NCBI GenBank assembly: GCA_964016885.1
Contig: OZ024742.1
Coordinates: 298,158,001 to 298,222,000, forward strand
Origin: Eledone cirrhosa
Lineage: Eukaryota
DNA: 64,000 nt
Direction: 5' to 3'
The position numbers and the translations under genes are program-made. Under the pieces are notes generated by a model. That model saw nothing but the letters and a program-made list of their open reading frames with translations, was not told the origin of the DNA and made no database searches. Below, piece by piece: positions 1-64,000 of this stretch (position 1 is its first letter; every line of letters starts with the position of its first letter).

Positions 1-436
1 GAACAGAGCCCTGATGGACGCCAACTTTTACGCTAAACTCTTCACTATATTCGTTGTTAATTCTAACCTTGCTGACTGTTTCTTTATACATGGCTTGTAT
101 AGCCCTCACAAGCCATTCGTCAACGCCTAGTTTTCTAAGAGCCCACCAGATAATGGAGCGGGGGACTCTGTCGAAGGCTTTCTCCAGGTCGACAAAAGCT
201 AAGTAGAGGGGTTTACCTTTAGCTAGGTACTTCTCCTGTAGTTGTCGTACTATGAAAAGAGCGTCTGTGGTGCTTTTGCCCGACACAAACCCGAACTGCA
301 TTTCATCTAGGTCAATTCTCTTTCTGATTAGTTGCGCTATTACTTTTTCCGTGACCTTCATGACCTGGTCGATTAATTTAATGCCTCTATAGTTACTTCT
401 ATCTAGGGCGTCTCCTTTACCCTTATAACAGTTAAC
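1..436 (-). mobile_element. 5'-truncated RTE LINE fragment (RT region); runs off the window start
   Basis: Reverse complement matches 9108-9543 almost base for base (NCYKGKGDALDRSNYRGIKL...VDLEKAFDRVP...GVHQGSV). It stops just before a (TA)n tract. Confidence 0.95.
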
Positions 437-504
437 AAAATCCTATACATATATATATATATGTATATATATATATGTATGTATATATATATATATATAT
501 ACAT

Positions 505-1015
505 AGTTTTAATATAGATGAGATTCTACAGGACTAGAACTGTTTTATTCTTTAGAAATCATCAGGAATCTGGGTATCAAAAAATAAATATGGTATTTAT
601 AGGTCTCTACAAGTGGTAGGAGAGGGTGGTGAGTGAGATGGGTGTAGGTCATTGGTTGATAGAAAAGGGAATTCATTAAAAGCTAATTCTACAAAGCTAT
701 AGTTTATTTTTATTAATTTTTGTTTTTAGAGTAACAAAGGCAGACAGAATTCTATAAACAGGTTCCGGATGGCATACCATTCCTTGTCATTAAGTTTCTC
801 TTAAGCTAACAGATGTCTATAAGATCAGTGGGGGGGTCAGTGATGGTAGATAGAATTAAAGGAAAGGGAGATTCTTTAAAAGCTAAATTCATTAAGGTTC
901 TACTAAGTGACAAAGGTTTAGAGAATTCTGTAGACAGATTCAAAATACTGAGTGCATATCTTACAATTATCTTCGAACTTCTCTTAAACTAATCAACTAT
1001 ATGCCAAAAATCAAC
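505..1015 (-). mobile_element. Longer copy of the hammerhead-bearing Penelope-like non-coding element
   Basis: 505-657 is a near-identical copy of 2235-2388 and starts at the same AGTTTTAATATAG junction with (TA)n. The hammerhead GAAA is mutated to AAAA here. Unique sequence continues to about 1015 (end uncertain). Confidence 0.6.
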
Positions 1016-1034
1016 AGACACATTCACAAAAAAC

Positions 1035-1138
1035 ACACTTACTCACACACTCGCGCGCAACCATAAACACACATACACATACACATATACACACATAAAA
1101 ACACACACACATATATAAATATATTCATATACATATAT

Positions 1139-1201
<63 letters not shown>

Positions 1202-1334
1202 CACACATACATATACACACACACACACACACACACATATATACACATATATATACACTCACACACATACATACATACACACAAATATACATGTGTATAC
1301 ATATACACATATATAGACATAGAAATATATACAT

Positions 1335-1391
<57 letters not shown>

Positions 1392-1478
1392 TACATATAT
1401 ATACACACACACATATATATATATATATATACATATACACACACATACACACATATATATATATACATATATATACAT

Positions 1479-1529
<51 letters not shown>

Positions 1530-1716
1530 TATACATATACACACATATACATATATGTATATATATATGTATATATATATATATATATATACATGTTTAT
1601 TTATTTATTTAATATTGTAAATATACTCCAAATATTTGTCGAGTGCTTTTATATCAGTTATAAATATTTACTAGTTGTAACCCAACAATTTTAAATATAA
1701 CTTTCCATATATATAC

Positions 1717-1755
<39 letters not shown>

Positions 1756-1760
1756 CATAC

Positions 1761-1813
<53 letters not shown>

Positions 1814-1988
1814 TATATACATATATATATATATGTATATATATATAAGATCAAAAGATGGTTAAATGAGTTCCATGTATTTTATTATGCGCATTTCAAA
1901 AACAAATATCATATATATATACATATATATATATGTATGTATATATATTATATATATATACATATATATATATGTATATATGTATATA

Positions 1989-2019
<31 letters not shown>

Positions 2020-2026
2020 GTATATA

Positions 2027-2109
<83 letters not shown>

Positions 2110-2193
2110 ATGCAAGCGTGGAAGATGACGCTAAACGATGATGATGATGATGATACATATACATATATATACATATATATATATATATATTTA

Positions 2194-2234
<41 letters not shown>
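1035..2234. repeat. Compound (TA)n/(CA)n/(TATG)n microsatellite field with short unique islands
   Basis: Seen directly. It generates the Y/I/V/M low-complexity ORFs. Confidence 0.95.
2105..2154 (+). mobile_element. Tail-only RTE insertion (3' stem-loop plus (GAT)n)
   Basis: AACCCATGCAAGCGTGGAAGATGACGCTAAACGATGATGAT matches the 3' end of the RTE at about 10868-10930. Confidence 0.85.
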
Positions 2235-2238
<4 letters not shown>

Positions 2239-2250
2239 TTAATATAGATG

Positions 2251-2301
2251 AGATTCTACAGGACTAGAACTGTTTCATTCATTAGAAATCATCAGGAATC
2301 T
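2251..2301 (-). ncRNA. Antisense copy of the same hammerhead ribozyme motif
   Basis: Exact reverse complement of 2476-2526 in the left arm of the palindrome. Confidence 0.72.
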
Positions 2302-2475
2302 GGGTATCAAAAAAATAAATATGGTATTTATAGGTCTCTACAAGTGGTAGGAGAGGGTGGGGAGTGGGATGGGTGCAGGTCATTGGTTCAACCAATGACC
2401 TGCACCCATCCCACTCCCCACCCTCTCCTACCACTTGTAGAGACCTATAAATACCATATTTATTTTTTGATACCC

Positions 2476-2526
2476 AGATTCCTGATGATTTCTAATGAAT
2501 GAAACAGTTCTAGTCCTGTAGAATCT
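2476..2526 (+). ncRNA. Type I hammerhead ribozyme motif
   Basis: Stem I AGAUUC/GAAUCU, core CUGAUGA (2482-2488), short stem II UUC-UAAU-GAA with a U-U at its base, GAAA (2501-2504), stem III ACAG/CUGU, cleavage triplet GUA (2518-2520). Confidence 0.75.
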
Positions 2527-2700
2527 CATCTATATTAAAACTGTTATACTCTGCTATGTATTGAGTACCTTACTTACTGTGGTTACCTCCGATTCAACCC
2601 GGAATAACGTATATATATATATATGTAGATATGACTACCAATACTGGAATTGAATAATCAAGACCATAGTGGTATGTCATATATAAAATCATATATATAT

Positions 2701-2782
2701 GTCTGATGAGGACGTACTGAAAAAACAACACAGTACGTGTGAAATATATATAATAAAGTATATATTTTGTACGTCCTCATCA

Positions 2783-2785
<3 letters not shown>
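2701..2785 (+). repeat. 85-bp element with 17-bp terminal inverted repeats and a hammerhead-like core
   Basis: Ends are GTCTGATGAGGACGTAC and GTACGTCCTCATCAGAC, between (TA)n runs. Internally it reads CTGATGA, stem ACGTACTG/CAGTACGT, GAAA, TATA, TA. No convincing stem I. Confidence 0.55.
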
Positions 2786-2859
<74 letters not shown>

Positions 2860-2867
2860 CTATGTAT

Positions 2868-2979
2868 ATAGGAAAATACTCAGGACCCCGACGGCAGAGC
2901 TAAGTCATTTCGACGGCTATTACTGGAGTAAATTAAATTTTTAGCATGTTGATGATATAGCCGAACTCTTCATATATAT
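2868..2979 (-). mobile_element. Fragment related to the 3068 fold-back element
   Basis: Minus strand reads TAGCCGTCGAAATGACTTAGCTCTGCCGTCGGGGTC, versus TAGCCGTCGAAACGGCTTGAGCTCAGCTGTCGGGGTC at 3134-3170. About 2955-2979 is also an inverted copy of about 3286-3310. Confidence 0.6.
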
Positions 2980-3067
2980 GTGTATATATATATATATATA
3001 GATGTATATATATATATGTATATATGTATATATACATATATATACACATATATACATATATATATAT

Positions 3068-3261
3068 ATAGGAACCAGTAAGACCCCGACGCCTGAGTTC
3101 AAGCCGTTTCGACGGCTAATTCTGGTCCAGAATTAGCCGTCGAAACGGCTTGAGCTCAGCTGTCGGGGTCTTACTGGTTCCTATTACCCACTCTACTACC
3201 CTAAGTATTGAGTACTTTGGTGCGTTATGGTCCACCTGGTTCCTTACCACATTTCCTTCGT
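3068..3261 (+). mobile_element. Second fold-back Penelope-like element (58-bp arms plus tail) carrying the 3' half of a hammerhead
   Basis: Palindrome 3068-3184 centred on 3126, with 3 mismatches. GAAA at 3142, stem III ACGGCU/AGCUGU, GUC at 3162-3164. The tail shares GTATTGAGTAC with the 2543-2609 tail. Flanked by (TA)n. Confidence 0.65.
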
Positions 3262-3383
3262 TATATATATATATATACATACATATATATATGAAGAGTT
3301 CGGCTATATCAACACCACTTTAGAATTTTATATTTTGATTAAACTACTTTGCTTAGCACACTTTTTAATTGTTGTTGTTAATA

Positions 3384-3657
3384 TTGAAATCATATTGTTT
3401 CTTTATATAAAGACAAATTTTATTTGAACATTTATTGAATTAATCTAGCTAGTTTTGTTGTCTCTTTATGTAATTTCATTGGTTCACAATATTTATGGAG
3501 AAGTTTAGTTATAATCAATTGGTATTTCATAGCATGACTGTTTTATATCTTTTACTGTTTAGTCAGGAAGGAAAGGGGTAGTAGCTTTAAACTGGAGGCG
3601 TAGCCTAGCCCCAATGCTTGCAACAGTGTGAACTCTGCTAAAACTACCCCCAAAATA
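3384..3657 (+). repeat. About 274-bp non-coding repeat with an inverted copy at 11590-11864
   Basis: Reverse-complement match with few differences. Confidence 0.9.
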
Positions 3658-3809
3658 CATATACATATATATATATATATAATATACATATATATATATA
3701 CATATACATATATATATATATATACATATACACACATATATATATATATATATACATATACATACATATATATATATATATACACATATACATATATATA
3801 TACATATAC

Positions 3810-3841
<32 letters not shown>

Positions 3842-4006
3842 GAATACATATCTATATACATATATATATATCTATATACATATACATATACATATATATA
3901 CATTTACATATATATATACATATACATATATATACATATACACATATATATATATATACATATATATATACATATATATATATACATATACATACATATA
4001 TATATA

Positions 4007-6597
4007 CATCATCATCATCATCATCATCATTTTACGTCCGCCTTTCCCTGCTTGCAAGGGTGGAACGGGTATTATTCAGCATAGCATCTCTCCACTTGTC
4101 ACGGTCCTTCGTCATCTCCACCGTGAGCTTCAGCGATCTGAGGTCTGTTCTCACCACCTCCGCCCATGTTTTTTGTGGTCTACCTCTACCATGTCTTCCT
4201 TTAACTGGCATTACATTCTATCCCTCTCAGACACAGTTTCTCTCTCAACACATTCATTCTGGGTCGTTCATGCACATTGACACTGCACATCCAACGGAGG
4301 ATGCTTGCCTCATTTCTCTCCAGCCGTCGCCTATCCTCTGCAGTTGCTGCCCATGTCTCACTCCATGCAGCATCACGCTCCTCACACAGGCATCATATAA
4401 CCGGCCTTTCGTACGCAGGGAGAAACCCTTCTTCGTCAGCAGAGGAAGCAGCTCCCTAGACTTCTTCCAACCCATCCTTATTCTAGATACTATGGCCTCG
4501 GAACACCCCCCTCCCATGCTAATCTGATCTCCTAGGTACCAGAAGCTATCCACCACTTCTATAGCACCCGCTTGCATTTGAAAAATGCGTCTATCAATAC
4601 GACTTCTACTGTCTAATTTCCCTGTACATCTACTGCATATGTATTTCTCCCTACCTGTTAGTTTGCCTGCTATCGCACTACATCTCTTGTGTACCCAGGA
4701 TCTGCATTGTGTGCATTTTATAGAATTTATGCCAGTTCCTTTTCTGCATATCGAACATGGCCATTTCCCTGATGGAATCAGAGTTTTGTCCTCTTTTCTA
4801 CTCATCAACACTTTTCTCTTAGCTAGGTTCACTCTCAGTCCTCTTGCTTCCAACTGCTGTTTCCATAGCCAGAATTTATTCTCTAGCTCCTCTACTGATT
4901 CTGCTATAAAAACCAGATCGTCAGCATAGAGAAGTTCCCATGGACAGCCAGTCTTAAACTCCTCTGTTATGGCTTGGAGGACTATAATGAACAAGAGCGA
5001 GCTGAGAACTGAACCTTGATGTACTCCTATTTGTATCTGGAATTCCTCACTAAACTCCATTCCTACCCTGACATTACTGACAGTACCTCTGTACAAAGTT
5101 GCACTGTCCTCACAAGCCATTCCTCAACACCTAGTTTCCTTAGAGACCACTAGATGACAGATCGGGGTACCCTATCAAAGGCCTTCTCTAGGTTAACAAA
5201 GGCTAAGTATAGTGGCTTGTAATTGTCTCACGAAGAAGAAGGCATCTGTTGTACTCTTCCCAGGCACAAACGAAACTGCATCTCATTATAGTTTGAACCT
5301 TTCTCTAATTCGTTGTGCCACTTTCATAACCTGATCCATCAGTTTTATACCCCTATAATTGCTCCTCTCCAGAGCATCTCCTTTATCTTTGTAGCAATTT
5401 ATGAGAATACTGCTGCACCAGTTTTGGGGTATGACACCACCATATATAGCCTGATTGATGATGCATGCAACCATTTTATTGCCTACGTCCCCTGATGCCT
5501 TCAGCATCTCAGAAACTATCTCCGATAGTCCAGCAGCCTTACCATTTTTCATTTCCTTAATCGCCTCTTGGACCCTATATTCGTCAATCTCAATAGCTGA
5601 TCCCTCTGTCGGATCTACTGAGGGTAATTTCTCTCTCTCCTATTCGTTCTCCACATTCATCAGTCTCTCATAATGACATTTCCAGGCCCCCTTTTTCTGA
5701 TCATTCGTGACACTAAGTACACCGGCATCATTCCGGACACATTTATCTCCAACATCATCCTGATTTACATTGACACACTGCCTTGCAATGTGGAACACCG
5801 CACGTCTCTGATTGTCCCGTCGCAGAACATAGGCAAACCTCCTACTCTCAGCCTCCCTGTGTGCTAAGCACACCTGATGTCTAGCTTCTCTCTTAGCGGC
5901 TGTATATCCTTCTCTACTCCCACCCTTTTTCCAAATCCCACCCTTTTTCCAAGCCTTCCATGCTAGTCTTTTGTCTCTAATTCTCTAATGGCCTTATCTA
6001 CTGTGCTGTTCCACCACCAGGTCACTTTCTGTCTGGTTGGGGCTCCGCTCCAGCCACAAGTTTCATCAGTAGCCTGCAGTAAGTTGTCACGTAAGAAATT
6101 CCTGTTATTATCTGCCATATGTCTCTAAATCGTCTTCTTTTTCATCATACACATCTTGAAGGGTTTTCCTAAATTTGTATTTTAGTGAAAGGTCTTTTAG
6201 CTTCCAGACCTTTCTTCTCCACACCTTCCTGTATGTCTCATTCCATCTCTTGCTTTCTGAGATATCACTAACGATTAACCTATGCTGTGGGGTACATTCT
6301 TCCCCAAGGTATGCCTTGGTATTAGACACTATCTGCCTGTCCTGCTGCCTAACTAGCTAACTAGTAAGAAGTCAATCTGGCTTATATGCTCGCCAGATTT
6401 GTAGGTTATTAGGTGGTTGGCAGGTTTCTGGAGGTTAGTGTTGCAAATAGTTAGTGTACTTGCATCACAAAATTCAAGAAGTCTCACTCCTTCTTCGTTT
6501 CTTGAGCTGTAACCGTGCCCACCATGTACCCCAGTGTAACCATCCTGGAGCTGTCCAACATGATCATTGAAGTCCCCTGCTAGCATAACGATGTCAT
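4007..6597 (-). mobile_element. 5'-truncated, degraded RTE LINE (end of APE endonuclease, RT, PHD finger, (GAT)n tail)
   Basis: Fragmented ORFs contain AGDFNDHVG, QIDFLLV, NYRGIKL, GVHQGSVLS, LLYADD and CSIC...HKRC...CSRC, with several frameshifts and stops. (CAT)n at 4007-4030. Confidence 0.95.
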
Positions 6598-6619
6598 ATA
6601 TACATATATATATATATAC

Positions 6620-6740
6620 ACATCTGCTTGAGCATGACATGGTCACCTGACCTGGCATTTCTTACAACTGGACAACGCGTCTAACCCATGCATGCATGGA
6701 AAAATGGACGTTAAATGGTGATGATGATGATGATGATGAT
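6620..6740 (+). mobile_element. RTE-type 3' tail fragment
   Basis: CTAACCCATGCATGCATGGAAAAATGGACGTTAAATG(GAT)n. Confidence 0.75.
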
Positions 6741-6760
6741 ACATACATATATATATATAC

Positions 6761-6792
<32 letters not shown>

Positions 6793-6794
6793 CA

Positions 6795-7101
6795 TATCAT
6801 CATCATTTCATTTTACGTCCGCTTTTTCCCTGCTTGCAAGGGTGGGACTTGTTTTCTACAGCTGGATGCCGTTCCTAACACCAACCTCATTTACAGTGAG
6901 TGCTGGGTGCTTTTTTTCCGTGGCCCCTACACAACCACTTTGCAGTGGAATGATAGGGACCCCAGTCCCTATCATCTCATTTCTACAGCTGAGTAAACTG
7001 GAGCAATGTGAAATAAAGTGTCTTGCTCAAGGAAACAACACATTACCCGGTCCAACCTTTCGATTGCAAGGCCAATGTTCTAACCACTAAGCCATGTGCC
7101 T

Positions 7102-7102
<1 letters not shown>
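6795..7102 (-). mobile_element. tRNA-derived SINE with RTE-type tail (B box deleted)
   Basis: Inverted copy of 10942-11285 that lacks the segment containing GTTCAATTC. Confidence 0.88.
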
Positions 7103-7147
<45 letters not shown>

Positions 7148-7205
7148 GGATCTCATACAATCCTAACCTTCCAGCTAGCTACCCAACACCCCTCCCACCC
7201 GCCCC

Positions 7206-7301
7206 CACGCACCACCATTGTTATTACGTGGACCAATCATAAGCCAGAGCCCTCACGCATCACCATTATTATTACGCGGACCAATCATAAGCCAGAGGCC
7301 T
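7206..7301 (+). promoter_or_regulatory. Two tandem 48-bp monomers with CCAAT boxes in the RTE 5'UTR (putative internal promoter)
   Basis: Units start at 7206 and 7254 and each contains GGACCAATCA. The function is inferred. Confidence 0.45.
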
Positions 7302-7406
7302 ATACTATCGCTTGCCCGGTTGCCTTTCGATATATGATGGATGGATGGATGGACTGCGGAATCCTGGAGAGTGGAAGAGAGAGAAAAATCTGGACGCTCA
7401 GCGAAA

Positions 7407-10400
7407 ATGCCAAAGATAAAGACAAATTCACCTCGTGGATGAGAATCCGAGCACTCCTCTTTGTTTCGACCGCGGACGGCTAACATAACCCCACCTCCCC
7501 CCACCCCCCAACGCCCCCACCCTCCAAACGCAATCCAAAACTTCAGAGTTGGTACCATAAATGTAGGCACCCTAAAGGGTCGTGCTAACGAGGTTTTAGA
7601 AATGCTTGAACGTAAGGAGGTCGATGTTTGTTGTATTCAAGAGACCAGGTGGAGGGGTGGGTCTGCTAGATTCATTGAGGGTAAAAAACGATGTTATAAG
7701 CTTTTCTGGGTGGGAAACGACGATGGGCTGCGTGGAGTAGGAATCATGGTAGCAGAAAAGTGGGCAGATAAGATAATAGACGTAAATAGAGTGAACGACA
7801 GAATAATTAAAATACGACTTGTCCTCAATAGAACTACGGTGACAGTAATATCTGCGTATGCACCCCAATCCGGACTGCCCGGCACTATAAAAGACAGATT
7901 CTATGAGACACTGATGCTCACTACCCGCCAAATAACCGACAGTGACTATAGAATTATTGCAGGCGACCTAAATGGTCACGTTGGACAACATTGTGACGGC
8001 TACGATGAAATCCATGGAGGATATGGGTTTGGAACTAGAAATCAGGAAGGCTCCAGAATCCTGGAATTCTGTGACGCAAATAACCTAACTATCTGTAACA
8101 CTAACTTCAAAAAACGTGACAATCACCTGATCACCTATAGATCCGGGGAACACACAAGCCAGGTAGATTATATCCTTACCAGATGACGTGACAGAGTGTC
8201 TGTTGTAAACACTAAATCCCTCCCCCATGAATAATGCACCTCCCAACATAGACTGATAATTAGCGACCTCATAGTCAGGACGAGACATACTCGACAGCAG
8301 AAGAGGACTATCCTCAGGAGAAAAATATGGAAGCTAAAGGACCCCACAGCCAGAAATAAATTTCAAAGCATATTACTTGATGCTTTCAACAGTAAGGAAG
8401 AGCATTTAGAGTCGGACAATATAGAGGGACAGTGGGAATTTCTGAAAGCAAACCTGCTGATGGCGACAGACGAAGTCTGTGGCTGGAGCAGGCCTGTAGG
8501 CAGGAGGAGAGTAACATGGTGGTAGAACAGTAAGGTGGAGGGGTCAATTAAGGCCAAAAAGCAGGCTTGGAAAGTATGGCGGGATGGGGGAAGTAGAGAA
8601 GACTATCAAGTGGTCAGGAGGGAAGCTAGGAGCCAAGTGTACTTCGCAAGAAGGGAAGCAGAGGAGAGAAAGTTCAAGCATGTTCTACAACGCGAGGACC
8701 AAAAACGTGAGGTGTTCAGGATTGCTAGGCAATGCGTCAAGGAAAACCGTGATATTGTCGGGGAGAAGTGTGTACTTAATGATGACAGCGTACTTGCCAT
8801 CACCGACGCTGATAAGAAGGTAGCTTGGAAGTGTCACTATGAAAGGCTACTAAATGAGGAGAATAAATGGGAGAAAGACAGTCTCCCCCACATCGACCCA
8901 ATAGAGGGACCAGCAGTGTTAGTCGAGGGGAGTATAATAAGTAAGGCAATCAAGGATATGAAGACGGGTAAGGCGGCTGGGCCTTCGGAAATAGTTGCGG
9001 AGATGCTGAAGGCATCTGGCACGGTGGGACACACCATGGTCACCCGCATAGTTAACCAAGTCGTACAGAATGGGGTTGTTCCGAAGGACTGGCATAGCAG
9101 CATCATCGTTAACTGTTATAAGGGTAAAGGAGATGCTCTAGATAGAAGTAACTATAGAGGCATTAAATTAATCGACCAGGTCATGAAGGTCACGGAAAAA
9201 GTAATAGCGCAACTAATCAGAGAGAGAATTGACCTAGATAAAATGCAGTTCGGGTTTGTGTCAGGCAAAAGTACCACAGACGCTCTTTTCATTGTACGAC
9301 AACTACAGGAGAAGTACCTAGCTAAAGGTAAACCCCTTTACTTAGCTTTTGTCGACTTGGAGAAAGCCTTCGACAGAGACCCCCGCTCCATTATCTGGTG
9401 GGCTCTTAGAAAACTAGGTGTTGACGAATGGCTTGTGAGAGCTATACAAGCCATGTATAAAGAAACAGTCAGCAAGGTTAGAATTAACAATGAATATAGT
9501 GAAGAGTTTAGCGTAAAAGTTGGCGTCCATCAGGGCTCTGTTCTCAGCCCCCTACTATTTATTATTGCCCTTCAGGCTATAACAGAGGAGTTCAAGACCG
9601 GCTGCCCATGGGAACTCCTATACGCAGACGACCTGACACTCATAGCGGAATCAATGGCCGAGCTAGAGAAGAAATTCCAAACATGGAAGAACGGCCTAGA
9701 ATCAAAAGGACTTAAAATTAACCTGGCTAAGACTAAAGTTCTAGTTTGTAAGAAAGAAAATAAGGCGGCGGTCCCTTCTGGGAAATGGTCATGCTCGGTG
9801 TGTAGGAAAGGCGTAGGTAGAAACTCCATTTTATGTCCTAAATGCAAAGTATGGGTGCATAAAAGATGTAGTGGGATCACAGGTAAGCTAACTAAGAACA
9901 TAGATTTTATATGTGGCCGGTGCTCTGGTGCAATAAGTAGCAGCAAGTGCCCACAAAATACTAGCTCTTTCAATTGCGCAGAGGGTTCTATAGAAATAGT
10001 GGACAGCTTCCGTTACCTTGGCGATAAAATCAGCAGTGGGGGAGGGTGCTCTGAAAGTACCGTAGCTAGAGTCAGAACTGGTTGGAAAAAGTTCAGAGAG
10101 CTTATACCACTATTAGCTGCTAAAGGGTTCTCCCTAAAAATGAAAGGCAGGTTGTATGATGCCTGCATACGAACAGCAATGTTGCATGGCAGTGAGACCT
10201 GTGTGCAGAGGATATATGCAGACTAGAGAGGAACGAAGCTTGCATGCTCTGCTGGATGTGTAACAGTAATATACGTGAACGGCAAAGCATAAACGAACTA
10301 AGGAAAAAATTAGAAATAAGAGGGATCAGATGTTGTTTACTCGAGAGAAGGCTACGTTGGTATGGACACGTGATGCGCATGAAAGTCGATAGCTGTATAA

Positions 10401-10570
10401 CAAAGTGCAGGGCAATAAAGATAGACGGTAGCCACGGAATAGGCAGACCTAGAAAAACCTGGGACGAGCTGATAAACTCCGACCTCACACACTTACACCT
10501 CTCCAAGACAATGTCACTGGACTGAGACCTTTGGCGGTACTCAGTAACAGAGAAGACCCACCTTACCTAA
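7407..10570 (+). pseudogene. Disrupted endonuclease-reverse transcriptase ORF of the RTE LINE
   Basis: ATG at 7407 is in frame with ORFs 7461 and 8535. In-frame stops: TGA 7440, TGA 8184, TAA 8232, TAG 8523. A frameshifting deletion near 10200 is followed by TGA 10523 and a likely true stop TAA at 10568-10570. Confidence 0.9.
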
Positions 10571-10941
10571 ATACATAGTAAAACCTACTACAGCCAGTAG
10601 GCATCTCTAACAAAATACACCTATGTAAAGTTATGTTGGTGCCGCGCCAACCAGGCCGAAACAAATGAGATCGTGTAGGTGTCACGACAAAAAAACACAC
10701 AGTCCACGCTGTAATGTGGCCGTGTAGGCAACACGGTAAAAACCTCCCAGACCCACACTGTAAATGTGGTTGGTGTTAGGAAGGGCATCCAACTGTAGAA
10801 AACCTGCCAGACAGTCCTATGCGAGCAAGACAATCACTCTTGCCTCAAGTGGGAATACCCCCGTCCAAACCCATGCAAGCGTGGAACACGGACGTTAAAC
10901 GTTGATGATGATGATGATGATGATGATGATATACATATATA

Positions 10942-11282
10942 GAGGCACATGGCTTAGTGGTTAGAGCATTGGCCTTGCAATCGTAAGGTTGTGAGTTCAA
11001 TTCTCAGACTGGGTAATGTGTTGTTTCCTTGAGCAAGACACTTTATTTCACATTGCTCCAGTTTACTCAGCTGTAGAAATGAGATGATAGGGACTGGGGT
11101 CTCTATCATACCACTGCAAAGTGGTCGTGGAGGTGCCACGGCAAAAAAGCACACAGCACTCACTGTAAATGAGGTTGGTGTTAGGAAGGGCATCCAGCTG
11201 TAGAAAACAAACCAGAATCAGTTCCCGTCCCACCCTTGCAAGCAGGGAAAAAGAGGACGTAAAATGAAATGAATGATGAAAT

Positions 11283-11285
<3 letters not shown>
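10942..11285 (+). mobile_element. tRNA-derived SINE with LINE-3'UTR modules and RTE tail (intact copy)
   Basis: A box TGGCTTAGTGG (10950-10960), B box GTTCAATTC (10995-11003), central CCTTGAGCAAGACACTTTA domain, tail CCCTTGCAAGCAGGG...GGACGTAAAATGA. Confidence 0.9.
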
Positions 11286-11315
<30 letters not shown>

Positions 11316-11339
11316 TTATTTATATATATACTCACACAC

Positions 11340-11864
11340 ATTTTGGCTGAAGAAGCTCATCTAGCCTGTACTTGGAACTAGTAGTAATATTACAAACAGA
11401 ACTTGAAGAGGAATAGATTTATTAAAACACAAAATGTTAGGTTCAAATAAGATAGATTCAGAATGGTTAACTGGTGGAATTGTTAGTGTCAAATGTGATG
11501 ATTTGCAGTATTTGATTTAAATCCCACTTTAGCCTTCTTGAATGTCAGATGTAATCCAGTTTTCTGCTTTAACATCAACACCAACATTCTATTTTGGGGG
11601 TAGTTTTAGCAGAGTCCACACTGTTGCAAGCATTGGGGCTAGGCCAGGTCTCCAGTTTAAAGCTACTACCCCTTTCCTTCCAGACTAAACAGTAAAAGAT
11701 ATAAAACCGTCATGCTATGAAATACCAATTGATTATAACTGAACTTCTCCATAAATATTGTGAACCAATGAAATTACATAAAGAGACAACAAAAACTAGC
11801 TCGATTAATTCAATAAATGTTCAAATAAAACTTGTCTTTATATAAAGAAACAATATGATCTCAA
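11340..11864 (-). repeat. Non-coding element abutting (TA)n; its distal 275 bp are the inverted copy of 3384-3657
   Basis: 11590-11864 matches 3384-3657. The extension to about 11340 is inferred from the microsatellite junction. Confidence 0.55.
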
Positions 11865-12100
11865 GTAGAAGTTAGTTATATGAAAACAAAATGAAGATAA
11901 CCCATTTGATACGAAACTGCCCGAAACCACACTTGGCTCTTTATATTAATCTAAAAACGATCCACCATAATTACAAATGAAAAAGCTATATTAATAAATC
12001 CCTTCAAATTCTTATTATTTTCAAATGCTAAGATAAAATAAAAACAAAATATATCATCAAAACAGAACATCAAAATAGAACATCAAATCAAACAAAAATT

Positions 12101-12292
12101 ATAATTGTTTCTACTTTTGGCACAAGGCCAGCAATTACCCAGTGCATTGCTGGTACTTTATTTTATCGACCCCGTAAGGATGAAAGGCAAAGTTAACCTC
12201 GGCGGAATTTGAACTCAGAATGACAAGGGCCATAACTCTATGCGTCAAAGCATGGCGTCCGACCCTCTACCGATACTGCCAATCCACCGCCC
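12101..12292 (-). mobile_element. SINE family B (tRNA-like head, GCCTTTCATCC...GGGGTCGATAAAATAAAGTACCAG core, (ATT)n tail)
   Basis: Near-identical inverted copy of 23324-23518. Confidence 0.88.
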
Positions 12293-12924
12293 TAAATTAT
12301 AATGGAGAGTATTTGGTGATGCAAATGGCAAGTAGGCCAATGGTTAATTAGACATGCCTTAACTGAGACAAAATTGCAGCAAATGGTCTTCATGCAGACA
12401 TTTGAAGCCATTCTTCATGTTCACATTCAATTTATGATGTCAGGAATGTCTCATAACAGGCTTATGTGGAGTAAAATGAAGAGAGAAACGCTCTCGCTGG
12501 TCAGTCTCCAACAAGACTGAATAAAAAGGAAGTGAACTGATACAAAATGCCTACTAAAGGATATACTCTTTTACTAGTTTCTCTTATTGAATTGTAGCCA
12601 TGCTTACAAATACTAAGCATAAACTATAAACTAATTCGTTTATGTAGATTTTTAAAATAATCTTATATATACACAAGCAGTAGTTCAGGGACCAGAAGTT
12701 GCAGTGTTTGGCAAAATGGAGATAATATAGGGTTTGAGAGAACACTTCAGTCTAGTCAGGAATATGGAAGCCTCTCTAGTGCTGGTGCCACCTTCATGGT
12801 CAATCATATAGACCATGATAATTAACTTTTTAATCTCTAGTGCCTATTTCATCAAATGTTATTTTGTTGGGCTACTATGTTTCAGGAAATACAGCGATAC
12901 ACATATACACATGCAAACAAATAC

Positions 12925-13082
12925 ATATGTGGTGGACTTACACACATTTTCTGTATACCAAATTTCTCTCACAAGGCACTGGTCAGCCCACAGCTATAAT
13001 AAAAGACACTTGTCTAAGGTGCCACACTTGAAAATGCCTGACTTTTGAAATAAACTTCCCAATCACAATGCCATGCCTGCAC
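12925..13082 (-). mobile_element. SINE family C, decayed (related copies near 20580-20690, 37780-37895, 41370-41460, 46900-47050, 62120-62190)
   Basis: Shared motif resembling CCTTGTGAGTGAAATTTGGTAGATAGAAACTGTGTGGA and a GGTGCAGGCATGGC head. Confidence 0.55.
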
Positions 13083-15027
13083 CAACATAAACAACACTAA
13101 ATACAAAGTTTTACTTGTTTGGCAACTGATTTGATTTGAAGCCATGTGTTGAAACTAGAGCAATTACACTGTGGAAGAGTCGTTTTAGACATTAGAAAAA
13201 ATACATACACACAAAAATGGCTACATTCATTTTTCAATTATTTTGTGGTGTCACAAAGTAAATAAAAAGTGACTATATCAGTTATTTTGTGTGTATTTTT
13301 TTCTAAATGTCTTAAATGATACTTTCATAATATTACTGAAGATGTAAACATAAAACCTAATGTTAAATGCAAAAAATCAATGCCAAGCCAAAAAAATTAC
13401 CAAGGCAAAGTAGTTAAATAAGAGGTGAATATTCTCTAAACAAATTACCAATTTCTTTTACTGTCAAGACTTGGGAAAGAATTACCAAAACAAACTAGCT
13501 GAACATGGGAAGATTATTCACAAAATGTTAAAATAATATACCACTTTGTCACTGTCAAGTCTTTGCAAAGTAACATTCTATAAAAGGCAAAACAATACAC
13601 CAATCTTTTGCTGTCATGTCTATACACAGAGGAAATAAGTGAACCAAGGAAACTGTTGGTTACAACTTATGGCAGAAGGAGGCAAGATTTGAACTCAACT
13701 CATGATTCACAAGGCTGAATAAGATACTGCAAGGCATTTCATCTGGCTCTTTAACATTTCTGCCATTACACCATCCTTGGATGAATACTTCATTTATTGG
13801 CCCTGAAATGATGAAGGGCAAAGTTGACCTTGGTGGGATTTAAATAAAGGGTGCAATGAGCTGAAGCAAATACCAAGGTATTTAATCTGACATCCTGATG
13901 ACTCTGCCGTTCAACAGCAAAAGGAATTACCAAAACAAGGTAGTATTCTCTAACAGTCAAAACAATATATCACTTTTTTTACTGTCAAGTCTTTGCAAAG
14001 ATAGAATATATATCCACAGACACATGTGTAGTTATATTCATTGGGCAATGTACCAGGATTTTCACATGACAAAAATAGATAATACATGGCATAAACAGGT
14101 GGAAAGTGATACTCTAAGGTATGTCCCTCTCTAAACTGACAAAAAGATAATAGTTTATTGACCCAGATATTCATAACATTCATAATGACATAACACGAAA
14201 TAGAAATTGTGCATTCTGATAAACATCTTCAAAAATACCTCCTGGAATGAAGTTGAGAATTAGAAAGCTCTCACAATCAAAGTAGTAAGGTACAGTGTAT
14301 GAAAGTACAAATTGTACCAATAACAATTAGTGCATGTTGTATTGTGAGAACCAACCCAATATTGTACACATTAAGTATGAAAGGTGAAATACCAATGAGT
14401 TGAGAGAAAAACAGGGTAAAATATGTAAACTCATGTAGAGAAAGTTCATTCAGGTGGTGAGAGTTGATCTCAGGATACTGATTGTTACAGAGATGGTGAT
14501 GATGGAATGCAACAAGTAGAAAGAAACTGTACTAGGAAGGACCTGACCAACCAAGTAAACATTAGAAAATGGATGTAAAACAATGAGGATGAAATTCCAA
14601 AAGTTAGCTTAATGAAGTAGAGAATGCATTATACACTATCATTTCAATAACACAATTCTCATATTGCTCATCTTAGATAGGGCAGAACAGAAGGACACAC
14701 AGATAGCTCAGTATGAAAGCCATCACTATTCCAGTAATAGTTAGAGCACTGGGTCTGATAAATTCTTCAATCATATACCAGGTAAACCTTGAATAGAAGA
14801 AATTTAGAAATTTCACCAATACTGCCCACATTTTGTGAAAAACATTGTCAATGTAATTTCAGGATAGGAAACAATTTTTTATGGAACAAGGGCTGCATTT
14901 TCTCTATTATATTTTGTATTCATTTCTTTAATAATGACAACAGCATTATTCTAGCAATCGCAGCACATACAAAAGCAAACACCCCACCCCACCACCCACC
15001 AAATTATAATGGCTACCTTACCTCATT

Positions 15028-15509
15028 CTGAGAAATGGTATGAGCATAAGCCAGAGTCAGTGATAGAAAATGATCAGATGAAGGTGCTGTGGAATTTTAG
15101 GATACAAACAGATAAATGCAATAGGCCTGACCTGGTGGTCTTTGACAAGGAAAAAGATCTCGCTTGATTATAGATGTAGCAAGCCCCTTTGTCCCAAGAG
15201 TGCAAGAAAAGGAGAAGGAAAAAAAATATCTGGTACCAGGATCTAAAGTGAGAGCTGAAAAGGATTTGGGACTGTCAGGAGATCAAGGTCATCCCCATCA
15301 TCGTAGGAGCACTAGGTACTATCTCAAAGAGTATCCAAGCCTGGTTATAAAAACATTAGCCCAGTCCCCCTTTTTTTGGAACACTTCAGCAAGGACTCCT
15401 CAATGCGTCTTGAATATCTATGGCTTCAGGCAGCAGCTTTATGTTCATTAGGGGAAATTTTCCAGTGAAATAAAATCAATGACTAAGATATCATAATAAT
15501 AATAATAAT
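15028..15509 (+). mobile_element. 3' end of an R4/Dong-clade LINE (restriction-like endonuclease) with (TAA)n tail
   Basis: Translates across frameshifts as KWYEHKPESVIEND..VLWNFRIQTD..NRPDLVVFDK..IIDVASP..EKEKEK..YQDL..VIPIIVGALG. Ends in (TAA)n at 15493-15509. Confidence 0.88.
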
Positions 15510-15665
15510 TCTACATTTGGCACAAGGCCAGCAATTACCCCAGTGCATTACTGGTGCTTTAATTTATCAATCCGGCAGGATTTGAACTCAGAACATAAAG
15601 GGCCATAACTCTATGCTGCAAAGCATGGTGTCTGACACACTACCGATACTGCCAAACCACTACCC
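15509..15665 (-). mobile_element. SINE family B, internally deleted
   Basis: Matches 12101-12292 with a central gap. Confidence 0.8.
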
Positions 15666-16324
15666 TATAGTAATAGTAATAATAATAATAATAATAGTGG
15701 TAATGTGAAGATTGAAAACCGAAATAGTAGTTGTCTTGACAATCATTAAAAAATAGCTGCAGACTAATACATAACCCAAACTCCAGGACTTATATGTGCA
15801 ATTTGGTGAAAAAACAGCACTACTAAACACTGCACACAATTTGTGTATGGTACTGCCAATACAATGCATAATCCCAAGGCACACAAAACTGTGCTTAGTT
15901 ATGCTATGAAAGCCTGCAATATAAATAAATCTACTGAAAATAATATTAATGTTGATAATGATGATGATTTTTTTTTTAGCTTTAACACAAGGCCATATAT
16001 TTTGGAGTGGGGGAATATGCTCAATAAAATAATAATAGCAACAACAACAATCACAATAACGTTTTGGATTTCCCAAAATAAAACACACCGGTATTAAATC
16101 AATTTAAACACCTCTTCCGTAAACTATTTTAAGGTATCCAGAATTAGCCAAAATTCCTTTGTTTTGTGAATTCTTCATTCAGTAACTATTTGAGGGTGTT
16201 TTAGAATTTACTCTAGACTTTATTTTTGATAGTGCTTGTGTTGTTACTAGTATTGAGAAATTATATTTAGATAAAATAGCTTAAATTTGATATAAATATA
16301 ATACAACAAAGGGACAATAAGGAG

Positions 16325-16660
16325 AACTGAGGCATTTGAAATGTGATGCTACATGCAGACAATGAAGATTAGCAACACATCACCACTGATGCAGGGTTTA
16401 AAACTGGACATAACATAAAGGCTAGTCATAAGCATGATACAAAAAAAGGGAAGATGAAATATTTTTGACATCTGATGAAGGCAGATGGAATGCTGGCACC
16501 ACTGTTGATGTGAAAGCTGTTGCAAAGGCAGTGAGGGTGAAGAGGAAAATACCAAAATTTATGGCTAGATAACATCAAAGGGTGGCTGAAAGATATCAAC
16601 CAAAATCATGAGATTGATAAGTGCAGAGACAGAATATGATGGAAACAGGAAATTTCCAGC
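16325..16660 (+). mobile_element. Decayed BovB-like RTE 3' coding fragment
   Basis: AFEM*CY...KMKYF*HLMK...WLDNIKGW resembles the AFEMWCYRR...LKYFGH...WLDNIKEW C-terminus. Confidence 0.6.
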
Positions 16661-17399
16661 AATTTCAGAAGAGAAAGAAACAATTGAATAATGCTGACAG
16701 AATTTATATTTTCCCAATGTTGAATAGATAATATGAGCTGAATTAAAATTAAATTGTAAAAGTCTAAACTATTTGGATGTAATACACATTTCAGCATGGA
16801 AGAACCATTTAAAATATTTTTCCAATATCTAAGTGGAGCTAGTAGTCTCAGTTTAGCCCTCTAATTTGTTTCTTTCACACAAGGAGGCTCATGCCAAACT
16901 GGTAACAGGCCTACGTTAGATGTGAAATGTATGTAATAAGTTTAGACCATATGTGAAATTCCACTCCCTCAAATTCGTAATGGGCCGAGCCCAGGTGTTA
17001 AATGTGGGACCATCCAAACTAGTAATAAGCCTAGGCCAGATTTAATATATAGTAACAGAGCAGAGCAAAAGGGCTAGAACCTGAGATGAGTAGGCCCCTC
17101 AAAATTGCAAGCTTAGCTGGCTCCCCATTCCATTCTGTCCTGCATATGACTCATGGTGAGGGTGGAGTGATATTGGCACTTTTACAGTAACATAAGGTAA
17201 TATTTAAGATGAGTTTGTAGAATAAAATAGGGGTGAAGAAAGATAGAATGAGAGAAAATAGAATTGAAAAGAAAAGCTGTGTGTATGAACTATTAGCATG
17301 ATCCCTATGTCTGGCTTTTTTTTGTACTAGTTAATACATGTAGATTGCAAAAGAATACTAATCTGTTATAAATTTCATCAGCATTAAATAATTTAGAAC

Positions 17400-17970
17400 A
17401 TGATTATCACCATCATAAGAGATTTACATCAGTTTTCCCATGCTTGCATGGGTTGGGCAGATCTTCTCCAGCAAAACTTATCTTCACTAGTTGAATCCCT
17501 TCATAATCTCTTCTGTGAGGTTCACAACTTCAGTTCAATCTTCCTCAGATTGTAACTTTCTTCCACTGGCATCAATTGGCACATCATTTAACAATCATCC
17601 CCAACATCTGTCAAATGTTTATACCAGTATAACCTTCTCTCCTGAAAGCAACAACTGATTTCTCTTATGTCCAGTTTTTTTTCTCTCAGCTCCTCTGTCT
17701 CTTACAGGTACACTAGCATTACACATACATCAGAGCATTTATGTCTTTCATATCCCCTACATTCACTGAAATGCAATATTGCATTTTTCATGCAGGCATC
17801 ATACACCCTACCTTCTGCTTGGAGAAAAAATCCCATTGTTGTAAAAAGTGGTAAAGCTCCCTGTTCTTTTTTCATCTTGTTCTTCTTTGAGCTACTATGC
17901 TTTCAGAGCAACTGCCTCCACTGCAAATTAGGTCCCCTCGGTAAAAAAAAGCTAATAACGTTTTCTATGG
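17400..17970 (-). mobile_element. Old RTE 3' fragment
   Basis: CCCATGCTTGCATGGGTT tail plus CAGGCATCATACA, which encodes YDAC on the minus strand. Confidence 0.7.
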
Positions 17971-18370
17971 AACCTTCTCTGGATTGGAACATATAACAAA
18001 ATTTAATATGCAATCATTTACTTCTTCAAAATACTTCTTGCTGTCTAACGTTGCAATCATAGGAAATGAAATTATTTCCATTAGTATTTTTCAAATATAT
18101 TCTAGAACTTTTTCTGTCAATGCTAGAATTATAACTTAGAGCATTAATAAGCAATTTCATTTCATTGAAACTACACATGTAATTAGATTTCTTTCCAGTG
18201 TCTCCATTTTTGAATTAGTTAAGATACATTTGTTAATATAGTTTCTGTTAAAATATAATAGTTGCTCAAGTGCTGTATAGTCCCCTCAGGGAAATAGGAT
18301 AACTGTTTAAATATTAGTTGTTCAGTGATTATGATATGAAAAAATATTTAAAGAATTTCTCTACAATAGA

Positions 18371-18371
<1 letters not shown>

Positions 18372-18401
<30 letters not shown>

Positions 18402-18548
18402 TGTATGTATGTATGTATGTATGTATGTATGTATGTATGTATGTATGTATGTATGAATGTATGTATGTATTTATGTATGTATGTATGTATGTATGTATGT
18501 ATGTATGTATGTATGTATGTATGTATGTATGTATGTATGTATGTATGT
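18372..18548. repeat. (ATGT)n microsatellite
   Basis: Seen directly. Confidence 0.97.
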
Positions 18549-19152
18549 CAGGTCACCAGTTGGTGCTACTGGTAACATGTATCCCAGTACAACCTGACCC
18601 ATGGTCGGGTCGTTGGCGACTAAACTGGCAACCCCACCAAGGTTTCTTGGTGAGGAGGGTGACTTTGGACATCCTGCAGGACTAAAAACAAAACCTGTCA
18701 AAGGGCAAAGGAGCTCTTAAGAGTCAATGGCCATCCAAAATCACCGGGAGAGATGACCCCTTAGCCTTTGTCAAGGCAGAATTCTAGGAGATGGAAAACT
18801 CTGATATAACACCTGCAACCCTGATGGTATCCAATGATGTTGACTTGTTCTTCTTTTTGGTAAATATCATCTTGGTTAAGAGAGTGGGACTGGCTTTGTG
18901 CAGTGCCTTTGCTCACTATAAAAGCTTCACGGCACAGGCATTGCTTTATATCTGGAGATCTCTCTGCACTTGTCGTCACAGGGTACCATGGGCCCAGCAC
19001 TATGTGTCAATATTTGTCACAAGTGTAGTGTTTGTACCAGAGTTTTCAAGTCGCTGGCTGGACTAAAAAGTCACTCGTTCAGCGCATCGGTAGGGGTTCT
19101 CCTATATGGATATAAAGTAGTGGCCGTACTCGAAAACGAGTTGGCAGCCACC
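18549..19152 (+). mobile_element. About 600-bp internally deleted, non-autonomous LINE derivative within (ATGT)n
   Basis: GC-richer island flanked by (ATGT)n on both sides. The 3' part encodes the zinc-finger-like CSVCTRVFKSLAGLKSH, typical of LINE ORF C-termini. No RT present. Confidence 0.6.
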
Positions 19153-20747
19153 ATGTATGTATGTATGTATGTATATACATGTATATACATGTATGTATAT
19201 ATGTTTGTGTGTGTGTGTGTATATGTATGCGTGTGTGTGTAAGACTAACCCAACATTCCACTTCATGTAAAATTGCTTTCTGGTGAAAGTAGATCTATAG
19301 GAACATATATTTCAATGTTAGGGTCAGAAAAAGGATTTTTCTAAACTGTACAAACTTTGTCCATGTTTTTTTTTCGTTTATTTTACCTTTTAGGAAATAC
19401 ATTCATATCCATTTTTCCACTTTTATAAACGACAATTAGCTGAAAATCTGTATATTTCCTACTAAGAAATCTTTGATCATATATGATCCATATATCTTCT
19501 TCCTTCCATTAATATGATGCTGTCATTTGCATTTAATATAAAAGAAAAAATATTACAATATACAGGAAATAAATCTTGCTTCTCAAATCTACAAATATAA
19601 TAACAACTTAACGATTTTATTTCTTCCTAAATTTCTCAGACAGTACTCAGTGATGGATTGCTCTAGGAATTATACACAATACCAATTAAAATCCCACTGC
19701 AACAAAGAGCATATTGACTGGAGATCTTTTCCCTTCTCTCTCTTTTTTATCAATACACTTATCAATTTCTTTTCTCAGAAAACTATTGATATATGGCTTT
19801 TTCTTTGCTTTGCTTAAATCTTTCTATAAAAAAGTATCATTGCTATTCCTACTATCAATAAAGATGCAGCTCTCATTTCGAAACTGAATATTAATATTGT
19901 CAAATAAGACCATCCTAAAATGAAGTCTTTTATTATAGACACTAATATATGAAATACCTTATCTCATAATGGCCAGTTAACAATATCCTGTTGAATTACA
20001 GTTACTAGGATATTTGATCACAGCTCTTGTGTTAAGATTAATATAAATATAAATATAAAAATTCCATATTGGCAAATCAATGCAGAGGCTCACGAACATA
20101 TAAATACACAAACACACAGATCTAAACACACAGATACTCCCAAATATACATATATAGATACACAATTGCTCATAAAGATACATATACACAGTCATACTGA
20201 TGTTGATAAGCATACACATTCACACAGGTGCACACAAGCATACACAAACATATACAAACACACAGATGAACTCCAGCATATACATATGCAGATATATATT
20301 TGTGTACATCTAATAATATATATATACCCATAGATACAGAAATATTTCTTATTCATTTATTGTATTTCTGTAGGGTTAGGATGAGTATCTCTTCTAAGTC
20401 TCTATTATGTAGTTTCTATGTAAATAATTTCTTTGTTTACTTCAATCCACTGATTACTTATTAACTAAGGTACTTATTCCACTGATTTCACATCTCAAAT
20501 CACTTAGCTGCAGTAAAGAAACATCACCAGCTCCCCAGGAGGTACCAGTGTGAATACACACATAGAAATACACACTCACAGATTTCTGCAAAGTATTTGG
20601 TCACAGAATTTTAGTCACAGGCAGAAGCGAAAGTAGAAGTCACTTCCAAAAGTTACTATGCAGTTTGATTCTTGATCATCATCATGTGATTCATTTCTGT
20701 GTTTGTATATAACAGAGGTGACTATTGGTACTAAAGCTATAGTATGC

Positions 20748-20997
20748 CCTTCCTAACACCAACCTCATTTACAGTGAGTGCTGGGTGCTTTTTTTTCCGT
20801 GGCACCTCCACGACCACTTTGCAGTGGAATGATATGGAACCCAGTCCCTATCATCTCATTTCTACAGCTGAGTAAACTGGAGCAATGTGAAAAATAAAGT
20901 GTCTTGCTCAAGGAAACAACACATCACCCGGTCTGAGAATTGAACTCACAGCCTTTCGATTGCCAGGCCAATGCTCTAACCACTAAGCCATGTGCCT
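20748..20997 (-). mobile_element. Third copy of the tRNA/RTE-tail SINE (3' tail missing)
   Basis: Matches about 10943-11190 inverted, with A and B boxes intact. Confidence 0.88.
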
Positions 20998-21609
20998 GTT
21001 ATATACAATAATTCAGTTTGCATTTTGCCAATTGTAAATAATTAGATCAAGTATCTAATTTGCTATATTATTAGTTGAAGGTCTGGGTAGGATTATGTAA
21101 ATAATCTATGGTCATCTTAGCCTTTCTCATGCAATAGAATTGCTGAAAGTAAAACTTAGAATTGGATATTCATCTGAGCTTAGGTGTTTATATTTGAAGA
21201 ATTGGTAGCAGAGAAATGACATTTCCAATTATATGGTTCAAAAATGGAGTGGCAATATACAGTATGAGAACAATGAACAAGTGTTCTTCACTTTACATAA
21301 AGGATAGACTGTGTGATTCATGTTATATAAGTCTAAGAGGCAGACATTATCAGTAAGTTAAGCATAATCTCCAAGGTAGAGTGTAGATGAACTGAAAGAA
21401 AACGTTAGATGTTAAAGACTTTATATAAACTCAAGACATTACTCTACTATTGCCTAATTATAAGTCAGCATATATATACCTCTTATAAATATGAGAAACT
21501 ATTTACAGACCGATTAAATCTCTAAATGAAATGAATGGTTGTTCATAATGTTATATGGTTTTCCAGGCTATTAACTGCATTTTTGGAAAAATCTTTTGTT
21601 CCAAATAAA

Positions 21610-21785
21610 AGGAAGCTGTGAAAAAGGAAGACCAAGGATGATGTAAGCAGAGGAGTTTATAGTAAATCTAAAGAAACCGACACTCACAAAGGAGAAGACG
21701 AAGGAGAGTGACAACTAGAGGGATACTGTACCGAAGAGAACTCATCTAATGCATTGTAAGCATAGAAAATGGATGCAGAAATGAC
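21610..21785 (+). mobile_element. Old RTE 3' end
   Basis: GSC(E)KGRPR...LTKEKTK... followed by a degenerate TAAGCATAGAAAATGGA tail. Confidence 0.6.
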
Positions 21786-23039
21786 AATACATTTTGAACA
21801 TTTTGATTTCTGCTCACTATCAAGTGTTTTTGTCAGGAGGAGAATATAACACTGACAACTCTTGCTACTTAAACCACCAGATGCAATTTTAAAAAACAAA
21901 ACAAATATTTTTGAAGTAGGATGCATAAAACTTATAACAAGTATGTCCACTCTTTCAAGCTGACTCTCATGAATATGAAATGTTTATATTCAAATTAGAT
22001 TTGTATTTTCTTTTGACATTAGAAAGGGCATCTGACTTTAAAAATAGCATAGAAAATGTGCCAAACAAAAGGACAAGAGAACTCTTCAGTAGTATCAAAG
22101 GCACAACAACCTCCCAAGTGCTGGAGCCACAATAAAATGCACTGGGTAAATTCTAAAGTGCATAAATGTTTGCAAGTAAGATGTGGGCACCCATCCCATC
22201 TGAGAGGTCAATAGCTCTATTTATGTACTGGGTTGGTCTGTAATGACATCTTCAATCAAGGCCTTGTACAAACAGACATTAAATGATAAAGATTATGATT
22301 CTTATACAAAGGAAATGCTACTGGTGTATAAAATCACTTACAACCATCAAGGTTCCCAGCAGCAGTAAACATTTTTTAACTTTTAATATTCTGTAATGAT
22401 TTAAAAGAAAACGTCTAAAAACATTTTTGAATTCAAATGTTTATAATAACTTTACTAGATGAAAGATCATTGTGAAAATTTGTAGTATTTGAATGAAGTC
22501 TTTAATATTTAATTTGATATAGCCATAGTGGTGTCTTGTATTTTTGAAAAATACCATCTTTATGTAGATTTATACTGTATAAGAATTTACAAGTAAAATA
22601 ACTGAATAAATTTTCAACCATTTCAGAATATTTTGATATATCAACCATAATATTTACCAATCCTAAAAGAAGATTCTAATTATTTCTTATCCGAGGGTGG
22701 TGCAAAAAATATTTTCTGGACGGAATAAAAATCTGGAGAAACAGTACATGCCTTTATGCTTTCATTTTAATAGCATCCTTAGAGAGAATTTAAGCATAAG
22801 TTTCATCAACATCAGGCACAGTAGAGCTAGTCTTGTGGAACCAATATTTAGTAAATATTTAACAAACTTTTACTTCCCAAGATAAAGTAAATACTCTGAA
22901 AAATTATATTAACAAATTATTCTAAAAGTATAGATTATTGGGGTCACTTTAAAATACAGATACACAATTCCCAAAAATGCAGATGATCGATCTTCCACAA
23001 TTTCAACAAGGTGCATTCAGTTGTCTGATCAACTGAACT

Positions 23040-23295
23040 TCTATCTTACAATATAAGCAGGTGTGAAAAGTCACAGCAGAGACAGTAAAATCATCTAAAG
23101 TTAAGACATAAAAGAATTTTGTGGTTAAGCTGAAATCCACCTACAGATCGGCAAATAAAGTATTCTGGCAGACCATCCACCAACCTCAAAATAAGAAATC
23201 CTCCTCCATGCCTGCTATCATGAATGCATCAGTGGTTCATCACTTTTTAGAGTGGGGGATTATCGTTAGATGAAGAGAACACTTTGCTGATAACA
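23040..23295 (+). mobile_element. Decayed RTE/Expander-type LINE linker fragment
   Basis: KT*KNFVVKLKSTYRSANKVFWQTI...IIVR*REHFAD resembles the WEEFGE...ASKRFW...RWREYF linker. Confidence 0.5.
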
Positions 23296-23323
23296 TGGTT
23301 AAAAGAGCATTATTATGATTATA

Positions 23324-23518
23324 GGGCGGTGGATTGGCAGTATCGGTAGAGGGTTGGACGCCATGCTTTGACGTATAGAGTTATGGCCCTTGCCATTCTG
23401 AGTTCAAATCCCGTCGAGGTTAGCTTTGCCTTTCATCCTTACGGGGTCGATAAAATAAAGTACCAGTAATGCACTGGATAATTGCTGGCCTTGTGCCAAA
23501 AGTAGAAACAATTATTAT
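23324..23518 (+). mobile_element. SINE family B, intact copy (others at 32107-32310, 48628-48840, 49595-49750, 58449-58540, 60676-60855)
   Basis: TGGCAGTATCGG A-box-like motif, GTTCAAATCC B box, conserved central domain and GTAGAAACAATTATT tail. Confidence 0.9.
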
Positions 23519-24632
23519 GATTATAACAAATTTTTGTTAATTTCAACTTTTCAAAAAAACAAAAAAAAAAGAAATTGATTTCCTTCAACTTTTTAATCAA
23601 TAGGTACTGATTTAATTCTAAGTTAAAGCTCTAAAAGTTGTTGAAATTCCCACTTGAATCACTTCAAAGATTGTAGAGAGTTTCTTTAATTTTATTTAAT
23701 ATAATGTAGAATTGAATCAAAGAAATGTACTGCTCTTGCTTTCACTTCACAAGTGGAACAATATAAAGCCAACTGTAAGTAGGTCAAATTTAAGAACCCA
23801 CGCATATATGCACAGACACAAAAACATATACCCACATAGATACACATAATGAGACATACATATATACACAAAAATGCCATGATTTACACCCAAATACACA
23901 CACATATATGCACACATACACATTGTATGTTATTGAATAGATAGGAGGTAAAACTTAAGAACACATGCATATACACCCATAAAAATACATACTCACAAAC
24001 ACATATATACAAAGATATACCCCAAAACAAGCATATGCATACACAAGGATACACCCTAAACCACACACAGATATATTGTTTATGTGATTAAACAGAGAGT
24101 AGGTCAAACCTAAAAATACACACATATATACTCACACAAATATATACACAGGAATCCACACACATTTTTGCAACCAAATAGATTAAACTTAAAAACATAC
24201 ACACAAAACACAATTGCATGCATGCATACACACACACACAGCATTATATACCAAAACACATACATATACATTGTCTTTGCTGCCACATAGATGTAGTACT
24301 TTATAGCTTATATAAGTAAGTAATGCAGTTTAAGTCATCAACAATGTTATAAGTTTAGCAGGAGAAAAAAAAAGAAAAAAGAAAGAAAATATATACAAGT
24401 AAAAATGAAAGATTGTAGAATATTTCTTAAGATTAATGTTTTTAGCTAAGCTGATTAACTAGTCTGTCTTGTGTAACAAATATAAAAATGGGTAAAAGAA
24501 AAAACAAACCCACAAAGAATAGGAATATTTAATATTAATGGTTCAGTTATGGAAAATAAAAGATGAGATAGCAGTGAGATTAGAAGAGCATTAGAAAAGC
24601 CGGGATGATTCCTTAGATGGTAAATGAATTAT

Positions 24633-24679
24633 GTCACTAAGGTTTCAAACGTTATAGGCACTAATAATCATCAGGTAAC
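24633..24679 (-). ncRNA. Degenerate minimal hammerhead motif (Penelope-type)
   Basis: Minus strand reads GUUAC-CUGAUGA-(loose stem II)-GAAA-CCU-UA-GUGAC. Confidence 0.45.
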
Positions 24680-24895
24680 TTGCTTGTCAGAGTAGACACA
24701 GCTTTGATGCCCTTTTTACTTATGAAATACATTGCCTTGGATGAGGAGTAGAGCCAAGTCCTAATGTAGAAGTATTTTATACAACTAGCAAGAACACTTA
24801 AAGGAAGATTTGTAAACCACAAGCAATTAAAAATTGCAGCAATTGTGGATCATACCACCATACTAAGTCTTGGCCATTATATATGAAGAAAGGCT

Positions 24896-25139
24896 TTAAT
24901 TCTTTTTCTTACAATATTTCTAGCAAAAGACTTTGTCTATAATTTTGATATCGTTTTGAAAATAATCAAGAATTAAATAATCAAGAATATAATCAATTTT
25001 CTCATTATTAAGCTGGTGTTTAGAATATAAAGGGTTTTACATGAAATTATGATGGAAGGTTTTTAGATAAATATAAACATTTTAGAGTAAGTAGTTTTGT
25101 ATTGTAGAACCAAAGTGCATTTAGTATCAAAAGGGTTAA
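24896..25139 (-). mobile_element. TTAA MITE family 1
   Basis: Ends GTATCAAAAGGGTTAA, and the body is homologous to 54430-54689. Confidence 0.8.
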
Positions 25140-25597
25140 ATGTTGACTTGAATAGTCAAACTTTTCAGCGTAAAGCTCCTTATGTATATAAGGTTTAATG
25201 AAATAGAAATAAAAGTAACTTGAGTAAAGTTAGAGCTTAATCATTTACTAATCGATTGCACATTTAGATAGTAAAGATGTTAGCTAAATAACAACACTGC
25301 CCAATCACCATCATTAATCCTCACATTTTTTCTATGCTGGTATGTGTTGGATGACATTTTTTGAGGCAGTGTTTTACTGTCAAATGTCCTTACTGAGACC
25401 AACTCTTAGTTGTTTTAAGTAAAATATTTTATTCCACAAGCCTTCACATGTTAAAACACTACACTAAGTTGTGGGAAAGTGTTTATTGGGGACAGCCCAT
25501 ATATATATATATAATTTATTAAGGCTGATCCAGTAACCTGTTACTCTAGGGTTTTTCCAGATTGATAAATACCTTAATAATCCACCAATTTCTTCCT

Positions 25598-26310
25598 TAT
25601 CTATCTAGGGCGGGTAAAATTCCTGAGATCCATGGATGAGTCCTCTCCAGCGGTCTCTGTCCCTCTTCGCCGCTGCCATGTCCTGTGTCTCCAAGAGACC
25701 AGTGTCTGACCTTAACGCATCAACATATGTCAACCTCGGTCTTCCTCTTCCAGTGTGTCCATGCAGGGGCTCCCACTGGAGCACTGAGTGTAATGTCAAC
25801 TCTGAATGTCAGTGAGCATGCATGTCCAGCTAACCTCAGTCTCCTCTGTGCTACTTTCAAGCTGACATTTGGGAGGCTCTCATACAGCTCTGAGTTCTTC
25901 ATCCTCAGTGTATACTGATTAATGTTCAGAGCCATCCTCAGCATTCTCGTGTAGCACCCATCCACCATCCGAGTGAGTTTCTTGGTCATTGTCCAAGTCT
26001 CAGATCTGTACAGCAGCACAGACTCCACTACAGCAACGAAGAGATGGATCTTCAGATCTTTACCAATGTCTGACTTCCACACAGATCTCAAACTGTGGCA
26101 CACCGCCCAGACTTTGCTCTTCCTCTTGACCACATCATCTTCTGTATTCCCAATCTTTGCTTCCAGATACAGGAAGTCCTCAACCAATTCTAGCGGCTTC
26201 CCACCTACATTAGTAATCTTCTCTGGCTTCTTAATATTCTCTACCAGATACTTCGTCTTAATCTCATTCATTCTCAGCCCCACACTCATTGACACAGTTT
26301 TCAACTCCTC
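25598..26310 (-). mobile_element. 3' part of a second RTE-like LINE family
   Basis: GLRMNEIKTKY...DFLYL...VESVLLYRSETWT...DGCYTRMLRMALNI...RRLRLAGH...LQWEPLHG...RGRP. Confidence 0.9.
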
Positions 26311-27312
26311 TGTCTCCTACACAGATATATATGAACACGACAGTTGTTATTTACTAAATTTCCCATTGGTTAGCCTAAGGCCATACTAGAAAACTCTTGC
26401 CAAAGTTCCAATTGAGGATATAGTTCTTTGACCCATCTAGTCTCAGAGTGTAACAACCCATCCAACCCATACTAGCATTGAAAACAGACATATGATGAGT
26501 GTGATGATGATGATGAAATCCTTCTGTGAACAAAATATCAAATCACTATTTCACTAAACAAATATGACAGCACAATATTATCTATTTAACTTAAGAAGAA
26601 GAATATTTTTTTAATACTTCCTGATTTTCTTTTAGCTCTGTTGACATTATCCATTCTTACTAAATTAGAGAAATACAAAAAAATATTTCTAAGTCTGTGT
26701 CAGAGGTTATAATGTTCACCTCAAGATTTATCTTCTATCTCCCTTATATTCAACTATAACCAAGGGTTGTAGTCCTGAAAAGCATGATTGACTGTAAGTG
26801 TAGTCTTCTACTTCAGACATGACTAGTCTTTTGACTTTCTATAAAAGAAATATTTATTAGTACTTTGTCACATATAATAAATAACTTAATCCTCTCTTTA
26901 CTACTAGATGACCCAGTGGAAATCCTATGTCTTAATTAGAAACAACCATGAAATATCAAAAATCAATATATATATTGGTGAGGACGGTGAAATTGGACAC
27001 ATCGCCTCTGAAACCTATGCTAATGGAGGTCACCCACCTGGTCAAATCTCACCACATTTGCCATACATTTAAAACATCAGACCTTCTTTTTCTATCCTCA
27101 GAGATGGCTTTTCAGTTGTGTCGAAGATATGACAACCATGCTAATGCTGGTATCATGATAAAATGTACTTAGTAAAGTGCAGGACTGTATGTAAGCAAGA
27201 TGCAAGTTCCCAGGTCAGGAGCCTTGCTTGAGTACTGACTTGTTCTGGGAAAATGGACCTTAAATGATGTTGATGATTATATGTATGTATAATCGTCACC
27301 ATCATTTATATA

Positions 27313-27327
27313 CACACACACACACAC

Positions 27328-27404
<77 letters not shown>
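27313..27404. repeat. (CA)n microsatellite
   Basis: Seen directly. Confidence 0.97.
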
Positions 27405-27413
<9 letters not shown>

Positions 27414-27921
27414 AAACTAGTATATACCATGCTAAAATATTAAATGATTCAGCATAGATATAAATATGAATATAGTGTTGAAAATGTCCACATAACTTCT
27501 ATTTTAAATAAAAGCAATGATACAGAAAAATATGAGGGAACTGGTAAAAAAAAAAAATATCATGCAATCAAAAAGGAATTGCATAAAACATTGAAATTGA
27601 AAAGATCAATGGAAATTGAAAAGATCAATGAACATGTTTATAGGAATATTAAACTAACATCTGACATTAAACTGCATATATTCTTTATTTCTACTCAACC
27701 AAAAACATTTATTTATTTCACAAATCTATACTAAATGTTAGGAAACAATTTCAATGTTGATTGATTAGATTTTCGTCCCTGGGAATTGTAAAGATTTAAC
27801 CAGGATTCATAGGAGTTCCATATTACCATCAGTCATACACCTTAAAAGAAAATCAAAGCAGCTAGGATAAAATTACCGATTCATGCTAATTTCAACAATT
27901 CGATGTAATTTAGAAGAGTTA

Positions 27922-28377
27922 ATCATCATTTTTTGTCAATATTTCCATGCTTGCATGGGTTGGACAGGTCCTTTACAGCACACCATATCTCCACTGACAT
28001 TCCTTCATCATCTCCTATGTGAGTTTCAGTAAAGTGAGATCAGCTCTCACCATCTCCACCCATGTCTTTCTTGGTCTACTTCTGCTGCAGTATCCTTCCA
28101 ACTGGGATTTACTGGCACTTCATCAGCAGTCATCATCCATGCAGATCACATGCCCATGACAACACAGTCTTCTCTCTTGCACACCACTTTGGATTCCTCT
28201 GAAACCGAGTTTTTCCCTTAATTCATCCAAGGTTTGCATTTCTCTCACATTTACATTGCACATCCAATGAAGCATAGTTGCTTCATTTCTCTCCAGCCTA
28301 CACATGTCCTCCGCAGTCACTGCCCATGTTTCATTACCATGTAGCAGTGCACTTCACACACAGGCATCATACAGCCA
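27922..28377 (-). mobile_element. RTE 3' fragment
   Basis: YDACV*SALLHGNETWAVTAEDMCRLERNEATMLHWMC...RRLCCHGHV, followed by the tail. Confidence 0.88.
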
Positions 28378-28442
28378 TATAAGACAAATTAAATGTTCCT
28401 CCATTGGTTTCAATGATGAGTGTTCCACAAAGTAGTGTACTT

Positions 28443-28586
28443 TTAACCCTTTCATTACACTATTTCTAATGAAGGACATTACCTATAATCTTATAGGTGG
28501 AGTATTAATATAAACACTTTCAAGCAAACATATTTGTATCATAGAAAAAGAGGTCCTTTCAGTAGGTTTGATATCAAAAGAATTAA
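28443..28586 (-). mobile_element. TTAA MITE family 1, internally deleted
   Basis: TTAACCCTTTCATTAC...ATCAAAAGAATTAA. Confidence 0.75.
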
Positions 28587-29916
28587 TGTAATTCTCAGGG
28601 AAGAGTCTGCCTGGCACAGTTATACATAGAAAATAATAACTTTATCATTTGCTCTTATAGGTCTACACACTATGCTGGGTTTCCTGCCACATTACATCTA
28701 GAGAATCAAATATCATGCTATCCCTTTCTCTTTGTTATCTCTAGAATTTTCAGTCTATCAACAACAAACCACATTAACAAAATAGATGCAATATGGCCTG
28801 CCAGGCACATGGTAGCATACAGCCAAAATCTAGAGATCTAGATGCAAGTGTGGTATATTGGTAGGACAATATATATAAGATACTCTTGAATTTTCAACTT
28901 ATGATAAAATTTGGATGGTGCATAGAAAAGTAAGTCTATGTAACAGTAATAATACCACTCATGATTATAATGAAGCCCATCCCTTGATACCATTTAAGTA
29001 GCATCCATAAACAATTTGAGCAAAAAAGCAAAATATTATTTTGTACACTGAATAACTTCCAAGATTACAGTTATAAACTGAAATAACAGTCGCACCTGCT
29101 AGCCTTATTGTCTTCCTTCTTATCAACAAAACCAGAGAATCACAAATACGACTAACCATCCCATTTAACAATATAAACAAAAATGCTAAAAAGTGAACTG
29201 GTGAGAAATGTTTGTTTTAACATATTTTATATCAATTCTCAAACCGGATTTGAATCCAGAAAGTAAAAGAACTCAACAAAGTATTTATGGGGTGATGCAT
29301 TCATTGTTGTATCCAAACATTCTCAATAACTTTCTTTTAATGGAAATCATTAACAGCTTCCAAAGAAAAGGGAAATATTTTCAATAATTTCTTTTTTTTT
29401 TCAAGGTGACAACTAAATTATGATTTTTAAATGAAACAAAAAGAAATAAGAAAGGGGAAGAAGAAAAAAAAAAAAAGGGAGAGAGGTTGGAGGACAGACT
29501 CTACACCTGTCTGAATGGTGATTCAGCCATGCCCCGCAAACAGAATGGCAAGGTCACTGCTATGGAGAATGACCAGTGACACCTACATCAAAACCTAGCT
29601 CGCCTTGTGGAGCTCTTTCCTCATGTAGGCTGCTGTCTTTCCAATTTTATGGAGGAAATCGCCAGTGCAGGGACTGATGACATCAGAGGTATTGGCAGCA
29701 ACCGGTCCAAAAAAGAAGCAGTCAGTTAAGAAAGGAAAAATTGATTATGGAAAATTATTTCCTAATTATTTCTATATTTCCTGAGATTATCTCCCCTTTT
29801 TGAGAGTTGCTAATAACCACCAGGCTTTTATTTTCTTTCTCCAATTTAAAGAGACATTTTAATTAATTGAGAATTTATTGCATATATCATCATAATTCAC
29901 CACCTATTAACTTGTA

Positions 29917-30169
29917 TTAACCATTTTGTTAGCCTATTTCTAAAGAAAGATAATGCCTCTGATTTTCAAATATGTTCGTTAATAATCAAGAATTTTGAGG
30001 GAATTCAATAGCAACTAAATTTCTCATTATTAAGCTGGTGTTTGGAACAAATATTCTGATATTAAATTGTGATGGAAGATTTTTAGATAAATATAAACTT
30101 TCGAGAACAAACAGGCTTGTATCATAGAACACAAGATAGTTTCAGGCAGATTGGTATCAAAAGTGTTAA
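29917..30169 (-). mobile_element. TTAA MITE family 1
   Basis: TTAACCATTTTG...GGTATCAAAAGTGTTAA. Confidence 0.82.
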
Positions 30170-30611
30170 ACTATATTGAAAAGATCTCCAGAAAATGGCA
30201 ATAAGAACAAAATAAAGAAAATATTATGACATCTACACTTTTCTACTAATGAGGATATTTAGGATTCTCTATGTAAGCAATGTTTTCTTTATAAATGTCT
30301 ATTTCTTTTACTACATTGACAGTAAATTATTAAAATTCTTGCATTGTGCCCAGCGAGGTTAGTTCTATCACAAACTGGCTTTTAACTAAACAGCAATGAA
30401 ATATATTAACTGCTGCACATGTTTACTTCTCAGAGAATATCTTAACATATTTATGAAGAATAAAGATTAAGCCAACATTTGTATTATGAATTGTCAGTAA
30501 ATGAACTTCCATTGGTTTCAACAATGAATGTTCCAGTTATTTGCACAATGAAATGGTCTACACATTAAATTGATATGTATGAAGATAAGTATTCTACAAA
30601 CACATGTAGAC

Positions 30612-30835
30612 TTAACCCTTTTGATACCAAACCACCTGAATATACCAATGGTTCTATGATACAAAGCTGTTTGTTTTAAATTTTTTATGTTTATCTAAAA
30701 ACCTCCCATCATAATTTTATGTAACGATATTTGTTAAGTTATGCTCCGAACACCAGATGATTTTTCAAAAATTTAGTTATTTTACAATATCCCTCCATAT
30801 TCTTGGTTCTTTTCATTAGAAATATGTTTTTTAAA
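30612..30835 (+). mobile_element. TTAA MITE family 1
   Basis: TTAACCCTTTTGATACCAAACCACCTGAA...GGTTCTATGATACAAAGCTG. Confidence 0.82.
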
Positions 30836-31210
30836 GTGGGATTCATGAAGACACTGAGTGACAGGCAGTGCCAGGCTAAATTGTTGAGTGTATAAAATGT
30901 TGAACTACTAAATCAATGTATAAACTCAAACTGGCTGAATACTGTTCTCCATGCCAATTTAAACTATACTTCAATAGTTGTGTCAAGATTCTCTGTACTA
31001 TACAACATACTAGTTAAACTAAGATGTCAGTGATAGAATCGAGATTCTCTGTGAAAAGGTTTAAAATATGGATCACTATCAAATCATCATCATCATAATC
31101 ATCAGAAAATGGACATTAAATGATGATGATGATAATTTGATACATATATCCTACATCACAAAAAATCAAGCAAACTAATATTTATTACAGAAGTACATGG
31201 GAATAAATAT

Positions 31211-32004
31211 TGTTAGTTCTTTCGTTACTTTGGTATTGTGTGTTAGATTTTGCCTCCCACAATGTTCAATCTGTCAAGCTATTTAAACGTATGTTATTAC
31301 TCCTTGTCGAGTGCTTTGCTAACTCATTCATATAGTAGGTCGAGTTTGTTTGCACACCGCCAAAGATTCAATTTTACTAAGCCTCCAATTATATTATTTT
31401 CTCCTAGGTTTAATAATTAACTAATTAATTTAATTAGACAATTCTGTTGATTGGTTAATTATTTGTGTTTGTTTAATAACATCTGGTCGAGAGCTTATTC
31501 TGAAAGTTAGCGGAAATATAATATTTCCTTTGTCTAACACTTTGAATGACCCGCCAAAAACTGGGGGTTATTTCCCTTGTTGGAAATAACACGTGATAAC
31601 TAAAAATCCGATTCGCTGCTGCTAGCTGCAACATTTAGTATCTCACTCCGTTCTTTGGTAGAATGAAATCATGTTGATGAAATGAATCCTCTGTTCGATC
31701 ATGAATTCCACGAGCTTGCCAGTTATGTAAGTCTGATATTTGATTTTGGATTCATAGAAACACTTTAAACGTATAACGTTTGATTTGTCCAGGTGTATTT
31801 TTCTCAACCTGTTAGTTCTTTCGTTACATTGGTATTGTGTGTTAGATTTTGCCTACCACAATGTTCAATTTGTCAAGCTATTTAAACATATGTTATTACT
31901 CTAAGGACCTACCTTGTCGAGTGCTTTGCTAACTCATTCATATAGTAGGTCGAGTTTGCTTGCACACCGCCAAAGATTCGATTTTACTAAGCCTCCAATT
32001 ATAT
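31211..32004 (+). mobile_element. About 800-bp non-coding element with 184/195-bp direct terminal repeats
   Basis: 31211-31394 and 31810-32004 are near-identical, and the second has an extra 11 bp. No ORF lies between them. Ends in (TA)n. Confidence 0.7.
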
Positions 32005-33138
32005 ATATATATAGCTATCTATCAAAGAGGGTTCAACTTGAACAATGGCCTTTTTATTAATAATTAATATTTCATATCGTTATTATTACTATTATTATTA
32101 TTATTATCGATAAAATAAAGTACCAGTAATGCACTGGGTAATTGCTGGCCTTGTGCCTAAAGTAGAAACAATTATTATTATTATTATTAGGTCAAGTTTG
32201 CCTTTTGTCGTTTCAGGTTTGAAAAAATAAAGTACTTATGAAGAACTGGGGTTTATTTGACTTTCCCCTCCCACCAAATTGCTGACCTTGTGCCGAAATT
32301 AGAAAACATTATTTTAACAGTATATAATAATCACATGTAAAATACAAAATAAATCAGTTTTACTTACAAAGGATTTTTATAACACAATTTCTTCTGGGTA
32401 TTTCAGCTTATGATTTTGTCCTGTTATTACATTTATTTCTGTTTTGATTTATGAAGAGCTATATTTCCATGTCCCCTTTGTTATTTAGCCTGAGAAATAC
32501 TTGTTCTGATATTATAGTCTTTTATATTTCAGCATCTCTAGTTTAGACTTGTAAACTGTTTTGATTGATAAACAGTTCCTGAACTGATAAAACAACTGAG
32601 TCTCACAGAAGTTATAGAAGCCATAAAGAACTCATTAATCTACAGGTGTTGATTGAAACTAAAAGATAATTTAAGTATTTCAGAGAAAGTTTACTTCATA
32701 TTAAATGTCTCTGGTGAGTTCATACCAAATATTTATAAAACAATTTATAATCCATGTTATGGGAGAAGATCTGAACTAACAAGTGATAGCAAAGATGAAC
32801 CCTTACATTTAAGCTACAATTGATGAAAATAGTGTTGTCAACTTTTTCTGGTATAAAACCACAGTAGACTGTATAGGAAGATATATATGCAGACAGAAAC
32901 AAAGTCTGTGTTTAACTTAATACTTGCAAATGTGGCTAATGCATATGCATGCATTCAAAAGCTAATAAATGGTTATAGATATATGCTTTTCTTAAATGTA
33001 AAGGCCATGGTGGCAGACATGGTAATAAAATGAAATATTGTCCTCAATGAAAATAAATGCTGCTAACAGCTTCAGTGTTGGATACAAAGCTGCATACAAA
33101 CATATTGTCTAGTAATGGAAATACAGTGCAATTAACTG

Positions 33139-33198
<60 letters not shown>
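33139..33198. repeat. (TAA)n microsatellite
   Basis: Seen directly, immediately upstream of a Dong-like LINE relic. Confidence 0.95.
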
Positions 33199-33199
<1 letters not shown>

Positions 33200-33201
<2 letters not shown>

Positions 33202-35660
33202 TATATTAAGTTACAAAGGAAAGTGGTTACTCCCTCAGATCTACTCATATAGGAATATCAAAACCCAAAGAAACAAAGTGGAAAACAAATAGAAAAAGAT
33301 TGACAATAATAGGAAAGATTTTTGATTCCTGAATGAAATCAATAACGAGAGGACAGAACAAAACAAAGGAGAGACAAATAATACATAATTATAACAACTA
33401 AAAAAAAGAGAATAATATATCTGAAATCAAAGAACACTTGAAATGAGAGATCCTGGTTGAAAGACTCCACTGATATGGAAAATGAAAAACAATTTTTTGA
33501 GTAAAAAACAAAACAAAACAGATAATTTTATCAAGACCTATCTATATACCAGCTATAGTTAAGGTGTTGAGATAAGTGCAAGAAATCTAGGAAGTAATAT
33601 GGACAGTGAAGGAGTCGCCATTGGGAAAATTATTCAAAATAACATGAATCTGAAAACCTGAGTGGGTTATAACGACACAACAGACACTATGAAAATAATT
33701 CACAGCAAAAACACATAAAAAACGCCAGAACATGATATAATCAAGTATCCCTAATACAAATGGTTTTCAGTTATGCAAATACTACAGAAGAGGTGTTTTG
33801 TAAGATACTGACAGGGCAGGATCTAAAACTTGACTAGCTCACTGCAAAGAAATCTACCATAATATCCAAAACTAAAAACCCAAAACAAAAGATAATAATA
33901 ATAATAATAATAATAATGAGCAAAATCTGAAATTGACATACCTGTAATCTACCTTCTTACAGCTTACAATGCCTTAATTGTAATAACACCTTAGATAATA
34001 GATAGACATCTAGTAAAACAAACCCTGTTTCCAGAGGAGCAGAAGGGATAGATGTAAAGATCAATACAGTCATAATCAAAAAAAGAAAAGTCTGAGCATG
34101 GCATGGATTGACTACCACAAAGTCTTTGACAGTATTCTCAACACAAGGATCATGGAAATATCAATCAGATTGATGTAGTATCAGTAATCCTCATCATTTA
34201 ATGTCTTTTTTCCATACTTGCACCAGTTTAATGGGTTGTCACGTTATGAGACATTCAGGTCAGGAGACCACATCTTGCACATATGGATCTGTATTTTGGC
34301 TTCGTTTCTACACCTGGATATCCTTCCTCATGATAGCAATGTTACAGTGTAGACTGGGTGCTTTTTTACCAGGGAAACAAAATAACCATAAACAGATGAA
34401 TTAAACATATCAAGAGTAAATAGTAAACTATTCTGCAAATACAAATAAAAGAAAAGAAATTATAAAACTAAACCCCAGTGGATTAGAAGAAGAATATTCC
34501 AAGAGAACTACCCTCTTTACACTTTTTCTGTCTGAAAATTCACATCTTTAATCAGCATGTTAAACCAAATAGAACAAAAACGATACATTTTTATAGATGC
34601 CTGTAAACTGAATAGTGATGAAAAACAACTAGAAACACTGTTGCAGAGAGTATATAGATTTACCAGAGGGATTGGTATGAGATTTGGATTAGAAAAGAGT
34701 GCCAAGGCAATCATGTAGAAAGGAAAAACCAATTAACAACACTAGTATAATACAAGATAAAAAAGCAGACAGAAGTGAATTAGATTAAACGCACACTTAA
34801 AATACTTAGGAATCAATGAATTAAACAGAGTGTCACAAACACAAATGAATAAAAATATCAGGAAGAATATGACAAGTATATAGAACAAAATTAAATGTAA
34901 AAATCAAAAGAAAATCAAGTAATAGACATCAATACTAGAGCAGTCCCAGTAATATGAGTAAACAGAAAAACTAAGAAAAGCAGTGACCACTTTCAGAAAA
35001 ACATTACCAAAAATCTGATATAGAAATATTGTATTCATGATAAATAGAGAGATAGGAACCTTCTGCAACTCGATAACTATTATAAAATAAGCCCTTGTAG
35101 AATGATTGAAATGTCTACTAAAGAATAATGTGAAAACCAATAGAAATAGATAAAAGCCATGAGCAAACCATAAAACTATCTTCTGCCTCAAGAAAGTAAA
35201 AAAAGAATACAAAGCAAAGACTGAAATGATAGATTCGTGAGAAAAAAGGAAAAACAAGAGAAAATATGAAAAAGTTTTAAATGTGGCTACAGAAAGTCAT
35301 GCTAAAGTAATAACATGAGAAGACCCTACATGACCAATACCTGAAAAAACTGGACAGGTTAGAAAAAAATCATAACACTGGCTGAAATGAAAAAGTTTCA
35401 ATCTGAAAGATTCTTGATTATAATTCAAGAACAAAGCCTTCATACCACAAGATACCAAAAGTATGCAATAAAGCAGAATACATTAAGCAACTGAAATATA
35501 TGAGGAAACTAGGAAAAATCAGTTTGTTATATTATCTATGGCTGCTAAATCTTAGCCATGAAAAAATGCATGATTTGAAAGTATCATACACTGGATGTTA
35601 AGCAAGCCTTATGAAATACTACCAGAAATTAGGTGGTATACACCAGAATACATCTCAGAG
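33200..35660 (+). mobile_element. Highly decayed R4/Dong LINE
   Basis: PEEQKG...CKDQ...LSMAWIDYHKVFDSI (about 34030-34140), QLETLLQRVYRFTRGIGMRFGLEKSAK (about 34625-34710) and FLIIIQEQSL (about 35410). Interrupted by a SINE-tail piece near 34190-34370. Confidence 0.75.
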
Positions 35661-36643
35661 AATAATTCTACAAGAGTTATGTAATTGCTGAATTGGAAAG
35701 CAAGTTATTTGAATAGACCAGCATCAAGTCTACTCCTATGGTTAACTATTAACTTTATTATATATTATGCCTCAATATAAGGGGGTAGTCACTTGAAAAT
35801 AAAATCAATATATAGTGAAGAGAGCCCTTAGTCTTGTCTCAGAATTTCCCTATAAATGGAATCATGATAAATGCATTGACTACTCTAGTAACAGAAAGGT
35901 CAGGAGCTAAACTTAAATAAACATATTTATAAGTGTATATTCTTTAAGTATATATATATCTGTAGAAACTCAGCACACTCTGTAAACTGGTAATACTAGT
36001 GCCATGATAAAATGCACTCAGTACACTGTTATATGGTATAGTTCTGGTGCTATACCACTTGATGCAGCCAGAACAATCTGCAAAATGGTTGGTGTAGAAA
36101 TCATGTAGAAATATGGAATATCTGATCAAGATGTGGTTTTCAACCCATCTAGCCATAGAGTTAGATGACTTTTCCAATGCATGCCAACAGGGAAAAGGAG
36201 CCTAAAATGATGGTGACTATGATGATGATGAAAAAAGTCTCTTTCATCAAAATTCAAGAATCTTAGCAGTCACAAGAAATTTCTTCCATCCCAAACTTCA
36301 ATTGTCCAGACAGATTAGATTCTCAGAACCCAATTGAAAGTGTCTCTCTATTTCCATGGCAAACAACATCAATAACTGAAGTTTATTGCTTAAACATCAA
36401 ACTGAAGAACGCTAATAATAATAATTACACCAATAATCAAGATATAACAGCAGTTGTAAGTACTGAACCAAGTGTCTGTCTAGAAATTTTTCACTTTCTG
36501 TCAATGCAAACTTATGGTTATTATGATAATTTGCATATCATAATTTTGTCTAACTCTGAGTGGAAATGTTAGGTTTCGTTCCCCTTCCATCAATGTGTGT
36601 GTGGGGTGGGGTGGGGTGTGGTGCTTATACATATATGTATGTG

Positions 36644-36706
<63 letters not shown>

Positions 36707-37473
36707 TCTTGTATATATGTGTGCGTATAAATGCAAGCGTGGAAAAGCAGATGTAAAAGCAATGATGATGATGATAATGACAACTTGTATATGTGTATAT
36801 GTGTGCGTCTGTGTGTATATATATATATATATATGTGTATTTGTAATATATATTCATATATATGAATGTATATAGCATCATTTGTCTACGCTTGCATGAG
36901 TTAGAATATATATATATATTTATATATATATTTATTTACACACATATATATATATACGTGTGTGTGTGTATGTGTATCAATCTTCAAATGAATATCCTTT
37001 AGGTGGAAAGGTGCAGATACATTGTATATAGTTTGTTATAGTGGACACATCCATCTCTGTAGACATTAATATCAATGGCAAAGTATATTGATTTTTATAA
37101 CAATAAACCTTGCATGAAAGTAATAGATTAATATTTTGAAGATGCAGTTACTGATTATATGGGTTATATACTCCTCACAAAGTTGTGCAGCTGACATTTT
37201 CAACCACCTCTTAGACATTTAGAAGCTGCTCTGCTCTAGTCTGCTCTATCTCTGTATTCGTAATGTATCTTGTAACTATACCCTCCTGTTGCTTAGTGGT
37301 TAAATATTAGAATTCAAATAATGGTGTTGTCAACTGCTACTGGTCCAGGAGATTGGATATATAATTAACCCTATATTGGTTTTGATGATGAGCTTTAGTT
37401 GTTTGATCAAATGAATGTCTAACTCTATGCATTAACATGTAACTAGTTGAGTAATCCACAGGCATATGTACTT

Positions 37474-37707
37474 TTAAGCCATTTGCCATCAAAGCACCTG
37501 AAAATGCCTTAGGCTCTATGATAAAAAAAAATATTTGTTTTAAAGTGCTAACATTTCTCTAAAACCTTCAATCATAATTTTATGCAATACTAACTTAATA
37601 TTAAGAAAGTTAGTTTTATTAATAGATCAAATTCTTGATTATTTTTTAAATGATTTGAAAATTATAAGTAGTGTATTACATAAGAAATATCATTATGAAA
37701 GGGTTAA
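37474..37707 (+). mobile_element. TTAA MITE family 1, inserted in an older repeat
   Basis: TTAAGCCATTTG...TGAAAGGGTTAA. Confidence 0.78.
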
Positions 37708-38379
37708 TATAACTCCCAAGCAAAATTAGTATAACAGTATATGACAAGGCTGTACCTGTAATTTGAAAGTCCAGTAAATTTTCCACACAAAGTTTGGGCC
37801 AAATGATACCTTCCCAAGATGAAGCACAGTGGGATCAAAACCAGACAGAACCTTATGATGGTAAAGCAAACTTCTTAACCACTCAGCCATGCCTGTATTT
37901 CAATATTGAAATAGTTCTATAGAATATTGCTGAGGCAAAGTGTGTAATTTTGAAGGACCCAAAGCACCATATGATTCCAGGCCATATCACTGATTATGCC
38001 TGAAGCCAACATTACTAAGTGTCTATGATATTTTTTAAGGCTTTGGTTTTAAGACTACAATTTATTTAGTCTAGACAGACACAACAGCAAAAAACAAGTA
38101 CTTTAAGGTCACCTTTGACGAAGTTCTTCTGAGAGCCAATCATTTTAGTTACCTCCTATGACACAAAATGATACAATATACCAATTTTAAACTGAATATA
38201 GGAAGTATGTCTTCTGCCTTGTACACTACATTTTATTCAGCTTATATCAAAATTAGAAATAAATTCTATTTTCTTCTAGAGAGAACCTATTCCTAATTTA
38301 GGTATAAGAGGAATCAGATGTAGCATTCAAATAGAAGAATCTACTGGTCGAGATATGTAATGTGTATAGATAATAACAG

Positions 38380-38610
38380 TTGGTAAAGAAGTGCCAGGAG
38401 ATCCAAGAGGAAGGAACATGTGGAAGAGAAAGTCCAAGAAAGACATGAGCAGAAGTGGTGAAAGCTAATCTCAAGATAATGACTCTCATGAAAGAAAAGA
38501 CAAAGATACACTATACATGTTGAAATGCTGTGTTGGAGAGGACAAGTCCAACCTATGCAAGCATCAGAAAATGAACTCAAAATAGATGATGATGATAATG
38601 ATGATGATAT
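38380..38610 (+). mobile_element. Old RTE 3' end
   Basis: VKKCQEIQEEGTCGRESPRKT*AEVVKANL, then ATGCAAGCATC and (GAT)n. Confidence 0.78.
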
Positions 38611-40344
38611 ACAATTTATTATCTATCTATCTAAAATTTTTGACATAATATACTATTCTCCTTACTTTCTTTTTTGAGTTGCATTGATTTTGTGAACATA
38701 CATTCAGAAATCCTATAGTTTTTTGCCAATTAATTTGATTTACTGTTGGCCACAGGTTTATTCCATGTTCTGCCATGTCAATTAGATATATTGATATTTC
38801 TACCTTTTAAAGAAGCAAATAAACTATAATTTATTTCTCTTGTTTCAATAGCCACCTATTAGATTTTGTTATATGAATATCTCACTCCCTCCTGACTAAG
38901 ATTTAGGGTTGATGATATCACTACTGGTTGGTATGTTAGTAGAACCTATTCTTCTTTAATTAATTTTTGAACTATTTAGCCAAGAGGGCATAGCAGTGTG
39001 CATAACCCTTTTACAGATCTCTACAACTAATAGGAAAGAGAGGGAGAGAAAGGTATCTTCAAAATAGAGACCTGTTTTGAATGTTTTCAATAGAGTGTAC
39101 TCCATTAAAGTTCCCAAAAGGCCAGATGATAGTGTTAAACAGGGTGAGGGTGATGGATTAAGTCTATCACTGGAGTAGGCCAGGACAGGACTTGAACTCC
39201 GAATATAAAGAGCTGGAACAAATATCACAAACCATCTTATTCAAAGTTCTAATTATTCTGTTAAACCTTCAATTAGTACTTTATCTATCAACTCCATTAA
39301 GAATAAATGTAAAGTAATCATGGCTTAATTTAAACTGAGAATGCAAGAAACTAGAATATATACTACAAGGCATTTATTTCTACACTTGTAATACTTCTGC
39401 CAAAAAAATGTTCTCTTTTTTTCAGATCTTATAAAGTGTTTCAAAATATTCTTGAGATTGGACATTTTCTGCTGTTATACTGAGTCCTGTGATACTATCT
39501 CAAATTATTTATTTATACATATTAGAAGCACCCTCCATGATGTGGAAAGTCAGGTCATGAAACTCCACGTTTATAATAGAATGATTTTTATTTATACACT
39601 CCAAATGTGTTTATGTATACATACTTTACTGTGTGTTTAAAAATTGTTATTTTTCTGCAGACAACTGATTGAACTACTTCACAATCCCCTAAAATCGAAT
39701 TCCACTGGAACACATCTTGATTTATAAAATGAAAGTCAATTGGAAAATAGCTTTCACATTACAGAAGCCTGTATTCCAGCAAAATATTCAGGCATGCAAT
39801 GATTCTGTAATGCAGAGGATGTTTGCACATACATATAACTCATTTGATTTCAGTTTTCTGTTGTCACCATACAATTTATATATTAGTTTTCATATATATG
39901 ATAACTCTTGACTTTATGCTGTTAGAGCACCATATATCCTACATAGTGGAAGATTAATAAATACCAGTCATTAACAGACAGATTCCATTTCAAGCTAGCT
40001 ACTGTTGAGACCTCCAGTATCCTCAGTCTTGAGACTGCCACTGTCTTCCACCAAATCAGGATTAGAAAGTAGCCCTATAAAGTGGAATGTTTGATGTAGC
40101 AGATATCACCAACCTTTCCTTGTAGCAACGTTTTTTGCTATCATGCTTGGAGTTTAACTTAGATATGCTGTTCAAATGAAGGTATGGATTGTGCTAGCTG
40201 TTGTTTTGCTTTTGATGTAGTAGTTACAAATTTTAGGAAGTATGTTTTAGAGATGTAATTTATGTATTGAACTTTTCAGGTTTGCTTTTCTTCATAGGAT
40301 GGCATCCAAGTCCATTTCTTAGGCAAACATTTTCAATATTTATT

Positions 40345-40980
40345 TTAACCATTCTGTTATCAAACTGCCTGAAACTGCCTCTAGTTCTATGATAGAAAAC
40401 TGATTGTTTTAAAGTGTGTAGATTTAAATGTAACCCTTTTATTATAAATTTATCTAAGAAAATTTTGCTTCAAACACCATCATAAAAATCAAACGTTAAT
40501 TATATTACTAGATCCTTCAATTTTTTTTATTTTCAAATTATTTGAAAGTCATAAATATAGTAAGGGAAGAGTGAAGTTTCATATTAAAGAGAATAGTTCA
40601 GTAAGTTCTTTTTAAAATGTGTCTTCTTGCTATCTGTGAGCAATTGATTTATGGTAACAGCTGTTGTATGCAAATATATATCAATAATCATTGATGTCAT
40701 CAAATCTTTATCAATGAATAGGTGAGTATTTCTTTTGATACTAAACTGCCTGAAACTACCTCTGGTTTTATGGTACAAAACTATTTGTTTTAAAATATTT
40801 ATATTTATCGAAAAGCCTTTCATCATGTAAGAACATGTTAAATTCTGCTCCGAACATCAGCTTGATTATGAGAAAGTTAGTTATATTACTAAATCACTCT
40901 CAATTTTTTTTTTTTTTTTTTTCAAAAGTTGCTTGTAAATAATAAGCAGTGCATTTCATTAGAAATATAGTAACATAAGG
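40345..40980 (+). mobile_element. Two same-orientation copies of TTAA MITE family 1 (about 40345-40565 and 40730-40980)
   Basis: Both contain AAACTGCCTGAAACTRCCTCT...TATG. Confidence 0.72.
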
Positions 40981-41969
40981 CTGAAGGAAAGGTATTTTTC
41001 ATAATGCTACTTTTAAAAGAATATTTGTCAATTACAATGTCAAATTGTTTTCTAGTTTTGATATATTTTATGATTTTCCCTGAATTAAGAATGTCTTCTC
41101 AATATCAGCTACTGAATCATAATGTTAATATCACATTGTAATTTTGCCAATAACCAATTAGTGATTTCTTTCTTTGCTGTTTAATGAAGTAGGGATGGGC
41201 AGTGCTCATAGACCTTTCCAGAGCCTCTGAGACAATTAGTGGGAAATAGAATGGACATCTGCCAATTTTGACAGTGTGTATTAAATGTTCCAGTATAATT
41301 CTCAGGAGGATTCAGTGTGAAAAAAGGTATGACAAGGCTCACCTTTTAAATTACAAGCACAGATATCGAATGGGATTCCATGCAGTTTCTCTCTACTCAA
41401 TTTCATTCAGAAATGTTGGGTTAAACTGTGGCTGTGGTAAATGACACTTGGAATGGAGGAAGGAATGTAACCCAAACTGTAAGTCTGACCTGAATGCTTG
41501 CACAGGAGTGGGTTCCACTAAGGGCCTTCAATGACCAATGACCATGTGGTGTTCCCAAATAGGCTGCAGGGGGGTTTTAACTCAGAACTTAAATGGCCAG
41601 AACAAATACCGCAAGGTATTTCATCTGATACTCTGGACTAATCCACTGTTCTGGACAGGTACTTTATTTTATTGACTTTAAAGGGATAAAGGTGAAGTTG
41701 ACTTTGGTGGACTTTGAACTCAGAGTGTAGAGAACTGGCATAAATACCACAAGGCGTTTGTCCTACACTGATTCGATTAATTAACTGCTAGAATGATTCA
41801 CACCAATAGTATTTATAAGCTTTCTATAATAGATCTCAGGACAATTCGTGGGTTCAATGTAATATTCTAAATAGTTTCCTTGGCACAAAAAACTTGGATA
41901 ATAACTGAAATAATATGATTGTCAATACAAGTGACCGAATTGGGGTGCCTCCAAAGGGCCTTTGAAGTA

Positions 41970-42250
41970 ACATTACTTCGATTTAAAAATCATAGCTCTG
42001 ATACTATGGGCATGTGGTTAGAATGTCTCAGGAAAGAATCACTGGACAAATTTTATAGGCAAAGCCAACTGAAAAGTGACCCAGGGGTCGTCCCCAAGCA
42101 AGATGTTTGGATAACATCTATGAGCTTGGCTGGTCTTACTTGGGGATCCAGTTGGACCTGTTGGAGACAGTTGCTTCTGAGAGAACCCACAGGAAGGAGT
42201 GTCTGAGGACTATGCCCCTATGACCCTCACAGGAATAAGTGGGTAAAAAA
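41970..42250 (+). mobile_element. Decayed Expander/Rex3-like RTE 3' end
   Basis: YYGHVVRMSQERITGQIL*AKPTEK*PRGRPQARCLDNI. Confidence 0.65.
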
Positions 42251-42685
42251 GAAGTTTACCTAACACAAATATATGGTGTTGCTCTTTCTGTTGTCAGTTT
42301 AACCTATGTTTCTTATCACAAACTTAAAATGAGAAATGATCTTCAAATTTCATCTGCACCCTGAGTTTAAATCTCACAAGATTAATTTTGCCTTTTACTT
42401 TTACAGAGTCAATGAAATAAAGTACTAGTCCTGTGTGGTTATTTAGTGGAATTGTTAGAACATGCATAGATTAATTACCAGGTTATTTTACTATGTTCCA
42501 AACTCAGTGATTCTGGAAATATTGGCCATGGATAACCAAAAATGTAGCACCAATAACAAGCACGTGCATCAAAGATTACAAAAATAAATAGAAAATAATA
42601 TTGCAGATTGAAGCACTATAGGATGACGATCAACCTACTCCCCCTCATCATTAACATCTTCAGCATCCTCATCATCATTACATCA

Positions 42686-42901
42686 TGATAAAAGCCGACC
42701 TTACCCAATTATACCTCTCAAAGGCGATGACACACGACCGTGAACTCTGGCATCACGCAGTAATACAGAGTACCTGACCTCCCATGGGTACAAGCTGAAG
42801 CATATAGACAATATGCCCCCACACCCTCCCACTGCAAGGTGGTCGTGGAGGTGCCACGGCAAAAAAGCACCCAGCCCACACTGTAAAGTGGACGTGTAGG
42901 C
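42686..42901 (+). repeat. 216-bp inverted duplicate of 43182-43397
   Basis: One mismatch seen by eye. ORFs 42701/42718 mirror 43167/43054. Confidence 0.95.
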
Positions 42902-42981
42902 ATGCTGGCATGGTTTAGAAAGTTCATCATAATCCAAAACAGCTTATACGTTTTATATTTTAATATAGTTTCTATTGGTAG

Positions 42982-44090
42982 ATCATCATCATCAGCATCA
43001 CCGTTTTACGTCCGTTCTTCCACGCTAACATGGGTTAGACGGGTTGTCCTGTTGTGGGCAGTGTCTGGTCGGCAGACCATGCCTTGCTCATACAGGAAGT
43101 GATTTGGCTTGATTTCTACAGCTGGATGCCCTTCCTAACACCAACCTCATTTACAGTGAGTGTTGGGTGCTTTTTCGTGGCGCCTACACGTCCACTTTAC
43201 AGTGTGGGCTGGGTGCTTTTTTGCCGTGGCACCTCCACGACCACCTTGCAGTGGGAGGGTGTGGGGGCATATTGTCTATATGCTTCAGCTTGTACCCATG
43301 GGAGGTCAGGTACTCTGTATTACTGCGTGATGCCAGAGTTCACGGTCGTGTGTCATCGCCTTTGAGAGGTGTAATTGGGTAAGGTCGGCTTTTATCACCT
43401 CATCCCAGGTCATCTTGTGTCTCCCCACTCCGCGGTTTCCATCGACTTCTAGTGCTCTGCACCTTTTTATGCACCTGTCATCCTTCATATGCATCACATG
43501 TCCATACCAACGCAACCGCCTCTCCTGCACACAGCATTTGATTCCTCTTATGCTCAGTCTCTCTCTCAATTCATTTATGCTTTGTCATTCGCGTATATTA
43601 CTATTACACATCCATTGGAGCATGCAGGCTTCGTTTCTCTCTAATCTACGTAAGTCTTCCACCTTCAGTGCCCAGGTCTCACTACCATGTAACATTGCTG
43701 TTTGGATACACGCATCATACAGTCTGCCTTTCATTTTGAAGGAGAAGCCTTTTGCAGCTAGCAGTGGTAGTAGTTCCCTGAACTTCTTCCATCCCGTTCT
43801 TACCCTAGTTATTGTACTTTCTGAACACCCACCTCCTCGGTCACATAGGTAGAGGAAGCTGTCTACTGTCTCTACAGAGCCCTTCCAGAGATTGGTGGTA
43901 CTTGTTTCCTGTGGCTGTTTGCTGCTTGCTGTCCCAGTACAGCTGCTGCATGTGAAGCCTACATTCTTAATTAAGCTTCCTGAGATCCCGCTACATCTCT
44001 TGTGTACCCATTGTTTGCATTTGGGGCAGAGAATGGAGTTCATACCTACACCTTTCCTACATACTGAGCAAGGCCATTTCCCTGAGATAC
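42982..44090 (-). mobile_element. 5'-truncated RTE LINE (PHD finger, thumb, modular 3'UTR, (GAT)n tail)
   Basis: GKWPCSVCRKGVGMNSILCPKCKQWVHKRC...CSSC...RLRWYGHV, and tail CCCATGTTAGCGTGG...GGACGTAAAAC. Confidence 0.95.
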
Positions 44091-44159
44091 TCTTCCTAAT
44101 GCCAACCAATTTGCAAAGTGTACCGGGTGCAGTTTTTCATGGCACCAGCATTACCACAT

Positions 44160-46700
44160 TATACTACCTCTATATGAATTATTTGAAGTAAAGACTAAAG
44201 ATGACAAACAACTGCAAACAATGTTACAGAAAATGTGTTGATTTGCTAAGGAAATTGGCATGTAATTTAGTTCAGGAAATTGTACTAAGGGAACCTTGAT
44301 GATAGAAAAATTAATTAAAAGCACTCATTTTTAAACAAAGACAAAGAGAAATGAGATTTAGACCAAACACAGAGTTAGACGTTCTTAGAATTAATGAATA
44401 AGACAGATTCCAACACATTCATATGAAAAAAGAAATTAGGAAGGAATATTCTAAATAAATTTGATTAATGCTATAAACTTAGCTAAATGTCCTGAATAAT
44501 TTAATACACAGCAATATTCTAGCTGTTCCTTTAATAAGTTATAGTTATGATATTATTGCAAGCTAAATGAATTAGCAAGGCTAGATAGGAGAACAAGGAA
44601 ACTAATGAATGCATTTAGAATACACACCCCAAGGTCAACATTACCTTTCATCCATTCAGAGTTGATAAAATAAAGTTCCAAGAGGGGAAAATTGAGAATT
44701 GTTAGAGTCTCAAGCAGCATTTTTTCTAGTTCTTTATATTCTGAGTTCAAATCCTGCTGTGACCTACTTGTGTGGCTATATAATCTATCACTTAGTGTAC
44801 CTTGTCTTTGGATGGCTTAAAAAGCATTCAGGTTAAATCTTTAGTTTGAGGATAACATTCTCCTTCCCTTCCACTGGTCTTCGAGGACCTGAAAAGGGTC
44901 ATGGACAATGCCCTTCCCGCCTGACTAAACATCATCATCACCATTTAACGTACATTTTTCCATGTTGGCTTGGGTTAGACGAGTTTTTCTGTTGTAAGCA
45001 ATGCCAGGTCAGGAGTCCATGTCTTGCTCATACAGAACTAATTTTGGCTTGGTTTCTACTGATGAATGTCCTTCCTAGTGCCAGTAAATTGAAAACCAAA
45101 CTAAACCACAAAATTTCACAAATAAAAGAAGGTAATGGTCTTCTACAGTAGATTGTTTTCAAATAATCTACTGCAGGGCTACAAAATTATATAAAGAATA
45201 CAGAACTAAACAAAAAACATTTTTAATAATACCATCAAATATAAAATAGGAGCTATCATTGGTGTTATGAAAAGCAAACAACTGTAGAAACTATGACAAA
45301 ATTTGACATGTATGAACATCATATTACTCTCAATCTATCTAGTGGGGCAGAACTCCAAATAGGAACAAACTCAAATTCTGTTGACCCATCCAACACATGC
45401 CTGCACACACTCACATTATATATATTCATATATATGAAGTTTTAGGCCTAGAGGCTCTTTAGGCTGGTGCTTATCCCAGTTTCCTTGGTGGCTGTAAATA
45501 CATGAAGCCCCTCCTGGACAGAAAATTAGCTCATCAAAAAAATTAAACCCCAACTACAGTTGACAGTAATTTTCAGCTGAGAATACTTGGGGAATGTGAA
45601 ATGAAGTGTTTTGCTCAAGAACACAATACAAAACCTGCTCCAAGAATCAAGCCCACAACATTATGATTGTAAGACCCAAACCCTAACAACTAGTCCATAC
45701 ACCATAAATATATATATTCTGTAATATGGAAGGGTGTCCAGTGATAGAAAACAAGCCAAAATACAGATCCATATGAGTAAAACATGACCACCTGACCTAA
45801 CTTGTTTCTCAATGTGACAACCCATCTAACTCATGCATGAAAAAATAGACATGATGATGATATATTTTATATATTTGTACTTTGGGAGGGTCATGCTGCC
45901 AATAAAAAACACACGCACCTGTTGGTTTTCACTTTAATTTATTATAAATTACCAGTTGGCTGGCTGGTTCAATAACTGGATGGTTGTTTATATATTGTCA
46001 AAGCTCTTTCATTACACATTATGTGACCTCCTCAGTGACTGGGTTTTTATTTTGTGTCCCTCCTCTGTTCTGTCCTACACCATCTTGTTTTTGACAATAT
46101 ATAAACAACCATCTGGTTATCGAACCAGCCAACCAACCGGAAATTTATAATAAATTGAAGTGAAAACCAACAGGTGCGTTTGTTTTATTGGAAGCATGAC
46201 CCTTCCATAGTATAACAATATCTGTTTCAACATATGTTTTCGGATAAGAAATCTTGCAAGACAAATTTAAAAACGATATATTTATATATATATATATATA
46301 TATATCCATAAACACTCACACACATATATATCTATACTTGCACACACATACATATATGATGATATGATGAGAGAGAGAATAGAGGGAGAGAGAGAAGATA
46401 GAGACAGAAGAGAGAGATGTGGTAGAAAACTATAAAGTACACCCACAAGGATGTACAAATGCACACTACAAACTTCTTCAGAGTGTGAGACAGTGACAAT
46501 AATCTGAGACATGTAAATTCATGCGGACAGGAAGATTAGTAAGTCACATCAGATATAATTACTGATTAGAATCGATGTATTGATCAGTTGATATCTGGAT
46601 GACAGTATAAATCTTAAAGAAAGGGTGAAACTATCTAAATATATAGATCTGGAAATAGAGATAACCAAAATGTGGGGATTGATAACACAATGTCTCATAA
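44160..46700 (+). mobile_element. Decayed R4/Dong LINE broken into pieces by later insertions
   Basis: LYMNYLK..DDKQLQTML..FAKEIGM*F (about 44165-44270), AVPLISYSY (about 44520), EGNGLLQ (about 45130) and KERVKLSKYIDLEIEITKMWG (about 46615-46680) occur in the expected order. Confidence 0.62.
45871..46276. mobile_element. Third fold-back Penelope-like element (about 125-bp inverted arms plus tail ending in (TA)n)
   Basis: About 45878-46002 is inverted at 46090-46212. A minimal hammerhead-like motif lies on the minus strand at 45997-46039. Confidence 0.62.
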
Positions 46701-47644
46701 CTTCAAGCACTACCAGAGTGAACAGTTCAAGACAGTCGATGTTTGTTTTCAGTTTGTACAGGTCAATCCCCATAAAGAAAATTGGGCAGGGATGAGCTAA
46801 CAAGAGAGTCTCTATGTGAAAACAGTTAGAAATAATTTGTTATTATAAAGACCAGTACAAAGTGGTCTTGAATAACACTAGCATTAGTATTACAATATAG
46901 GTGCAGGCAGGCCTCTATAGTTAAGAAGTTTCCTTCATAATTTAATGGTTTTAGTTTTGGTTACACTGCATCTATCGATTATAACCTTGAGTTGTCCAAT
47001 GGCTTGTGAGTGAAATTTGGTAGATAGAAACTGTGTGGATGCCTGTCATATATATGTATGCATGCACATATGTCTGCCTGTCTGTGTGTATACTTACTGT
47101 TTATTTCCTATACTGAAGTGGTTCAATTAATTGAGAACAATAAAATATGTACTAGGGTCCATATGATTGACTAAGTCACTTCCAAGTAAGTGCCCCAGCA
47201 TGACCACATTCTAATCATTGAAATCAATAAAACAATAAAAGGATACTGCTCAGGATAAACCAGTGTAGTATGATTGACAATGTTTAGTCTGAGGCCATGT
47301 ATGATAGCCAGATTCCCTGGAATCACCAATTGGCTGACAATCAGACACAATAAAAGGTAGAGAAGACCCTTTTGTTTTCATGAATACATGACAACCTCTC
47401 TAATGCTTGTGACATGACGAAATGTATACATTACACTCTGTAAATTGTTAGCGCTGATGCCATGATAAAATGTACCTAAAGTGTTTGGTGTTTGGTAGAA
47501 CATCCAGTGCAAGGAAACAAGCCTTATATGGAAATATATGTGTATGTCATGGTTCGTTGGCCAGTCTAGTTTCAGAAAATGATGGCCCATATAATATCCA
47601 TGCCTGCATGGAAAACATAAAATGATTTACCATCATCATAAGTA

Positions 47645-47862
47645 ATCATAGTGGAAGGAAGATGCAGTAGAGGAAGACCATGGAAAACATGAGCAGAGGT
47701 GGTGAGAGCTGACTTCAGATAACTAAATCTCACAGAGGAGATGACGAAGGATCATAATGAGTGGAGAGATGCTGTGCTGAAAAGGACACATCCCACACTT
47801 GTAAGCAGGGAAAAGTGAACGTAAAAGGATTATGATGATGATGATGATGATGATGATGATGT
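47645..47862 (+). mobile_element. RTE 3' end
   Basis: VEGRCSRGRPWKT*AEVVRADF...LTEEMTKD...WRDAVLK, then GCAGGGAAAAGTGAACGTAAAA(GAT)n. Confidence 0.85.
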
Positions 47863-48035
47863 GTGGACACATTTCCCATAATAGCTAACAGCAAATGCAC
47901 TGAAGAAAAAGAGGTCCTCTTGGTAACTGATGTTGGGATCAGACATGAATTCATGACCATACATCAAATTGAAATTCTACATTACAATAAATGTCTGTAA
48001 ATTCAATATAAATTGAAGGCTCAGCACACACACAA

Positions 48036-48073
<38 letters not shown>

Positions 48074-49364
48074 GTATACATATCATCATCATCCATTTTC
48101 CACAATAGCATATATACACACACATATATATATATATATAAAGATAGAGAAAGAGAAAGATCTATATATGTGTGTGTGTGTGTGTGTGTGTCTGTAAACA
48201 TATATACCACCAAGGCACAGTATACAAATGACAACTGTGGATATAGATAGACACATTAGAGATGGGCTAAATAGTCTGCCAAATGCATATTGCACCGTTC
48301 GTATTTATTTCAAATTAATTCAAAGCTGTTTTATGCTAATACTCTCATTAAATGTCTGATGGTCATAGTACTAAACAGACATTTAATTATATGACTTTAA
48401 GTATCTTTTTTTAAATTTATAGTTTTATTTTGCATTCAGTTTTCTATATCAGTTTTGTTGAATGAGTTTGCTAATGTAATTATGCGGATGCGACTATTTC
48501 ACAGCAGGGCAAACCTCTTTTCTATGTAAACTAAATTTAGTTCTTATGGCAAATCTTAAGGCACATCAAATTAACAAATATAATGGATCCAGATTAATTT
48601 TTCTATTATCATAAAGCATTTATTATTAAGGCAGATTGGCAGTATCGGTACAGTGTTGGAAACCATGCCTCGCAGCATAGAGTTACAGACCTTTACATGT
48701 TTAAATCCTGCCAAGGTTAGCCTTTCATCCTTCCGGGGTTGATAAAATAAAGCACCAGTAATACACTGGGGTCGATTTAATCGACTATCCCCTGCCCTTC
48801 AAATTGCTGGCCTTGTGCCTAAAGTAGAAACAATTATTATGGAATTGTTCTTGTTTGAAAAAGTAATTTTACCCATTAAAAAATACATAAAAACTGTTAT
48901 ATTCACTTTTCATTTACAGACCACACTGTAAAGTTGTCATGGAGGTGTCACAAAAAAACCCCTGTACACACACTAGGAAGAGCATCCAGCTGTAGAAATG
49001 AAGTCAAAATCAGTTCTGTATGAACAAGATGTGGTTATCTGGCCTCACTTGTCTCATGAGACAACTTGTCTAACCTATACTAGCATGGAAAGATTGATGT
49101 TAAACGATGAAGATGATGACGATGATGAGTTGTCAAGATTTTTCCTGCACCTCATGGTCACTCATACGCTGCACTCATGGTCACTCATACCCTTTCACAG
49201 CAACTGTTTTAAAACTTAAGTACTGGTCAGTTTTCTTAGGTTACATCTAAATTCATGAAATCGATGTAACAATTTCATAATAGTAGCAACCAGTTGTCTG
49301 ATTACATTGAAGTTAGTACTTATGTTTAAAAAAAACAGATTAAATTACAAAGAATTAAATTCAT

Positions 49365-49577
49365 TTAACCCTTTAGCATTTACATTACTCTATATATGTT
49401 ATTGTATTTTCACGGTAAAGGCTTTATCTCACATAATATTGGATATATGAGATTTTGATATTTATTTTGAGAACAATACCTTAACATTAATATGAGTGGC
49501 TTGTTACAGCCAGTTTCAAAAGAAAGTGATGAGAGAATTCTGGCTGGATATGACCGATTTAAATGCTAAAGGGTTAA
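49365..49577. mobile_element. TTAA MITE family 2 (piggyBac-type)
   Basis: Perfect termini TTAA-CCCTTTAGCATTTA ... TAAATGCTAAAGGG-TTAA. Confidence 0.88.
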
Positions 49578-50397
49578 AAGAAAATAATGTTGCCATTTAC
49601 ATTCTGATTTCGAATCCTGACAAGGTTAACTTTGTCTTTCATATTTCTAGGTTTGATAGAATATAATATCATTCAAGTACTGAATTTAATTCAGTTGACT
49701 TTACCCTCCTTCCAAATTGCTGGCCTTGTGCTTAATTCACAAATAATTATTAAAGATTTACTTGTGGTGCCAGTGAGTTAATCAGAGTCTGTTGAAACTG
49801 AAGCAAGTACATTGTGGAAGAGCAATTTAAAAAAAAAAGTTTTTTTTAATATATTCTCTTAAAATCTTGTGTGTGTGTGTGTAAGGCATGGTTCTGTAAT
49901 AGTTTTAATTTCAGACATGATGACCCATCAAACCCATAACAGCATGGGAAAACGGATGTAAAATGATGATGATAATTTTCCATATCAGTTTTTGTTGAAC
50001 ATGTTTGCTAATCTAATGATGCATATGTAAATATTTCAGAGCAATGCCAACCACTCATCTATAAAAACTAAAGACAGTACTTATGTTTCAACAAGACAGA
50101 TCAAATTAACAAGATGAGATGCCTTTAAAAGAACATAATGCTATAATTGTGTCTGGATTTAAACCAACAAGCTGTGAGCAATGAGCACAATCCTATTCAT
50201 TATTTGGGGACATTCAATGGCTCAGTGAACAAGATTCTTTGTCATAAACAACTCTCTAAACATCCTAAGTAAAAGAGAAAGAGATTGTTGAATCAAATGG
50301 AAAGAGATAAGTTGTTTGTTAATTTATAATGCTGTGATCAAGTTATTTAAGTGGAAATAAAAGCATAATGACACACAACACTCTGTGTAGGAGTTTC

Positions 50398-50442
<45 letters not shown>

Positions 50443-51064
50443 AAGAACCACAGATGAGGGCAGTAAGTGATTCATGTTTAAAAACAGTGTAGGTGTTGAT
50501 ATGCAGTATAATCCGGATTGAGCAGGGTCCTCAATTGGGATTATATCACATACTTATATATATATATATATTTATATTTATCTATTGATTCATCTATGTA
50601 TAAAGGGTAGAAAAGACTCTTTAGTAATTTCAAAGACTTGACAAACTCTGTAGTGCTGGTGCCACAAAATGCCCCAGTACACTCTGTATAGTGGTTGGTG
50701 TTTAGAAAGATGTCCAGCCATAGAAATAATGCCATACATGAAATGCACAAATAAAAATTGATGTGGGGTGTAATGAGACTCCAATATATGCCTGCAAGGT
50801 GTTTCTGGAAAAATAAATAGTTCATTTTTACACTTTTAAATGACACTATATCTATCTTGCTGCAAAAGTGACTTCCATATTAATTTCTTATCATAATGAA
50901 GCTTTAATTATTCGAGTGTTGTATTTGTTTTACAAGTGATTTGATCAGAGACTGTATATTGAAAACCCAAACACATATTTACTCCCAAACTGATATCACT
51001 TTTTATATATTTCTTTCATGTGTCATAAGTGAAAAGTAAACATAACAGCTTTTGTGTATTTCTA

Positions 51065-51990
51065 TCCCTTATTATCATATTTTTATTGAAAGACACAGCA
51101 GATGATTTTCAAATAATTTTGAAAATAGTGAAGAATTTGAAGGGATTTAGTAATATAGTTAATTTCCTCATGACATTGATTTTTTAAGCATAACAAAGTT
51201 TTTCATACAGAAATATAATGAAAGACTTTTAGATAAATATGAACTATTTAAAATAAACAGCTTTGTATTATAGAACCAATGTGTTTTTTCAGGGGTTTTG
51301 GTATTACGAAGGTTAATGTCATGATACAATTGCTAAACTTTTATTATTTTTAGCAAAATTATTTGGTTATGACAGCCAATTTCTTTGAGAAAAATTTCAT
51401 AACAGTGTATTATATTATGTTACAAATACTATCCACATGTATATAAGTACTGATATGTAGTATATATAATTTAAATGTCTTTATAATGTGTGAAGATATG
51501 CGTATTAGCCAGATTTCAATTAATATATTGAACTATTTGTTTTCTCTTTCATTTTTCCACTATACAAAACGACTAAACAATGCTTTTAATCAATTATTAT
51601 CGAAGAATATATGAAAGGGATATTCTTATGTAAGTATTAATGATTTCCTGATTGTTTTCCTTATTTTCCTAAATAAATCAATTGTATAAGATTTAGTATT
51701 ATGGATACTTAATAGTAATTATCTGTATCCCAATAAAACTAATGTATATACTTTTATATATGTTACAGTGATCGATAAGTCACACCTCATTAATTTTTAT
51801 AATAATTTCTGATACCAAACCACTTGAAAATACCCTTGGTTCTATGATGCTAAGCTGTTTATTTGAAAGTGCTTATATTTATCTAAAATCCTTCAATTAT
51901 AATTTTATGCAAGGACCTTTGTTGAGTTATTTTTCAAGCACCAGTTTAATAATGAAAAAGTTATCTAGTTAAATCCCTCTAAACTGTATT
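51065..51990. mobile_element. Inverted pair of MITE family 1 copies (51065-51316 minus, about 51805-51990 plus)
   Basis: Both are homologous to 54430-54689. Confidence 0.7.
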
Positions 51991-53139
51991 TTCTTTGCAT
52001 AAATCCATTTAACTGTTCAATGTTCTGAATGAATATAGATTTATTTTATTTTATTTCTTTATATAGTAGACATGCTGAATTATCTCCATACAAACAGGCA
52101 GCATATTTATTGATGAAAACTCAACGAACAACGTATAACATGTACAAATTACTTAACCTCCTGCTGTTATCAAGTCTACTAAATAAAGTAACTCATACAA
52201 GCCATATGGTTAAATAAAATATACATTTATTGTAAACATATGATAATGTTTATTCACACCAACATTTATTCTTTAAATAAACACAACTGAAAATTTAAAA
52301 AGAAATGATGCAATTAAAAAGAAACTAAACTATTTGCTAATATTTTATTCATTACTTAGATTACAATCTCAGAATACTATTCAATTATAAGTAAAACATG
52401 TGTATAAAAATCTTTGTGATATTATAGGGCTAACTATAAAGTTGGCCATCTTGAAAAAAACAGGTCCCTATTATATATTTGATATGAATTCAGATTTAAA
52501 TTAATGAAGAAAATAATTAAATTTAAAAACTAAAAAAATAAATAAATTTGTAAATAGCTAAGACTATCCCGAACTATTGTTTATACCTATGAAAATAACT
52601 AAAATAAAATACTCTTAGCCATGAATAAAACTATATTTTATATCATGCACGCATGCGCACATGAGCACCCACATACACATATACAATACTTTGTTTGTCT
52701 CTGACTGGGAATTTTAAAAAATGTTGAACAAAGAAGCAAGTGTAATTGAAAAGAGATGGTCCTTGTTCTAAGGGGAAAAAAACAAACTTATCTTATATTA
52801 GTATTTCGTCATTTAATGTAAATCTTTGAGAATCAGAAAAACTCAGTAAACTGGAAGTGTTTGCATCAAATAAAAAGAACTTAGCTTGTTTATTACTTTT
52901 AAAATCTAAGTTGGCATAAAATGAAAACACAAGCTTATTTAACTAATATCTAGTAATAATATAGAAATATTATAAATAAGGCATGTTCTAAATGAAAAAT
53001 ATTAAAAATATAAATGACAAAAAGAATAGGGTCAAAATATATTTGATACACCATATATTTTTTCACAGATTAAACAGTTGTCAATCTCCTATGGAAGCTT
53101 ATTTAATTAACCTCTAGCATATATACGTGACAGTGTATG

Positions 53140-53176
<37 letters not shown>

Positions 53177-53423
53177 TACAAATAAGCCATATTTTAAATG
53201 AGAAAAATAAAAATAAGGAAAATAATAAGTATAGGGTCAAAATATATTTAATACCACATATGATATTCCAGAGATTAAACATTTGTAAAACGACTGTAAA
53301 AGTTCTACAGGATGTTTTGAAACGTACCCAGTAAAAGAAATAAAAGACAAAGAATGCTATTTTATCAAAACATCTTTTTTTAAGGATTTTATTTACATAT
53401 GTAATCTAAATAAATAAATAAAT

Positions 53424-53513
53424 AGAAGAAGAAGAAGAAGAAGAAGAAGAAGAAGAAGAAGAAGAAGAAGAAGAAGAAGAAGAAGAAGAAGAAGAAGAAG
53501 AAGAAGAAGAAGA
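53424..53513. repeat. (GAA)n microsatellite
   Basis: Seen directly. Confidence 0.97.
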
Positions 53514-53902
53514 CCACCAACAACAACAACAACAAATTATGGACAAATAAAGGAAGAAAGGGGCGAGGTAAGACATAGAATGTCAGAAAAAAATGAAAGA
53601 GCCATTTTCAAAAAAATATGTGTCTCAATGGATCAAAGAATTTTTTTTTTAATGTCATTTATATTTAAGTTGATTCAAATTCTTTCTCAAAGAGAAATAT
53701 AGTAAGAAAATTCTAATAAAATGGGGAAAATCAAATAACGAAATTAATATGTAGAAAGATTGATATTGATTTTAATTATTCATCAAATAGTATTCATACA
53801 ATACAAATTGGAGGAGATCGGTAGAGAAATATAGACACATTTTTAGGAATTCAAGTTATAGGGCTCACAAGTCTAATTCCAGTTTTAGCAGATAAAGTAG
53901 TT

Positions 53903-54130
53903 TTAACCATTTTATTACTATATTTCTAATGAAAAACATTGCCTCTGCTTTTCAAATAATTTGAAATTAGTTAAGAATTCCGTAGGATTTAGTAATATAA
54001 CTAACTTTTAATCTGGTGTTTGGAACATAAAAGTTCTTACATAAAATACAATTAAATATGAACACTTTAAAATGAACAGCTTTGTATCATAGAACCATAA
54101 GCAGTTTCATGTGGTATGGTACCAAAGGAT
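53903..54130 (-). mobile_element. TTAA MITE family 1
   Basis: TTAACCATTTTATTACTATATTTCTAATGAA...GTATCATAGAACC. Confidence 0.78.
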
Positions 54131-54429
54131 ACCAAGCAATTTAAGCTTGCAATCTAGTTTCAGTTATCATTTAAGGCAATTTCCCTCCACATGTTTTTGT
54201 AATACATTTAGAAAAGGACCATATAACAAAACTTCTATTTTCCCAAATTCCCTGAAAATCCTTACTTCATGTCTATCTAAAGCTAGGTGAATTTGAATCA
54301 TTGCAGTACATCATCTTAAAGTCAGTATGACATCATAGAGTAACTACCAACAGACAAGGTTAGCTGAATTAGCAGAGATAAAGACACTTGTCTTGCCAGT
54401 GGTAGTAATGTGTTGGGATTTTACAGTTC

Positions 54430-54689
54430 TTAAACGTTTTGATAACAAACCACACGAAACTGCCCCTGGTTCTATGATAGAAGCATGCTTATTTTAAAGT
54501 GTTTATAATGATCTAACAACCTTCGATCATAATTTTATGAAATAACATTTGTTAAGTTATGTACAAAATACCAGTTTAATAATGGGAAGTTGATATTAAT
54601 ACATCACTCCAAATTCTTGATTATTTTCAAAATTATTTGAAACCAACAGGTAATATCTTACATTAAAGATATAGTAATGTAAGGGTTAA
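54430..54689 (+). mobile_element. TTAA MITE family 1 (reference copy, about 260 bp)
   Basis: TTAAACGTTTTGATAACAAACC...ATAGTAATGTAAGGGTTAA. TTAA target and CCCT-type termini as in piggyBac. Confidence 0.85.
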
Positions 54690-54889
54690 CCTTTCTTTCA
54701 TACTTTGTGAATCAATAAAATAAGTTTTAGATCAAATAAAGGTAGGAAGAAACTATGGTTGATATTAAAGTCTGACAGAATATTTGACTCAGCAGTTTGC
54801 TTGTTCATGGCCTTAAGATCAAACATTGCTAAATCGGTTTCTAAGATAAAAAAAAGTCAACTGTAATTATTCATCACACCACTTAAGGA

Positions 54890-56280
<1,391 letters not shown>

Positions 56281-58174
56281 AGACAAATAAATTAAATGAT
56301 GCATAAAACAAACATCTGTATTCATTTTAGATATTTGTAATAATTTAAGGACTCCTACCTTCAACCATTTCCCCATTGGGAAATAAAAGGACGACACGGT
56401 TTGTCTTGTTTGAAACATATATCCGTGGCCTGTCAGTTTTAGTTTTCGTATCCATTATAACAAATTTGGCCAGCTGGAAGCATTTGAGAATGGTAAAAAA
56501 ATCTCAAGACTCTCACAACCTTCTTTTGATCACAGTAAAATTCCTTTACTTGTATGCTAGGTTAAATTTGGGGTTTGTTGTTGACATGGTGAAAATTTCC
56601 AAGTACTTGTAATTTTTTTAAAATCTTTAACCAAAATATTCACATGATAATATTTAGATTTTCACATATTTCCATGGCATGAGAGTAAGTAAAGTAAGAA
56701 ATATCAACAGTATGGACAGGAGGAGTAAAGATAACAATATATATTCTGTGAATTCCTTCACATAATAAATATCAGAGAAGGAAGGGTGATCTTCTAGTAA
56801 ATGAATTCTTTAAAAATGGTAATTCCTGAAATGCAACCATGACAACCAACTGATTATTTGGCCATGAGTACATTTCCTAATACACAGTATGAAGGCCCCA
56901 TGGTTTATGTTACAACTGAATAATATAGGTGTCACCAGCTTAGTGCTGAAGAATGAGTAGCTAGTACAGCAATATAGCCATGTGTGTTGGTTGGAAGGAG
57001 AGAGGGAAGAAAGAGAGAAAAGAAAGCACATGAGAGAGAGAGAGAAATAGAGAGAGACAGAGTAACAAAAGTAACTGCAATATGAATTACACACACATAC
57101 ACATGAATATATAAATAAATAACTAAATAAATAAATAAATGGTGTTTGTATTCCGTGAGAAAAATGTCTAGAATTGTTTACATTTCACACATTTGGGGGT
57201 GGAGGTGGGAAAGATGTGTTTCCCAAAACTCTGGTGCGAGAATGAAAGAAAGAAAAAAAAAAGAAAAAAAAAGGGGGGAAATATGACAGATGATCCAGTT
57301 GTGTATGTATTGTCACACAGGTTGTCACAGTCCAACTACAAACCAGTATATATATTGATGAGTGAAGCTATGGAGGAAAGAGGCAAATCCATAAGCAGCC
57401 AGCCAGCCAACCAGCCAGCCAGCGAGCAAGCCTTGATAACCAGGCAGATACATAAACAGCAGCTGCCAGTTTTCTTCCATTCTTCTTCTCTGTCTTTCTC
57501 CCTCTCATTCTTACACATGTAGAGCAAGAGCAAGAGAGAGAGTATCTTTCTGTCTGTCTTCTTTCTTTTTCTGAAATACTATTCTAGTATTCCACCCAGG
57601 ACTTTCTTTCAGAGCTGTTATTATTTATTCGGAAGTAACCACAACAGAAGATAATGGATGGCATTTATCTATGGTTCTAAGACTATGTTAAAAATGAAAT
57701 TATTTAAACTAGCCATTTACAAAGCAAAATCTGTCAATATCTACTGCCATAAGGAGACATTTACCAAATTCATCATCATTATTACATCTCTAACAAGACT
57801 TTTCTTTGATTAAAAATTTCAGTCCAGAAAAACAAACATCTGCTATTAAAGTATATATTAATAGTAGTAAAAATACTAGAAGTAGCAGTAGTATAGGGTT
57901 TAAATAAAATACAATAAAACGACTAAGCTATGTCAAGAGACAAACACCAAATAGTTAACATTTCTCAAAATATGTTTAAATAATCTAGCAGGTGGTAAGA
58001 GAGAAACGACCAAATGGAAACAGGAGGAAAGAATGCCAACTATGCTAATGTTTGTAAATGTAATAAATATATTAAATTTATTTTATTTAGTTTTGAATTT
58101 TAAATAATATTTTAGAATTTTATATATTTTTAACACAATTAGATTAATATTTAAAGACAAATACCATTTTGAAA

Positions 58175-58211
<37 letters not shown>

Positions 58212-58656
58212 CACGTGTGTCTGTGTGAGTGTGTGTGTTTATTTATAAATAATATCCCAAAACAGGGAATTACAGATATTTTAATCTTTCCTTAATGACA
58301 ATCTCATTAATTTTTCCAAAGTTTTTTAAACACTTTAGAAAAGAATATAATTATGTGCAAAGTAATTAACATTTTATCATCATACGTTTATTATTTCTCC
58401 ACTGGTTATAGATACCAACATTATATTTATTTCTTACATTATTATAACTTTGCCTTTCATCCTTAATCGATAAAATAAAGTACCAGTAATGTACTGGGTA
58501 ATTGCTGGCCTTGTGCCTAAAAGTAGAAACAATTATTATAACTATCAAAATTTCCTAGTATGAATATACCCATTTAAAAGAAAGTTATTTGAGTGTTGAC
58601 TTGGTCTATAGCAACCCACCCAACCCTTGCTAACAGAGAAATGGACGTTAAATAAT

Positions 58657-59269
58657 GATACAAAACTGCCTGAAACCACCTCTTGTTCTACAGGGTGCAG
58701 CAGAAAATCCTCTCAAATTTTACACAATGAACATGTAATAACAGGAGATTTTTGTGACACACCCTGTACAGTATGAAGCTATTCCTTTTAAACTGTTTAT
58801 ATTTATCTAAAAAACTTCCATCATAATTTTTAAAATAAATAAGTCAAAACGAAATTACAGATATAGCTTAATAATGATAAAGTCAGTTATATAACTAAAT
58901 CATTCCAAATTCTTGATTGTTTTCAAAATTATTTGAAATTCTTATGCAGTATCTTTCATTAGAAACATTGTAACTAAAGGGTTAGCAGGATTTAATTGAA
59001 ATATAAACTGATTCAATTGGAAAACAAAAATTAATTCAACTCCTTATCATATTTTTAATGCCTGTGTGTTTCAAATAATTTAGAAAATAATCAAGAATAT
59101 ATTAATGTAACAAATTTTCTCTTAATTAAGCTGGTGTTTGGAACACAACTTAAAGGTTCTTACATGAAATTATAATGGAAGAGTTTTGGATAAATATACA
59201 TATTTTAAGATAAAGAGCTTAATGTCATAGAACCTTGCGCAGATTCGGTGGTTTGGTATCATGAGTTAA
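58657..59269. mobile_element. Tail-to-tail pair of MITE family 1 copies (58657-58985 plus, about 59035-59269 minus)
   Basis: Both are homologous to 54430-54689. Confidence 0.75.
58691..58766. mobile_element. 76-bp Tc1/mariner-type MITE nested in the TTAA MITE
   Basis: TA-CAGGGTG...CACCCTG-TA with longer imperfect TIRs. It interrupts the host consensus at GTTCTA|TGAT. Confidence 0.72.
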
Positions 59270-59989
59270 TTGGAATAAAATCTATTTAAATCTAAAGATT
59301 TGTGTAAGGTACACAATACTGCATTCATTATAGGATTTCAGTACATTATTTGAAAAGACACCTTATCCATTTTGTTTTATTATAAAATGAATTTTCTTTC
59401 TACATATTTAATAACAAACAACTAACTCTAATCAAAAACAAAGATGCTACATTTACATGCAGTTAAAATTTCCCCCAATATATAAATATACCTTGCCATC
59501 GTTGGCAGCTCAACTTACTGAAGTATCAGATGAGATTTGTGATGGTGCTTTGCTATTACAGTGCCTTAGCCTTACATTCACCCATGGCAATGTGGTGTGT
59601 TTTGGTTTGTCTCAAGAAATTTTACAGTAGATCACCAGCCTTCCCCCTGGTGGTGTGTAATTGAGTGTGAATGTCTTTTTGTTTCTTTCCTTTTTCTCTG
59701 ATTACTTTCTATTGTTTTGTTTCTTTTGTAATTCATATTTATTATATAAATAGTATTCAGAAATATAGTCATAATAATGCAAATAACTATAAACAAATCG
59801 GATAAAGTATTTTTGGAGATGGAAAATATTGGACAAACATATTGTGGTGACTATATGTTTAAATTCCAAATTTCCTATAAAAATTGTGTTTATATGTAAG
59901 TGAATAAGGCAGAGGGTCTCTTACACAAGCTAGATGTTTCTACTCAAGCTATGAGACTCTTCCTAAATCTCAACAAAACCAAATATATG

Positions 59990-60570
59990 ACCATCAACTC
60001 AGATCAAACAACAAACATCAAATCTTTAAGCACACTGTTCTTGAAAAGGTAAACAATTTCAAATACTTCGGCACATACACCAACTCGTCAAATGATATAA
60101 ACAACAGGATAGCATGAGCATGGCCTGCTGTGAACTCACTAGATAAGGTGTGGAGATAACAACAAAAACAAAAGTTAGATTATTCAAAGCTACAGTGGAA
60201 TCAATCTTACTGTATTCCTGTGAATAATGGTTAGTGACAATACCTATCACAAAAGCTTTAGATAGTTGCTACACACGAATGCTAAGAAGGATAAAAACAT
60301 CAAACCTCTTGACTGTGTTAGAAACAGGATTCTCTATGGCAAGCTCCTTCCCATTAGCCATACCATCCGTGTCAGGTGACTTCAACTTGCAGGTCATGTC
60401 ATGAGAGGCAATGGACCTTCTACATAACTTTTACTATGGGAGCCCACTAATATGAAATGCAAATGTGGAAGACCTCTCAAGACATTTAAGAGAGTCGTTG
60501 AGGAAGATACACAATTATCCGGTAAAGAGCTGAGGTAATTAATGTTAGATTGTGTGAGATGGAAAGGTTT
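59990..60570 (+). mobile_element. Decayed LINE 3' part related to 25598-26310
   Basis: FKYFG...LFKATVESILLYSCE*W...LDSCYTRMLR...LQLAGHVMR...LLWEP...GRP. Confidence 0.82.
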
Positions 60571-61006
60571 TATTATGTCACTACATAGAAGTGGATGACT
60601 TTAGTTGTAATGGCTAGTATGTAAATAAATATACAGAATTGCTAAATATTCCTTACTAAGCAATATTTCTTGAAAATAATTATTTCTACTTTTGGCACAA
60701 GGCCAGCAATTACCTCAGTGTATTACTGGTGCTTTATTTTATCAACGCCATAAAGATGAAAAGCAAAGCTAACCTTGGCAGGACTTGAACTCAGAACGTA
60801 GAGGGCCATAATTATGCTGCAAAGCATGGTATCTGATGCTCTACTGATACTGCCAAGAAGGATTATTATATAACATTTTAGATATATGATAACAGATTAA
60901 AGCTGTAATGGCAACAATTAGAATTTTTATTGCTACCAGTACATATGGCTTGCTAAATGTTGCATAACATAATGAAGTACCTTCATCAAGCATTAAACTA
61001 TATTCT

Positions 61007-61575
61007 TTAACACTTTCATGACCACATTTCTAGTTAATGATGCAATTAAATAAAATTATTAGTTAATAATTTAGATAATAACTTAACATAATTTTTGTAT
61101 AAAGCTATTTTGAAAAGTTTTAATTTAAGTATCAACCTTTCAAAATAGGTGGTTTTATTTCATAGAACTGGAGCTGGCTTTGGCATGGTTGGTATGAAAG
61201 GGTTTAGACAGAATAAATAGGTAGATCTTGTTGTGGGTGATTTTGAGAAGGTATTAGGTTTGTACATATTTAATAACCTACTAAGTGTTGCAAAACAACA
61301 GAGAAAAATCACCATTATCAACATCAAAGATTAAACTATATTCCTTAAATCGTTTGATACCAGACTGACCAAAACCAGCCCTGGATCTATAAAATAAAAC
61401 CACAAATTTTAAAGGAGTCCTATTTAAAGTAAAATCTACCATCATAATTTTATATACAAACTATATGTTATCTTAGTAATGAGATAATTTATAACTCTAG
61501 TAAATCCCCCAAAAATCTTCATTCAGTAATTGAAATACAGTGTATGTAATTAGAAACATGGTCATAAAAGGTTAT
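61007..61575. mobile_element. Inverted pair of MITE family 1 copies (61007-61206 minus, 61345-61575 plus) within a local tandem repeat
   Basis: Each follows ATTAAACTATATTCYTTAA. Confidence 0.72.
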
Positions 61576-62840
61576 GTAGAATAAATAAATGCTTAAGTGT
61601 GTGATTTTGAGGAGGAAATCGTAGACTTATATGAACTTTAAAATTACTGATATGAGTTGCTTAGTGTTGCATAACATCATAGTGAAGAATCATCAGCAAA
61701 GATTAAACTATATTCCTTAATCAGACAATACAATAATGCCATTGCTTAGGAAACTGGTGAGTCAGGTCAAAACCAAGGAAGAGTACACAAGATTCCAACC
61801 AATGAAGGCAGCTGCTAATAGGGAGGAGGTGTTATGACGAAAACAAGTCAGTGTTATTTTCTGACAAAAATAGTCAGCCTTAAAAATAACAACTAGTTAC
61901 TGAAGAACTAGAAAATAAAAAAAAATAGTAATAAAAAAATTTCTTTGAACAAACTTATCTTTGCAAAATACTTTCTTCAAACCTAACATGATAGATAAAC
62001 CAGTAAGTTTAAACTTTAAAGTGACAACTTAGATTACAAAACAACTAAACCAAAGTAAATAATTTATGGAAACTGTCTTAATTATTTTAATAAATTAATG
62101 AAATGATTCTTTGCCTCAGATGGTCCAATACCTTGTGAGTAAAATTTGGTACATGGAAACTATGTGGAAGCTTATATGTTTATGTGCGAGTGTGTGCATG
62201 AATTTTCTATATCTAAAGATATACAGTATGTTTAATAAATAAACATTTTAAAAGCCCAGTTATGAATAGAAGGGTGACAGCCAGTGCCATCTAGCAGATT
62301 CCAGCAGTGGATGATTTCCTATGTATTTCGAACTTAATGGTTTTCATCAGGACAATACCCAGCCAGAAATCATTAGGAGACCTTACTAAGCCAGACATGC
62401 CTTTACACAACTCCTGGCCTGTAAGTTACCAGGTGGTTTATAAGGCAAATCAAAAGATATAACAACAATGTAATGGACCATAACTGGGAGTTTCTAATAT
62501 GTTCATTAACACATTTCTCTTTATACACTCATTATCTATTACATTAATATTGAACATTTTCATTGATTTAGAAAAATAATTAAAATTTAATTCCTAGAAG
62601 ATTTCTAAAATAGGCATAAGATAGGTATTAAAGGAAGGGAATATGAATTTGTAAGGAAGGATGATTTGGTATCATATGCCATACATTCACTAATGGCTTT
62701 AGGTGCCAATGTAGTCCCTCAAAGACAGAGAGGCTCTTTCGACTCCCACCTTGCTCACTCTTGACATAGCCAAACATCACTGATGTGATAGCTGGAGTGA
62801 GAAAAAACTATTTCTCTCTCCCTCTCACACACATACACAT

Positions 62841-63170
62841 TGTAGCGACCCCGAGGGTAAAAAAAGAGAATTAATTAGAGTTACTTCCCGTAGGCATTAT
62901 AAATAGATGAGACTTGTGTTTCTCACTCTCTTATTCGCTGCCGGCCTCGTTCTGACGAGCAGCTCTCTATACTCTTGCGGCTACTTCGGAACTGAACACT
63001 ATATGTACAGAGCATATCACTTCTATCTTGCATGCCCGGTATCTATAACTTCTTTCTTATTGAATTAGTGATTGGTTATCAGCGGTATCTTCCGGAGAAG
63101 ATTAAACCAATAAACCAATACACTAAAACATCATCATCATCATCATCTTCATATACATCAAACATTTCCA
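62841..63170 (+). mobile_element. Probable solo LTR (330 bp)
   Basis: Begins TGTAG and ends CA, with ACAT on both sides (62837-62840 and 63171-63174). TATAAATA near 62898, AATAAA near 63109. CpG-rich relative to its flanks. Confidence 0.6.
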
Positions 63171-63369
63171 ACATGTGTTTAAAGTAGGCATTAAACAAAC
63201 AAAAGATAAATTTATATGTCACATGAGCTATTTCCCTAATTTCTGTTTACTTTGAAATAGAAATATTGATTTCCAATATGAATACTTTTTTTTATCAACC
63301 ATGGAAGGGGAAAAGTGAAATTGATTATGATAGGTTCGAACTCAAGATATAAAGGGCTAAAATTAAATA

Positions 63370-63690
63370 CTCAAAGGCATTCTTTTTTCTAGAGTGATAA
63401 GAGAAATCAGATGCAGTGTGAAAGAGAAAGAAGATTGGATGATCATCATGGGGTGAAAAAGTGCCAGGAATTCTAAGTGGACGAAAGCTGCTGAAGAGGA
63501 AGACCAAGGAAAACTTGTGTAGATACTAATCTGTGAATAGCTGATCACAAAATGCAGAAACTGACAGAGGAGACGACAAAGGAATGCAATAAGTATAGGA
63601 AAGCTGTGCTAAAGAAAAATTGTCCAGACCAAGCAAGTATAAAAATATGGACATATAAATGATGATGAGGATAAGAATGTTGATGATTTT
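63370..63690 (+). mobile_element. Old RTE 3' end
   Basis: IREIRCSVKEKE...VKKCQEF*VDESC*RGRPRKT, then a GGACATATAAATGATGATGA tail. Confidence 0.75.
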
Positions 63691-64000
63691 CTTAAACCTA
63701 AATTCTTAAAACCATAGCTGAAAAGCCACAAATATTTTAGTGTAATGTTTAAGAAATGTCATAGTAACATTTTATGACCATCTGGGAAATTAAGAAATGT
63801 GATAACATGTGACCAACAGTAATCATTTAGCAAAAGATATGCCAGAATTTTAACTCTAAGAAAACAGAAGTAATATTATCATTAGACTAAAAGGCTCACC
63901 AATAACAAATTGTATGTGTGTGTAACACATTCACATATAAATAAACTTTTTAAAAATAAACACTATGGCTGTTATGTGTAATTAAGGAAGATTGGTTGCA

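What the first reader, a model, noticed from the sequence alone, without database searches (positions are those of the whole stretch)
505..46276. A recurring architecture: hammerhead-bearing fold-back mini-elements, mostly in (TA)n, with unrelated sequences
Several elements with unrelated primary sequence share one plan: inverted arm, forward arm, unpaired 65-80-bp tail, (TA)n (2235-2609, 3068-3261, 45871-46276). A smaller relative lies at 2701-2785 and a lone motif at 24633. Each has whole or partial hammerhead motifs, and none encodes a protein. Two tails share GTATTGAGTAC (2558-2568 and 3205-3215). Inference: a multi-family system of non-autonomous ribozyme retroelements mobilised in trans by Penelope-type RT/GIY-YIG, possibly seeding or expanding TA microsatellites. 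This is my best candidate for an undescribed system in the window.
Basis: partly seen in the sequence, partly recalled or inferred. Interest (0 to 1): 0.8.

Follow-up and report, generated by a model that had tools for sequence, protein, structure and literature searches.

The report
Penelope-element stubs piled in TA repeats
These hairpin-shaped snippets are real, but they are the cut-short ends of four families of a known kind of jumping gene (Penelope-like elements) whose protein-coding parent copies lie elsewhere in the same genome; the hairpin is likely built anew each time a copy lands in a TA repeat.

Summary
The architecture is real but known. Each element is the 3' end (pseudo-LTR with hammerhead, plus tail) of its own protein-coding Penelope-like element (PLE) family. 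2390-2609 is 220/220 identical to the front of ORF-bearing copies; one full copy has an intact 713-aa RT + GIY-YIG ORF with Hydra-clade motifs. The elements at 3068, 2631 and 45871 also link in cis to RT/GIY-YIG frames. Exact-match counts: 9,066, 29,652, 3,556 and 646. Inverted 5'-truncated copy, one-sided tail, hammerhead and (TA)n preference are all described for PLEs, including an Octopus Hydra family (PMC8557442). Junctions differ from copy to copy, so the hairpins do not spread as hairpins. The lone 24633 motif is unsupported. Extras not found in my literature searches: short arms stop at a family-specific wall at an initiator-like motif (likely the RNA 5' end), inverted arms can be longer than forward arms (fits two priming events), tails are 66-104 nt, and a tail motif RTHGAGTRCY is shared across Hydra-type families. 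New members of a known kind; interest low.

The parts
505..1033 (-). Family A 3' end (pseudo-LTR and 3' UTR), tail-less, hammerhead GAAA changed to AAAA; probably runs on through the simple-repeat part of the 3' UTR to about 1600
   Evidence: 95.7% to the 3' end of full-length copy L032; longer 78% match through simple repeats; motif listing
1603..1706 (+).
   Evidence: 9 loci match at 76-89%, several with a type I hammerhead directly upstream; ORF link not tested
1846..1912 (-).
   Evidence: 16 loci match; several show inverted arm, forward arm, hammerhead and tail in TA; ORF link not tested
2235..2388 (-). Family A inverted arm, starting at the tail-less end (site 1)
   Evidence: 99.4% to the forward arm and to ORF-linked copies
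2251..2301 (-). Mirror copy of the family A type I hammerhead
   Evidence: strict descriptor hit
2390..2543 (+). Family A forward arm (part of the pseudo-LTR)
   Evidence: with the tail, 220/220 identical to L211, L221, L229
2476..2526 (+). Type I hammerhead: 6-bp stem I, CUGAUGA, U.U-closed 3-bp stem II, GAAA, stem III, UA cleavage site (cleavage predicted, not shown)
   Evidence: same U.U layout as the Hydra magnipapillata rows of the paper's table
2544..2609 (+). Family A tail (66 nt); in ORF-bearing copies it runs straight into the 5' UTR, 47 nt before the ATG; holds GTATTGAGTAC at 2558-2568
2631..2769 (+). Family D1 piece: starts at the family's 5' wall, holds a decayed hammerhead (core at 2703), no tail
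   Evidence: 93.5% to L304
2770..2785 (-). Short inverted snippet of the D1 hammerhead core
2869..2967 (-). Older inverted family B piece, tail-less
   Evidence: 81% to L064
3068..3125 (-). Family B inverted arm
3126..3181 (+). Family B forward arm; only the 3' half of a hammerhead that has a U3-A8 core in long copies
   Evidence: 98.5% (arm plus tail) to ORF-linked L066
3182..3261 (+). Family B tail (80 nt), GTATTGAGTAC at 3205-3215; runs into the ORF in L269
45875..46093 (-). Family C inverted arm, about 90 nt longer than the forward arm; minimal hammerhead at about 45997-46039
   Evidence: 85% to L141; relaxed descriptor hit at 46035
46090..46210 (+). Family C forward arm
   Evidence: 88% to L141
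46211..46276 (+). Family C tail (66 nt), followed by (TA)15; lacks the shared tail motif

Best explanation
The elements are 5'-truncated insertions of four protein-coding Penelope-like element families (three Hydra-type, one Neptune/Nematis-like), and each hairpin is likely a dead-end product made at the moment of insertion rather than a self-propagating mini-element. Shown: family identity, ORF links in cis, two fixed 3' ends per family (with and without tail), TA flanks, copy-specific junctions, and a family-specific 5' wall. Inferred: the element's RT/GIY-YIG protein nicks both strands of a (TA)n target; one nick primes reverse transcription at the tail end (site 2), the other at the tail start (site 1), both internal to the RNA; the two cDNAs are joined head to head by microhomology or a few untemplated bases, giving inverted arm + forward arm + one-sided tail. 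Inferred with less support: most short arms are run-off copies that stop at the 5' end of the element's RNA, which would lie 55-65 nt (A, B) or 135-170 nt (D) above site 1.
For: Parent: L032 is pLTR-tail-ORF-3'UTR-pLTR with a 713-aa ORF; 71 exact tail-into-ORF junctions, and in 21 of 30 such loci the ORF runs to residue 347 or beyond; 2390-2609 is 220/220 identical to three of them. Family B: L064 and L066 have the same fold-back plan with kilobase arms that include RT and endonuclease; tail runs into ORF in L269. Family D: ORF pieces upstream of the pseudo-LTR in L132, L133, L135 (D2) and L275, L280, L282, L304, L306 among others (D1). Family C: RT, thumb and GIY-YIG frames directly upstream in L141 and L138 (2 of 10 extended loci). 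Adjacent inverted arm starting at site 1 in 35 of 69 A loci and 37 of 49 B loci; TA just behind the tail in 62 of 69 and 48 of 49, against 306 of 2000 background windows. Inverted arm exceeds the forward arm by more than 10 nt in 6 of 35 and 9 of 37 and in 45871-46276 itself. 5' ends pile up within about 10 nt below a wall in 53 of 96 (A), 40 of 60 (B), 26 of 34 (D1) arms; the wall sits at CCAGATT, T(C/T)AGT and TCACT. Literature: two internal RT start sites bracketing the tail, both strands cut and extended, predicted dimer (PMC11167929); internal promoter with initiator in the pseudo-LTR (PMC2377424).
Against: No RNA data: transcription start, expression and ribozyme cleavage are all unshown. 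Arms are within 10 nt of each other in 21 of 35 (A) and 24 of 37 (B) cases, which a simple fold-back also gives; unequal arms could come from later deletion at the centre of a palindrome. The wall is weak in D2 (8 of 30) and broad in C (11 of 21, no initiator-like motif); initiator-like words occur at 1-2 of 100 positions, and two of the four matches are partial. Long D1 copies are not rare genome-wide (295 exact hits against 542 for the downstream word). Only family A yielded an intact ORF; B, C and D frames seen are broken. Clade calls rest on motifs, not on a tree. Loci were the first ones listed, mostly on contig C1, and chosen by exact words, so they favour young copies.
Confidence: 0.85

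Rival explanations
1. Same PLE origin, but the inverted arm is made by fold-back or self-priming on the first cDNA (or on an antisense template), and unequal arms arise by later deletions.
For: Near-equal arms are the commonest class (21 of 35, 24 of 37); short palindromes at junctions; self-priming was proposed in PMC3846280 (passages).
Against: 15 of 72 inverted arms are more than 10 nt longer than their forward arm while still ending at the wall; the inverted arm starts at a second fixed end that tail-less single copies also use.
Confidence: 0.3
2. One reading: short non-autonomous ribozyme elements (retrozyme- or SINE-like) that are transcribed on their own and mobilised in trans.
For: Short copies outnumber ORF-linked ones more than 100-fold (9,066 against 71); fixed 5' wall at an initiator-like motif could be a promoter of a short RNA; animal retrozymes are reported as PLE derivatives (bioRxiv 10.64898/2026.07.22.740005, part 1); trans-mobilisation by pseudo-LTRs is reported (PMC3846280).
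Against: Sequence identical to the parent's end; junctions nearly all different; no head-to-tail arrays in the window; many short copies lack half of the hammerhead (family B); in the one PLE studied in vitro the RNA must extend beyond the RT start sites (PMC11167929), which short copies do not.
Confidence: 0.1
3. The 5' wall is a reverse-transcriptase stop at RNA structure (the hammerhead or a hairpin), or a length at which palindromes become stable, not the RNA start.
For: In A the wall coincides with the 5' strand of stem I; A and B arms have similar length (medians 62 and 57).
Against: In B the wall lies in the stem II loop and in D about 60 nt upstream of the hammerhead, so it does not track the ribozyme; D arms are more than twice as long.
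Confidence: 0.3
4. Assembly or library artefacts (fold-back chimeras in low-complexity DNA).
For: Palindromes in TA runs are hard to sequence; only 2 strand-changing joints appeared in other runs.
Against: Arms differ by point changes, start at a fixed site, leave a one-sided tail and recur in four families; tail and pseudo-LTR pieces ending in TA occur in three other public runs, one under a second organism label.
Confidence: 0.02

Closest known systems
Hydra clade of C-terminal EN+ Penelope-like elements (Craig et al. 2021, PMC8557442; includes Hydra-1_Obim from Octopus bimaculoides and Penelope-13_HM)
   Same: CxCX5C linker, DKT, RW(R/K), CxxC and CxH in the endonuclease, canonical type I hammerhead near the 3' end, (TA)n targets; Penelope-13_HM is annotated with a 5'-truncated inverted copy and a hammerhead on both strands.
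   Different: Not the same family as Hydra-1_Obim (N-terminus and hammerhead differ by eye; five short words from these families, four DNA and one peptide, absent from the supplement text, where long runs are cut). Longer: 6.0 kb for L032 with a simple-repeat 3' UTR against under 3 kb. Family B has a U3-A8 core and long stems II and III.
General PLE insertion unit: pseudo-LTR, adjacent inverted 5'-truncated copy, optional one-sided tail (PMC8557442 Fig. 2; PMC3846280)
   Same: Exactly the plan of the finding.
   Different: Tails here are 66-104 nt against the 30-40 bp given in those papers; most copies are so short that only the pseudo-LTR remains.
Minimal and variant hammerheads of PLEs (Cervera and de la Pena 2014, PMC4209133)
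   Same: Pairs of hammerheads 100-700 bp apart on opposite strands ascribed to truncated PLEs; U3-A8 core variant; extra base before stem II; short helix III.
   Different: Families A and B have stable helix III stems, more like the monomeric fungal and protist type.
Neptune/Nematis-type PLEs
   Same: [quoted passage not shown]
   Different: Only broken frames seen; no tree; clade tentative.
Animal non-LTR retrozymes (PMC7229834, listing only; bioRxiv 10.64898/2026.07.22.740005, part 1 of 5)
   Same: Non-coding, type I hammerhead, related to PLE pseudo-LTRs.
   Different: Retrozymes are defined as head-to-tail tandem arrays with a hammerhead in each unit; these are single head-to-head insertions identical to a parent's end.

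Membership tests
EN+ Penelope-like elements | Single ORF with RT and C-terminal GIY-YIG endonuclease linked in cis | tested here: met
   A: intact 713-aa ORF with YRDD and IVY..YIG; Pfam GIY-YIG only weak, E 0.019; Atlas neighbours at 0.96-0.98 carry GIY-YIG, RVT_1, HTH_animal. B, C, D: broken frames in cis.
EN+ Penelope-like elements | Pseudo-LTRs (partial tandem) flanking the ORF | tested here: met
   L032 has the same sequence at both ends; 24 of 30 tail-into-ORF loci have 43-560 nt of it upstream.
EN+ Penelope-like elements | Adjacent inverted 5'-truncated copy and one-sided tail | tested here: met
   35 of 69 A loci, 37 of 49 B loci; tail longer than published.
EN+ Penelope-like elements | Hammerhead motif in the pseudo-LTR | tested here: met
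   Complete motifs in all four families among the fetched loci (91, 8, 18 and 80 pattern matches; the last pools D1, D2 and relatives).
EN+ Penelope-like elements | Hammerhead self-cleavage | not testable with these tools
   No RNA run on record; needs a cleavage assay.
Hydra clade | CxCX5C linker, DKT, RWK-type motif, CxxC and CxH around the catalytic E and N | tested here: met
   A: CNCLNKEAC 611, DKT 161, RWR 83 (R for K), CDLC 711, CMH 739; B and D2 show CxCX5C and CxxC, B also DKT and RWR.
Hydra clade | No CCHH motif inside GIY-YIG | tested here: inconclusive
Hydra clade | (TA)n insertion preference | tested here: met
   62 of 69 and 48 of 49 against 306 of 2000.
Hydra clade | Length under 3 kb | tested here: not met
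   L032 is 6,033 nt because of a long simple-repeat 3' UTR; the paper says 'generally short'.
Hydra clade | Phylogenetic placement of RT | not tested
   Reference sequences lie only in the paper's supplement, partly cut, and were not brought into a tree.
Non-LTR retrozymes | Head-to-tail tandem units, each with a hammerhead | tested here: not met
   No such array in the window; copies are single or head-to-head.
Non-LTR retrozymes | Abundant circular RNA | not testable with these tools
   No RNA holder on record.
Already annotated Dfam/Repbase family | Match to a curated consensus | not testable with these tools
   Neither library is available here.

The most novel reading that the evidence does not exclude
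The stubs are a genomic record of the unresolved PLE mechanism: a dimeric RT primes twice on opposite target strands at two start sites near the 5' end of its own mRNA, and tens of thousands of strong-stop run-off products, ending at the capped RNA start, are joined head to head; a conserved tail motif (RTHGAGTRCY, shared by Hydra-type families here and, with one mismatch, a coral family) is the cis signal for initiation. The intact family A copy would let this be tested directly.
Probability: 0.35. Interest if true: 0.55.

Novelty: new member of a known kind. Interest (0 to 1): 0.22.

Why it matters
As a system it is not new. Its value is as material: young, very high-copy Hydra-type PLE families with an intact ORF, in a clade with no biochemistry, and a junction record that bears on how PLEs make inverted copies and tails, which the papers read here call unresolved. 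A side point, untested: tens of thousands of near-perfect short palindromes could supply double-stranded RNA for A-to-I editing, which is reported as exceptionally high in octopus and linked to a palindromic repeat in frog (PMC5625713, passages); that this genome is an octopus is my inference from size and repeat content, not a tool result.

Tried and rejected
Rfam scan: no hammerhead family at E<=1, only hairpin-driven microRNA noise. Genome DNA search with 2440-2608 returned nothing because common words are skipped; patterns worked. The exact 24-mer from the 45871 tail found only itself (diverged copy). 24633 motif: rejected as a member. No PLE ORF inside the window apart from the tail itself; the window's long frames are unrelated APE-type LINEs. 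PDB sequence search: nothing meaningful. Sequencing runs: no RNA holder listed; the one guessed-RNA run laid nothing; neither says anything about expression. First arm-length script picked spurious simple-repeat matches and was replaced, which still inflates some forward arms by palindromic overlap and has at least one spurious inverted call (L009); L010 and L045 were dropped as duplicates of neighbours. An extra G at the 5' wall (copied cap) is seen in several D1 copies including 2630 but could not be separated from junction sequence; not counted as evidence. A few forward arms end near the predicted cleavage site (19-24 nt in 4 of 69 A; 16-17 nt in 3 of 49 B); no null was run. Whether TA runs pre-exist or grow on insertion was not tested (no empty alleles). 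Protein database, structure prediction and complex tools were not used, as they would not change the verdict.
Full report
Observation. The hammerhead in 2235-2609 is well above chance (2 strict hits against 0.02 in 100 shuffles); a relaxed descriptor gives 5 against 0.66, three of them in elements. Rfam does not detect them, and two of them fold no better than shuffles. 2701-2785 is part of a larger piece, 2631-2769 plus a short inverted snippet; the 24633 motif has no support. The window lies in a 3.0-Gb genome; I infer a cephalopod from size and repeats, which no call confirms.

Family A (2235-2609, 505-1033). A 25-nt tail word has 9,066 exact genomic matches, reversed control 0. In 2 of the first 30 loci the tail runs on into coding sequence. 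L032 is a whole element: short pseudo-LTR with hammerhead, tail, a 713-aa ORF with RT and GIY-YIG motifs, a long 3' UTR, the pseudo-LTR again, then TA with no tail. The tail-into-ORF junction has 71 exact matches; in 21 of 30 fetched loci the ORF continues to residue 347 or further. The window's forward arm plus tail is 220/220 identical to three of them.

Families B, C, D. B (3068-3261): 29,652 matches to a 27-nt tail word. L064 and L066 show the same fold-back plan with RT and endonuclease sequence inside, and the tail runs into an ORF in L269, 1 of 5 loci. Long copies carry a complete hammerhead; of 8 pattern matches 5 have a U3-A8 core and 3 a C3-A8 mismatch, and the L066 motif folds as a three-way junction (z -2.08). 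C (45871-46276): 646 matches; 2 of 10 extended loci reach broken RT/GIY-YIG frames with a CX4CxxC linker. D (2631-2785): 3,556 matches pooling subfamilies D1 and D2; both link to ORF pieces upstream.

Architecture in numbers (69 A and 49 B loci, first listed on C1, one duplicate dropped from each). An inverted arm starting at the tail-less end adjoins 35 and 37 copies. TA follows the tail in 62 and 48 (background 306 of 2000) and precedes the inverted arm in 31 of 35 and 34 of 37. Inverted arms are 40-70 nt in 31 of 35 and 31 of 37. They are within 10 nt of the forward arm in 21 and 24, longer in 6 and 9, shorter in 8 and 4. Junction strings are 13 distinct of 16 in A and 15 of 15 in B after setting aside 3 unfolded long copies. 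So the hairpin is not inherited as a unit.

The wall. Arm 5' ends pile up just below one position in A (53 of 96), B (40 of 60) and D1 (26 of 34), weakly in D2 (8 of 30) and broadly in C (11 of 21) (sets include ORF-linked loci and a few double counts). It lies at stem I in A, in the stem II loop in B and 60 nt upstream of the ribozyme in D, each time at an initiator-like word; such words are common enough (1-2 per 100 positions) that this is suggestive only. Eight of 30 ORF-linked A loci also start 43-91 nt above site 1, 16 much further up.

Tail motif. RTHGAGTRCY is in the tails of A, B, D1, D2 and E, one mismatch off in the F copy measured (exact in another F copy), and absent from C; background 2 in 118,600 nt. 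The motif was defined after looking at these tails. The published coral consensus Hydra-2_Amil ends with a one-mismatch version; the paper's motif section does not mention it.

Mechanism. PMC11167929 (parts 1-2 of 4 read) shows a PLE protein that cuts and extends both target strands, starts reverse transcription at two internal sites that bracket the tail, is predicted to be a dimer and does not need ribozyme cleavage. Two primings, at site 2 and site 1, joined head to head account for all parts here, including inverted arms longer than forward arms. Fold-back with later deletion remains a live rival. Run-off at the RNA start is my reading of the wall; PMC2377424 (passages) places Penelope's start and initiator inside the pseudo-LTR.

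Comparison. PMC8557442 (passages, sections 11 and 20, supplement part 2 and look-ups) describes the inverted 5'-truncated copy, the 30-40 bp one-sided tail, hammerheads and (TA)n targeting, and defines the Hydra clade, whose motifs A, B and D2 show; it lists an Octopus family and one Hydra family with an attached inverted copy. PMC4209133 (parts 1-2 of 4) reports opposite-strand hammerhead pairs 100-700 bp apart, U3-A8 cores and the extra base before stem II. PMC3846280 (passages) reports head-to-head palindromic junctions and proposes self-priming. The bioRxiv retrozyme preprint (part 1 of 5) defines retrozymes as tandem arrays. Searches found no paper on these families, on twin priming or strong-stop run-off in PLEs, or on the tail motif; the library lacks subscription journals, Dfam and Repbase. 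Earlier AI notes from other genomes reach the same filing; they are leads, not support.

Other samples. Tail and pseudo-LTR are covered about a thousand times deeper than the ORF in two public contig sets (summed depth, not copy number), and pieces ending in TA occur under a second organism label.

Verdict. Real, known in kind, new families. Interest 0.22; the mechanistic reading would deserve about 0.55 at a probability near 0.35.

Noticed in passing
window 444-3320: Pieces of at least five PLE-type families (A twice, B twice, D1, E, F) are packed into one 3-kb TA-rich stretch; fetched loci show the same piling of families next to each other.
   Followed up: partly
window 1-436, 4254-5123, 7443-10226, 43300-44140: Several copies of APE-endonuclease/RT LINEs, including a 97% inverted pair 1-436 and 9108-9543 and a 566-aa open RT frame at 8526-10226.
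   Followed up: no
window 42686-42901 and 43182-43397: A 216-nt inverted repeat, 100% complementary, 280 nt apart; not examined.
   Followed up: no
window 12101-12289, 23327-23516, 60675-60856, 48635-48770, 58445-58537, 32107-32176 and others: A dispersed repeat of about 190 nt with many copies in the window, also inserted in L132; looks like a SINE, not tested.
   Followed up: no
window 3288-3330: Forward piece matching the inverted 2952-2972 end and two places just upstream of the window (L307); may be the other half of an older insertion split by TA and the 3068 element.
   Followed up: partly
L032 (G000:C1:14204000-14212000, minus strand): Intact family A copy; its 3' UTR holds about 3 kb of mixed TA/CA simple repeat, so this family carries microsatellite with it, and window 1050-1600 may be such carried sequence.
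   Followed up: partly
L225/L226, L231, L233/L234: Short rearranged family A copies in which tail plus ORF start are duplicated or inverted inside the junction, suggesting template jumps.
   Followed up: no
L147:1995-4527, L065:7084-9000, L131:3876-4985: Further Hydra-like ORFs at 36-48% identity to family A; the genome holds more families than those examined.
   Followed up: no
window 25720-26316: Fragment of a different LINE-like frame, with a related copy in L031.
   Followed up: no
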